The notes: generated by a model not told the origin, from the sequence alone. A DNA stretch of 50,244 bases from a virus (IMGVR_UViG_3300032212_000015:1-50244); one strand, 5' to 3'. Positions 1-50,244 are shown, numbered from the stretch's first letter. Made by a program: numbers and translations.

Positions 1-1894
1 AACCAGTAGATCCAGTTGGGCCGCGTCCTACACCGTTAAATGATTCATTATTAGTGATTATCCCTCTAACCCATAAGCGAACATTGTCGTATACTGCAAC
101 CGTCACCCCTGCGTTAACAGTTAAATTTCCAAGATGATATATGTTTTTAGGTGTTGCTGCGCCGGTTAGTGAACAATTTGTAATTATTGTATTACCTGAT
201 AGCGCCGCGCCGATTTCAGTTGATAATGATGTCCAACCTTTGCCTGAGCCATCGTAATAAGAGTCTGGCAAGACATAAGCACTTGTAAAAGTCGCATAAG
301 GTGGGATTTCGCTTGATGAAGCTTGAAAGGTGCAATCAATCTCGCCACTTAATAAATCCCTTGATGTTTTAGTCACCTTCATCGACCTGGAAAGTCTATG
401 CGGTAAGACAGAGGTATCCATTGCAAAATCGACTAAGGTTTCCAGATAAATATACGGCGTGTCACCGACTTCTATATCGCCGCTATTAGGTAACAACTTA
501 GCTTTAAATTTCCATTGTGGATAAACCTTATCACTTGCCCATAGGTCAATTAAATTGGCAATAGTTTCATCCGTGTAATTATTAGCGAAAACGCCTCTAA
601 ATTTTTTCTCTTCAAAGTCTGTTTCTTGGTGTTTTGCAATACTATCTGTGTAAACTAAGGTGGTTGTTAGTTGATAGTCTTGTCTGTACTCTGACCAGTG
701 CCACTTAATACGATATTTATTTTTTAAATTTTTAAAATCATACTCTAAAGCACCATGCGACATTATCCGTTCACTAGTAATGAAAGTATCACGAATAAAA
801 TTTGGCAGGATTGCTACATTTCTTTTTAACCCGTGTGATCCGTCGGAATAAACCGGCATAAAGCAACCGATCATCGGAAGCAGTTCTTCTTCTATAAACT
901 CCTTTGCGTTAATATTTCGCAATCCCATGAAGCGACAAATAACACCTTTGCTATCGTCGGTCGTATCCCATAGGTCATCGCCAATACCTGTAAAATCATC
1001 GGCAGTGACATAAGTCGCATCTAACGTTAAACACCAGCCAGGAGGCAAGGTTTTCCCCGTTTGGCCATACAAGCCACCCAATTGAACGGCATACAATAAT
1101 TTAACGACCGGCAATTCCAAGTAAACGAATTCTTCTACTTTTGGTTGTCGGTTTAACTCTCTACCTGAATCGATTTGATGCTCTACTGCGACGGTTTGAA
1201 ATAAACCACGACCGCCTGTGTCAATGGTTAAGTAATCGCTTGTCCCATCTGACCCGACACCACTACAGCGAATTATTTCGTCTTCGATTTTCACATAAAA
1301 TACTTCTTGATTTGGCGCATCTGAATAACTTGAGCCGTGATCAACCAAGGAGTAAACCGAGTTATCGCCGACGCGAATTAAACTCGTTTCTGTAGCACTA
1401 AGGGTTGCATAAAGATTTGAGAAAGTTTCGGGAAATAGTTTTTTATCTTTTGCTATACGCTGAATGTCTTCTGACTTTAACGTATAAACTTTATCTTGAT
1501 AGGAAAGTGAACCTATTGCGGCGGTGGCTTCAATTTCATAATCACCCCATACCATTCCTTTAAAGCCAGAATAAACACGGACTCGTTTTAAACGAATCCC
1601 TTTATCTGCTTCTAGCTTTGTTTTTAATTTGTCGGATAGAGCACCAGCATTATCAAGAAATTTAAGCGTAATGCCACCTATTCCTGCAATCTCTTTCAGC
1701 TCTTGAGAGATGGCCGACCCACTTATAAGTGAATTAGCGAGAATATCGGCGCTTACTGGATAGGCCGAATCTGTGTGTGAAAGGATATATACAGGATCGG
1801 TAAAATCTGATGCAAAGTCTACGCGCACAGTAAATCGTGGCTCTCGACTTGCTGCTAGCATATGAGCCGAATATGAGTCGTTCAGGTTTCTCAT
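1..1894 (-). CDS. tail-tip/host-specificity protein, copy A (N-terminal ~631 codons; runs off the window start)
   Basis: Not in the ORF track because it is truncated. ATG at 1894 overlaps the stop of 1891..2307 (ATGA). Colinear with 35528..37421 at a constant offset of 35527. Confidence 0.93.
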   Translation of the reverse strand, partial: MRNLNDSYSAHMLAASREPRFTVRVDFASDFTDPVYILSHTDSAYPVSADILANSLISGSAISQELKEIAGIGGITLKFLDNAGALSDKLKTKLEADKGIRLKRVRVYSGFKGMVWGDYEIEATAAIGSLSYQDKVYTLKSEDIQRIAKDKKLFPETFSNLYATLSATETSLIRVGDNSVYSLVDHGSSYSDAPNQEVFYVKIEDEIIRCSGVGSDGTSDYLTIDTGGRGLFQTVAVEHQIDSGRELNRQPKVEEFVYLELPVVKLLYAVQLGGLYGQTGKTLPPGWCLTLDATYVTADDFTGIGDDLWDTTDDSKGVICRFMGLRNINAKEFIEEELLPMIGCFMPVYSDGSHGLKRNVAILPNFIRDTFITSERIMSHGALEYDFKNLKNKYRIKWHWSEYRQDYQLTTTLVYTDSIAKHQETDFEEKKFRGVFANNYTDETIANLIDLWASDKVYPQWKFKAKLLPNSGDIEVGDTPYIYLETLVDFAMDTSVLPHRLSRSMKVTKTSRDLLSGEIDCTFQASSSEIPPYATFTSAYVLPDSYYDGSGKGWTSLSTEIGAALSGNTIITNCSLTGAATPKNIYHLGNLTVNAGVTVAVYDNVRLWVRGIITNNESFNGVGRGPTGSTG

Positions 1895-1908
1895 AAATTA
1901 GCGTTATA
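1..1908. repeat. ~1.9-kb diverged direct repeat, copy 1 (copy 2 = 35528..37435)
   Basis: Direct alignment by eye: same offset at both ends, so no net indel; first 127 nt identical; mismatches mostly at third codon positions. Confidence 0.97.
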
Positions 1909-2307
1909 GATTACATTAAATGAAATGGTGAAGTAATCTGTCGATCCTTCTCGATTAAAAGAAGGATTACCATCTAGAATTACTGATTGAACATTGTCAG
2001 GACTAGCGTTAGCTCCATAGACATCAAGAGAAAAAGATTCGCCATTTCTGACGCTAGATAAAAACTCTCGCCAGTTGTCCCATTCAGTTGATCCTCTTAA
2101 AACATATTCTGAAGTAATAGCCCAACCTTCATCGTGACTATAAACAGTGGTTTGTGTTTTCCCGTTTATAGCTCTTGATGTTCGCTTGTCTGTTTTCCAT
2201 GTCTCATTAGCTTGAATTACATTGAAATCAAAATTATAACCAGTACCAGCACTATGGCCGCTTCGGATATATCCTCTATCTTCAGCGGTATAAGAGACAT
2301 TACTCAT
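1891..2307 (-). CDS. distal/minor tail protein, module A
   Basis: Lies between tape measure and tail tip. Homologous to 37418..37840 (SGHxAG, GKTQTT, WxEFxxSVRxGE, NASP, YNANL). Confidence 0.7.
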   Translation of the reverse strand: MSNVSYTAEDRGYIRSGHSAGTGYNFDFNVIQANETWKTDKRTSRAINGKTQTTVYSHDEGWAITSEYVLRGSTEWDNWREFLSSVRNGESFSLDVYGANASPDNVQSVILDGNPSFNREGSTDYFTISFNVIYNANL

Positions 2308-3830
2308 GCTGCTATAATCCTCTCACGTCCGTTTTCTGTTGATAAAACGACTTGATCATTATTAACTGCCTCCCTAAAGCCTTTAGTCACGACAGTTGTT
2401 AACAACTCATCACCTAAATGAATATTTATCGTTTGTTCTGGAGTCTCTTGGCGCTGAATTTGGCTAGACGGTAAAGACTCGGTAGGCGCTGAAGGAGCTG
2501 CAAAACTACCCCCACCTGAAGAGCCTGGAGACATTGACCCTATGGCGTGTACTTTAGCAATCCCCGCCACAAAGACTGCCGCTGCTGCTGCAAAATTAAA
2601 AGGGGCGGGTACACTTGCTAATGTTTTCGTATAGGCTTGATATGTATTCATCATTGACTCGGTAATTGCTGCGGCTTGATGAACCTTAAATGCTTTCTTT
2701 GATTGGTCTTTAAAAATTGAGGTTAAACTAGTAGCGGCCGATGCTACATCGCTAAAAGATTGCAATTGAAGCTGTTTTCGTTTCTGTGCTTTGCCGGCTT
2801 CTTCTTTTTCTATTTTATCTAGGTATTTTATATGAAGATCAAACCATAACTTTTCAAAGCCTTCGATCTTGGCGCTGTTTTCAGAGAGAAAATCGAACTT
2901 TCGTTCCCATGACTCCCTCTCTAAGTCTTCCTTACTCTTAAGGAAATTTCTAATATTATCTAATTCTTTGCTTTCAAAAGTAGAGTCAAATCCTTTAGGC
3001 TTAAAGGTTAAATCAATTTCTATAGGCTCGAAAAACGCGAAGTTGGTGGACAACCAAGAATTTAACTCTACAAATCGATCTTTAACCCAAACAACTAAAT
3101 CAGTGATCTTTTCAGATACCCATTTAATAATAGGCGCAAAGGTTAAGGCAATTTGATTGCCTAAACCCTGGAATGATTGACCCATGTTATAAGCAGCATC
3201 GTTAGCCGCCTCAAATTGGGCTAAGTCAGTTCTAGAAAGTGCCGTTCCAAAGCGCTCTGTCTGTTCCGCTGCCTTTCTTATCGCTTCTGAGCCCTGATCT
3301 ATTAAAGGCGCTAAAGCTCTGGCCTCATCACCCATTAAAGCTGATATAGCCGCTAATTGTTCGCCTCTTGTATTTAATCCTTGAATTGCGTCGGCATAGG
3401 TTGCAAATAATTCTGAAGGGCTTTGCTCTTGCAGGTCTTGAATATTAAAGTTAAATCGCTCTAGCCATTGGTTAGCCGCACCGCCACCGTTAGCCGCAAA
3501 CTCTCCAAGGCGTTTTTCGGCTTTTGTCAGCGCTTCAGCCATTGAATTTAAACCGGCACTAGTGTAAAGCTGTGTTGCTTGATTTAAAGCAGCTAAATCT
3601 TTAGTAGCAATTTGAAGCTTGTCGGATTGTTTTGCTAAAGCGTCACCCGCTGCAAACGATTGTTTAATGAGATAACCAAAGCCGCCAACACCAGCCAAAG
3701 CACCAATAGCAATAGTCGCTTTTTTGACAGTCCTGCCAAAGCCATCAAGTTTTTTATTTGCTTTATCGATACCTTCTACGAACTTGGCTGTATTAGTTCG
3801 TATATCAACAGCAACTACGCCTAATGTCAT
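2304..3830 (-). CDS. tail tape measure protein, module A (508 aa)
   Basis: Ala-rich helical protein after the chaperone genes; N-terminus LGVVAVDIRTNTAKF is typical of tape measures. Confidence 0.88.
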   Translation of the reverse strand: MTLGVVAVDIRTNTAKFVEGIDKANKKLDGFGRTVKKATIAIGALAGVGGFGYLIKQSFAAGDALAKQSDKLQIATKDLAALNQATQLYTSAGLNSMAEALTKAEKRLGEFAANGGGAANQWLERFNFNIQDLQEQSPSELFATYADAIQGLNTRGEQLAAISALMGDEARALAPLIDQGSEAIRKAAEQTERFGTALSRTDLAQFEAANDAAYNMGQSFQGLGNQIALTFAPIIKWVSEKITDLVVWVKDRFVELNSWLSTNFAFFEPIEIDLTFKPKGFDSTFESKELDNIRNFLKSKEDLERESWERKFDFLSENSAKIEGFEKLWFDLHIKYLDKIEKEEAGKAQKRKQLQLQSFSDVASAATSLTSIFKDQSKKAFKVHQAAAITESMMNTYQAYTKTLASVPAPFNFAAAAAVFVAGIAKVHAIGSMSPGSSGGGSFAAPSAPTESLPSSQIQRQETPEQTINIHLGDELLTTVVTKGFREAVNNDQVVLSTENGRERIIAA

Positions 3831-4138
3831 TTAAAAGCCGCCTTTAATTTTCCAATTAAGGATTTTTTAGAGTCTTTTGGTTTTTCGGTGAAAGGCATAA
3901 AATCAAGTGGGTTAAAAGTTTTTTGATTTTTGCCGCGATAACGATTTGCGCTCATAGCTAATACTTGAGCTATCATATAATCATTTCTATCTTGAGTAAT
4001 CGGGCTTACTGCGTGGTAAGCCATCCATTCGGTAAGCTCTTTACTTGATACCCGCTCTAATAATTCTTCTACTGTGCAGCCTAACCTTAAAGCCAGGTCA
4101 AAATAGAATTGATACTCAGAACGGGTTTTTAGTTTTTT
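3827..4138 (-). CDS. tail assembly chaperone, -1 frame extension (gpT-like)
   Basis: The -1 frame is open from the slippery site: KLKTRSEYQFYFDLALRLGCTVEELLERVSSKELTEWMAYH..., continuing into track ORF 3827..4024. Confidence 0.85.
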   Translation of the reverse strand, partial: KKLKTRSEYQFYFDLALRLGCTVEELLERVSSKELTEWMAYHAVSPITQDRNDYMIAQVLAMSANRYRGKNQKTFNPLDFMPFTEKPKDSKKSLIGKLKAAFK

Positions 4139-4479
4139 TCTATATCTCCCTGAGAATTTTCAGAAAGTCCATTTACATCTAATGAAGCACTTACTATGCT
4201 ATCGATAATAGTCCCGTCTATTGTTAGTATTTCATCAAGTTCGTTTTCTGAAAAAACAGGACTTCCGTCTTTATTTACCACCGACATTGCAACTATTAAT
4301 GCATTACTTTTTTGGCCTGTCTTGCCTGTTTCATCTTTTTGATTTTGAAATTCCTCATTCATAGAAACATAGTGAGCACGATCTTTACCGCTAAATACTT
4401 TTATAAATACCGGCTCATCTGCTCCAACGTCACGTTCAACAGGTTGTCTTTTCTTTAATAATGAATCTCTTATGCCCAT
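4129..4479 (-). CDS. tail assembly chaperone (gpG-like), module A
   Basis: Position after the tail tube; ends EKN* at the slippery site. Confidence 0.85.
   Translation of the reverse strand: MGIRDSLLKKRQPVERDVGADEPVFIKVFSGKDRAHYVSMNEEFQNQKDETGKTGQKSNALIVAMSVVNKDGSPVFSENELDEILTIDGTIIDSIVSASLDVNGLSENSQGDIEKN
4132..4138 (-). other. programmed -1 frameshift heptamer A AAA AAC
   Basis: GAA AAA AAC TAA ends the chaperone ORF and the -1 frame is open downstream. Confidence 0.85.
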
Positions 4480-4874
4480 GCCGTGATACTCGTAACGTCA
4501 ATTGTTACTGAACCAGTTAACTCAGCTTCAGAGCCGCCACTTTGTGAAAAATTCGTGATATAACCTGAAAAAGCTAGTGTGTCAGCGGTTGGGCCAGTGA
4601 TAACGATTTGAAAGTTTCTTAGCGTTTTGGCTAGCATGTCTGTTGTTATTTGCGCATGTTGTGTATCGTCGGGATCAAATACTAATTCTAATGTCGCCTC
4701 ACCGATATCAATCGTAGAAGGCGTTTTAGTTGGGCCGCTTGAACCAATGAAAAATTGCTTTAAAACATTAACCGTTTTAGATGGTGCTGAAAATCCCGTA
4801 ACTTGACCGATTGTGTCGAAGCTCACCCCGTTGTCGATTTGAAAACTTACGTCTTCACCTGAATAAACAGACAT
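4470..4874 (-). CDS. tail tube/major tail protein, module A (134 aa)
   Basis: Position; beta-rich with IGQVTGFSAP, DIGEATLELVFDP and FSGYITNF motifs typical of siphophage tubes. Confidence 0.85.
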   Translation of the reverse strand: MSVYSGEDVSFQIDNGVSFDTIGQVTGFSAPSKTVNVLKQFFIGSSGPTKTPSTIDIGEATLELVFDPDDTQHAQITTDMLAKTLRNFQIVITGPTADTLAFSGYITNFSQSGGSEAELTGSVTIDVTSITAWA

Positions 4875-4883
4875 TTTTCTCTC

Positions 4884-5249
4884 CTATTCTGTAAACCATA
4901 TACGAAACTCTAATAAAACCCGATAATTATTAGAGTCATCATCAAAATCGAAATCTTGATCGAAAATTAAAACTGATCTCAAGTTTGATGCTTTCACCGC
5001 TTCTTTTACTGCCTCCGCAAGCGCTTTTACTTGCGTGTAAGTCGATGAATAAACATCTATTTGAAATCTCCCGTTAGTTGTGCCCATCTCCCCGTCTAAT
5101 CCATTCACAGACAATCCGGTTATGCGTCGATAAACAACATAAGGGAAAGCGGTATTTTGTGGCGCTTTAACAGGGTATATTTTCGTTGACACAAGGGCAC
5201 TTACACCGGAATCATTAACCAGTGCAGAATATAAATTTTGCTCGCTCAT
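4884..5249 (-). CDS. tail terminator/completion protein (DUF3168-like)
   Basis: IYPxxAPQ..FPYVVY and RFQIDVYS motifs; position. Confidence 0.85.
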   Translation of the reverse strand: MSEQNLYSALVNDSGVSALVSTKIYPVKAPQNTAFPYVVYRRITGLSVNGLDGEMGTTNGRFQIDVYSSTYTQVKALAEAVKEAVKASNLRSVLIFDQDFDFDDDSNNYRVLLEFRIWFTE

Positions 5250-5692
5250 TTGAGTTTTTTAACTTCTCTGTCGATACCTTTTAGAATACGCTCTCTAATT
5301 CGCTTCACCGCAAAGTATCGCTTTGATTCATAGGCAGGTCTAAGCCAAGGTTTAGCACTCATTTTCGACGTGCCAAATTCTAAAAATGCGCCGTAATAAG
5401 CGAATTTAAGTGTCTTCACTAAAAAACTGAATACATTCTTTGGGACTCTTTTATTTCTAATAAGCCCTATATTCTTCTTTAAATAACCAGGATACCGATA
5501 GCCTTTTGCTTTAGATTTTCCAGCCCTCTTTAATTTACCATCCTGTCTAACTGGAACATTTCGTTGCGCTTCTTTTTTAACAATGTTTGCGCCTGCTCTA
5601 GTTGCTCCCCTTACGACGCGTCTTTGTACGTTCCCAGGTAATGATTTTAATTTTTTTTGTACTTCTTTTAAGCCTTCGATCTTAATCGACAT
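5246..5692 (-). CDS. HK97 gp10-like tail component
   Basis: Basic protein with YYGAFLEFGTSKMSAKPWLRPA. Confidence 0.88.
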   Translation of the reverse strand: MSIKIEGLKEVQKKLKSLPGNVQRRVVRGATRAGANIVKKEAQRNVPVRQDGKLKRAGKSKAKGYRYPGYLKKNIGLIRNKRVPKNVFSFLVKTLKFAYYGAFLEFGTSKMSAKPWLRPAYESKRYFAVKRIRERILKGIDREVKKLK

Positions 5693-6002
5693 TTTCAGTG
5701 CACATCATTTCGATATAACGGCTTCTTTCATCTATATTAATAACCGTTTCAATGTCGAATACTCTAGAATCATAAGAAATACGCATTTTTGTTGTTATTC
5801 CAGACAAGTATCTGGTTTTTATTTTATGCGTTACTTCGCTTTGTACTGACTCAGCATTGAAATATTCTTTGCCACTTATAGGCTTAATTTCAGCCCACAC
5901 TGTATTATAGGTAGACCATGCTTCAGAGACTTCACCAAACGAATTTTTGGTTTCTGTCACTTGTTGAATAGTGATCTGTTTATTTAATCTACCAGCAATC
6001 AA
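5682..6002 (-). CDS. head closure/head-tail adaptor (SPP1 gp16-like)
   Basis: AGRLNKQITIQ, VWAEIKPISGKEYF, MRISYDSRVFDI motifs. Confidence 0.88.
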   Translation of the reverse strand: MIAGRLNKQITIQQVTETKNSFGEVSEAWSTYNTVWAEIKPISGKEYFNAESVQSEVTHKIKTRYLSGITTKMRISYDSRVFDIETVINIDERSRYIEMMCTENVD

Positions 6003-6544
6003 AATTTGGCCAGCTTATAAGGAAAAATTAATGATTTATAGGCAGCTTTAATGCCTTCCAGCTCTTTTGGGTAATGACCGCCGTATAACTCCTCTATTTT
6101 TAACTTAACTGCATGTATTAAAGAAGGAGGTATAGAAGAATATCCACAGATAAATTGTATCTCTATTGCATTAGCACGATCATAAATAGACGGCCAACTT
6201 TGATTGTTAGCTAGTAAAATTTTCCCAGGATCACTACTTGAATCAACATCGTAAACACTTGTCGCTAGTGTTTGCTGTACATTATCAGTATCGTAATACT
6301 TTACGTGTGTTACAGATTGTAATTGACCAAATGGAAGCTCTATATCTTCAAATAAATCTAGAAATAGATTCCATGCCTGTGCATAAAGCTTTCGCCTTGT
6401 ATCGTTTTCTACTTGCGCTGTAGATGTCTTAATTAAATTAAGAATTAACGCATCTTCCGAAGTCCCGCTAACGCGCAAATGATCCTTTGCCTGTTGTAGT
6501 GTTACGGGATAACCCGAAGGATTACTTACTAGTACGCTTGGCAT
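5999..6544 (-). CDS. head-tail connector (gp6-like)
   Basis: PVTLQQAKDHLRV...EDALI motif. Confidence 0.88.
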   Translation of the reverse strand: MPSVLVSNPSGYPVTLQQAKDHLRVSGTSEDALILNLIKTSTAQVENDTRRKLYAQAWNLFLDLFEDIELPFGQLQSVTHVKYYDTDNVQQTLATSVYDVDSSSDPGKILLANNQSWPSIYDRANAIEIQFICGYSSIPPSLIHAVKLKIEELYGGHYPKELEGIKAAYKSLIFPYKLAKF

Positions 6545-6677
6545 TTGTTTTCTTTACTGGCTCTGCTAAACCTTTTTCAATGAAGCGCTTTGCTTCTGCT
6601 TCATCCATTTCAATCTCTTCACCGGCAGCATGTGAAAAATTTTCACCGGCAAGCGAAGTTAATAATTTCACTTTCAT
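6522..6677 (-). CDS. small capsid-adjacent protein (51 aa, MKVKLLTSLAGENFSHAAGEEIEMDEAEAKRFIEKGLAEPV...)
   Basis: Translated by hand, below the ORF-track cut-off; AGGTG RBS; typical small gene after an HK97-type capsid gene. Confidence 0.75.
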   Translation of the reverse strand: MKVKLLTSLAGENFSHAAGEEIEMDEAEAKRFIEKGLAEPVKKTNAKRTSK

Positions 6678-6688
6678 ATATCACCTAT

Positions 6689-6715
6689 AAAAAAGGGGCG
6701 CATTAAACGCCCCTT
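6689..6715 (-). terminator. intrinsic terminator after capsid A
   Basis: AAGGGGCG-N7-CGCCCCTT stem followed by a T run on the minus strand. Confidence 0.75.
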
Positions 6716-6719
6716 ATAG

Positions 6720-7907
6720 TTATACAGCCGCTTGAGTAAGTTTCTTAATTGCTGCGCTTAGTGTTACTTTTCCATCCATACGCTCGTACATGCGGAAGCC
6801 AACTTGACCATTAGCCGCATAAAGCTCATTAAGACGCTGTAAGACTCTATTACTTCTATCTGCGATAGTGTAGTAAGAAAGATCACCAAACAATACAGAA
6901 ACGTTAGTCGCAGCCATTGCAGGCATCGCGCTTGAAGCAACAACAGGACGACCAAGGATCATGTCTGGTTGGCCAGCTTGCAACCCAGGCTGCCATAAAT
7001 ATTGGCTATTGCCATCTTTAAGTTTACGCACTGCTTTCAACGTGGCATCAGCAGCAACCCATCGAGCGTTTCCACGATACATACGGCCCAAAGAATGGAA
7101 CAAATCAATAAGTTCATCAGCCGTGACCGCCGCAACCGCCGCCGCCGTAACGCCAGCAGAAGCACCAACCGTTAAGCCCGTTGGTTTTCCTGATCCATCA
7201 CCGGCAACAATGGCAGATTCCTCAGCAATACCAAAACGTTTACCAAAGTTCTCAGCAAGATAAGATTGAACATCGAAAAAAGCATCTTGAAGAAGCTCTT
7301 CAGAAACTTTAACGATGGTTCCTAGCTTATGAGCGCCTAAAACTACTTGACCAAATGCCGCATCTGACTCAGTGTAAGCCGCCTCTTCTGCTGTCCAAGT
7401 AGCTGTACCTAAAGTAGATTCGACAGGGATATTCCTATCTGATCCAGTTGAAATTACATTACAGTACTGTCGAAACTCGTTAATGTCTTGTAAAGCCGTT
7501 ACTAAGCTAGTTTCAAACTCAGTTGGAGTGATATATCCACCCTCTGAATCTGTACCAACTTGCAAAGCATTCAAAACACCAGAGTCTAAACTGTTAGAGC
7601 CGCGTCTAGCATACTTATCAAAGCTGTTTTTATACTCATCTGAGCCGAAAGCGTTCTTTTTATTTTCATTGCTTAGACCTGTATTGACGGAAGCGCTTAC
7701 AGGCTGATTAAGCTCACTTTCTAAATTAGACATCTTTTCAATTCGGTCAGCTTTATTTTTAAGCTCGCCTTGTTTAGTGTCTAACTTGTCAAATTGCTCT
7801 TGCTCTTCTGCATTTAGATCGCGCTTTTCACCATCTGCTTTTGAAAGCATTGCTTTCATCTGGTCAACGACTTGACCTCGTTCAAATAATACTTCGTTTA
7901 CGTTCAT
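6720..7907 (-). CDS. major capsid protein, HK97 family (N-terminal coiled-coil delta domain)
   Basis: GGYITPTEF, VSEELLQD, LKDGNSQYLWQP, ILGRPV, FGDLSYY motifs. Confidence 0.96.
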   Translation of the reverse strand: MNVNEVLFERGQVVDQMKAMLSKADGEKRDLNAEEQEQFDKLDTKQGELKNKADRIEKMSNLESELNQPVSASVNTGLSNENKKNAFGSDEYKNSFDKYARRGSNSLDSGVLNALQVGTDSEGGYITPTEFETSLVTALQDINEFRQYCNVISTGSDRNIPVESTLGTATWTAEEAAYTESDAAFGQVVLGAHKLGTIVKVSEELLQDAFFDVQSYLAENFGKRFGIAEESAIVAGDGSGKPTGLTVGASAGVTAAAVAAVTADELIDLFHSLGRMYRGNARWVAADATLKAVRKLKDGNSQYLWQPGLQAGQPDMILGRPVVASSAMPAMAATNVSVLFGDLSYYTIADRSNRVLQRLNELYAANGQVGFRMYERMDGKVTLSAAIKKLTQAAV

Positions 7908-7983
7908 CGTAAATTCCTCATATTTCAGGCATAAAAAAAACCTGCTTTCGCAGGCTGCTTGCAGGTTTCCACCTAATTGCTTT

Positions 7984-8622
7984 CTAGCAAATATCTAATA
8001 ATCTTGATTTAGCCGCTATCTTGAAGGGCGTAACTTGTTCTGGATGTTCGTGAATATGTTCTCTTGGCTTTTCAATGTCAGGCGCGTTTTTTACCCAAGG
8101 CTTAGACATGTTTAATACTTTACTTTCTTCTTCTGTCTGCTCGTCTGCAAAGCCTTTTTCGATTGATTCTTTAGCGGTTAGCCATGTTTCGGCATCCATC
8201 AATTCCGAAATTTCCGCCTCTTCGATTCCTGTACGATTCGCATAGGTTGTTACTATTGCGTCTTTCACTTTGTCGAGTCTCGCAGATACTTTTAGCATTT
8301 CTTGAGAATCACCTAAAGCGAACGTCCAAGGGTTATGAATCATTAACATAGCGTTATCAGCTAAATGGACTTTATTGCCTGCCATAGCGATTACACTAGC
8401 AGCAGAAGCCGCTAAACCATCGACTTTTACCGTTACATTCGAAGGATATTCTTTTAATAGGTTGTGGATGGTGTGACCGTGAAAGACATCACCGCCAACA
8501 CTGTTTATACGTACAGTTATATCGCCGGACATTCCGTTTAACTGCTCTTTCACCCAAGTATCGGTAATACCATCACCCCAATAATCAGGCCCAATATCAC
8601 CATAAATTATTAACTCGTTCAT
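7984..8622 (-). CDS. ClpP-type (S14) prohead protease, module A
   Basis: RINSVGGDV, DGLAASAASVIAMAG, LMIHNPW, ETWLTA. Confidence 0.93.
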   Translation of the reverse strand: MNELIIYGDIGPDYWGDGITDTWVKEQLNGMSGDITVRINSVGGDVFHGHTIHNLLKEYPSNVTVKVDGLAASAASVIAMAGNKVHLADNAMLMIHNPWTFALGDSQEMLKVSARLDKVKDAIVTTYANRTGIEEAEISELMDAETWLTAKESIEKGFADEQTEEESKVLNMSKPWVKNAPDIEKPREHIHEHPEQVTPFKIAAKSRLLDIC

Positions 8623-10067
8623 TACTCGCCCCTCATCAGGTCGTTATAAGCCTCTTTTCTCCACTTCTCGAAAGTGGAATTTAAGCTTTTTGTGCTCAAT
8701 ACGTCTTTAATATGGCTGCTAGCATAATTTATAAACGATGTCGGCTCTCTATTAAGCTTTGAAGCAACTTTCGTTAAGTGTCTATCGTAGAAATCAGGCA
8801 TCCAGCTTTGGAAATCTTCAGGCTTTTTTCTGTTTTTCTCTATGCTTATGGCCTTAATTTCTTGCTCAATAAAGTTTTCTATTTCGCTGTCTTTTTCATT
8901 TACACCCATATTTAATGGGATCAAAAATTCGTCCAACCCCTCTTCTGGATTTAAGTCTTCCCATTCTCGAACTTCGTTTCTTTTTAGCCAGCCGTCGTTG
9001 ATACCTTTACCATAAGCCTCGTATCTTGAAGCAGTGTCACCCCTTAAGAGTCCTTCAACATTATGCTTAATAAAATATTTTCTACGTTCTTTAGGAGTTA
9101 AGAGATCACGATTTATTGATTGCTCGATCCTTACTAGCCAAGGTCGAATCGTATGGACAACAAACTCAATTGATTGATGTTCAATATTAGAGAATGTCGC
9201 TTTATCAAGTTCAGAGAGCATATGCAAAGGTACTCGATACCATCTTGAGATTTCTGATATCTGGAATTTTCTTGACTCTAGAAATTGTGCATCTTCAGAA
9301 GTCATCCCGACAGTTTTATAAGATGCCCCACCTTCAAGTATTAGCGTCTTATGGGCGTTCTCAACACCGCCATGCTTGCCATCAAACTCTTTACGAAGTC
9401 TGTCGTATGCGTCTTCAGATAACGTTCCTGGCATTTCTAAAACCGATGGTACTTGCGCGCCATTTGAAAATAATTTAGCGCCATGCATCTCAGTAGCTAA
9501 AGAAAGACCTATAGACTCTCTCGCTAATGAAATCGGCGAAAGACCTGTAACCCCATTAGACGCTAGTCCTGACGTTCTCCATATCTCATCTTGAGAAAAT
9601 ACCCTAGCCGCTCCTAGCTCTTGATAATCAAAAACCAACTTCCCCGCCTGAGTTTTATCGATATTTGTATGCTGAGTGTAAAGCGGAATTATTTCTACGA
9701 CTTCGCCTCGACCATTCCTTATTGTTTGCGAATATTGATTACCCCTAAGGCCAAGGTTAACCATTTGAAATTCGCGCATTTCGTAGGCTGTTTGTATTCC
9801 ATTCGGGATATCATGCAAAACAGACTGCAAAGGATGATTTAATGCTTTTTGCGTTCTATTTCCATTTCTTTCGTATACGTTTAACGGAAGGCTCGCAATG
9901 GTTTCAGCTAATATCCTTACGCAACCATAAACAGCAGATACTTGAAGCGCTGTGTCTGGTGTTACAGAAACGCCAGAACTAACATTATTTGTACCTAAAG
10001 TCTGTCTCCACCACTCAGGCTCTTTAAGTAATGAATTAATTATCTTCTTTTTAACCCATTTAATCAC
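8622..10067 (-). CDS. portal protein, HK97 family
   Basis: ALQVSAVYGCV..IASLPL, GLSPI, DAQFLESRKF, NEVREWEDL. Confidence 0.95.
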   Translation of the reverse strand: MIKWVKKKIINSLLKEPEWWRQTLGTNNVSSGVSVTPDTALQVSAVYGCVRILAETIASLPLNVYERNGNRTQKALNHPLQSVLHDIPNGIQTAYEMREFQMVNLGLRGNQYSQTIRNGRGEVVEIIPLYTQHTNIDKTQAGKLVFDYQELGAARVFSQDEIWRTSGLASNGVTGLSPISLARESIGLSLATEMHGAKLFSNGAQVPSVLEMPGTLSEDAYDRLRKEFDGKHGGVENAHKTLILEGGASYKTVGMTSEDAQFLESRKFQISEISRWYRVPLHMLSELDKATFSNIEHQSIEFVVHTIRPWLVRIEQSINRDLLTPKERRKYFIKHNVEGLLRGDTASRYEAYGKGINDGWLKRNEVREWEDLNPEEGLDEFLIPLNMGVNEKDSEIENFIEQEIKAISIEKNRKKPEDFQSWMPDFYDRHLTKVASKLNREPTSFINYASSHIKDVLSTKSLNSTFEKWRKEAYNDLMRGE

Positions 10068-11722
10068 AATACCCTTAAGCCTCTTGTTTCATACGGTGAT
10101 CCTTCCGCTTCCTTATTTAATAACGCAACGCCTAGCGCCATTATCGTCGAAACAACACCGTCAATTTTTGCCGTTTTACGCTCTTTATTGGGGAAGATAT
10201 TTTCTTTTTTATCTTCCTTCGCTACGACATTTGAGAACATCCATAAAAGTACCGGATCAAACTCGAATAATACTTCTTTCTTCAAAATAAGCGCTTCCAA
10301 TTCTTTCATCGGCTCTGAGAAGTTCTTTACTGTTTGCCCGTATTCGATCATTGGAAAGCCTTGCTCAGACATACGTGTAGAAAATTGAGTGGCCTGGAAT
10401 GGATCGTAGGGAATATAAGAAATTTCAAAGTCAGACTTTAATTCGTCTAAGTCTTCTTCTATTTGCCCATAGTCAAGGACATTCCCAGGTGTTGAGGTTA
10501 TCCAGCCTGAAGAGTGCCATGCTTTATATCGAGTGTTCCCACCTTCTAAAATGGTTTCTTCTGGTAGATAATGCCTAACAAATACAGCCCATTCTTTTTG
10601 CTTTTGTGGTGGGAATAGGATTGTCATCGAAGCAATGTCTATCTTGCTTGCTAAATCGATTCCTATGTAACATTTCTGGCCGTTGAAATCGTCCAGACTT
10701 AATTTTTTACGCCTGCAAGCTTGAAAAGCTAGCATGTTCATCCATGCCGACTTAGCACCAACCCATAAGTTAAGGTGTTTTGTTTTAAATGACGCTTGTT
10801 TTGTTGGTGATCGTCTAGCTTTTGCTAATTCACCTTGAAGGAATTCTTCATCAACACTAATTCCGAAATTAGGATTTGCCTTTATTAGTGAGTCGATATC
10901 GTCCCATCGGTCGTCTTCATCGATAGTGAATATGATCCCAAAAATAGAATCATCCTTTATTGAACCATCAAGTATTTTTGTAATCTCTGCGCGTTTTTCA
11001 TAACAAGGGCCACCCATATCTGAACCGGCGGTTGTTATGTATAGCATCATGGGATTCTCACGCGCTCCCATGCCAGTTACTACGGTGTCTACTTGATCTG
11101 AGTCTTTATGTTCGTGAAACTCATCTGCAATGCCACATGAAGGGCTTGCACCGTCGCCAGGATCACCAATCAAAGGCTCGAATCTTGACCCGTTGCTCTC
11201 TACAGTTAATGATTTTGCGTTAACCGTTAAGCCAAACTTCTCGCGTATAGCAGGAACTCTTTCACAAACTTGCTTTGCTGGCCTAAATACTTCCCACGCT
11301 TGCTTTTCTGTTGTTGCACCACAATAAACTTCAGCGCCAAATTCATCATCAATAATAAGATGACCTAGACCTAATCCTGAAATCCAAAAGGATTTACCGT
11401 TTTTTCGCGGTATTTCTATGTAACATTCACGAAACCGGCGTCGCCCGTTCTGTTTTTTCCACCCATAAATATTAACAGTGCAAAATATCTGATAGGACGA
11501 AAGCTTTAACTTCTCTTTTTTTCGCGCCCACTTACCTTTTACATGCGGTAATTTTTCTAAGAACTTGCACCACTTTTCAGCAGTGTCGATATCAAGATAA
11601 ATATCTTTTCTTTCAAGGTCGTCTATAAACCTTTGACATGCTTGTTTGACATATTTACAAGCAGGCGTTTCCCCAGAAAGCACATTGTCTGCGTATTCTG
11701 CGGCTATCGTTACATAACGCAT
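10064..11722 (-). CDS. terL: terminase large subunit (Terminase_1 type), module A
   Basis: Walker A IPRKNGKS, Walker B IADEFHEH, coupling motif YITTAG, nuclease GIDLA and KIDG. Confidence 0.96.
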   Translation of the reverse strand: MRYVTIAAEYADNVLSGETPACKYVKQACQRFIDDLERKDIYLDIDTAEKWCKFLEKLPHVKGKWARKKEKLKLSSYQIFCTVNIYGWKKQNGRRRFRECYIEIPRKNGKSFWISGLGLGHLIIDDEFGAEVYCGATTEKQAWEVFRPAKQVCERVPAIREKFGLTVNAKSLTVESNGSRFEPLIGDPGDGASPSCGIADEFHEHKDSDQVDTVVTGMGARENPMMLYITTAGSDMGGPCYEKRAEITKILDGSIKDDSIFGIIFTIDEDDRWDDIDSLIKANPNFGISVDEEFLQGELAKARRSPTKQASFKTKHLNLWVGAKSAWMNMLAFQACRRKKLSLDDFNGQKCYIGIDLASKIDIASMTILFPPQKQKEWAVFVRHYLPEETILEGGNTRYKAWHSSGWITSTPGNVLDYGQIEEDLDELKSDFEISYIPYDPFQATQFSTRMSEQGFPMIEYGQTVKNFSEPMKELEALILKKEVLFEFDPVLLWMFSNVVAKEDKKENIFPNKERKTAKIDGVVSTIMALGVALLNKEAEGSPYETRGLRVL

Positions 11723-12096
11723 TAGAAGTCATCGAAATCGTTTTCTTTCGGCTTATCAATTGATAATTTTGCGCGATCACTTGGAGAAAGACCGAACTTC
11801 CCTAACTCCGCTGAAAGTCTTGTTAATCTTCCTACCGACATTCCTTCAAAATCTAATCTAAACTCTGTGAAAAGCTTCACCATAATTTCTACACTAAAAA
11901 CGTCGGCGTCTTTCAAAATTCCTGCGGGGATTTTTTCTACTATTTCGTGCCAGTGCTTCTTTTCTAATTCGTTTAAAGTTTCAGGCGGATCAACAGGAAA
12001 GTTTTTTGCTTCCGGCTCAACCCGTTTACGCTCTGGATGCGTCTTAAAAGCACCCCTTGCATCAAGAATACTAGTGGCCGTTCTTGGTCTGCCCAT
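11722..12096 (-). CDS. terS: terminase small subunit (P27-like), module A
   Basis: MGRPRT start and FGLSPSDRAKL motif; directly upstream of TerL. Confidence 0.88.
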   Translation of the reverse strand: MGRPRTATSILDARGAFKTHPERKRVEPEAKNFPVDPPETLNELEKKHWHEIVEKIPAGILKDADVFSVEIMVKLFTEFRLDFEGMSVGRLTRLSAELGKFGLSPSDRAKLSIDKPKENDFDDF

Positions 12097-12099
12097 TAT

Positions 12100-12190
12100 T
12101 TAACCTTTTTGATTTTTTGGAGTTGTAAAAAAGTGACGAGATAGGCGGTCGTCGCGCCATAACTGATAGAGATTTAGCCTCCCCTACCCC
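12100..12190 (-). other. putative cos region of module A
   Basis: Gap between HNH and terS with a G run, a GC-rich core (GGCGCGACGACCGCC) and a T tract. This is the usual cos position in HK97-like phages; the cut site is not determined. Confidence 0.55.
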
Positions 12191-12498
12191 TTACGACTAA
12201 CCTCACGACCAAATGACCCGTCATGTTTAGCCGTCTTTTTACTGTGGCAGCTCTTACATAAACTCCGTAAGTTATCGGGACTATTGTTATATGGATTACC
12301 GTCTATGTGATCAACCTCAGTTGCAGGCTTTAATGTATCTGTTTTCTTACAGTCTTCGCACAAAGGAGAGTTACTTAACTGAGCTGGCCTAATGCGATCT
12401 CGCCAAGCCCTCTTGTCATAAAACTTAGGCTTTCTTTTTGCTGTTATTTTATTTGCTTTACCTGTTATATCTGAAAGGATTGGTGGTCTACTTGGCAT
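12184..12498 (-). CDS. HNH endonuclease (terminase-associated, HK97 gp74-like)
   Basis: PLCEDC, ATEVDHID, NLRSLCKSCHSKKT. Confidence 0.93.
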   Translation of the reverse strand: MPSRPPILSDITGKANKITAKRKPKFYDKRAWRDRIRPAQLSNSPLCEDCKKTDTLKPATEVDHIDGNPYNNSPDNLRSLCKSCHSKKTAKHDGSFGREVSRKG

Positions 12499-12785
12499 TA
12501 GCTCTCTACAATTAGGAAAGTAACTGATCGATCCTTCTCTCTACCTGCCGTCGTAACAATGCTGCTAGTTACTTTGTACTCGCTTCCTACAATTCCACCG
12601 GATAACCAGACTGTTACAGAAGTACTAGAGTCAGTAATTGAATCACTATCTTTAGTTAAGCCAGATTCCACAGCTACAACGCTTGAGCTTATCGTGTCCG
12701 TCCCTAACCAATCAGACCAGTCAAACTTCCAATCATCTACGTCATCTTGATCTCTAGTGACTAGTAGACCCTCAACCCAATTCAT
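12498..12785 (-). CDS. putative virion fibre adaptor
   Basis: DWKFDWSDWL..DTISS, TVWLSGG..G..Y.VT..IVT.AGR motifs, recognised from phage virion proteins. Confidence 0.6.
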   Translation of the reverse strand: MNWVEGLLVTRDQDDVDDWKFDWSDWLGTDTISSSVVAVESGLTKDSDSITDSSTSVTVWLSGGIVGSEYKVTSSIVTTAGREKDRSVTFLIVES

Positions 12786-12786
12786 A

Positions 12787-13383
12787 TTAAGAGCTGCTTG
12801 CAGTACTTGTAACAGTTACGTTTAAAGTGTCACCGCTGCTTACAGACTTATCGCCGCCACTGAATGCACCTGCGCCAACTAATATCCCAGTGGTGCCGCT
12901 CTTCGTTGAATCCGTTCCAACAAATGCGCCGCCAACTGTTGCTGTCCCGTTTATCGAAAAAGCGGCCTTACTTGCAGAATTATCTACACTCTGACTAGCT
13001 ACCGTTCCCATATTTAATGTTTGTCTTACTGCTTCACTGTATGCTGTTACTTCAACCCACCCCACATGTGAACTCATAGTGTCAGCCGCCGCCACCGTAG
13101 GAGTCCCATCCGTTAAGCCTACATAATGCGCCGCTGTATAAGTAGAGCCTTTCCAAAACTTGTCTAAGACCTCATTAAGCCCAACATTAACCACAAGATT
13201 TTCTACCGTTTCAATCCATTTTAGATTATCATTTGAATCAAAACATTCAATCGTATAAATGTTCTTAACGCCTACTTGCTGTTGAAATATTCCGCCCCTG
13301 ATAAGTTCAGCTCCCATAGTCATGGCTGAATTGACATTTTGCAATAAACCCTTTTTTAAGGCCGCTATAAGTTTGTTTATCAT
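12787..13383 (-). CDS. putative virion fibre subunit
   Basis: NLVVNVGLN, YVGL, GDTLNVT; Ser/Thr/Gly-rich beta protein. The true start may be downstream. Confidence 0.6.
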   Translation of the reverse strand: MINKLIAALKKGLLQNVNSAMTMGAELIRGGIFQQQVGVKNIYTIECFDSNDNLKWIETVENLVVNVGLNEVLDKFWKGSTYTAAHYVGLTDGTPTVAAADTMSSHVGWVEVTAYSEAVRQTLNMGTVASQSVDNSASKAAFSINGTATVGGAFVGTDSTKSGTTGILVGAGAFSGGDKSVSSGDTLNVTVTSTASSS

Positions 13384-13391
13384 AATTTCAC

Positions 13392-14579
13392 CTAATGAAT
13401 TGTAAATGTTCGATCTTCAAATTTGATTGTGATTGTCCTGCTGTCAGGAGTAACAACAGCGACGATGATAGTTGAACCATCTTGTGTAATAGAGCTAATG
13501 CAATCGAGACTTAGCCCCACTTCGAATAAGGCTGCGGCAACAGTAGAAAGCGCCGCATCAACGGCCAGTGTCAACACGCCGTTATAATTTGCAACAAGGC
13601 TTTGTAATTGTGACGCTTGAACACCCAATCCAATATCACCGAGATAATCCGCCAAAACAGCGCTCGATAAAGTGTGAACTTGATTAAGGCTTACAGCGCC
13701 TTCAATTGTGATTGTTGACGCAAAGCTAACGCCTGACGCAATGGCAATACTTATACTTGCAGCGACATCCAACCCGCCATTAAGGCTAAACACATGATCT
13801 TGATTGAGAGTAATCGCCCCTTGGTAATCAACATTCACGTTATTACCAAGTGACTCGCTCGTCACTATGTTTAAGGTGCTTTCAAAATCCGCATTATTTG
13901 TTGCTGTAAATAGCGTGGTATTATTTAGTGAAATCGTTGCACTAAAAGTGACGTTACTTGCACTTGACAATGTTGCACTTGCTGCAAGAGTTGTCGAACC
14001 TTCGTGTGTTGTTGCACCGCCTGATAAAACACCCGCTTCAAAATCATTAATCCACTGGCCAGCAGCGCCAGTACTTCCAGCAGCAACAATGCCTTGCTTA
14101 GTTTCCGTTGAACTACCAACTGTAGCGGAGTCATCCGCCGTTCCAGGCCACGAAGGTGATGCGCCCGTACCACCTAAGTACAGTTCTACCGTGGTTCCAT
14201 TTACCTCGATCTTGCACCATTCATCATCAGCGCCTTGCAGCGATATAACATCAGTGCCAGTCCCCGAAACATATTCAGTTACTCGCCTGCCTGAAACCCC
14301 CGTTCCATGTGTTTTTACGCCAACAAAGTTAGAGGCATCGACTACACGAGTTGCTACATACGCCTCTTGATAGCTCGTATTAAACGCAAGAAAGCGTGCT
14401 TGCGTGTAGTTATCAGCGTCGGCTTGATCTGTACAGCGCCAATATTTTGCTGATCCAGCATTTATTCCTAGTGCATTCGTAGAAATACTAGCGCCTGACC
14501 CTGCATCATTATCAGACCAGCCGGTACGATCCTTTAATAAGTCACCGTTGGTGCCGGTAAAGTCGTCTGAAAAAGCCAT
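13392..14579 (-). CDS. putative fibre protein: N-terminal beta-sandwich plus nine 20-aa repeats
   Basis: FSDDF start and beta-rich N-half; strict 20-aa periodicity encoded by 13467..14006. Confidence 0.6.
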   Translation of the reverse strand: MAFSDDFTGTNGDLLKDRTGWSDNDAGSGASISTNALGINAGSAKYWRCTDQADADNYTQARFLAFNTSYQEAYVATRVVDASNFVGVKTHGTGVSGRRVTEYVSGTGTDVISLQGADDEWCKIEVNGTTVELYLGGTGASPSWPGTADDSATVGSSTETKQGIVAAGSTGAAGQWINDFEAGVLSGGATTHEGSTTLAASATLSSASNVTFSATISLNNTTLFTATNNADFESTLNIVTSESLGNNVNVDYQGAITLNQDHVFSLNGGLDVAASISIAIASGVSFASTITIEGAVSLNQVHTLSSAVLADYLGDIGLGVQASQLQSLVANYNGVLTLAVDAALSTVAAALFEVGLSLDCISSITQDGSTIIVAVVTPDSRTITIKFEDRTFTIH

Positions 14580-15026
14580 TTACGCAAGCTCAGAAGCAAT
14601 AACGCCTTGCATTTTCTGAACACAAAGATCATTAGGGCTAACAACCTGCAACATCTTAACTAAGCAGCCCTGCCATGTCTGTTCGGTGAAAACGCTCTCA
14701 TTAAATCCATGTGAATTCAAAGTCGCTTGCTGTTGATTTTTAACGCCATTAGGAATGTCATCGGTTAACGTATTACCGTCATAGGCTGAAAGCATATCCG
14801 TATTCTCAGCATTAACAATATTCTCAATCGCTGTGGTGCCGCCAACAATGGTAATCACCATTTGTTTTTTCGGGCGACCATTATTTGCGGGGTCACGTTC
14901 TGGCCAGCATAACCAAATAAAATCAATGTCGGCACTTGTTAAGTTCGCCTCTATCCAATCTAACGCAGGGTTTACGTTACGCCCTGGATTAGCTCGGTAA
15001 GTACTTATAAAAATCCTAACTGCCAT
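14580..15026 (-). CDS. hypothetical protein (fibre operon)
   Basis: 148-aa ORF directly abutting the next gene. Confidence 0.7.
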   Translation of the reverse strand: MAVRIFISTYRANPGRNVNPALDWIEANLTSADIDFIWLCWPERDPANNGRPKKQMVITIVGGTTAIENIVNAENTDMLSAYDGNTLTDDIPNGVKNQQQATLNSHGFNESVFTEQTWQGCLVKMLQVVSPNDLCVQKMQGVIASELA

Positions 15027-15151
15027 ATTAAAGCCCCATTACCCCATAATTAGTTGTATAAATCTGCGCATAAAACCAAGTGTAAAAAAGTAAAGTGGAA
15101 CACAACACGCGGCTAATAGTACAAACCCCAAAGCCGCATTAAGAATGTCTT

Positions 15152-15448
15152 TCATTTCATTTCCCACCAATCGCCACACAAATGCTTCGCAAATGGCAAA
15201 ATTCCATTTTTACGCTGAGCTAAAATTGGCAGTCCGTAATAGATGCGCAAACCGTCCAGCTTTCTAACTAACTCTTTAATTTGAAATACCGGCCTGGACA
15301 ATGTGCCATTCATCATTGTGATTTCTATAAATTCATCGTGGACAACTGCATTAAGAGACACGTCGTAAACATCGCCGTACTGCTGATCCGGTTTAAAAAC
15401 TCTAATTTCATAATGCGCACGACCATCAATACGCTTGACATGAATCAT
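15152..15448 (-). CDS. hypothetical protein, first gene of the late transcript
   Basis: GGGAGGG RBS; directly after the late terminator. Confidence 0.65.
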   Translation of the reverse strand: MIHVKRIDGRAHYEIRVFKPDQQYGDVYDVSLNAVVHDEFIEITMMNGTLSRPVFQIKELVRKLDGLRIYYGLPILAQRKNGILPFAKHLCGDWWEMK

Positions 15449-15475
15449 AAAGCCCTCCCGATCCGTGGAGGCAAT

Positions 15476-15505
15476 AAAAAACCCGCAAACCTTCCGGCGC
15501 GGGTT
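15476..15505 (-). terminator. tR'-like terminator
   Basis: AACCCGC...GCGGGTT stem followed by a T run on the minus strand, ~65 nt after the -10 box. Confidence 0.7.
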
Positions 15506-15569
15506 GAGAGTGAAATCCTTCGTAAAACTGTGTTAATAATCAGTACTGGGTATTATCACAGCTTATTAA

Positions 15570-15598
15570 TTTATAGCTTATTTAAGTAACCCTGTCAA
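15570..15598 (-). promoter_or_regulatory. late promoter (pR'-like)
   Basis: TTGACA-17 bp-TATAAA on the minus strand, downstream of Q and upstream of a terminator. Confidence 0.75.
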
Positions 15599-15974
15599 TA
15601 CCCATTTTATTATCATCGAATAAATGATCATACATGGCATCTTTTCCTTTATTATTCAATATTTCGATTACCTTTAAAACGTCATCATTAAGATAGAACC
15701 ATTCAAGGTGGCTCTTGTGTTTTTTTAACTTTATATGCAAGAATTTCTCATCTGCTGGCTCACCCCTAAACTTTGCCATGATATATAATTTTGTAGGGCT
15801 TCCTGTTATCATTGCCTTAATTCTTTTATCTATATCTATCGTATGACCTATCTTTACTTTTTTTGTTTCTAGTGACGCTATAAAGTAAACCCAAACGCTA
15901 AAATCATCTTTCGGGGATTTTGCTAACTTCAACTCTTTTAGTAAATGAATAGGTACTACCTGTAAATTACTCAA
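15582..15974 (-). CDS. GIY-YIG family (T5orf172/MUG113-like) protein
   Basis: VYFI, VKIGHT...RIK.M.TGSP, E..LH, EWF. Confidence 0.85.
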   Translation of the reverse strand: MSNLQVVPIHLLKELKLAKSPKDDFSVWVYFIASLETKKVKIGHTIDIDKRIKAMITGSPTKLYIMAKFRGEPADEKFLHIKLKKHKSHLEWFYLNDDVLKVIEILNNKGKDAMYDHLFDDNKMGIDRVT

Positions 15975-16516
15975 AGCTTAGTCCTTACATGGCTTGATAT
16001 CTTCTGCTCCCATCGAGAAATTATCGGGGTAATCTCGTTGTATTTACCTTGCCAGCTCTTAGCCCATGCTTGATGGCTTATTCCAACCATTTCGGCTTTA
16101 TCCGATTGATTCATTGCTTTTTTACCTGTTCCTGAGCAAACGATGCAGTCTTGAATCTCTGTGGTATTTATTATTTTATAACCTACCCCGCCACATGATT
16201 TGCATTCGATACTTGAGCAAGTGTCCTGAATGGCGACTTTAACCAAGCTGAATATCTTTTCAGGGTATTCCGTAACCCAGTCAGATAGAGCTTTTTTATT
16301 TGCGACCTCATAAACCAAAGAGCCTTCAAGCTGATTATATACAGTGCCATCTTGCGCGTATTTATATCTAGCTAAATAATAAGGCCCATCACTTAAACCA
16401 GCTAGGGCGTGAGCTACGTCCTGTGGTGTAAGTCCTTTACCGTCTGTGCTGCTTACCGAATGAGACAACGGTTTAACTCTGATATTTAATAACGCTAGCT
16501 TTTCAAGTTTACTCAT
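15971..16516 (-). CDS. late antitermination protein Q-like
   Basis: GLTPQDVAHAL, paired CxxCxGxG zinc motifs and a C-terminal HTH; position after the nin region. Confidence 0.8.
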   Translation of the reverse strand: MSKLEKLALLNIRVKPLSHSVSSTDGKGLTPQDVAHALAGLSDGPYYLARYKYAQDGTVYNQLEGSLVYEVANKKALSDWVTEYPEKIFSLVKVAIQDTCSSIECKSCGGVGYKIINTTEIQDCIVCSGTGKKAMNQSDKAEMVGISHQAWAKSWQGKYNEITPIISRWEQKISSHVRTKL

Positions 16517-16539
16517 ACGCCACCTTTTAAGGAGTCCGA

Positions 16540-16848
16540 TTAACCTTCAATAATCTTTAATGCTTCATCAACGCTTCGAGCTATTCCTGCCTTACCCCCA
16601 TTGTCATTGACTAAATTAACAAACCATATTTGCTCTTTAGTTGGTTGGCCTAATTCCGTCTTGACCTCGATAGCTAATAACCGACCATCGGATAACATGC
16701 CGGTTATATCACTTAAACCTGGAAAGCCTAGCGTCACCCATCGAGTATTTACCTTTACTTTTCCGCTAGTGTTTACATTAGCGAAAACAACTTTAGGATG
16801 ACGATAACAAAGGTCTAAAATGTTGTGCTGTATTTCAGACTCTTTCAC
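16540..16848 (-). CDS. VRR-NUC nuclease/resolvase
   Basis: ESEIQ, GLSDI, AIEVK, PTKEQ. Confidence 0.9.
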   Translation of the reverse strand: MKESEIQHNILDLCYRHPKVVFANVNTSGKVKVNTRWVTLGFPGLSDITGMLSDGRLLAIEVKTELGQPTKEQIWFVNLVNDNGGKAGIARSVDEALKIIEG

Positions 16849-17117
16849 AATACACCCTCCTGCCTCGCTTTAAGCAAAGTTCTAGATAACCACTCCCATT
16901 GATGCGGCCATAGATCAGGAGTTTCGTGAATCTCTCGATGACAACCAGCGCAAACCGGCATACATGCATCATCAGGTGCTTTTGTTCCCATACCACCCAT
17001 GTTCCCAACGCCGATTAAATGATGCGCGTGATCGGCCGGCGCTTGGCATCTGCAACAATCTAGCGAACGTACCCATGCTAGATATTTTCTACTTCTAAAG
17101 GTTTTTTGCTTAATCAT
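16845..17117 (-). CDS. HNH-like zinc protein (DUF968-like)
   Basis: YLAWVRSLDCCRC, AHH, GMGTK, PVCAGCH. Confidence 0.8.
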   Translation of the reverse strand: MIKQKTFRSRKYLAWVRSLDCCRCQAPADHAHHLIGVGNMGGMGTKAPDDACMPVCAGCHREIHETPDLWPHQWEWLSRTLLKARQEGVL

Positions 17118-17419
17118 CTATTTGATGGCCATTCAATATGAATTCCAAACTTCTCACTAATATGCCGATCTAACACCCTATAAACATCGCTAGGGTTTAC
17201 CGTGTCCAGTTCTGTTGTGCTTTCCTTATCCATCATGACTTTTTGAATTGGTCGCCATAAATGATTTTTAACACTCTCTGTTGTCCAAGGAATATCTATC
17301 TCAGGCTTAAGTACTTTCTTCATTTCCAAACCGGAATTATTCAGCTCTTCAGCTAGCATAGAAAAATATAAGTGCATGGATTTGTTTTGTTGACTGGTTC
17401 TCTTGCTTTCTTCAGTCAT
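17114..17419 (-). CDS. NinB-like protein
   Basis: RTSQQNKSMH and STTEL motifs. Confidence 0.7.
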   Translation of the reverse strand: MTEESKRTSQQNKSMHLYFSMLAEELNNSGLEMKKVLKPEIDIPWTTESVKNHLWRPIQKVMMDKESTTELDTVNPSDVYRVLDRHISEKFGIHIEWPSNR

Positions 17420-17636
17420 TAAACGCCTCTCTTCTCAATAATTCCGGTTTATCCACTCCAGGTTCCGGTTTGTAAAATTCACACTCCTCTACATTTCCAA
17501 ATTCTTTATGCTGATCTTGACCGCATCGATATTGCTGAGGGTTTAAGCTGTTGCAGCGAATATGCTCACAGCGTATGCAATCGTTAGTTTCTTCGAGCGT
17601 TAAGAATTTCAAAATATCAACTCTGCAATTTTCCAA
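17412..17636 (-). CDS. small Cys-rich hypothetical protein (start uncertain)
   Basis: CIRCEH..C..C..C pattern. Confidence 0.5.
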   Translation of the reverse strand: MENCRVDILKFLTLEETNDCIRCEHIRCNSLNPQQYRCGQDQHKEFGNVEECEFYKPEPGVDKPELLRREAFND

Positions 17637-17696
17637 AAACCCATAAACATCACTACTGAACCCGTTATTAAAAACATTAAAAATAATGCTATCTTT

Positions 17697-17906
17697 TTAT
17701 CTTCTCTTTCCATGACTACCTCCTATAATCGCGTTCTTTGCCTCTTCTGGCGTGTCGTACTCTCTGTGTGTTGGTTTAATGTGTCCTTTGTCTATCGTGT
17801 AGGTGGTGTAGTACGTTTCCACTCTAGTGACGATTCTACAAACCATGTGCTTATCAGTTTTTATGCAATCATTATTGTGTTTTATCCAGTTCAAGCAGCA
17901 CCCCAT
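17697..17906 (-). CDS. hypothetical protein (start uncertain)
   Basis: Co-oriented and overlapping the end of dnaB. Confidence 0.5.
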   Translation of the reverse strand: MGCCLNWIKHNNDCIKTDKHMVCRIVTRVETYYTTYTIDKGHIKPTHREYDTPEEAKNAIIGGSHGKRR

Positions 17907-19225
17907 TCGCCACGATCCAAGTTTTCAAACTTCATATACTCAGCGCGCCAAACTAATCGAAACATTCCTGTAGGGCCGTGTCTGTTTTTCAAAACTGTCA
18001 ATTCCGCCGTTCCCTTGTCTGGTGAATCCTTGTTATAAACTTCATCGCGATATAGAGTCATGATGTTGTCAGCTTCTTGCTCGATAGAACCGGAATCTTT
18101 TAAATCACTCATGGTTGGCCGTCTTTCTTGTCGTGTCTCGACTTGTCGTGAAACTTGAGCCAATGCCACTACGGGAATCTCAAGCTCTCTAGCAAGCTCT
18201 TTAAGCCCTTGTACGACTTCCTCGACTTGCTCATGCTTTGGTATGTTTCTACGCGTAGCTTTAATTCGTTGGACATAATCAACGTAAAGGATTTTTATAT
18301 TATTTTGAAACTTCCATTTTCTTGCTTGACGAATCACGTCTGTAATTGTTGGGGCTGGCTTGTCAAACAGGTAACATTCTCGGTTCATCATATCCCCTGC
18401 CGATCTATTGATTTTTGCCCAGTCAGAATCTTGTAAGCTTTTAGGGGTTCTTAGTCTTGCCGCCGGTACTCGCCCGTTAATTGAAATCATCCTCAAACCG
18501 ATTTGCTCTCTTCCTTGCTCTGCTGAAATAATCCCGCATGTAACGTTTGCCCCTTCCGCCATGTTTAACAACATTGCCGTTTTACCCATCGCAGGACGCG
18601 CACCAATAATGTATAAATCTGTATTTTGAAAACCACCAAGGCATTCATCGACTTCAATAAATCCGGTTGAAATCCCAGGCATATCCTGATCAGAATTAAA
18701 AATTTCATCCATGTTGTTTACGCTTGTTAGCAGTGCTTTTTTCAAGTGGCACGTATGATCACGCTTAGAAGCGTTCAATTGCATCAAATCTCGTATAGCT
18801 TTGTCGATTGCGTCTTGGCCTTCTTCATTTACTGCTAGCGTCAACCCTTCTGCAATCTCAATCGCTTTTTGTTTTTGGGCAAACTCTCGAACCACCTTGG
18901 CATAATGCAAGGCATTTGAAACACCTGTGCAATTCATCGCTAATTCACCACAGACAGGTATCCAGTTTCGCCCTGTACGCTGTTCTAGCAATTCTGAGAC
19001 TGTGATTACATCAACCGGTTTCCCCTCTTTCTCCAGGTCAACACAGGCCGTGTAAATCTCTTGGTTATTCTCAGAAAGAAATTCATCAGGTAGTAAATCA
19101 ATCTCATTCAGCAATGAAGGACTTTGAAGTATTGCGCCTATTAGCGCTATTTCTGCTCTAGACACGAGGGAATTCTCCTGGTCTTTGACTTGGTTTGTTT
19201 TTTTGTTCATCAGTGAGATAAACAT
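17891..19225 (-). CDS. dnaB: replicative DNA helicase (true start probably ~19165)
   Basis: GARPAMGKT, VDYVQ, LAQVSR, DLKDSGSIEQEAD, KNRHGPTG. Confidence 0.96.
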   Translation of the reverse strand: MFISLMNKKTNQVKDQENSLVSRAEIALIGAILQSPSLLNEIDLLPDEFLSENNQEIYTACVDLEKEGKPVDVITVSELLEQRTGRNWIPVCGELAMNCTGVSNALHYAKVVREFAQKQKAIEIAEGLTLAVNEEGQDAIDKAIRDLMQLNASKRDHTCHLKKALLTSVNNMDEIFNSDQDMPGISTGFIEVDECLGGFQNTDLYIIGARPAMGKTAMLLNMAEGANVTCGIISAEQGREQIGLRMISINGRVPAARLRTPKSLQDSDWAKINRSAGDMMNRECYLFDKPAPTITDVIRQARKWKFQNNIKILYVDYVQRIKATRRNIPKHEQVEEVVQGLKELARELEIPVVALAQVSRQVETRQERRPTMSDLKDSGSIEQEADNIMTLYRDEVYNKDSPDKGTAELTVLKNRHGPTGMFRLVWRAEYMKFENLDRGEWGAA

Positions 19226-19826
19226 CTTTCCAAGATTTAACCACCGCCGTTTCTAGAATTTTATTCGGGTCTAGTCCGTCAGTTTTGAATTTCGTTAACT
19301 TATTCACCAGCGTGTTAAGCGCTCTTTCTGAATTTATTGCTTTTAATTTTTTTCTATTACTCAGAAAATCATCCCACAAAGATTTATCTAGCCATTCAGG
19401 AATTGAAAATTCATTCACACGCGACGTTCCTTTCCCTTCCTTTCCCTTCCTTCCTTCCTTCCCTTCCGCTTTCACACCACTTTCACGCGTGGGTGACGCG
19501 TCATATTTTTCAGGCAATATGCTTTCAGATTCTCGATTATTGATGACTTGATGAGATTTGAATGATGGGATTTCAGCATATTGCTTTCCATTTATTTCAT
19601 AAATTTCGATTAATCCAGCTTCAATTAATTCTTTTCCCATCGACTCTATGTCACAATTATCGCCAGGGAAATACCGCAACTTAAAAGTTTTTGGCTTCCA
19701 AATTAAACGCCCTTCCCTGTCTGACTCACACCATAATGACACGTAAAAGAGGCGTGAAAGTGGCGTTAATTCAACTATGTCTTCAGACGTAAAAAACTCT
19801 GGTTTTATAGTCCTAATTCTCGCCAT
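19158..19826 (-). CDS. replication initiator protein
   Basis: MARIRTIKPEFF N-terminus, low-complexity middle linker, IPEWL...W..F...RKK C-domain; directly upstream of the helicase. Confidence 0.85.
   Translation of the reverse strand: MARIRTIKPEFFTSEDIVELTPLSRLFYVSLWCESDREGRLIWKPKTFKLRYFPGDNCDIESMGKELIEAGLIEIYEINGKQYAEIPSFKSHQVINNRESESILPEKYDASPTRESGVKAEGKEGRKGKEGKGTSRVNEFSIPEWLDKSLWDDFLSNRKKLKAINSERALNTLVNKLTKFKTDGLDPNKILETAVVKSWKDVYLTDEQKNKPSQRPGEFPRV
19410..19505. other. putative replication origin inside the initiator gene
   Basis: Three ACGCG repeats flank a CCTT/CCCTT pyrimidine tract, in the position of the lambda O origin. Confidence 0.5.
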
Positions 19827-20003
19827 TTCGATTCACCTTGATTAATTTTTTAACCTTTGCCATAATTATTACTCCTAGTGTTAATTACCCCAATTGCTCT
19901 GCAAAGCGTTGGGGTTTTTATTTATAAAGCTCTCGTTCCATTTGGTCTTTGTGGTACATCGTTATAAAAGCCGCTGATTCGATCTTAGTTTCAAGCTGTT
20001 TAT

Positions 20004-20252
20004 TCATTGATCGACCTCCTGAAATATCTCTTTTAACTCATTTCTTAAGTAATCAGCCTCTATGCCTGTTTTATAAACTCCACGCAAACGCCAGCCACAT
20101 TCATCCATTAATTGTTTAAACTGCTGTGTTCCTTTTTTACAAAGCTTTACCCCGCCTTTAAACTTAAAAATCCCAATAGCCTTTTGATGATTCGAAAGTT
20201 TATAAATCAAATCTTCAATGTCTCTTCGCTCATATAATTTGTTATTCCACAT
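20004..20252 (-). CDS. hypothetical protein
   Basis: Co-oriented ORF in the early-right operon. Confidence 0.65.
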   Translation of the reverse strand: MWNNKLYERRDIEDLIYKLSNHQKAIGIFKFKGGVKLCKKGTQQFKQLMDECGWRLRGVYKTGIEADYLRNELKEIFQEVDQ

Positions 20253-20254
20253 GA

Positions 20255-20518
20255 TTAAAACGGTATATCATCATTAAAATCATTAGCAGGCGCTTGCTGT
20301 GGTGCGCTCTGAGCTTGTTTGTCTCGGTTTACGTCAAACAGTGAACAAAGTATTTGATCGCCTTCAGAATTAATTCCAGCGGGGTTAAATGTGCGCTTTA
20401 AAAGAAGGAACGGCCCGTTATCAGATTGCATAATTGCACCGATGTTTTCATAACGGTTTTTAGTCTCACCGTTTTTTTTATATGATCCGGTTTTCACTAC
20501 TACGTCGTATTTTTTCAT
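20255..20518 (-). CDS. small ssDNA-binding-like protein
   Basis: Acidic SSB-type tail DFNDDIPF; GETKNRYENIG. Confidence 0.7.
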   Translation of the reverse strand: MKKYDVVVKTGSYKKNGETKNRYENIGAIMQSDNGPFLLLKRTFNPAGINSEGDQILCSLFDVNRDKQAQSAPQQAPANDFNDDIPF

Positions 20519-20573
20519 AATTCACCTTTATGATTTTCTATAGTTCCAATTTAATTTCATTTAGCTAAAATGC

Positions 20574-20732
20574 TTATATGACATTAAATATTTCATTAAA
20601 TGATTCGTTAAACTCATTACTAAGATCAGGTCTTAATAGTTCACACTCTTCGCAAACACCTGATGCTTTATGTTCGCATTCGTGAAACTGGCAATAAGTG
20701 TCGTTTGCTTGATGTTCTTCTGCTTCAAACAT
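20574..20732 (-). CDS. small Cys/His hypothetical protein (52 aa)
   Basis: Translated by hand (MFEAEEHQANDTYCQFHECEHKASGVCEEC...); GGAGGG RBS. Confidence 0.6.
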   Translation of the reverse strand: MFEAEEHQANDTYCQFHECEHKASGVCEECELLRPDLSNEFNESFNEIFNVI

Positions 20733-20842
20733 ATATCCCTCCTAAATTCTAAATAGTGCCCATGTAGCTAATAGATAAAAAACCGCACAAAGAAATAATA
20801 ATAAAAGTAATAATCTGTGCGGCCAGTCCATAACTCACTCCG

Positions 20843-21037
20843 TTAAAAATATGATTGCTCTTTAATTCGCTTAATTGCCCATTCTTTAGGTGTGTACTCG
20901 ATATCGCATAACTCAGTACGCTCAACGACATTTAAAATGCCGTCTTTGTCGTACACAGTAAAATAGATAGCCCCGACACTAGAGGGAGTGGGAGGCAGTG
21001 CCGGAGCTGTGGAACTAGGATTTTTGATAGTGTTCAT
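20843..21037 (-). CDS. hypothetical protein
   Basis: Follows cro with a GAGGG RBS. Confidence 0.55.
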   Translation of the reverse strand: MNTIKNPSSTAPALPPTPSSVGAIYFTVYDKDGILNVVERTELCDIEYTPKEWAIKRIKEQSYF

Positions 21038-21058
21038 TTAACTTAGCCCTCGCTATAG

Positions 21059-21268
21059 TTAATAAAAGAAATGTTGGAGCAATTCTTTTTTTGAAACTTC
21101 ACCCTGAGAAACTTCAACTATCTGGTCAATACGCTCAGGTCTCGCTCTTCGTAGCGGTGGATCGGGCATGTAATGAATCTGTATGTATTCATGGCTAGTG
21201 CCTAATTTCTCAGCAAATGTTCTTTTCTCTTCGAGTGTTAATGATTTATAGAATGTGCGAAATGACAC
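21059..21268 (-). CDS. cro: Cro-like HTH repressor
   Basis: FAEKLGTSHEYI HTH, S.GEVSKKEL; divergent from the cI-like gene. Confidence 0.82.
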   Translation of the reverse strand: MSFRTFYKSLTLEEKRTFAEKLGTSHEYIQIHYMPDPPLRRARPERIDQIVEVSQGEVSKKELLQHFFY

Positions 21269-21295
21269 TGGATAAGCCTTGTAGATCGGTTAAAG

Positions 21296-21332
21296 ATATC
21301 AAAATGATATGTCATAAGATGCGTATATTCAA
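21296..21332 (-). promoter_or_regulatory. pR-like promoter with overlapping operator
   Basis: TTGAAT-17 bp-TATCAT on the minus strand; palindrome ATATC-N5-GATAT at 21296..21310. Confidence 0.65.
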
Positions 21333-21416
21333 GCTAAAAAGGTATTTTTTTAATATTTATTTGATAATTAAATGGGACTTTTTTAGTCCTATGCAAAAAG
21401 ATATGATGGTATTAAT

Positions 21417-21869
21417 ATGAAACGTATGGATATTAAGGAAATAAGGCGAAAAAACATGCGCGCTCTATCTGAACAGATTGGCGGCATCCCTGCTATGGCT
21501 GAGAAATTAGATAAAGACCAGAATCAGATAAGGCATCTAATTGGTAATAACCCTAGCCGTGGAATTGGTCATAAAATAGCAAGGGAGCTAGAAGCGGCAT
21601 TTAGTAAGCCTACTGGTTGGCTTGATATAGACCACTCTAGAGGCGCTTCTGGAAACCAGAAAACAAAACGCTTACTACATGTAATTACTAAATATATTGA
21701 TGAGGCTCATCCAGAACTAACACCTGAACAGCAAGCTGACTTAATTTTCAACATGCTGGAAGAGCATGTAAATAAAGACTTGGAAAATGGGAAAATTAGG
21801 GATTTTATAGATTTTTGGGTATCAGTAGAAAAGAGGCGCGCTATAGAAGCGCAGCCTCCACAACCGTAA
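21417..21869 (+). CDS. CI-like repressor (HTH, no S24 peptidase domain)
   Basis: IRRKNMRAL...RGIGHKIARELE...GWLD N-domain; short helical C-terminus. Confidence 0.82.
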   Translation: MKRMDIKEIRRKNMRALSEQIGGIPAMAEKLDKDQNQIRHLIGNNPSRGIGHKIARELEAAFSKPTGWLDIDHSRGASGNQKTKRLLHVITKYIDEAHPELTPEQQADLIFNMLEEHVNKDLENGKIRDFIDFWVSVEKRRAIEAQPPQP

Positions 21870-22098
21870 TTGCCGATGTTCTCCGACGCTGTTCTTTTTC
21901 TATACTGTCAACTTTAGCTTTATATAACGTTGCTTGAGAGCTTATCTGGTTTATTTTATATGCGCTATAAATATTTGAAGCTATCAGTATCACCACAGCT
22001 ATAACTAGGCCGTAGATAATCCCGCACCTAAGTCTATCTTGCTCTCGCCTAATCATCCCACGTTGCTCTAAATACTCTAGATCAATCATATTTTCCAC
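21841..22098 (-). CDS. single-TM hypothetical protein
   Basis: Hydrophobic stretch GIIYGLVIAVVILIAS; AGGAGG RBS. Confidence 0.65.
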   Translation of the reverse strand: MENMIDLEYLEQRGMIRREQDRLRCGIIYGLVIAVVILIASNIYSAYKINQISSQATLYKAKVDSIEKEQRRRTSAITVVEAALL

Positions 22099-22325
22099 CT
22101 CCTTCTTCTTGTTTGGCTAATTAGTAGACCAAAATGATATCTGGAAAACAAGAATTAAATTATGGTTTTCTATAGTAATTATTTATTAATGTATATACAT
22201 GGTTTATATCTATCGGTATTTAATTAATATAAAAAGAGTGGCCACACCTTACGCATTTAAAGACTTTATGCCCTTCCAGGCTAGTGCGCTTGTACCTATG
22301 CTTATGTTTAATTAGACATAATAGC

Positions 22326-22832
22326 TTAATCAAGCTTATCACCTGTAAAGGCAACGTCTGTATAACATGTGCCGGTAGAGCCTGAATGCACTCTAGATTC
22401 TTCTAGACGCCCTCCCCATGAAGAATTATCAAGATCAATAGTCCCTGAAAGAATATCTGTTATCGTGATTATCTCTTGATCACTATTATCTATAATTTCA
22501 GTATCGCGCCTAAGCTGAAATTCACCATTTCTCTTGATGATGCCTTCATATGTGCTAGAAGTTTTGACGGTATACCAGTCACCGCTTTCAATGGTTGAGT
22601 CGACATCCTCAATCATTACACCGTCTTGAGTGATATCTATCCCGCCAGTTTTAGGGGTAATAGTTAGACTCCCGCCGCCAGAGCAAGGAAACGTCCCGCC
22701 TCCTGATATGACTGAATATTCCCCGCTAAAATCCGGAAAAGGATCATCTAACGGAGTAGAATCGCCACCATTATCACCGCCACCGCAAGCCGTTAAATTA
22801 AATGCTAGTACAATTAGAGTTAGCCTATACAC
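22326..22832 (-). CDS. lipoprotein (possible superinfection exclusion)
   Basis: Signal peptide with lipobox LTAC followed by GGG; beta-rich body; lies in the immunity region. Confidence 0.7.
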   Translation of the reverse strand: MYRLTLIVLAFNLTACGGGDNGGDSTPLDDPFPDFSGEYSVISGGGTFPCSGGGSLTITPKTGGIDITQDGVMIEDVDSTIESGDWYTVKTSSTYEGIIKRNGEFQLRRDTEIIDNSDQEIITITDILSGTIDLDNSSWGGRLEESRVHSGSTGTCYTDVAFTGDKLD

Positions 22833-22980
22833 TTGTATCCTCCCGTTTTTAATGATTCGCGCCCAGCCTACCCCATTTTATTAAATAACTCAAAACCACT
22901 ATTAGAAGAACTCGACCGTCTTTTATTAAAAATAATTCCAAAAATAATACCTTTCTCTTATCTTTTTTTGATATTTTTAC

Positions 22981-23008
22981 TTGCTTTCTCATATCTTTTT
23001 GATATGCT
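22981..23008 (+). promoter_or_regulatory. pL-like promoter with overlapping operator
   Basis: TTGCTT-16 bp-TATGCT with an extended TG; ATATC-N5-GATAT at 22991..23005. Confidence 0.6.
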
Positions 23009-23108
23009 TTAACCATAAGCAGTGAATAATAACCAATCCACTCAAGGACGAGTGACAAGATAAAACGAGATATTGATATCTCATGGGGAATTTAAAGAGG
23101 TAAATATT

Positions 23109-23357
23109 ATGTTGAGTGAATTTCAAATAGAAGTATTAAAGCTTAAGTCGTACGGCTACCCCACTAAAGTAATCGCAGAACGATTACATAGGCAGCCTGA
23201 AACGATTGAATACCATCTAAAGGAAATAAGAATCGCTTTAGATGCAAAAAACACAGCACAAATGACATTCATTGCAGGCGCTAAAGGATTGGTCGCTGCT
23301 AATGATCCTGAATTTGATCCAGGCAACGAATCGAAAGTATCAAGGAGAGCGGCATGA
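23109..23357 (+). CDS. LuxR-type HTH regulator (start moved from track 23073 to the ATG behind GAGG)
   Basis: LSEFQIEVL...GY.TK.IAERL...TIEYHL..I...L.AKN. Confidence 0.8.
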   Translation: MLSEFQIEVLKLKSYGYPTKVIAERLHRQPETIEYHLKEIRIALDAKNTAQMTFIAGAKGLVAANDPEFDPGNESKVSRRAA

Positions 23358-23587
23358 GCACAGCACTAGCCACACAATTAATTAGACATCGTGAAATCAG
23401 CGTTAATTTAAACGGTAAAGAAATCCCTTCTTCGTTTGTTCATGATGCTATTCAAGACATGTCTTTTAATGAGCTTGAGCCAGTCATTAAGTTGATCATA
23501 GATGACAAATGGCCTGATATTTATCATGGGATAGAAATGCTTAAAGGGCTTGTTGTAGAGCGTTTACAGATAGAGGGTGAGCTATGA
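23354..23587 (+). CDS. hypothetical protein
   Basis: ATGA-coupled to the previous gene. Confidence 0.7.
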   Translation: MSTALATQLIRHREISVNLNGKEIPSSFVHDAIQDMSFNELEPVIKLIIDDKWPDIYHGIEMLKGLVVERLQIEGEL

Positions 23588-23660
23588 ACCACTTCTTAGA
23601 AGCATTTACCGCTGTTTTATTTTGTACTGTTTTTGTATTTGCATTATTGGGGATTCAGTT

Positions 23661-23855
23661 ATGAGTGAAATAAATATTGAAGAAGCTGAAGAGATTGCGG
23701 AGTTAATAGTATCTGACATTGCTACGCCAACTCAAAAACGCAGCCTTTTAAAGTATATAAAATCCGAAAAGAAAGCATGGGAAAAAACACAAGAGACTGT
23801 CAACACGTTGATTAATCCAGACGGCTCACAAGTGATGAGGGAGCAAGCGTTATGA
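23661..23855 (+). CDS. hypothetical protein (MSEINIEE...; preceded by a 26-aa hydrophobic peptide at 23584..23664)
   Basis: A chain of ATGA overlaps supports this start over track start 23577. Confidence 0.6.
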   Translation: MSEINIEEAEEIAELIVSDIATPTQKRSLLKYIKSEKKAWEKTQETVNTLINPDGSQVMREQAL

Positions 23856-24361
23856 CTAATGCGGTAACAGTTATACAAAAAACACACTTTAGAAAGGCGT
23901 TTAATTCGCCTTACCTAAGCTCGGCGGATATTGTAGAGCCGGTAACGTTAACGGTGCAATCAGCAAGATTAGAAGGTGATAAATCAAAAAAATCTAAGGA
24001 TTTATTTAATACTATCTATTTCGCAGAAAAAGAAATTCGCCCAGGCGAAGCATTAAAACCAATGATTCTAAATGCTACAAATTCTAAATTGATGAAAGAT
24101 ATTACAGGCTCGCATTTTTTAGAAGATTGGGCGGGGGCAAAAATTGTTGTTCACGTTGAATCTGGCATTAGATTTGGCCGAGACATTGTTGACGGCTTAA
24201 GAATTAAAAAGGCTCAACCAAAACCGCAATTACAACCAGATACGCAAATGTGGAATAACGCTATTGCAGCTTATAAGCGAGATGGAAACCTAGAAGCTGT
24301 TTTGAAGCGTGTAGATATTTCAGAAGAAAACCAAAAGAAAATTATTGAGGCGGCAAAATGA
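23852..24361 (+). CDS. putative single-strand annealing/recombination protein
   Basis: YLSSAD, KPMILNATN, EDWAG, DGLRI; paired with the exonuclease. Confidence 0.6.
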   Translation: MTNAVTVIQKTHFRKAFNSPYLSSADIVEPVTLTVQSARLEGDKSKKSKDLFNTIYFAEKEIRPGEALKPMILNATNSKLMKDITGSHFLEDWAGAKIVVHVESGIRFGRDIVDGLRIKKAQPKPQLQPDTQMWNNAIAAYKRDGNLEAVLKRVDISEENQKKIIEAAK

Positions 24362-25002
24362 TATTTCATGATGTTGAGCAAAATACAGATGATTGGTTTC
24401 AATTACGATCCGGTAAAATGACTGGCTCAGGCTTCAGTAAAATAATGGCTAACTTTGGCAAAGCATTTGGCGAGCCTGCTAAAAAATATGCGGCCACAAT
24501 TGCGCTAGAGCAAATCACTGGGAATCACCTGTCCGATGGTTTTAGTAATGAGCATACCGAAAGAGGTCATGAACAAGAACCTTTTGCTAGAGAAGCTTAT
24601 GAGCATAAATATTTTATCGATATTCAAAACGGTGGCTTCTTTGATTTAGGTGATATCGGATGCAGTCCGGACGGCTTAGTTAATGACAATGGGTTAATTG
24701 AAATTAAGTCAGTTATTGCCACTACTCATTATTCAAACATAAAAAGACAATCATTTGATCCAGCATATAAGTGGCAGCTATTAGGTAATTTATTATTTAC
24801 CAGTAGAGATTGGATTGATTTTATTAGCTATTGCCCAGACTTCCCAGAAGAAAACCAGCTATTTATCCATAGATTAAATAAAGACGACTTTCAGAATGAA
24901 TTCAAAATGATGGACTCAAGAATAAACGAATTCAGAGATTTAATAGAAGACTGTAAAAAAACTATCAATCAATCTAGTTACGTTATCGGGGTCGCGGCAT
25001 GA
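24358..25002 (+). CDS. YqaJ/lambda-exonuclease family nuclease
   Basis: EQNTDDWFQLRSG, RGHEQEP, GCSPDGLV, IEIK, WQ. Confidence 0.92.
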   Translation: MIFHDVEQNTDDWFQLRSGKMTGSGFSKIMANFGKAFGEPAKKYAATIALEQITGNHLSDGFSNEHTERGHEQEPFAREAYEHKYFIDIQNGGFFDLGDIGCSPDGLVNDNGLIEIKSVIATTHYSNIKRQSFDPAYKWQLLGNLLFTSRDWIDFISYCPDFPEENQLFIHRLNKDDFQNEFKMMDSRINEFRDLIEDCKKTINQSSYVIGVAA

Positions 25003-25175
25003 ACATCCAATTTACAAACAAGCTCGACGAACTAAGAAAATCTAATCTATCTCAGGAAGCCATAGAAAGCGCTTTACTGGATGATGCTGTTTATAGAGTA
25101 AATATGGCTAAGGATGAATTAGAACAGGCACAAGCTTATATGTGTAGTGCGTTTGATTATATTAAACAGAAATAA
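24999..25175 (+). CDS. hypothetical protein (58 aa)
   Basis: Translated by hand (MNIQFTNKLDELRKS...); ATGA-coupled. Confidence 0.65.
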   Translation: MNIQFTNKLDELRKSNLSQEAIESALLDDAVYRVNMAKDELEQAQAYMCSAFDYIKQK

Positions 25176-25271
25176 GGCAAAGACGATTCTAACTAGGATT
25201 GAGGTTAATTTTCCTAGCCAGTGGGAGTTTGCCGAATAGACTGGCACTAATTTAAAACAGGAGATTAAAAC

Positions 25272-25652
25272 ATGGGGCTAATGTGTGATTGTGATGTTGA
25301 TTGGGACCCTGATCCTGGTGACTGGTACTGGTACGGCGAAGCGAGAGATTATGCGCCATTGCCATTTAAAAGAAGCAAAACATGTTGCTCTTGCAATGAA
25401 AAAATTAAACCTGGAGAGCTTTCCGTAGAGCACCGTAAAAGAAAAGTGCCAGAGCACGAAGTCGAATATAATATTTACGGCGAAGACGGAGAAATCCCTA
25501 TCGCATCTGACTGGATGTGCGAGTCATGCGGCGATCTTTGGTTTTCAATTACTGAGCTTGGCTATTGCATGAGTCCTCGTGATGACATGCGCGAACTTGT
25601 AAAAGAATATGCAAGAGAACATAACACCAATCAACAGGAGGGTGATTTGTGA
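25272..25652 (+). CDS. Cys-rich hypothetical protein
   Basis: CCSC and CESC pairs; AGGAG RBS. Confidence 0.75.
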   Translation: MGLMCDCDVDWDPDPGDWYWYGEARDYAPLPFKRSKTCCSCNEKIKPGELSVEHRKRKVPEHEVEYNIYGEDGEIPIASDWMCESCGDLWFSITELGYCMSPRDDMRELVKEYAREHNTNQQEGDL

Positions 25653-26035
25653 TTAATGAATTCGGTACATCATCAAATATTAATAGTGAATCAATTACTT
25701 TAGATGAGATTAAAAATTCTATTAAAGAAGTTGAAGCATTTAAAGCTAGCGGGGTATTAGATTATTTTAATAACAGTACTTTTAAATACGCTGGAATAGA
25801 CATAGTTGAGACACCTGTGAAAATGGTTCCGGTAGTACAAGTAAGCGAAGACTTTGAATGGTTAACGGATGAGTCAAAAGAACGATTAAATAATCAATTA
25901 ATTGGATTACTTGGATATAAAGAACTTTGCGCCGTTCCTAAAGATACAGCTTACATAATAAATTATGGTATTGGGCCTATCGTCATGCGACCAGAGATGG
26001 CAGCAGTACTGCAAAACGTTAACACATTGGTTTAA
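25649..26035 (+). CDS. hypothetical protein
   Basis: Coupled ORF. Confidence 0.7.
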   Translation: MINEFGTSSNINSESITLDEIKNSIKEVEAFKASGVLDYFNNSTFKYAGIDIVETPVKMVPVVQVSEDFEWLTDESKERLNNQLIGLLGYKELCAVPKDTAYIINYGIGPIVMRPEMAAVLQNVNTLV

Positions 26036-26046
26036 CACCTAAAGGA

Positions 26047-26253
26047 GTGAGTATGGAAACCGGAGACTATGTTGAATTTTTAAGTGATAGGCAAACAGAG
26101 AAAGGGCCAAGCACTGGGAAAATAAAAAGCAGTATGGGCGGTAAATTACTTATTGAGCATAGCGATTGTGTAGAAGAATTTACTTTGGCAGGGATACAGA
26201 TTCATAAGAAAACCACTCATCGTAAAGGTGGGGTATTATGGCAACTAGTTTAA
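26047..26253 (+). CDS. hypothetical protein
   Basis: AAGGAG RBS. Confidence 0.65.
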   Translation: MSMETGDYVEFLSDRQTEKGPSTGKIKSSMGGKLLIEHSDCVEEFTLAGIQIHKKTTHRKGGVLWQLV

Positions 26254-26338
26254 ATCAAAACTAAGTGTATAAAACCAAACGTAAGCCTTTGATTTAATGA
26301 TAACTACTAGTTTTATAGAAACTAGGATTAAAACCAAC

Positions 26339-26557
26339 TAGATAAGGGGTATGTATGTTAATTACTTTAGATCATGGAGAGGTAAGGAAGGCGCTACTTT
26401 GTGCTATAGAAGAAAAAACTCAGAATATTTTTGATGCGCAAAATAATGAGGATCGCTGTTATTTTAGCGTTGTATCAGAAGGTAAAGACATCGAAGATAT
26501 AGAATCGGTAGAATTCTCGGTGATAATCGAGCAGTAAATAGATAAGGGGTATGTATG
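26339..26557 (+). repeat. 19-bp exact direct repeat TAGATAAGGGGTATGTATG (26339 and 26539)
   Basis: Read directly; each copy holds an RBS and a start codon. Confidence 0.9.
26355..26537 (+). CDS. hypothetical protein
   Basis: RBS and start lie within the repeat. Confidence 0.7.
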   Translation: MLITLDHGEVRKALLCAIEEKTQNIFDAQNNEDRCYFSVVSEGKDIEDIESVEFSVIIEQ

Positions 26558-26983
26558 AAAAACGGACTTGAAGAAATCGGCAATCTTATTAGTACTCAGG
26601 ATAACAGAATTACAGACCAGCCAATTTTCGTAGTAGAAAAAAGCGTGATGATTATCACTGATCCTGACTATGGGTATGATGCAGAAGAATGGATTAACAC
26701 TGAAAGCGGCGAGTATGAGGAAGCAAGCGATACAAAATCTAAAAGACTTGATGCTTTGATGGAGGGTTGCAGATGTACAGGCGATTGGAAAAAATTCTAT
26801 CTAAAAGAAACTTGGGAATTTGTAACCGCTTGTTTTACAGAGCAAGGCTGTAAGAACTTTCTAGCCGCAAATGGTCACAGAATAGGGAAAAGCAGAATTT
26901 ATGCTTATGGTAGTTATAGAAATCATGAATTTCAATCTGTTAGAGATTTCCTGATAACTCAGGCAAGCAAAAAGGCCGCTTAA
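26555..26983 (+). CDS. Ead/Ea22-associated-like hypothetical protein
   Basis: TQDNRITDQPIF and FVTACFTEQGC motifs seen in lambdoid early-left genes. Confidence 0.7.
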   Translation: MKNGLEEIGNLISTQDNRITDQPIFVVEKSVMIITDPDYGYDAEEWINTESGEYEEASDTKSKRLDALMEGCRCTGDWKKFYLKETWEFVTACFTEQGCKNFLAANGHRIGKSRIYAYGSYRNHEFQSVRDFLITQASKKAA

Positions 26984-27012
26984 CACTTAGCAGATATTAA
27001 AGGGGTAAGAGT

Positions 27013-27234
27013 ATGGCAAAAGAACTGAAATACCTAACAGATACTGAGGTTATTTGCAGGCAGGGAATGAAAATAGAATCCCTTGAAGAAAGATTATTAT
27101 TGTTAGAACGGGCTATAGAAGACGCTAAAATGTATATTTATTGTATCGGAGGCCCATTAAATGATAACAAGTTAAATTATTCAAAAAATCAGTTAACCAC
27201 ATTTGCCAATATTGCTAATTGCTTAGATATTTAG
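27013..27234 (+). CDS. hypothetical protein
   Basis: AGGGG RBS. Confidence 0.7.
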   Translation: MAKELKYLTDTEVICRQGMKIESLEERLLLLERAIEDAKMYIYCIGGPLNDNKLNYSKNQLTTFANIANCLDI

Positions 27235-27251
27235 GCCAAAAGGGGTAAGAA

Positions 27252-27761
27252 GTGAATAAACTACAACGATTAGAATGTATTAAGTCCGGCATTGAAACAT
27301 TGTATGAAGAAGCTAAGGTTTTAATTCCTGAGATAGAGGCAGAGCAGGAAACGCTAGAGGATGTTTTGTGGAAGCCTGAGATTGATGACAACTATTACTA
27401 TGCAGATGTAGATGAAGATGAATTTGTTAATATATCAACATGGGAGAGTGATTGTATTGATTTAGTTCGATTAAAAAATGGCTTGGTTTTCAAAACAAAA
27501 GAAGCTGCTGAGAAACACGCCAAACGATTAAAAGTCTTCAACCTAATGTGGCAACTAGCGGATCAGCTTAATGACGGTTGGATGCCTGTATATAATGACT
27601 TGGATCAAGATAAGTATATTATTGAAGTTGAATATGGAAAAGTGGCAACAACGATTCTCAGTAATATTCGCCATGCACAACCGCCCTTTAAAACTAAAGA
27701 ACTAGCAGAACGCGCAAGAAAGTTAATCGGTGATGAAGCAATAGCTGAGGCGTTTAGATGA
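27252..27761 (+). CDS. hypothetical protein
   Basis: WKP...YYY and two FKTKExAE repeats. Confidence 0.75.
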   Translation: MNKLQRLECIKSGIETLYEEAKVLIPEIEAEQETLEDVLWKPEIDDNYYYADVDEDEFVNISTWESDCIDLVRLKNGLVFKTKEAAEKHAKRLKVFNLMWQLADQLNDGWMPVYNDLDQDKYIIEVEYGKVATTILSNIRHAQPPFKTKELAERARKLIGDEAIAEAFR

Positions 27762-27964
27762 GCGAGTTATTCTTAACAGATGAAGAGCTGAAACAATTAA
27801 CCGGCTATTCAATTAAATCGAAACATATTGAATATTTACGCGCCCACGGCCTGCCCTTCTTTATTTCTGCCTCTGGCCATCCAAGAGTTGCAAGGGTTCA
27901 TATCGAGGGTAATATTGTAAACGAAAAAAGAAAACCAAATTTTCAAGGATTGAGTCGTGCGTAA
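27758..27964 (+). CDS. xis: excisionase-like protein (DUF4224-like)
   Basis: FLTDEELKQLTGY...L...G.PF....GHPRV; overlaps the integrase start. Confidence 0.8.
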   Translation: MSELFLTDEELKQLTGYSIKSKHIEYLRAHGLPFFISASGHPRVARVHIEGNIVNEKRKPNFQGLSRA

Positions 27965-28916
27965 AAGAACTGATTTACCGAAAAGGGTTTATTTTAAAAA
28001 TGGCAGTTACTTTTTTGTAACGAAAGAAGGCAAATGGATAAATCTGGGTAAATCATATATAGACGCATTAGTCGAGTATGCAAAAATAAACAACGACAAT
28101 ACGCCGGTTTTTACAATGAACCAGTTATTTGATAAGTACTTAGTAGAAATTATTCCCACTAAAGCAAAGAACACCCAGAAAGACAATATATCTAGCCTTA
28201 AATTCTTACGCATAGCCTTTGGGCACATGCTACCAGACGAGATCACCCCTCAAGATATTTACGCTTATATGGACGCTAGGAAAGCGCCTGTGAGGGCTAA
28301 TAGGGATAAAGCTTTATTAAGTCATGTTTTCAAGAAGGCCATTCGATGGGGCGTTACTACAATTAATCCTTGTCGCGATGTAGAAAGCAACAAAGAAACG
28401 CCTAGAGATAGACTAGTTACCCCTGAAGAGTTTTGGCTAGTTCATGATATCTGTGAAAATAAAATGATACGCGTAGCTATGAAGCTCGCTGCTATAACAG
28501 GATTAAGACAGAATAAAATTCTATCGCTTCAAGTAAAACATTTAAAAGAAGACTGCATAGAAATTGATAGCGGTAAGCGTGGGTTAAAATTATCGATCAA
28601 AAGAACAACCGAACTAAACGAAGTATTAAAAGAAGCATCAAGCATTCACAGAGTTTCAAGTTTATACATTATTCATAAAAAAGATGGTCAACCCTACTCG
28701 ACAAGTGGATTTAAAGCAATCTGGAAACGATGGAGAGACAAAGCGCTTGAAAATGGGCTTACTGAGTCTTTCACTTTTCACGACTTAAGAGCTATGGCGG
28801 GAAGTAGTACCGATGATTTTGACTTATTAGGTCATAAGGATAAATCAACTTTTCATCGGGTTTATAGAAGGGCACCGGTTCCGGTTGAGCCTGTTAAGCT
28901 GGTCGGCAAAAAATAA
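27957..28916 (+). CDS. int: tyrosine integrase
   Basis: Catalytic set intact: TGLR, FHDLR, LLGH, RVYRR. Confidence 0.95.
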   Translation: MRKRTDLPKRVYFKNGSYFFVTKEGKWINLGKSYIDALVEYAKINNDNTPVFTMNQLFDKYLVEIIPTKAKNTQKDNISSLKFLRIAFGHMLPDEITPQDIYAYMDARKAPVRANRDKALLSHVFKKAIRWGVTTINPCRDVESNKETPRDRLVTPEEFWLVHDICENKMIRVAMKLAAITGLRQNKILSLQVKHLKEDCIEIDSGKRGLKLSIKRTTELNEVLKEASSIHRVSSLYIIHKKDGQPYSTSGFKAIWKRWRDKALENGLTESFTFHDLRAMAGSSTDDFDLLGHKDKSTFHRVYRRAPVPVEPVKLVGKK

Positions 28917-28920
28917 AGTA

Positions 28921-29176
28921 TTAGACAACGAGGGGAAAATTAGACAATGTTAGTGAAGACTACCGCTAAGTGCTTGAAAAATGGGGTGGCTAAAGGGGCT
29001 CGAACCCTCGACGACCGGAATCACAATCTTAATTTGCTTTTAGAATAAAGGATATAAATTACAATTACTTATAGCATTATTTAGCTTTTAAATCGTCAAA
29101 TACTCAGTACTAGTACTGTATAAATAGAATCAAAGACTTACAGCACGTTAGATAGTAAAGTTAGACGATTGTCTAA
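28921..29176. other. attP-like site with arm-type repeats and an IHF box
   Basis: TTAGACAA at 28921 and 28940; TTAGACGA at 29161 and inverted TTGTCTAA at 29169; WATCAANNNNTTR match at 29128..29140. Confidence 0.75.
28982..29028 (-). pseudogene. 3' half of tRNA-His(GTG), serving as the att core
   Basis: The minus strand reads GATTGTGATTCCGGTCGTCGAGGGTTCGAGCCCCTTTAGCCACCCCA: anticodon loop, T arm and CCA are present; the 5' half is absent. Confidence 0.92.
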
Positions 29177-29183
29177 GGAAATA

Positions 29184-30125
29184 TTAACCCTTCCAAATTT
29201 TACCAGACCAATAAGCCGTACCGTCATTATGGACGTGCACCCGTTCAGGTCTGATTGTTTTGCCGTCGAAATGAATAATATAAAACCCACACTGCCAATC
29301 GACTAAAGCATCTGTGTAAGTAAATTGAGGTCCGTATATCCAAGCTAGCGTACCGGTTGAAATACCATAGCGAACCCCGTTATAGTCGGTTATTATCCGA
29401 TCATATAACTCATGGGTATGGCCTGATATAAACGAAATCCCACCCCAAAGGGCGTTATTCATTGCAGCGTTCTTGCCGCCTTTCCATTTGTGACTAGAAA
29501 ACAAAGTCTCGTTAATTACCCACTTTCGGGCTATGTCCCAATCAGGAAAATGATCGTCAATTGAAAATCCTGAAAGCCCTTCAAACTGCGCTACATCATT
29601 CGCTATTCGCGTATTGAATCTAGAATCGTGATTACCTTCTGACCAAATTAAGTCTGAATCTTTCGAAGCATCTTTAATTAGCCCTTTAGCGTCAATACAG
29701 CCTTTTATTTCATCAACTAAAGAAGGTCGCTCTTCAAAGCCATTTCGAGGGTGTCTTGATATTGTCGCACCGTCTAATGAATCACCCCCGTCATGAATAA
29801 CCTCTGGTTGAATATGCTCGATAATTTGCAGCATTATCCAGTAAGCCGGTGATAATGGAGCGACACTTTCAGGCCAGAAGTGCGCATCAGAAAAAAATAC
29901 ACCTGTAAACGGATGATCTAGGAAATATTCTTTGGTGCCGTGTGGCTTATAGGAGTTGTCTTTGTATAACTGAAGATCGTACTTTTTACTAAGATTAGCT
30001 TTTCGTCGGTAGTAACCTCTAATGTCTGTGTAGCCCATTTCTGAGGATATTTCGACATCAGTTAAGCCCTTGTCCGTTAGATCATAATATGTTCTAACAA
30101 ACTCTTGCTCGTCGAGTAAAGTCAT
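29184..30125 (-). CDS. calcineurin-like metallophosphoesterase with N-terminal HTH-like region
   Basis: SDAH, GGDSLD, GNHD, SH, GHTH motifs. Confidence 0.88.
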   Translation of the reverse strand: MTLLDEQEFVRTYYDLTDKGLTDVEISSEMGYTDIRGYYRRKANLSKKYDLQLYKDNSYKPHGTKEYFLDHPFTGVFFSDAHFWPESVAPLSPAYWIMLQIIEHIQPEVIHDGGDSLDGATISRHPRNGFEERPSLVDEIKGCIDAKGLIKDASKDSDLIWSEGNHDSRFNTRIANDVAQFEGLSGFSIDDHFPDWDIARKWVINETLFSSHKWKGGKNAAMNNALWGGISFISGHTHELYDRIITDYNGVRYGISTGTLAWIYGPQFTYTDALVDWQCGFYIIHFDGKTIRPERVHVHNDGTAYWSGKIWKG

Positions 30126-30319
30126 TATTCATCTTCAAAATCTTGAAAAGGGTCTGACTTTCTAGCTTGTATAGCTTTAGCGTCTGCATGGTTTATTCTG
30201 TTATCTGGCTTATCTGCTAATCTTTCTAAAAGCCTTACAATAAAATCAATCATTTTGTCGCTTGATAAAATTCTAATAAGTAGTGATACGAGTATGTTCA
30301 TAGCTTTTCCGGCCTCCAT
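30125..30319 (-). CDS. small lysis-region protein
   Basis: Amphipathic; coupled to the endolysin. The start is probably 30301. Confidence 0.55.
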   Translation of the reverse strand: MEAGKAMNILVSLLIRILSSDKMIDFIVRLLERLADKPDNRINHADAKAIQARKSDPFQDFEDE

Positions 30320-30603
30320 TGCAAATGAATATGGGTTTTTTCAACTAAAACAAAAAAATCCGTTCCTAGTCTTTCAGTTAGCTCCTTTGCTGCTTTTGCT
30401 GTTTCTACATCGTTAAAATAGCGTGTTCTAAAATCTAGCGCGTCACCTCGATAATGGGCTGAGTATTGAGAGTGAGAACCTTCTGAGCCTGATGTAATGA
30501 CTAATTCTTGACCTAACTCTTCCCAAATATCTCTTGCTATCATTGCTGCTAATATAACTTGAGGCTTAACTTGAAATAATCTAACACCATCTTTTAGTTT
30601 CAT
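30298..30603 (-). CDS. endolysin, peptidase M15-like zinc fold
   Basis: VITSG, SAHYRGDALDFR, HIH. Confidence 0.8.
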   Translation of the reverse strand: MKLKDGVRLFQVKPQVILAAMIARDIWEELGQELVITSGSEGSHSQYSAHYRGDALDFRTRYFNDVETAKAAKELTERLGTDFFVLVEKTHIHLQWRPEKL

Positions 30604-30863
30604 TCGGCTCTACCTTTTGAAGCTAACAACATCATCATTTTATCGAGTCGTTCATGAGTGCCTTTATTACCTTCGTGTATCTCGGTTCTCAATGAATTAG
30701 TAGTTGCATTGAAATCATCTTTACTGACATAGTTTTTCTCTATGTCGTCTATCCGCTTAACCTGCCTTTTACCCATCCAGCCCATAAAGCCCATTATCCC
30801 CGTGGCAACAAGACCTAATCCGATCTTAATTAATTGAAAATCGCTGCTTCCGTCCGTTTGCAT
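30600..30863 (-). CDS. putative holin
   Basis: One TM helix plus a coiled-coil; coupled to the endolysin. Confidence 0.6.
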   Translation of the reverse strand: MQTDGSSDFQLIKIGLGLVATGIMGFMGWMGKRQVKRIDDIEKNYVSKDDFNATTNSLRTEIHEGNKGTHERLDKMMMLLASKGRAE

Positions 30864-30942
30864 AACAATCCTATGAAAATTGATAGTGTTTAATTCTGTG
30901 TTTTGGGCTATAGTTGCAAATATTTAATTTTTGGAAGTTACG

Positions 30943-31284
30943 ATGAAATACATAATAATCCTAAGTCTGATGCTTATAAGCTGCGCTACTCCAAATAAAA
31001 ATGGAATATCAAAGCCTACGCTTGCGACTTCTGTTCCTTCGTATTTGGATACCTTCCCACTTAATCAAGTGAGCAAAGACGCCCTTATTCAAACGGTTGG
31101 CCTTCCAGACAAATCATCTAAGATTGACGGTAAAGTTTATCTTTCTTATGAAATGGGAACTGGCTTTGGAAAAAGGCAATGGATTTATGAAATTACAGAT
31201 AATATAGTTTCCAATGTTAGGTATCACGATTCGGGGCCATATAACGGAATGAGTGCAAAGACGAGACAGCAAGCCATGCCTTAA
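30943..31284 (+). CDS. lipoprotein moron on the opposite strand
   Basis: MKYIIILSLMLISC lipobox; SKDALIQTVGLP...WIY resembles the SmpA/BamE fold. Confidence 0.7.
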   Translation: MKYIIILSLMLISCATPNKNGISKPTLATSVPSYLDTFPLNQVSKDALIQTVGLPDKSSKIDGKVYLSYEMGTGFGKRQWIYEITDNIVSNVRYHDSGPYNGMSAKTRQQAMP

Positions 31285-31291
31285 ATCTCTC

Positions 31292-31570
31292 TCAATTAAC
31301 CCCGTTAATTTCTGCGCTTGCCGCCATCATTAAGCCACCCACCGCTACAGCCCAAAAATCGAGAAATTCTGCTTTCCCTGTTTTTGTTATTCGCTGATAA
31401 ATCTCTATACCTGCACCAATAATTATTGTTGCAGTTAATGCAATACGTGTTGAGTATTGCGGCCAGATTAATGCCACCGCTATTTGGGTTAGCAAAAAGC
31501 TCACAACCCCAATAGAAAAATGTAAAAGTTTATCTTGTGGTAATTTATCTAAAACATTAGGTTGTCTCAT
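31292..31570 (-). CDS. VanZ-like small membrane protein
   Basis: DKLLHF, GIEIYQ, D..A...GG; three TM helices. Confidence 0.65.
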   Translation of the reverse strand: MRQPNVLDKLPQDKLLHFSIGVVSFLLTQIAVALIWPQYSTRIALTATIIIGAGIEIYQRITKTGKAEFLDFWAVAVGGLMMAASAEINGVN

Positions 31571-31592
31571 AAATTATCAATTCCTTCTATAT

Positions 31593-34500
31593 TTAAATAA
31601 TATTAGTTTTCATATCACTAATATAAACGTAGGCCAGTGAGCCGCCTCCCGTTTTAGTAAGATAAACATCTCTTAAAATTGTAATGCTGTCGGATGTTGA
31701 AGGATAATTGGTTATAGTAAAGGTGTACGTTGTGCTTCCAATTTTCAATTTTATTCTATTAGGTGAGAATAAAGACGGATCATAAATTACTTCAATATTT
31801 GTGAATACAGTATTTAGATTTACCCCGCTATCAACCGTTTCAGTTGTTGAGCCATCATTGCAAAATACTTTAATATTATTTGATCCGTCAACGATAAATC
31901 CGATATTACTACTACTACCATAAGCAAAAACACACTTTAATTGACAATTAGCCGTCCATCCAGCTAGTCTTACCCTAAATTTACTTCTGACTTCATTAGC
32001 AAACGTCTTGCTTTCCCCGTGAAGGTATTCACCAAATGACGCCTCACTATTCACCGTCCCACTGTCACCCGCTGCTAATCTTATTCCTGTGCCTGATAAG
32101 ACATCTATATAGGATAAACTTCCCGCCGTATATTCTGAAAACCCATCTGTACTCCTGCAATGATTATGATCATATAAAGTGTTATTATTGAAAGCATCAG
32201 CCCCCAACAATTGAACATCATTTCCTAAGCTAAAATTAGTGCCGTCAAATTGCATGTACTTGTTGCCACCATCGCCGACATACATGCGGGGAGTGCCTGA
32301 ATTATATTGTATTTGTACTCCTGATGCTTGCCATGTTGCGCTATTTATCCATATAGAAGGTAATACGCCGGTTTGCCCTAAATCAATTGCGCCCTTACCT
32401 GTATTAGTGATGCTTCCTGTAGTGGTTGTAAGGCCGTTGTCTATTTCTGTTTGCGTGTTATCTGCTGTTATATCCAATCTTCGCATAGTCACTGCGTCAA
32501 AGTATGCACCGCTACTTGCTGAAGAATTTGTATATAATTTTAATACCGCGTATCTTGCATTCGCTGGTGCCGTGGCGTTGCCTGATAAGTAAGTGAATGT
32601 TGCTACACCAATCGAGCTTAATGAGCTTTCGGACAAATAGGTTTTTACGCCATTATACCATTCAATATATAAAAACCCCGCGCCTATTGAATGGTGACGA
32701 ATCCAAGCGCCGACGTGAATTTTATCACCTTCCTCAACTGGGACATAAATAACTGTTCCCGCTGCGTCTTGATTCCTAACCGTTGTCGATGCTGTTGAAA
32801 TATAAAGCGAATATGACCCATATTTTGCCGTAGCACTTTTGCTGCCGCCACTCCAATAGGTTACGTCTGATCGCTCCATATCTCCATCTATTACTAAATC
32901 TTCCGACCACGTTTCACCAATATGCGCGCCTGTTACATCTGCGTTATCATCAGCCTTATTAGCCCCGCCTATCTCATCCCAATCACTAGTGGATTCGATA
33001 GTTATAGCGTCAACCTGCATGGTGCCGTCACCATGATTATGGTTAACTATAACCATTGGGCGAAAATATCTTACATCAGCATGTAAGCCTGAAGGGTTTT
33101 GTGGATCGCTTGCGTTGCCAATGTATGTGCCAATACCTTTATAATATCCTGTGAATGTTTGCCACTGACTTAATGTATAACCACCCATGTCTACAGCATG
33201 AGCCGCAATAAAAAACTGATTGCCTGTAGTATTTAAGCCATTTTGATCAACTCGAGTGGTTCCATCAATTGCAATACCATTAACCCCACAATAAAATAAA
33301 TCCTTCGCGGAGTCTGTCGGGGCAGCGGTCATTCTTACTTTTACTTGGATTTTATATAACCTGTCTGGGTCAAAAGGAATATTCACAGGGAACTCTAACC
33401 AACGTTGGCCACCGGCCACTTGATATACTAACCCACCCATATTGGCGTCTGCTGGATAACTTTCTGTGCCACTACCGCTTAAATCTGTCCAGTTATGCGG
33501 CTGTTCAAACTCCTCTATGAATGCACTATGCATTATTGATGGTCGAATATCATTTATTCGAGTGCCGTCATCGAGAGACACAGCATCAGCATGTAAAATA
33601 TTAAAACCAACATTATCAAAATAGACTGTACAGTTTGAATGACCATTAGGCATTGCTGAGTGTGATCCAATTACATTTATCCTAATCCCCCATATTTGCT
33701 CACCTGGATTTACTCTTGCAATAAATGGTTGGGTGTGCCATGCACCTGTTGAAATATTATCAATTTCTATATATGTTCGCCTATAAGTAGTTGCGCCATA
33801 ATAAAGATCAAAGAACAATCCAGGTCTACCACTGCCAGTAATAGCATCCAAATAATAGGAAAATGAACCTACAATAAACCCGCCTACAGGTAATGGGGCA
33901 GTACTAAAAGCTTGGCTCTTTGAATCATGCAAAAAACCATAATTGCTCACTCCATTTGTTGTATATTTTGCAGAATAATTACCTGTATTAACAATTATTA
34001 ATTCTTTTGTAGGTACATTGCTATATGCACTCCACCCATCAGGGTAGGTGCCAGCCCACGCGCTAAAACTAGGATTAAATCCTAATGCGGTTGAATCGTC
34101 TGTATTGTATATCTGCCCTTCTGGGATATTTGCTAAATCTGCCCAATCTGGATCATCAGCTGTAATCGGAGTTCCAGTTGCAGCAACATAACTTCCTGGT
34201 AATCTTGATGTATCAACAGCACGCACCCAATAATAAAGAGCACCATCTGCACTCGTTACTGATGAATCTGTAAATCCAAATTGTTTACTTGGCAAAGCAT
34301 TTACCGTGTCTATTCTTGATGCTGACCCAGTATCATTTGTAGTATTCCTCCATATTTCTACACCTGCTAAATCTGTATCACTAGGCGCAGTTCCATCAAT
34401 AATAATTCCATCAACAATAGCAGTAGCAGTTACACTTGTTGGATTTCCTGGTGCCGCGGTTTTGCCGGTGACGGTTTCTGTTGTGTTTATTGATGTTGAC

Positions 34501-37421
34501 TCAAACCCAAAGATATTTATTGCTTTAACTCTTAGGTCATACGTTGCGCCGTCTTCAACATTTGGAATATAAACCTGTGTTTCATCTCTTTTTGGTTGTT
34601 CTGCTAATTTAATATAATTGGAGTCAGTCGTTTTTTTATAATAAATTTCATAATGGGAAACTTGAGTATCTGTTGATGCTGTCCAGTTTAAATTAATGCG
34701 ACTTATGATTGTCCCGTCATTTAAATTTAATAGATCACTATCACCACTTGATATTGTGCCAAAACCTACAGGCGCACTAGGTGCATAATCGTTTGCTGGC
34801 TCATCTTTTGGCGTATTGTCTTTTATGTATAACGTTTGGAAATTTGCATTGATTAAATTGCTAGGCGATGAAAATACCTGCTCGACGGTAAGCTCTTCAT
34901 TTGTGACCGCTGTTGAATTGAGTGAAGGCACATTGCCATCATAAAACCAGCCAGGATTTGACCCTAGCGTGTGCAGGTTTCTTTCAACATCGTAATTCGC
35001 ATTAGTGTTAAAATTTCCATAATTAACGGTAACATTAGCCTCGTCTGGCAAAGACAACGCAGGCCCATCTATTATGCAGAGAAACCCGCCTGGGGCACCT
35101 GGGCACCCTGACCCACCAACAACATCGTAACTATTTGTTACTATTTCATATGACCCGCCAACAGAGTTTGCCCCACCAGAAAGATTAACTTCACTCGATA
35201 CACCGGAAACAAAACCTCTAGCTATTATGGCTAAACCCGCGCCGCCTGCGCCACCGTCACCGCCAAGTGCTTTGTTTACGCCATTGTCTTTTACGCCGGT
35301 TCCGGCCGTTCCTGGCGTGCCTCTTAACTCAGAAGGAATGCCAAGCAAGTCTGTCCCGTCATAGGTGATGTTTAAATTCTTTAATATCTTTCCTTCCTTC
35401 GCAGAGCCACGCAAAGGAACACATTCAAAAGTACCGTCAAAATCATCAACATCATCAAACCCGCCGACACTTCTAACGTTTCCTAGTGTATCGACTTTTT
35501 CTAATGTAGCGCTTTCTCTACCATATGAACCAGTAGATCCAGTTGGGCCGCGTCCTACACCGTTAAATGATTCATTATTAGTGATTATCCCTCTAACCCA
35601 TAAGCGAACATTGTCGTATACTGCAACCGTCACCCCTGCGTTAACAGTTAAATTACCAAGATGATATATGTTTTTAGGTGTTGCCGCGCCGGTTAGCGAA
35701 CAATTAGAAATTATCGTATTACCTGATAAGGCCGCACCTATTTCAGTTGATAATGAAGTCCAGCCTTTGCCAGAACCGTCATAATAAGAGTCAGGTAAAA
35801 CGTAAGCGCTTGTAAACGTTGCATAAGGCGGAATAGCGCTTGATGATGCTTGAAAGGTGCAATCAATCTCGCCACTTAATAAATCCCTTGATGTTTTAGT
35901 TACCTTCATCGACCTGGAAAGTCTATGCGGTAAGACAGAGGTGTCCATTGCAAAATCGACTAAGGTTTCCAGATAAATATACGGCGTGTCGCCTATCTCA
36001 ATATCACCGCTATTTGGTAACAGCTTAGCTTTGAATCGCCATTGTGGATAAACCTTATCACTTGCCCATAGGTCAATTAAATTGGCAATAGTTTCATCGG
36101 TGTAATTATTAGCGAAAACGCCTCTAAATTTTTTCTCTTCAAAGTCTGTTTCTTGGTGTTTTGCAATACTATCCGTATAAACTAGTGTTGTTGTTAGTTG
36201 ATAGTCTTGCCTATACGCTGACCAGTGCCATTTAATACGATATTTATTTTTTAAATTTTTAAAATCATACTCTAAAGCACCATGCGACATTATCCGTTCG
36301 CTAGTAATGAAAGTATCACGAATAAAATTTGGCAGGATTGCTACGTTTCTTTTTAACCCGTGTGATCCGTCGGAATAAACCGGCATAAAGCAACCGATCA
36401 TCGGGAGCAATTCTTCTTCTATAAACTCCTTTGCGTTAATATTTCGCAAGCCCATGAAGCGACAAATAACACCTTTGCTGTCGTCGGTTGTATCCCATAG
36501 GTCATCGCCAATACCTGTAAAATCATCGGTGGTGACGTAAGTCGCATCTAACGTTAAACACCAGCCAGGAGGCAAGGTTTTCCCCGTTTGGCCATACAAG
36601 CCACCCAATTGAACGGCATACAATAATTTAACAACCGGCAATTCCAAGTAAACAAATTCTTCTACTTTTGGTTGTCGGTTTAGTTCTCTACCTGAATCGA
36701 TTTGATGCTCTACTGCGACGGTTTGAAATAAACCACGACCGCCTGTGTCAATGGTTAAGTAATCGCTTGTCCCATCTGACCCGACACCGCTACATCGAAT
36801 TATTTCGTCTTCGATTTTTACATAAAATACTTCTTGATTTGGTGCGTCTGAATAACTTGACCCATGATCTACTAAGGTATAAACCGAGTTATCGCCGACG
36901 CGAATTAAACTCGTTTCTGTAGCACTAAGGGTTGCATAAAGATTTGAGAATGTTTCGGGGAATAGTTTTTTATCTTTCGCTATACGCTGAATGTCTTCTG
37001 ACTTTAACGTATACACTTTATCTTGATAGGAAAGTGAACCAATAGCGGCGGTGGCTTCAATTTCATAATCACCCCAAACCATTCCTTTAAAGCCAGAATA
37101 AACACGAACTCGTTTTAAACGAATCCCTTTATCTGCTTCAAGCTTTGTTTTTAGTTTGTCGGATAGAGCACCAGAATTGTCAAGAAATTTAAGTGTAATG
37201 CCACCAATACCTGCAATTTCTTTTAGCTCTTGAGAGATGGCCGACCCACTAATAAGTGAATTAGCGAGAATATCGGCGCTTACTGGATAGGCTGAATCAG
37301 TGTGAGAAAGAATGTATACCGGATCGGTAAAGTCTGATGCAAAGTCTACGCGCACAGTAAAGCGTGGCTCTCGACTTGCTGCTAGCATGTGAGCCGAATA
37401 GGAGTCGTTCAGGTTTCTCAT
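31593..37421 (-). CDS. tail-tip/host-specificity protein, copy B (1942 aa)
   Basis: Follows tape measure and distal tail genes; hub-like N-terminus, Gly-rich segment, FN3-like domains (LNWTAS..YEIYYK..YDLRVKAIN; YYWVRAVD) and several beta-sandwich modules. Confidence 0.9.
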   Translation of the reverse strand: MRNLNDSYSAHMLAASREPRFTVRVDFASDFTDPVYILSHTDSAYPVSADILANSLISGSAISQELKEIAGIGGITLKFLDNSGALSDKLKTKLEADKGIRLKRVRVYSGFKGMVWGDYEIEATAAIGSLSYQDKVYTLKSEDIQRIAKDKKLFPETFSNLYATLSATETSLIRVGDNSVYTLVDHGSSYSDAPNQEVFYVKIEDEIIRCSGVGSDGTSDYLTIDTGGRGLFQTVAVEHQIDSGRELNRQPKVEEFVYLELPVVKLLYAVQLGGLYGQTGKTLPPGWCLTLDATYVTTDDFTGIGDDLWDTTDDSKGVICRFMGLRNINAKEFIEEELLPMIGCFMPVYSDGSHGLKRNVAILPNFIRDTFITSERIMSHGALEYDFKNLKNKYRIKWHWSAYRQDYQLTTTLVYTDSIAKHQETDFEEKKFRGVFANNYTDETIANLIDLWASDKVYPQWRFKAKLLPNSGDIEIGDTPYIYLETLVDFAMDTSVLPHRLSRSMKVTKTSRDLLSGEIDCTFQASSSAIPPYATFTSAYVLPDSYYDGSGKGWTSLSTEIGAALSGNTIISNCSLTGAATPKNIYHLGNLTVNAGVTVAVYDNVRLWVRGIITNNESFNGVGRGPTGSTGSYGRESATLEKVDTLGNVRSVGGFDDVDDFDGTFECVPLRGSAKEGKILKNLNITYDGTDLLGIPSELRGTPGTAGTGVKDNGVNKALGGDGGAGGAGLAIIARGFVSGVSSEVNLSGGANSVGGSYEIVTNSYDVVGGSGCPGAPGGFLCIIDGPALSLPDEANVTVNYGNFNTNANYDVERNLHTLGSNPGWFYDGNVPSLNSTAVTNEELTVEQVFSSPSNLINANFQTLYIKDNTPKDEPANDYAPSAPVGFGTISSGDSDLLNLNDGTIISRINLNWTASTDTQVSHYEIYYKKTTDSNYIKLAEQPKRDETQVYIPNVEDGATYDLRVKAINIFGFESTSINTTETVTGKTAAPGNPTSVTATAIVDGIIIDGTAPSDTDLAGVEIWRNTTNDTGSASRIDTVNALPSKQFGFTDSSVTSADGALYYWVRAVDTSRLPGSYVAATGTPITADDPDWADLANIPEGQIYNTDDSTALGFNPSFSAWAGTYPDGWSAYSNVPTKELIIVNTGNYSAKYTTNGVSNYGFLHDSKSQAFSTAPLPVGGFIVGSFSYYLDAITGSGRPGLFFDLYYGATTYRRTYIEIDNISTGAWHTQPFIARVNPGEQIWGIRINVIGSHSAMPNGHSNCTVYFDNVGFNILHADAVSLDDGTRINDIRPSIMHSAFIEEFEQPHNWTDLSGSGTESYPADANMGGLVYQVAGGQRWLEFPVNIPFDPDRLYKIQVKVRMTAAPTDSAKDLFYCGVNGIAIDGTTRVDQNGLNTTGNQFFIAAHAVDMGGYTLSQWQTFTGYYKGIGTYIGNASDPQNPSGLHADVRYFRPMVIVNHNHGDGTMQVDAITIESTSDWDEIGGANKADDNADVTGAHIGETWSEDLVIDGDMERSDVTYWSGGSKSATAKYGSYSLYISTASTTVRNQDAAGTVIYVPVEEGDKIHVGAWIRHHSIGAGFLYIEWYNGVKTYLSESSLSSIGVATFTYLSGNATAPANARYAVLKLYTNSSASSGAYFDAVTMRRLDITADNTQTEIDNGLTTTTGSITNTGKGAIDLGQTGVLPSIWINSATWQASGVQIQYNSGTPRMYVGDGGNKYMQFDGTNFSLGNDVQLLGADAFNNNTLYDHNHCRSTDGFSEYTAGSLSYIDVLSGTGIRLAAGDSGTVNSEASFGEYLHGESKTFANEVRSKFRVRLAGWTANCQLKCVFAYGSSSNIGFIVDGSNNIKVFCNDGSTTETVDSGVNLNTVFTNIEVIYDPSLFSPNRIKLKIGSTTYTFTITNYPSTSDSITILRDVYLTKTGGGSLAYVYISDMKTNII

Positions 37422-37435
37422 AAATTGGCGTTATA
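35528..37435. repeat. ~1.9-kb diverged direct repeat, copy 2
   Basis: Aligns to 1..1908. Confidence 0.97.
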
Positions 37436-37840
37436 TAAAACTTTAAAACTAAAAGACACGTAACCATCGATCCTGTGATCATTTCGGTTTTCTGTTTCAT
37501 CACCTTGCATTACGACGGTGATAGGATTTACTGGGGAGGCATTGGTGCCTTTAATATCTATGGTAAAAGTCTCTCCACCTCTTACACTACCGAAAAACTC
37601 TAACCATTGATCATATGTAGTGGAGCTCGCCAATACGAAGCTTGTCTGTAAGTCCCATAACTCATCAATGGTGTAAATGGTTGTTTGGGTTTTTCCGCTT
37701 AGTGATCTTGATTCTTTTTTTATTGACCTCGGTACCCTGACTGCTGCAGCAGGTGAAAAGTCTATTCCGTAAGAAACACCTGCAGTGTGGCCAGACATAA
37801 CATCTCGTAAAGCTACATACGTCACATTAGCCATGGGCAA
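37418..37840 (-). CDS. distal/minor tail protein, module B
   Basis: Homolog of 1891..2307. Confidence 0.7.
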   Translation of the reverse strand: MPMANVTYVALRDVMSGHTAGVSYGIDFSPAAAVRVPRSIKKESRSLSGKTQTTIYTIDELWDLQTSFVLASSTTYDQWLEFFGSVRGGETFTIDIKGTNASPVNPITVVMQGDETENRNDHRIDGYVSFSFKVLYNANL

Positions 37841-39599
37841 GTATCACTCTTTGTTTGCCATCGCCTGTACTTGCGACAAACTGATCGTTCTGGTTTGCTT
37901 CTATAATCCCGGGAATGACAATATCCATTAACTCTTTACCATCGATGCTCACATGAATGTGGTTTTCTGATTGGCTTGTATTTGAAGAGCGATTCGGATC
38001 GACTGGAAAACCAGTGCCTGGTACTGTTTCGTAGCTTCCTGATGAACCGCCACCGCTTGCAGCTGATTGGTTTGAATTGTAACTAGACGAATTTATTTGC
38101 TTTAAACGTGCACCACCCGCCAACAAAGCTTGTCCAGCAGCCAGGGCACCGGCAACCGGCCCAAAACGCGATGCTGATTCATAAGCCTTTTGAGCCGAAA
38201 CAAGCATGCTTACATATGTCTCCGCCCTTGCGAATTTTTTCGATTCTTCGAACTGACTTTTGCTTGAGCCTGATACGATCTCCGATAAACTACCCAATAT
38301 TGATGCCGTAGAGCTAAGTCTTGATTGCATGGCACGTTTTTCATCTTGCGCCACTAAGCGATGATGATTAGCAATTATTTCCCTAACCATAATTTGATGA
38401 CTTTGCAGGTATTCTATTCGCTTTGTGAATGAATCCTGCAATATTGATTCGTTAAATTCAGGTATAATAGGGTCTTGCTGTTCTGCACTTTGTGCTGCTT
38501 CAATTTGACCTGCACCAGCATTGCCAAAATTTAATCCTTTACCTTCTCTTATTTCGAATTCTGCAGAAACTAATTCGTTGTATTTTTGTTGAGACTCATT
38601 GATGCTTTTATGTATTTCTAAATTTTTGAGCTTTAATTCATTGGCAGCATTTAAATGTTCACCCCTACTTTTAATTGCTTGTTCTTCTGTCGCCTCCAAC
38701 CCAACTGCATTTAATAATCGACCGGATATTGAGTCCTGTTTTGGCAAAAGCTTGGCATCTAATTCATCGCGTTTTGCTATTAACTCGTGAATTTCTATAC
38801 CAATGTCATTAAGCAGTACACGGAAGCCCTGCATTCCCACCTTTGACACATGAAACGCTTTTGGTATTTCTGTTCCAGCATAACTTGCTAATGATTGGAT
38901 ACTAGGCCCGACATTAACTGCAATGTCATTAGCCATGCCTTGCAATGAGAATCGCATCCGAGAAACAGAATCTTTGGCTTCTGCCATTTTATCGACTTGT
39001 TCACGAGACAACGTCAACCCTAATCGTTGAGCTTCTGCACGCATTTGACGTAGTGACTCACTACCACCATCTATAGTTTGAAGCAGTGAAACGCCTTCTG
39101 AGTCCCAAAACTTCATCGCCAATCGAACTTTATCTGATTGGTTAGCTACACCATTCAGTGAATCAGCTAACACCTCGAATTGTTGCTCTGGTGCTAATGT
39201 GTTTAGGTACGATGCAGACAGGCCTAATTCATCAAGTGCTTTTACGGCTTCGCCGGTGCCCTGGCTTGCTTCTGATATTCTGCGAGTTTGCCTTTGCCAA
39301 GCGATTGACAAGGAGTCGAAGGTTACGCCGGTTAGTTCTGCGACATGCTGATATTCACTTAATGCTTCGGTACTGGCACCGATACGAATGGATAGTTTTT
39401 GGATTTTATCACCGGCATCCAAAGACCCTTTAACCAAGTACCCGAAGCCACCGCTTCCCCCTAACCCTACGATAGCACTGGTTAAACTAATTGTAGTTTT
39501 CGTAAGGGCTAAAAAGTTTTTATGAGCATTTTTAACCGCATGCTCACTTCTGTCTTCGCCTTCCAGAACATATTTGGACTTGGTGGTATTTCTAGTCAT
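37827..39599 (-). CDS. tail tape measure protein, module B (590 aa)
   Basis: Helical; shares GGFGYLxK.S..AGD and the C-terminal I.(I/V)..N.NDQ.V.ST..G..R.I motif with tape measure A. Confidence 0.88.
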   Translation of the reverse strand: MTRNTTKSKYVLEGEDRSEHAVKNAHKNFLALTKTTISLTSAIVGLGGSGGFGYLVKGSLDAGDKIQKLSIRIGASTEALSEYQHVAELTGVTFDSLSIAWQRQTRRISEASQGTGEAVKALDELGLSASYLNTLAPEQQFEVLADSLNGVANQSDKVRLAMKFWDSEGVSLLQTIDGGSESLRQMRAEAQRLGLTLSREQVDKMAEAKDSVSRMRFSLQGMANDIAVNVGPSIQSLASYAGTEIPKAFHVSKVGMQGFRVLLNDIGIEIHELIAKRDELDAKLLPKQDSISGRLLNAVGLEATEEQAIKSRGEHLNAANELKLKNLEIHKSINESQQKYNELVSAEFEIREGKGLNFGNAGAGQIEAAQSAEQQDPIIPEFNESILQDSFTKRIEYLQSHQIMVREIIANHHRLVAQDEKRAMQSRLSSTASILGSLSEIVSGSSKSQFEESKKFARAETYVSMLVSAQKAYESASRFGPVAGALAAGQALLAGGARLKQINSSSYNSNQSAASGGGSSGSYETVPGTGFPVDPNRSSNTSQSENHIHVSIDGKELMDIVIPGIIEANQNDQFVASTGDGKQRVILAHG

Positions 39600-39903
39600 G
39601 TATGATTACGCTATCGATTATTTCCATCGCTTCCAGATAATAGTTAGGCTGGTCATATAGGCCGCCACTAAATGGAAGAACGGAATTTCTATAATGAGAA
39701 TGCAAACGCAAGAGCGATGACGCCCAAGGCTCCACCATTGGTTTTAAACAGGTTTTGGATTCAATAACGATGAAATCGCCATAATTTACTTCCCACATGT
39801 CCACCGGTGCTGGATTTGATTCATCGCAGTGCCGTCTTGTACATGTGTTGCAGTTAAAGCTTTTGCTATTGTTAGTTACTTCAACTGCAATTAAGATTTT
39901 TTT
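39592..39903 (-). CDS. tail assembly chaperone, -1 frame extension (Cys-rich), module B
   Basis: The -1 frame reads KILIAVEVTNNSKSFNCNTCTRRHCDESNPAPVDMWEV... and joins track ORF 39592..39804. Confidence 0.8.
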   Translation of the reverse strand, partial: KKILIAVEVTNNSKSFNCNTCTRRHCDESNPAPVDMWEVNYGDFIVIESKTCLKPMVEPWASSLLRLHSHYRNSVLPFSGGLYDQPNYYLEAMEIIDSVIIHD

Positions 39904-40241
39904 GTGTCTTCACCTGTTATCTGTGTCAAGTGATAGATTTTTCTTGCTAGTTCGTATTGGATATCCGCAGGCACAAATACGAATTTGTTGGCTTGACTAA
40001 ATACCAGTGGATTTTCTTCTTGATCTGGAAAATTCTCCCAATCAAGTAATCCATATTTTATTAGTGGCCTAACTGCCTCAGATGTTATGTTGTAGCCGTC
40101 TTTTGTGAACACCAAAAATGGCATAACTTCGACGAACTCACTGCCAGATAACCCTTTTATGTGAAAGCGTGTTGGTTCGGTTTCGTTTTTCTCGATCTCA
40201 GGTGTGTACCATTCTGGCGTTATTTTGCTTAAAGCTTTCAT
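39891..40241 (-). CDS. tail assembly chaperone, module B
   Basis: Position after the tube gene; GLLDWENF motif. Confidence 0.8.
   Translation of the reverse strand: MKALSKITPEWYTPEIEKNETEPTRFHIKGLSGSEFVEVMPFLVFTKDGYNITSEAVRPLIKYGLLDWENFPDQEENPLVFSQANKFVFVPADIQYELARKIYHLTQITGEDTKKS
39897..39903 (-). other. programmed -1 frameshift heptamer A AAA AAA
   Basis: ACA AAA AAA TCT TAA ends the chaperone ORF. Confidence 0.8.
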
Positions 40242-41179
40242 TAGGTAAACACCAATTCCATTTCGTTGTCAGTTGTTGTTTCATCAGTACATGCGAATGG
40301 GATATCAAATGTTCTAATGCCCTCTCTATCACCTGGTGTTACATTGGTGTAATAACTTTCGTTAAGGGTAAGCGCCCAGATATTGCCAGCGGTTGCGCCT
40401 ATAGATCCTGTCTGAATTGTGCCCGTGGCACCGCTTTTGAATTTTCCGATGAAATCATGCGTGGCTTTCAACACGGCAGATGGATCAAACGAACCTGTGA
40501 CATCACGACCGGTGATAACAATCTCACCATAGCCATCACTGGCATTGGCATCGGGTTGCATGGCCACTTGTAAACCAAGGTCCATCGACAAACTAGAAAT
40601 GGTGGCTGCGTAGGTGTGCGCCTGGAATGTCGCACCGATGAATGGTTGTGGCTTAGTGCTATCAAGCGTGGGACTAACAAGAGATACATCACTATGACCG
40701 GCATCATGACCCACTACGGTGACGGCAAGCTTTGCATATTCACCCGTGGGCGCTGTTATAGCGAAAGCCATCACGCGGCAATCGGTCATTTGATGCAGCA
40801 TGCCGTCTTGATAATAATACATAGTGCCGACTTCGTGTGTCGTGGCATCTGAGGCGTTTTTATAAGTTACGCTGGTGCTAGCAACAATTGTTTCACTTAG
40901 CCCTGCACACTCTAAAATAGGGCCGAATTCAGGGGCTGTGCCTGCGGTGCCTGAGCCTTTCATTTGCAAGGTAAATGAAACCGCCTTTAAGGTGCCACCA
41001 AAAATACGCTGCATGCTACCAATACTGGAACGGATAGCAGGGTTGTCGATCATTCGTAAGCCTTCAAAGCTCCACGATGGTTCTTCAACTAATACCGCAT
41101 CACTTGCCGCAGATGGCACTGCAGGTGTACCAACACCGGTTTGCTTTTTAAATAAAATGACATCACGCTTTGTCAGCAT
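40241..41179 (-). CDS. tail tube/major tail protein, module B (312 aa)
   Basis: GSGTAGTAPEFGPILECAGL motif; position. Confidence 0.82.
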   Translation of the reverse strand: MLTKRDVILFKKQTGVGTPAVPSAASDAVLVEEPSWSFEGLRMIDNPAIRSSIGSMQRIFGGTLKAVSFTLQMKGSGTAGTAPEFGPILECAGLSETIVASTSVTYKNASDATTHEVGTMYYYQDGMLHQMTDCRVMAFAITAPTGEYAKLAVTVVGHDAGHSDVSLVSPTLDSTKPQPFIGATFQAHTYAATISSLSMDLGLQVAMQPDANASDGYGEIVITGRDVTGSFDPSAVLKATHDFIGKFKSGATGTIQTGSIGATAGNIWALTLNESYYTNVTPGDREGIRTFDIPFACTDETTTDNEMELVFT

Positions 41180-41269
41180 CTTTCTTTTCCTCTTTCGGTG
41201 TTGGTTTGTCTTTTGGTTTCTCGATTACTCGTGAACCGGCTTTTTGTGGTGTCACTGTGACTCGCTTAC

Positions 41270-41701
41270 TCATAACGCGGGATTACTCCTGTTTCGATAG
41301 TAACGAAAGCGCCAGGGAAACACTTGATAAGCTTGCGGCGTTTCACCCTCGCCTGAAAACTCGATCTCTTCTGGGTCGAGTTCTTCGGTATCCGTGACAA
41401 ACTCTAAGCCTTGAGTTATGTCTTGATTCAATTTGATTATGATTTCTTCTTTGATTTTGTTAATCGTGGTTGATAGTTCACTATTCTGCGCAACGGTAAT
41501 TTCAATATTCACCGTTTGCCAACAATCCAAGAGACTGTTTGATAACTCCGCAACAATTTCTGACTCACCCATTTCAATGGATAATGCGGGTGTTTCTTTT
41601 ATATTGCGAATCTGATCGCGCTTAACCCGCGATCTAGTCGTTGTTAATCCAGTTAAGTTTGTTTTTATTGTTGAGAGTATTGTTTCTGCTTTGTGGGTCA
41701 T
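41270..41701 (-). CDS. tail terminator-like protein, module B
   Basis: MTHKAETIL..I...L and TPALSI; position. Confidence 0.7.
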   Translation of the reverse strand: MTHKAETILSTIKTNLTGLTTTRSRVKRDQIRNIKETPALSIEMGESEIVAELSNSLLDCWQTVNIEITVAQNSELSTTINKIKEEIIIKLNQDITQGLEFVTDTEELDPEEIEFSGEGETPQAYQVFPWRFRYYRNRSNPAL

Positions 41702-42009
41702 AGTTTTTGAAGAACCAAAGTTATTCGTTTTTTAGTTTCGCTATAAATCCAGTCTTCGACGGTATAGTCCACGCTTTCCATTGTTAAAAAGTCACCCTCT
41801 CGTAAATCACTAAAATGTGATGCCAGGGTATTGAACGTGGTGCGATAACCGTCGACGTTACCAAATTGAACATAGCCATAGCCGAGCATGCCGACGATGG
41901 TTTGTGTTTTACTGGATGGGTGCGGATAGGCTAGCTGTGTGTAGGTGACAGTTACACCTAAATCACTGTAAAGCTCTTGAATGTCTTCGTCGATATCTGA
42001 TAGCGCCAT
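41698..42009 (-). CDS. head-tail joining protein (gpFII-like)
   Basis: LREGDFL....YTV motif; position. Confidence 0.65.
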   Translation of the reverse strand: MALSDIDEDIQELYSDLGVTVTYTQLAYPHPSSKTQTIVGMLGYGYVQFGNVDGYRTTFNTLASHFSDLREGDFLTMESVDYTVEDWIYSETKKRITLVLQKL

Positions 42010-42013
42010 AAAT

Positions 42014-42039
42014 AAAAAGGGCCGCGTTTCGGCGGCCCT
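42014..42039 (-). terminator. intrinsic terminator after head genes B
   Basis: AGGGCCGC-N5-GCGGCCCT stem followed by a T run on the minus strand. Confidence 0.75.
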
Positions 42040-42062
42040 CTCCTTTGCTATTATTATTTATA

Positions 42063-42431
42063 TTAAGCTACGGTGCCTACGCCTACATTAATTTCCACTG
42101 CAATGTCAGCACCTGTGCTTGCGCCTTTTGCTTCGCGTGCGACACAGCAACCCGTCACATCACCTGTTGCAGGTGTTGCCGCGTTGTCGTCAAATTTACC
42201 AGCAGACGCATCCCACATTACGCTTTCACCTTGAGCGATATCTGCTGCATCTGCTTTTGGTACGTTATATACACCTTTCATACCTAAAACACCCGTTGCG
42301 CCGTCTGCAATATCTTCCAATACAATGCCGATTTGCTGGCCTACCACTACGGGCGTGTTTGCCACGATTGTTGATCCTGAGCTATTGGCATAATCCATCG
42401 TTTCACCGGCTTCTACATATTTTGTCGTCAT
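42063..42431 (-). CDS. DUF2190-like capsid decoration/cement protein
   Basis: YVEAGETMD, GIVLEDIADGATG...GVY.VPK. Confidence 0.85.
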   Translation of the reverse strand: MTTKYVEAGETMDYANSSGSTIVANTPVVVGQQIGIVLEDIADGATGVLGMKGVYNVPKADAADIAQGESVMWDASAGKFDDNAATPATGDVTGCCVAREAKGASTGADIAVEINVGVGTVA

Positions 42432-42491
42432 GTGTTTTTCCTCTTGAATTTGTGAAATAAAAACGCCGAATTTAATCGGCGCTTATTTTAT

Positions 42492-44567
42492 TTAAACAGG
42501 GTTTTTAGCCATTGTGCGGAAACTTAGTGGACTTACGCCTGCATCCATACGCACTTTGAATTCGGTACCATCAACCATCCAGCCTGCTTGTTGCTCAAGC
42601 ACTGGTCGATCGTTTCCATCCAGGTAAGAAACTTCAATGGTGTCGTGCATACCGGAGTTTGCAGCGCCATACCAGTTCGATGCACTAGCTGCATCCAAAC
42701 GAGCATCAGAAATCACCTCAAATGTACCACGCACACTGTTTGGCACAGTGTTGTTTTTGGCGCTTGCTCCGACTTCAAACTCTGAATCACGCACGACTTT
42801 TGCTGTGCCTTCAAGGGCTATTGGAACCAACAAGTTTGCTAGGCGGATATTAAGTGTGGCATCACCTTGTTTCTGTTTAGCCATTGCAACACGCATTGCA
42901 TCTACCGATGCTGTACTAATTGCGGCACCTGTTAACAAGTTGGAATGGTCTGCATGGAATAACGCTGTACCATCAGACATTGCAGGATTGCTGGTTAGAA
43001 TTGCGTAGACCAAATCACCAACTGTACGAATTGCAGCACGCCCCATTTTCATTGGTATGCGTGTAAATGCCGACAGGTCATCATTGATAATTGTCTGGCG
43101 GTTTATACTGAATAACTCGCCATATGTGGCCAACTGAATTGTTTCGCCGCTATCGCCAACCGTTGCGTATTTGTATTCTGCGCCTGGGCGTACTTGTCGA
43201 AGCGAAGGGAATGTGTCTAAATCACTACGATTAGCCACTTTAAAATCTGGTAATTCACCCACGTTTGTCCATGCTTGGAATGTTTCCTCGGCTTCGTCAT
43301 AGCCTTTAAGCATCGCTTTGTTTGCCACATTTGCTAGTAGGTTTGTAAAGTCTGAACCTCCGTGCGTGAACGCGGCAGCAACCACTTCCATTTTGTCCAT
43401 TTGCTCGGTTTTTACACCAGCGATGGACAAATACTTTCTTGCCATTTCCATCAACGAATAACCACGAAAGTTATTACGGCTATCATCTTTCTGCGCCAAT
43501 CCAGCGCGTACTAGTAACGCTGACTGTGCGCCTTGAGTAAAATTCTCTTGCTCTGTTACAAGCGTTTCAACATGTGGTGTGCGGGCCAAGGGCTCTGCTC
43601 CTTTTCCTAAATGGGCCAATAATTTGGAACTGGCCTGCGCTTCATCAATATCGTGATCGTCAATACAAAGATCCAATATCTCTTGGACACCATCACGACT
43701 TATAAAGGGTTTAAACTCTGAGCGTATAGCACTAACTCGCTGCTTGTTTGCTGCCAACACTTCTGCTGCGCTTGGTGCCGCAGGTGTTGCTGGTTCTGGT
43801 GTTGCTGTTGCGGCTGGTTCAGCAGGTGTTGCTGGGGTCGCCTTTGGTGTTTTACCTTTTGGAATAGGCATAGTTTGTTGCTCCTTTATGGTTTGAAGTG
43901 TGGCGACGACCGCCGCCGGTTTGAAATCTTTGGGTAAACTTGCTTGTAGCTTTGATCCAAGGAATCGCGATTTATCAAAACCTGCGGCTGCTGGCATTTC
44001 TTCTTCGATTATTTCATCAACGAACCCGAACTCCTGTGCTTCTGCGGCTGTATACCAGTGATCTTCACCATCGGTTAATAAATCCATGATGGTTTCTATG
44101 TCTTGCCCGGTTTTTCGTGTGTATGAGCTAGACATTGCTTTGGCATAAGTGTCTAACACGTCGGCGTATTCGCGGAGTTCCTTTGAGTTACCTACCGCAC
44201 CTCCCCAAGGGGCATGCACCATAAAAAGTGCGTTTTCTGCCATCTGTACCGTGTCACCAGCCATTGCAATTAACGAGGCAATTGAAACTGCTACGCCATC
44301 GACACGGACATTAATTTCTGCTTGGTGACTTCGAAGCGCGTTGAATATTGCTATGCCGTCTGATACAGACCCGCCATAGCTATTTATTCGCACTGTGATG
44401 GTTTCTACATCTAATTCTGATAGCTGTTCTGCGGTATCTTTTGCGGTGACGCTTTCGCTCCACCAGCTTTCACCAATGTCGCCATAGATTAACAGCTCTG
44501 CTTCCGATTCCCCCGCTGCGCGGATCTCATAGTTACTCGTCTGTTTCGCTGCTTTCTTTTTTGCCAT
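42492..44567 (-). CDS. ClpP protease-scaffold-major capsid fusion
   Basis: N-terminal S14 domain (RINSYGGSV, MVHAPW), Pro/Ala/Thr linker, capsid part (SDFTNLLANVANK, LATYGELFSINRQTIINDDL). Confidence 0.93.
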   Translation of the reverse strand: MAKKKAAKQTSNYEIRAAGESEAELLIYGDIGESWWSESVTAKDTAEQLSELDVETITVRINSYGGSVSDGIAIFNALRSHQAEINVRVDGVAVSIASLIAMAGDTVQMAENALFMVHAPWGGAVGNSKELREYADVLDTYAKAMSSSYTRKTGQDIETIMDLLTDGEDHWYTAAEAQEFGFVDEIIEEEMPAAAGFDKSRFLGSKLQASLPKDFKPAAVVATLQTIKEQQTMPIPKGKTPKATPATPAEPAATATPEPATPAAPSAAEVLAANKQRVSAIRSEFKPFISRDGVQEILDLCIDDHDIDEAQASSKLLAHLGKGAEPLARTPHVETLVTEQENFTQGAQSALLVRAGLAQKDDSRNNFRGYSLMEMARKYLSIAGVKTEQMDKMEVVAAAFTHGGSDFTNLLANVANKAMLKGYDEAEETFQAWTNVGELPDFKVANRSDLDTFPSLRQVRPGAEYKYATVGDSGETIQLATYGELFSINRQTIINDDLSAFTRIPMKMGRAAIRTVGDLVYAILTSNPAMSDGTALFHADHSNLLTGAAISTASVDAMRVAMAKQKQGDATLNIRLANLLVPIALEGTAKVVRDSEFEVGASAKNNTVPNSVRGTFEVISDARLDAASASNWYGAANSGMHDTIEVSYLDGNDRPVLEQQAGWMVDGTEFKVRMDAGVSPLSFRTMAKNPV

Positions 44568-46080
44568 CGTCGGTTTCCTCTTCCTTTAACGAAGAAGCCC
44601 CGGTTTGTGCCGGGGCTTCGTTTTGTGTGCCTTTGTCGTGTTTCGGGTCGGTGGTAAATATAAGGCCATCATCATCATTTTGCTGCCGCCATACTTTGAT
44701 TTGTTGGCGCACATTCTGAGGATTACCTCCTGCTGAACGTATATTCTGTTGTGCCGATGCATAGCCTGCCCGCTCTTTTCTCTCCATTGCATCGACTTCA
44801 TCTTGCGGTTTTATCCATGGCATTGGTGGCCCACGATAGTCTGCATCGTAAAGGGTTAATGGGTTTATATCTCTGGGCACTTTTATTTGTCTTGATGCTA
44901 TTGCCATTTGTACAAAGCGTGTTTTTATTGGCCGGCTATGCATGCCGACAAACATTCGCGTTAACGCTTCGTAATGAATCCAGTTTTCGACAAGCTCTTG
45001 ACGCTGCGCCGAATAGGTTCCGTTATAATTTTTTGTTATAGAGCTGTTACCGGACCCGGTTCCTGCTGCGACACGGCGCGACATAGTGTCATGAAACGGT
45101 GTTAGTAATGACGATGGGCGGTTGCTGTCAATCGTGCCCACATCTTCACCCTGTCTTAAATTATCAAAACCCATTCCTGGCTTAATGCTGAAGGACCGCT
45201 CTGTTTCTCCGGGTGATGGTGGAGTGTATTCTTCGGGTGTGCCTTTTTTAATATAGAAACTTAATGCCGCTGCTATTCTAGCAGCGACCCTCTCTGATTC
45301 CTCGTAGTCTTTTAAATCTTCAATTCGTGTGATAACGGGCGAGAATATCGATACTCCACGTGCCTGACCGAAACGACCAGCTAATTTTGGGTGTAACATC
45401 TTATCTGCTGAAACACGCTTGGTGTTCAAATCAATTCGCCAAGTATCAGCGCCAGGATGTTGCTTTAAAACATGATATGCGCGCGCTCTATTCCATGCGT
45501 TACGCTCAACCCCTTGAGTAATTTTCTTTGAATCATCATTAAGGTCAAATGGTAATAGATCAGATTCGATCAGCTCAATTGAAAATGGCACTCTACTCCC
45601 GTGATCAAGTCCAGGTATTGAGCCTTCAAGAAATTGAACCAAATACTCTCCGTCACGAAACAATGTACGCGCCGCGAGTCTTTCTGTTGCTACATCATCC
45701 ATACCCCATGTAACATTTAATGTTGGTGCAATATCTTTCCACAGCTCTAATAATTCGTTAGCGAAATCTTCATGAATATCACCGTCGAATGTTTTTGGTA
45801 AAGGCTCCCAGCTTATGCCGTTAGGTCCGACTGTACCATCGACAAGAGTGTCTAGTACCGCACTAGCTAAATCATAATTCTGCTCTAGTTGTCTTGCATA
45901 CCCTCTTAAAGCAGGGCCAGCACGACCGACGACCGAATCACCACTACTATTATCTGGTTTTAATTTACGTAACCGAGATGGGTTTGCTGCCTCGTAAGCT
46001 GCTAGCGCTTTTCGATATTGTTCACGCTTAAACGCCCACGCTGGTGAGACTGTACGTATGGCTGACTCTATAATTTTCAT
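44533..46080 (-). CDS. portal protein, lambda family
   Basis: YEAA, ARQLEQN, GQARGVS, DYEESERVAARIAA, YSAQRQELVE, MPWI.P. Confidence 0.94.
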   Translation of the reverse strand: MKIIESAIRTVSPAWAFKREQYRKALAAYEAANPSRLRKLKPDNSSGDSVVGRAGPALRGYARQLEQNYDLASAVLDTLVDGTVGPNGISWEPLPKTFDGDIHEDFANELLELWKDIAPTLNVTWGMDDVATERLAARTLFRDGEYLVQFLEGSIPGLDHGSRVPFSIELIESDLLPFDLNDDSKKITQGVERNAWNRARAYHVLKQHPGADTWRIDLNTKRVSADKMLHPKLAGRFGQARGVSIFSPVITRIEDLKDYEESERVAARIAAALSFYIKKGTPEEYTPPSPGETERSFSIKPGMGFDNLRQGEDVGTIDSNRPSSLLTPFHDTMSRRVAAGTGSGNSSITKNYNGTYSAQRQELVENWIHYEALTRMFVGMHSRPIKTRFVQMAIASRQIKVPRDINPLTLYDADYRGPPMPWIKPQDEVDAMERKERAGYASAQQNIRSAGGNPQNVRQQIKVWRQQNDDDGLIFTTDPKHDKGTQNEAPAQTGASSLKEEETDDGKKESSETDE

Positions 46081-46298
46081 TATCTAAAGTCCGCCAACGT
46101 CACCATATTTGATCCACCTTTGCTTTTTGACTCTTCTTGTCGTAATTTGTTTTCCCATTCCTGACGACCTTTGCGCAATTCGGTTAAATTTGCACGTGTA
46201 TACGACGTACCATCAATCGAATACGCTTGACCCTTTAGTACTTTTTTTTCTGCTTCGTTGTATAAAGCAATCATTTCGCTGGCTGTACTCATATCCAA
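46080..46298 (-). CDS. gpW-like head-tail joining protein
   Basis: AEKKVLKGQAYSI....TRANL; lies between TerL and portal. Confidence 0.85.
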   Translation of the reverse strand: MDMSTASEMIALYNEAEKKVLKGQAYSIDGTSYTRANLTELRKGRQEWENKLRQEESKSKGGSNMVTLADFR

Positions 46299-48367
46299 TC
46301 GTCTCCACTGGTGTTGATCCAGTTATCTTTTGGTGCTTGATTTGTAATTGGTTCTGATGTCTTGTGCTCAGGCTCACTAAACAAATCAACTTGTTTTAAA
46401 CGCGTTTCTAAATCATCCCAGTGCTTATCAGTCATTAAATGAATTTTTAGTGCTCGTGCTGCATGTAGGTTGTAAACCTCACAGTCCCAAAACTCTACGG
46501 CTTGCCCGGCTTTTTGTTGCCATGCTCGACGACCTGCCCTGTTGGGCGCTTTGACTTCGCCGGTCATTTGTTTGAAGTAATCGTCTCGCACATCTTTGTA
46601 GTAGTGCATGCGACCTGGACCACTAGCGGTCAACTTCATTCGCCCGGCGATTAGGTCTTTTGCTTTGTGTGTACCTATTTGATAGACCAGCAAACCATAT
46701 TTAGCAGCCTTAGTATTGTTGCGACCCTTAGTATCTATTGCGCGTGGTTTGCTGAAGATCTCCCGCGATCCATAGTCATTGGATGAGCCTTTACCTGCCA
46801 TTAACATCACGCCATGCCTTTGACGTGATCTTACATTAGTATACGCTGCATCGGATGTTGTGCCGTCCGATGTATCAATGGTTATTCCTTCTATGCGCAG
46901 CTTGAAACCTTGCTCATGTTCGATGGGATCAAATAAATATTTATCCAATTCTTTCCAGACCGGATCGTTTTTGTCTATTACGTTGCCATATATCTCTGCA
47001 GCGTAGATCAACCAGCTTTCTTCGCCTTTGCCCCATCCTTTTATTTTTATGGCAATTCGATTGTGCTGAAGATCAACCCCGGCAGTTAACCTGTATGCAC
47101 CAATCGGGACTATTAATTCTTGATAGTCTTCACAGCGTTCACGCAAGATATCCACATCCGGCGCGTCTGACTTAAATTCGTATGATCGCCCTAGCTTTTG
47201 ATTGACAAATTTTATGCGTTTGCTTTCGTCGCCTTGTTCGGCTAGATGTTCAGCTTCTAAATATTCTCGGGCTACATCACCCAATGAGGTGCCAGGGATG
47301 CAGGCATATACTTCGCCTAGTTCTTTAAAACCGGCCTTTCCAAAAAATGGTTTTGTGGCTACCCACCCGCAATTCTCGTCGCCCGCTCCAATGGCGCTGA
47401 ATACGGTTTCTCTGATGTTTTTTTGCCGTTGGTAGTCGTCCCATTCGGATTGGCAGTTGGGGCAAACATAACGCGCCGTCTCTGGCTTTGAATAGCCATA
47501 GATTTCATGACGGTGGCCACTTATTTCACCTGTTTCTTTATCAACATCGATTGCACCTTCTTTGCCATCCCATGTAACGTTATCCCAATCAAGTACATGT
47601 TTATCGCCGCAATCGTGGCATTCTATCGGCAACACTCTTGCGTCGGATGCTTCGATACGATGCTCGGTTTTAGATAAACCCTTGACTGCTGGTGTACCAC
47701 CCACAATCATTTTTGAATTTGTATAGCGTTTTAAACGCTCTTCCAGGTTTGATATTGAATCACCCTGGCCTTTGACGTCGTCGCTGGTGTCGTCTGGCTC
47801 TTCAACAACACCCAGGCCAACAGATGAAACGGACTTTACATTACCCGGTGAATTTGACCCGACAATGTTTAAAAATCCATTATCCCAGCTTTTTAAATCC
47901 CACCGATTGCCGGACTTGCGCGCCGTGGACATGTCCACAATGTTTTCCAGCCACGTATTTGCTTTCGCTGCTGGTACTAACTTTTGATCGTGGAAGTTTT
48001 TACCATCTTTCTCTTTAGCAAACAGCAACATGATAGGGAGCTGCTTACCGATGGTTGTATCTCTTATGCGTTTGAACACATAAGCAATTAAAAAATAGGT
48101 CCAACCTATCTGCGCTGCTTTCATTAAATCCACTTCGTGGACTTTTGGATCATCTAACGCTGCCGCAACACCGAGAAAATACGGTGCATAATAAAAACTA
48201 TATAATCCACTAATGTCACCGCTAACGGCGGGCAGTTTAAAATGGCTCTTAATCGCTTCTGCTGTGGGCTCTATTTTTGGTATTGTAAAATTATTCGCCG
48301 CTTGCGATAAGATCGCGGCCAACTTTTTCCGCGTGGTCTTTAATTCGCTCGGTTGCAGGGATAGCAA
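46289..48367 (-). CDS. terL: terminase large subunit, lambda GpA family (start uncertain)
   Basis: MKAAQIGWT Walker A, VVEEPD, GGTP, CxxC pairs, TAGVDLQ, DCEVY. Confidence 0.94.
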   Translation of the reverse strand: MLSLQPSELKTTRKKLAAILSQAANNFTIPKIEPTAEAIKSHFKLPAVSGDISGLYSFYYAPYFLGVAAALDDPKVHEVDLMKAAQIGWTYFLIAYVFKRIRDTTIGKQLPIMLLFAKEKDGKNFHDQKLVPAAKANTWLENIVDMSTARKSGNRWDLKSWDNGFLNIVGSNSPGNVKSVSSVGLGVVEEPDDTSDDVKGQGDSISNLEERLKRYTNSKMIVGGTPAVKGLSKTEHRIEASDARVLPIECHDCGDKHVLDWDNVTWDGKEGAIDVDKETGEISGHRHEIYGYSKPETARYVCPNCQSEWDDYQRQKNIRETVFSAIGAGDENCGWVATKPFFGKAGFKELGEVYACIPGTSLGDVAREYLEAEHLAEQGDESKRIKFVNQKLGRSYEFKSDAPDVDILRERCEDYQELIVPIGAYRLTAGVDLQHNRIAIKIKGWGKGEESWLIYAAEIYGNVIDKNDPVWKELDKYLFDPIEHEQGFKLRIEGITIDTSDGTTSDAAYTNVRSRQRHGVMLMAGKGSSNDYGSREIFSKPRAIDTKGRNNTKAAKYGLLVYQIGTHKAKDLIAGRMKLTASGPGRMHYYKDVRDDYFKQMTGEVKAPNRAGRRAWQQKAGQAVEFWDCEVYNLHAARALKIHLMTDKHWDDLETRLKQVDLFSEPEHKTSEPITNQAPKDNWINTSGDDWI

Positions 48368-48947
48368 TGTCTTCCACCAATTTTGGTTCTACTGTTATTT
48401 TGTAGGTGCTTTGTATCTCGCCAACCAACTTGTGAAACCCTTGCTGGATTTCTCGATTTGTTGATCGCGCCCATTCATTCATTACACCCGCGACATCCTC
48501 CCCCAATATTAAATTTCCTAAACGCTCGTTATAATCCAAACGAGCAAGCGCGGTTTTAATCATTGACTCTTCAGCCCGCGCCTTAGATAAATTTGCCTGA
48601 TCATCACCACCACGGCCAGCGGCTTTCTCGCGCATGTCGCGTATATAAGCGGTTGTGATTTCTGATAGTGTATGTTGTTTGTGATCGATATCGAGCGTGC
48701 GCAACACATCACGCAAATTTCGCTCTGACATATCTAAATGTTTTGCAATCTCTACTTGTGTTGGTTTTTCTTCTTTTCGCTTTGCTTCTGTTTTTAAGTG
48801 TTCTATGTACTTTCTTACCAGGCCTATTATGTGGAATTTGCCGTTTTGACGATCTATGATGCCGTCTTTTACAAGCTTTGCCAGTTCGTTTGGTGTAACA
48901 CCAATTAGACGCGATGCCGCATCCGAATCTAGCAATCCTTCACTCAC
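48291..48947 (-). CDS. terS: terminase small subunit, Nu1-like
   Basis: HTH segments (TQVEIAKHLDMSER), AYIRDMREKAAGR, coiled-coil; upstream of GpA. Confidence 0.82.
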   Translation of the reverse strand: MSEGLLDSDAASRLIGVTPNELAKLVKDGIIDRQNGKFHIIGLVRKYIEHLKTEAKRKEEKPTQVEIAKHLDMSERNLRDVLRTLDIDHKQHTLSEITTAYIRDMREKAAGRGGDDQANLSKARAEESMIKTALARLDYNERLGNLILGEDVAGVMNEWARSTNREIQQGFHKLVGEIQSTYKITVEPKLVEDIAIPATERIKDHAEKVGRDLIASGE

Positions 48948-50166
48948 TTAAATCAACACCTCTTTCTTTTGCAATTTCTTCAAATGTTCGACCGTCGCCA
49001 ACTAGCGTGGCTTTTTGCCCGGTGAAGTTTTGCCAGCGATTTATAATTACATCACAGTAATATGTTTCTAATTCCATTAAATATGCTTTGCATGCATTTT
49101 TTTCTGCAGCTATGAGGGTTGATCCAGAACCACCGAATAGATCCAATATTGAACCTATGTTTTTATAATACTCAATTACCCAGTCTATCAAAGCAATAGG
49201 CTTTTGCGTTGGATGAATTCTTTTTATTCCGTTTTCGGAGCCCTTGATCATGCCTTTCCATATATGTCTAAATATTCTAACGCTTGACCATTTTGAGCGA
49301 ACCCATGCTAGCTCGCAATCGGACTGTGTATCTTTGTGTTTTTCTTCAACTCTCTTATCCCAAACAAACCAACTTGCCGACTGCGGAACCACATGCGCGT
49401 AATAATTAGCGCCCCACCATACCTGCCTGATAATTTTTAGTTCTTCACATATTTTAAATGCTTTCTCTGCGTATTCTGTCGAGTCATCTATAAAGTCCGG
49501 CAGCTTACTATTCTCCAATAGCCCCCCCCGATCCGACCTATCTCCTTTTACACCAATACCATAGGGAGGATCCGTATGAACCAAATCTATTTTTTCACCA
49601 TCCAAAAGCGTTAGTATTTGTTCCTTGCATGTTGAGTCTCCACACATTAAGCGATGGCTTCCTAGTTTCCAAACATCGCCCTTAACGGTTATTGGTTCGC
49701 TTTCTAATCCTTTGACCTCATCTTCGTCCGTTAGCCCCTGAGAACTATTAGCTGCCTGGATTATGTTAGCGATATCGTTCTCGCTAAACCCCGTCAAGGT
49801 GTTGTCATAACCCATTTCGGCTAAGTCGCCTAACTCCAAAGCTAGCAGCTCTTCATCCCAGCCAGCTTTTTCTGCCAGCTTATTGTCAGCAATTACATAA
49901 GCACGTTTTTGTGCTTCGTTTAAATGCGACAATTCAATAACAGGAACCTCGGACATGCCAAGTTTTTGCGCTGCCATCAATCGACCGTGACCAGCGATTA
50001 TGCCGTTGCTACCATCCACCAAAATCGGGTTAGTAAAACCAAATTCATTAATTGACGTGGCAACCTCTGAAATTTGCTCATCGCTATGCGTTCGAGTATT
50101 ACGCACATATGGCACCAATAAGGCAACATCACGATATTCTATTTTTAATTGCTCTTTTGTCTTCAA
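48940..50166 (-). CDS. ParB-like domain plus DNA (N6-A/N4-C) methyltransferase
   Basis: PYVRNTRTH, IIAGHGRL, IADNK; TDPPY, HPTQKP, DLFGGSGST. Confidence 0.93.
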   Translation of the reverse strand: MKTKEQLKIEYRDVALLVPYVRNTRTHSDEQISEVATSINEFGFTNPILVDGSNGIIAGHGRLMAAQKLGMSEVPVIELSHLNEAQKRAYVIADNKLAEKAGWDEELLALELGDLAEMGYDNTLTGFSENDIANIIQAANSSQGLTDEDEVKGLESEPITVKGDVWKLGSHRLMCGDSTCKEQILTLLDGEKIDLVHTDPPYGIGVKGDRSDRGGLLENSKLPDFIDDSTEYAEKAFKICEELKIIRQVWWGANYYAHVVPQSASWFVWDKRVEEKHKDTQSDCELAWVRSKWSSVRIFRHIWKGMIKGSENGIKRIHPTQKPIALIDWVIEYYKNIGSILDLFGGSGSTLIAAEKNACKAYLMELETYYCDVIINRWQNFTGQKATLVGDGRTFEEIAKERGVDLSE

Positions 50167-50189
50167 ATATTCAACCCATAATTAGTCGG

Positions 50190-50244
50190 AACCGGAACCC
50201 CCTATAGGCCCGCAAATCTATAAAAAAACTGCGCGCTACGTACC
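50190..50244 (-). other. putative lambda-like cos end of module B at the window end
   Basis: The minus strand begins GGTACGTAGCG CGCAGTTTT, compare lambda GGGCGGCGACCT CGCGGGTTTT; upstream of MTase-terS. Confidence 0.45.

Follow-up and report, generated by a model that had tools for sequence, protein, structure and literature searches.

The window, that is, the whole stretch of 50,244 nucleotides analysed here, is a single metagenomic virus contig, placed by IMG/VR in the record class "linear" and rated there as 100% complete. It contains two unrelated packaging, head and tail-shaft modules, an HK97-like one (module A, reading from 12498 to 1891) and a lambda-like one (module B, reading from 50166 to 37418), and the PHROGs matches of both confirm this part of a first-pass annotation of the sequence. 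The 59 ORFs scanned include one integrase, one repressor, one O-like initiator with one DnaB, and one lysis cassette, while neither a whole tRNA nor host genes were found in the window. Its sole repeat pairs bases 1-1920 with bases 35528-37447 (94.3% nucleotide identity, ungapped).

Module A occupies the minus strand at 1891-12498, from the HNH endonuclease gene to that of a 138-aa distal tail protein, as delimited by PHROGs matches and frameshift frames. Its genes follow the HK97-like order: HNH endonuclease (12184-12498, phrog_2323), small terminase TerS (11722-12096, phrog_83), large terminase TerL (10064-11722, phrog_9), portal (8622-10067, phrog_12), ClpP-type protease (7984-8622, phrog_94), and a major head protein with a predicted HK97 fold (6720-7907, phrog_10). 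The remaining products assigned with PHROGs are four connector proteins, a 134-aa major tail protein (4470-4874), a chaperone with a -1 frameshift site (4129-4479), and the tape measure (2304-3830), all encoded on the same strand. Upstream of the HNH gene, five ORFs at 12498-15448 of the minus strand represent late genes of unassigned role (98, 148, 395, 198, and 95 aa). The 95-aa protein contains a Gp77 fibre-tail adaptor domain (PF23148, E 2.9e-21), the 395- and 198-aa proteins are rich in Ser, Thr, Gly, and Ala, and the GC content of this stretch is 0.437 vs. 0.37-0.40 in its surroundings.

Module B, likewise on the minus strand (37418-50166, PHROGs), extends from a ParB-N/DNA methyltransferase gene (48940-50166) to that of a 140-aa distal tail protein, which is 44% identical to its 138-aa counterpart in module A. 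The packaging genes are arranged in the lambda-like order, with a Nu1-like TerS (48291-48947, phrog_57, E 3e-12), a GpA-type TerL (46289-48367, phrog_15, E 4e-151), a gpW-like adaptor (46080-46292, phrog_118, E 1e-21), and a lambda-type portal (44533-46080, phrog_21, E 1e-92). They are followed by genes of a protease-capsid fusion (42492-44567, phrog_133) and, according to PHROGs matches, a decoration protein (42063-42431), a tail terminator (41270-41701), a 312-aa tail protein (40241-41179), a chaperone with a -1 frameshift site (PHROGs and frame scan), and a tape measure (37827-39599), all on the minus strand. As had been proposed, each module has a chaperone frameshift of its own: each chaperone gene terminates in a slippery site made of a run of A, past which frame -1 is open for about 100 codons.

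The last 70 bases of the window (50175-50244, minus strand) form a cos-like element, assigned on the basis of a conserved block and of their alignment with bases 1-70, the left end, of the lambda genome; the contig ends inside the left block of this element. The core block, TATAGGGGGTTCCG, shows no variation across 11 of 11 B-type loci, which were chosen for the alignment. In relatives the element lies directly upstream of the TerS gene, whereas in module B the ParB-N/methyltransferase gene is placed between the two. The cos-like element, together with the GpA-type TerL, the gpW-like adaptor, and the portal type, makes up the likeness of module B to the cos/Nu1/GpA region of phage lambda, from which module B differs by the fusion of protease and capsid; the identity of its TerL to those of named phages does not exceed 56%. 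No word of at least 14 bases from the last 400 bases of the window recurs elsewhere in it, and a search of the window for a right end of phage B, a second cos copy or a link to the core found no recurrence of any word of at least 9 bases from its last 20 bases. Base 50244 is probably the true DNA end of phage B.

Between the two modules lie genes of control, replication, integration and lysis. The O-like initiator (19158-19826, phrog_16167, E 7e-38) and the DnaB-like helicase (17891-19225, phrog_19, E 1e-94) are encoded on the minus strand (17891-19826), and the repressor on the plus strand (21417-21869, phrog_12107, E 7.6e-18). The leftward early operon (plus strand, 23073-28916, PHROGs) includes an exonuclease gene (24358-25002, phrog_149, E 1e-36) and has as its last gene that of a tyrosine integrase (27957-28916, phrog_1, E 1.2e-41). 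The first-pass annotation had described this core as single, and one integrase, attP, repressor, replication block, and lysis cassette were indeed found; the proposed Q is less firm, as a protein with paired CxxC motifs (15971-16516, minus strand) gives a weak match (phrog_127, E 5e-4) and may be a Q-like antiterminator.

Adjacent to the integrase gene, as in tRNA-targeting tyrosine integrase systems, is an attP core (28981-29028, minus strand) that corresponds to the final 48 nt, at the 3' side, of a tRNA-His(GTG) gene and is identical at 48 of 48 positions to this part of an intact tRNA-His gene in a Gammaproteobacteria MAG (L169). A 50-mer comprising attP is also present in a metagenomic locus, L168. 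The attP-like junction between the tail end and the integrase would also fit a tandem double lysogen. A metallophosphoesterase-like gene (29184-30125, minus strand, phrog_221, E 1.5e-19) separates attP from the lysis cassette (30298-31570, minus strand), which encodes two small membrane proteins of 92 and 87 aa, recognised by their hydrophobic segments, and a 101-aa candidate endolysin. The latter has no match in Pfam, NCBIfam or PHROGs, and its best matches among solved structures are weak ones to Hedgehog N-domains (E about 1e-3). Hedgehog shares the LAS peptidase fold, and the 101-aa protein is a candidate LAS-type zinc peptidase endolysin.

The tail-tip gene as printed in the record (31593-37421, minus strand) encodes a J-like protein of 1942 aa with an Fn3 domain (phrog_31, central tail fiber J, E 1.3e-23). 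Module A runs into a second allele of this gene (2-1894, minus strand), truncated at the contig end after its first 631 codons. The view that both modules lead into the same tail tip thus holds in the sense that the two genes are nearly identical, the A copy being seen for 631 of 1942 codons only. Over these 631 residues the A allele and the sequence at 35528-37421 share 94.3% nucleotide and 98.7% amino acid identity, and the codon differences between them comprise 92 synonymous and 8 non-synonymous ones. The similarity begins sharply, 26 nt upstream of the start codon.

Bases 1-127 are an exact copy of bases 35528-35654 with no mismatch; the first mismatch falls at base 128, and 109 mismatches are present in 128-1920. 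This overlap of the contig end with its interior marks the branch point at which the two tip alleles merge. Since the run of 127 nt is the longest one identical between the two tip copies and the next longest is 104 nt, base 1 is the first point at which two paths would merge at k = 127. The assembler behind the record and its k value are inferred; 127 is the largest k in the usual metaSPAdes setting. Joining base 1 to base 35527 gives an A tip gene of 1942 codons without an internal stop. The printed tip gene is a chimera, with the B allele above 35654 and phage A sequence below.

One public sequencing run, X1, contains a fraction of 0.87 of the sampled words of 31000-40999, and its contigs from an independent assembly at k = 31 were aligned on 30245-50244. 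The depths given for them are contig means from this one run, which is possibly the window's own sample, and are not copy numbers. Module B is represented by a contig of 12,982 nt and depth 16.1 that covers 37263-50244 without differences and ends at 50244. Module A is represented by a contig of 13,448 nt and depth 102.2, in which 11 of 11 expected differences were found and the loose end of which corresponds to 1909-1938 of the window. A contig of 2822 nt (depth 107.1) spans 34471-37292 with 94 differences, the number of mismatches between the A and B alleles there; 40 of the 40 listed differences are A letters, and below 35655 there are none. The fourth contig (5502 nt, depth 90) covers the window from 34500 to 30245 with 0 differences and stops 30 nt into the attP core. 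In this assembly the A allele of the tip gene continues seamlessly into the sequence from 35527 to 34471, so that the 35,527-bp circle of phage A is closed. If base 1 joins base 35527, phage A (1-35527, minus strand) is a temperate siphophage with a complete genome of 35,527 bp. The phage B part (35655-50244, minus strand) comprises the left genome end, the genes of packaging, head, and tail shaft, and the first 589 codons of the B tip allele.

Results of our analysis indicate that the record is in all likelihood a chimera, formed when two phages of the same microbial-mat community were co-assembled. This reading is supported by the 127-nt overlap, by the closure of phage A, by the unequal depths, by relatives that have a single module each, and by the cos-like end; a k-length overlap at the join, unequal abundance, and one source resolved without the other are what characterises an inter-genome chimera. 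An abundant phage A (1-35654) would have been fused at a common stretch to a fragment of a rarer phage B (35655-50244). Phage A would possess the HK97-like module, the J-like tip, the lysis cassette, the tRNA-His attP, the integrase, and lambda-like early and replication genes, and would appear in the assembly graph as a cycle that closes on itself (window 1-35527). Phage B would be a lambda-like cos phage, about six-fold rarer and represented by its left 14.6 kb only, which comprise cos, the genes of the ParB-methyltransferase, of the Nu1/GpA-type terminase, of the head and of the tail shaft, and the beginning of the tip gene. Where the tip alleles first share an identical run of at least 127 nt, both paths would merge in a graph of k = 127, and the assembler would thus pass from the physical end of B into the A cycle, make one turn, and stop at the re-entered common 127-mer. 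Phage B presumably has its own right half, which is unseen in the window.

The first-pass annotation had itself listed co-assembly of two sister phages, but with a swap of the whole virion module around a common core, and of its proposal the co-assembly is borne out by the 127-mer overlap, the depths, and the closure of A, while nothing observed ties B to the core. It is unlikely that B has the tip, lysis, att/int, and core sequences of A, differs from it in a module of 11-13 kb, and had its backbone collapsed by the assembler; a milder form of the cointegrate reading given below, with A and B as sister phages on one backbone after a recent swap of the whole virion module, is similarly unlikely. 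Such a history would agree with the clean start of similarity 26 nt before the tip start codon and with the contig path that leads from the B allele into common sequence. Against it, the depth of the shared segment 28999-34500 (90) does not equal the sum of A and B, about 118, that had been expected of two phages collapsed by the assembler; it is not above the A-only depth of 102.2, to which B would add about 16, so that the path of B after 35654 is not fixed by the depths, which as contig means are coarse for such a sum. For 34471-35654 (107.1) the expected sum is at best compatible. The k = 31 graph forks at 34471-34500, which also speaks against a common backbone, as does composition: the GC content is 0.399 in module A and 0.37-0.39 in the core but 0.442 in module B, and the tetranucleotide correlation (r) to the core is 0.76-0.82 for module A and 0.60-0.61 for module B, which places module A closer to the core. 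The window lacks a right end of B or a second cos copy. Should the DNA of B end at cos, a k-mer link between the core and 50244 is not to be expected, and the missing overlap at 50244 is therefore not decisive against sister phages.

The 6.3-fold difference in depth between modules A and B (102.2 vs. 16.1) is the inequality that had been named beforehand as a sign against both modules lying on one element. It bears on a tandem or adjacent arrangement of prophages, B and then A, at tRNA-His, in which the window would be a true piece of chromosome cut by repeats at both ends, with A over-represented after induction. The attP at 28981-29028 has the form of a tandem junction, the break at base 1 could also be due to a repeat, and A and B probably share a host because their tips are related. 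Nevertheless, we regard this arrangement, suggested earlier as a cointegrate or tandem double lysogen, as very unlikely: apart from the depths, the B contig stops at one and the same base, 50244, inside the cos-like element in two assemblies of different k and has no continuation into early genes, and the window below 35655 is the high-depth A version with zero differences. Host DNA and a whole tRNA are absent from the window, beyond which the flanks would lie, and neither host flanks with attL and attR nor the equal depth of a tandem double lysogen were observed within it.

The same depths bear on the earlier suggestion that one element truly carries both modules and makes two kinds of virion that have one receptor-binding tip in common, which is almost certainly not the case. 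In favour of it, both modules look intact, with a terminase, a portal, a protease, a capsid, a chaperone frameshift, and a tape measure in each, and the differences between the tip alleles are mostly synonymous (92 vs. 8 non-synonymous). The depth of B, however, is about one sixth that of A and not the 1:1 stoichiometry of a single molecule, phage A closes without B, and the contig end is a k-mer overlap. As a second full tip gene would be needed, the dual-virion molecule would measure at least about 54 kb. This would exceed the usual content of T=7 capsids of this kind and counts further against it, as does the occurrence of both terminase types in no relative examined. It is also extremely unlikely that the rare B molecules (about 16 per 100 or so of A) are cointegrates with both modules, that is, a minority dual-virion element, in which a B-type terminase would cut the molecules at the cos-like site at 50244 and package them together with a further tip gene located beyond module A in the downstream direction.

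The search for relatives agrees with the chimeric origin of the record, since only a single type of module was seen in each relative examined. Of 160 loci retrieved with one or the other TerL, none contained both terminases within +/-10 kb. The closest integrase (70%) was found in a complete record of 36.6 kb that contains the A-type TerL only, and a 43-kb terminal-repeat record contains the B-type TerL and no A-type one. Two contigs from MAGs of the host family each carry a related tip, joined in one to B-type genes and in the other to A-type connector genes. Five relatives of the integrase share almost no other sequence with the window in the stretches fetched. No match to either half of the window was found by megablast against 50,697 phage records, exact searches with the initial 64 and the final 70 bases yielded 0 matches each in IMG/VR, from which near-identical records may have been withheld, and no near-identical second assembly of phage A or B was found in the other collections searched. 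No relative of the tip protein was found in IMG/VR or GTDB genomes, and 277 pattern matches in JGI metagenomes yielded one locus, L168, with a third tip variant. This variant is uninformative on the A/B join.

A dual-virion phage would be remarkable if true, but the evidence points to an assembly product. The record rated as 100% complete would then be one complete 35.5-kb phage with 14.6 kb of another, and such a record would inflate the genome size and gene content of a catalogue; the exact overlap of a contig end with an internal k-mer offers a cheap screen for chimeras of this type. On the biological side, we would be dealing with two co-occurring phages of an uncultured gammaproteobacterium that have unrelated heads and tail shafts and a common, recently exchanged tip gene. 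What remains is ordinary phage mosaicism and nothing else unusual.

Besides the cos region of lambda, three known phenomena resemble the arrangement described here. As described in PMC5610896, highly similar regions of co-existing viruses cause chimeric contigs, which in the simulated viromes of that work made up less than 5% of contigs of at least 10 kb, with more of them produced by metaSPAdes than by MEGAHIT. The window resembles such contigs in that two co-existing viruses are joined at a highly similar region; it differs from them in that the join is placed to the base (35654/35655), one partner is complete as a closed cycle, and the terminus of the other is probably a physical end of its DNA. 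Tandem double lysogens likewise have two prophage-like units side by side with a junction of attP form, but here the depths are unequal, host flanks are absent, and B ends at a cos-like site. Mosaicism is common in lambdoid and HK97-like temperate phages, and phages A and B share with them the combination of unrelated head and tail-shaft modules with homologous tips at a sharp boundary at the gene start, a pattern that is seen at lower identity in the two MAG contigs of the host family. In contrast to those phages, the partners found here were obtained from a single sample and have retained 94% identity over 1.9 kb, which suggests that the tip gene was swapped recently.

Results of our analysis indicate that the record is very probably a co-assembly of two phages, in which phage A (1-35654), whose genome is complete when closed to a circle of 35,527 bp, would be fused with 14.6 kb from the left part of phage B, which is rarer and lambda-like, the fusion point being a 127-nt stretch common to the A and B alleles of the tail-tip gene. 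The window takes up a whole IMG/VR virus record (50,244 bases, class 'linear') with a CheckV completeness estimate of 100%, and no near relative of it was found among 50,697 deposited phage genomes. Comparison of 59 ORFs with PHROGs, Pfam or NCBIfam families confirmed the gene content reported in the first-pass annotation, including the layout at the end of both chaperone genes, where an A-run is followed by a ~100-codon open -1 frame.

Along the minus strand from 50244 downwards, module B (50166-37418) encodes a ParB-N/DNA-methyltransferase, small terminase, GpA-type large terminase (phrog_15, E 4e-151), gpW-like adaptor, lambda-type portal, protease-capsid fusion (phrog_133, E 1e-217), decoration protein, tail terminator, 312-aa tail protein, chaperone, 590-aa tape measure, and a 140-aa protein. 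It is followed, on the same strand, by the gene of a J-like tail tip (1942 aa; phrog_31), a lysis cassette of two small membrane proteins and a 101-aa protein, and a metallophosphoesterase-like gene. The sole matches of the 101-aa protein are Hedgehog N-domain structures (E about 1e-3), a fold common to LAS zinc peptidases as well. The plus strand carries the repressor gene and an early operon with a tyrosine integrase gene at its end, while an O-like initiator, DnaB helicase, resolvase-like protein, small nucleases, a Q-like candidate (weak match, E 5e-4), and, between the region of the latter and module A, five late genes with no assigned role are encoded on the minus strand. Module A (12498-1891, minus strand) comprises genes of HNH, TerS, TerL (phrog_9, E 8e-172), portal, ClpP protease, major head protein (phrog_10), four connector proteins, a 134-aa major tail protein, chaperone, 508-aa tape measure, and a 138-aa protein, and is followed by the first 631 codons of the A-copy tip gene (minus strand), which runs off the contig.

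Four late genes upstream of the HNH gene (12498-15026) have a higher GC content (0.437) and encode a 95-aa protein in which a podophage Gp77 fibre-tail adaptor domain was recognized (E 2.9e-21), 198- and 395-aa proteins rich in Ser/Thr/Gly/Ala, and a 148-aa protein; these genes may specify side fibres, for which the right end of the phage A genome is an unusual place. A 168-aa ORF of the immunity region (22326-22832, minus strand), located between the repressor gene and the leftward operon, has a lipoprotein-like signal (LTAC motif) and no family match, and may encode a surface protein expressed in lysogeny. Distinct from the packaging HNH gene (12184-12498), two minus-strand genes of the late-early region possibly encode homing endonucleases, one being T5orf172/GIY-YIG-like (15582-15974) and the other an HNH gene of 90 aa (16845-17117).

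The sole repeat in the window, 1-1920 vs. 35528-37447, shows 94.3% nucleotide identity without gaps and, as protein, 98.7% identity across 631 residues. The codons of the two tip copies differ by 92 synonymous and 8 non-synonymous changes, and therefore the copies are diverged, selected alleles of one gene. The similarity of the A and B sides ends 26 nt upstream of the tip start codon; identity falls to 44% for the products of the genes next upstream (138 vs. 140 aa) and to ~30% for the tape measures. Positions 1-127 match 35528-35654 exactly, base 128 is the first mismatch, and the longest identical run within 128-1920 is 104 nt, so base 1 would be the exact point at which the allele paths first merge in a de Bruijn graph of k=127, which is the largest k in the usual metaSPAdes setting for such metagenomes. 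The implied graph consists of a cycle 1..35527 closing on itself and a side branch 35655..50244.

A public microbial mat metagenome run (X1; k=31 contigs), in which 0.87 of the sampled words of 31000-40999 are present, is a possible source sample of the window. Six X1 records aligned to 30245-50244 with a likeness of at least 90%, including short matches from other genomes (records 5 and 6). Over 34471-37292, record 2 (2822 nt, depth 107.1) differs from the window at 94 positions, the exact count of A/B mismatches in this span; all 40 differences listed are copy A letters and none lies below 35655, so the A allele runs seamlessly into 35527-34471, closing phage A. Record 4 (13,448 nt, depth 102.2) corresponds to module A; in 37263-37435 it shows all 11 of the differences expected, and its loose end is identical to 1909-1938. 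Record 1 (5502 nt, depth 90) runs from 34500 to 30245 with zero differences, and its far end, as reckoned from its length, is 28999, a position 30 nt inside the att core. Record 3 (12,982 nt, depth 16.1) spans 37263-50244 with zero differences and stops at 50244. The B allele of 35655-37262 is not among the X1 records aligned to 30245-50244, which is consistent with the missing 13% of words and with the loss of rare variants from contigs. The X1 contigs fork at 34471-34500, inside the tip gene (depth 107.1 above, 90 below), and this may be where B or another variant departs from the A sequence, which would mean a different receptor-binding end.

By these depths, which are contig means of one run and not derived from raw reads, module B is ~6.3x rarer than module A and ~5.6x rarer than the shared segment. 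Both modules on one molecule would mean equal depth; the module depths (16.1 vs. 102.2) and the closure of phage A without B speak against the proposal that one element makes two virion types, and we consider a true dual-virion element highly improbable. Tandem prophages, of which A would be induced, are an improbable source of the record. Of the reading of two co-assembled sister phages with a swapped virion module, also put forward in the first-pass annotation, the co-assembly part is supported by the 127-nt overlap, the closure of A, and the unequal depths of A and B, but the depth of the shared segment (90) is not the sum of A and B that had been expected for two collapsed phages. Co-assembly as estimated here includes the unlikely case that B has the whole backbone of A.

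The GC content of module A (0.399) and module B (0.442), with 0.37-0.39 in the core, and the tetranucleotide correlation with the core (r 0.76-0.82 vs. 0.60-0.61) hint that module A may be the core's own. Among 160 IMG/VR loci retrieved with the A or the B TerL, none had both terminase types within +/-10 kb. The closest integrase (70%) is that of a 36.6-kb terminal-repeat genome, which encodes a TerL of A type (41%) and none of B type, and whose size agrees with that of the 35.5-kb phage A; a 43-kb terminal-repeat record encodes a B-type TerL (61%) and no A-type TerL. The attP core (28981-29028) equals the last 48 nt of an intact, unoccupied tRNA-His(GTG) gene of an uncultured Gammaproteobacteria MAG (L169 3124-3171), which points to the host group. 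Tip relatives (33-39% identity) are present in 3 of 75 genomes of the family of that MAG; two were fetched, as the MAG contigs G072:C46 (L174/L175) and G014:C40 (L176), each with a single-module phage region. The tip relative (32-37% identity) and a homologue of the 138/140-aa protein adjoin B-type genes on one contig (TerL 58%, tail protein 42%) and A-type connector genes on the other. Tip genes in this host group thus pass between the two virion types, and each of the elements is of a single type. A metagenome contig of another data set (L168 1-7656) carries a third tip variant, 92.8% identical to 35309-34350 and then divergent; after it come the same att core (50 nt) and a stretch of 110 nt that matches 26248-26357, its order of tip, att, and early genes being collinear with the window.

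Words of at least 14 nt from the last 400 bases, and of at least 9 nt from the last 20, have no second copy in the window, so a repeat is not the cause of the contig end at 50244. Within the last 70 bases (50175-50244) is a conserved cos-like element matched by BLAST in dozens of B-type TerL loci. In four loci with ORFs checked (L049, L008, L041, L045, about 9510-9590), its distance to the TerS gene downstream is 20-45 nt; in the window, the ParB-N/methyltransferase gene separates it from TerS. In an alignment with 11 hand-picked B-type loci, no change is seen in the block ATAGGGGGTTCCG.TTC, and the start of the window's sequence falls within the conserved left block of the element. Another X1 contig (5967 nt, depth 67) contains a 42-nt copy of the element with 4 differences. 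Both assemblies, that of the window and that with k=31, end at the identical base, 50244; an upstream fork from strain variants would likewise stop both assemblies at one base. We infer that 50244 is at or adjoining the cos cut of B, so B DNA in the sample would be linear and virion-type, beginning there. Bases 1-70 of phage lambda align with the window's last-70-base region, and the window's last base lies a few nucleotides inside the position of lambda base 1, the mature left end.
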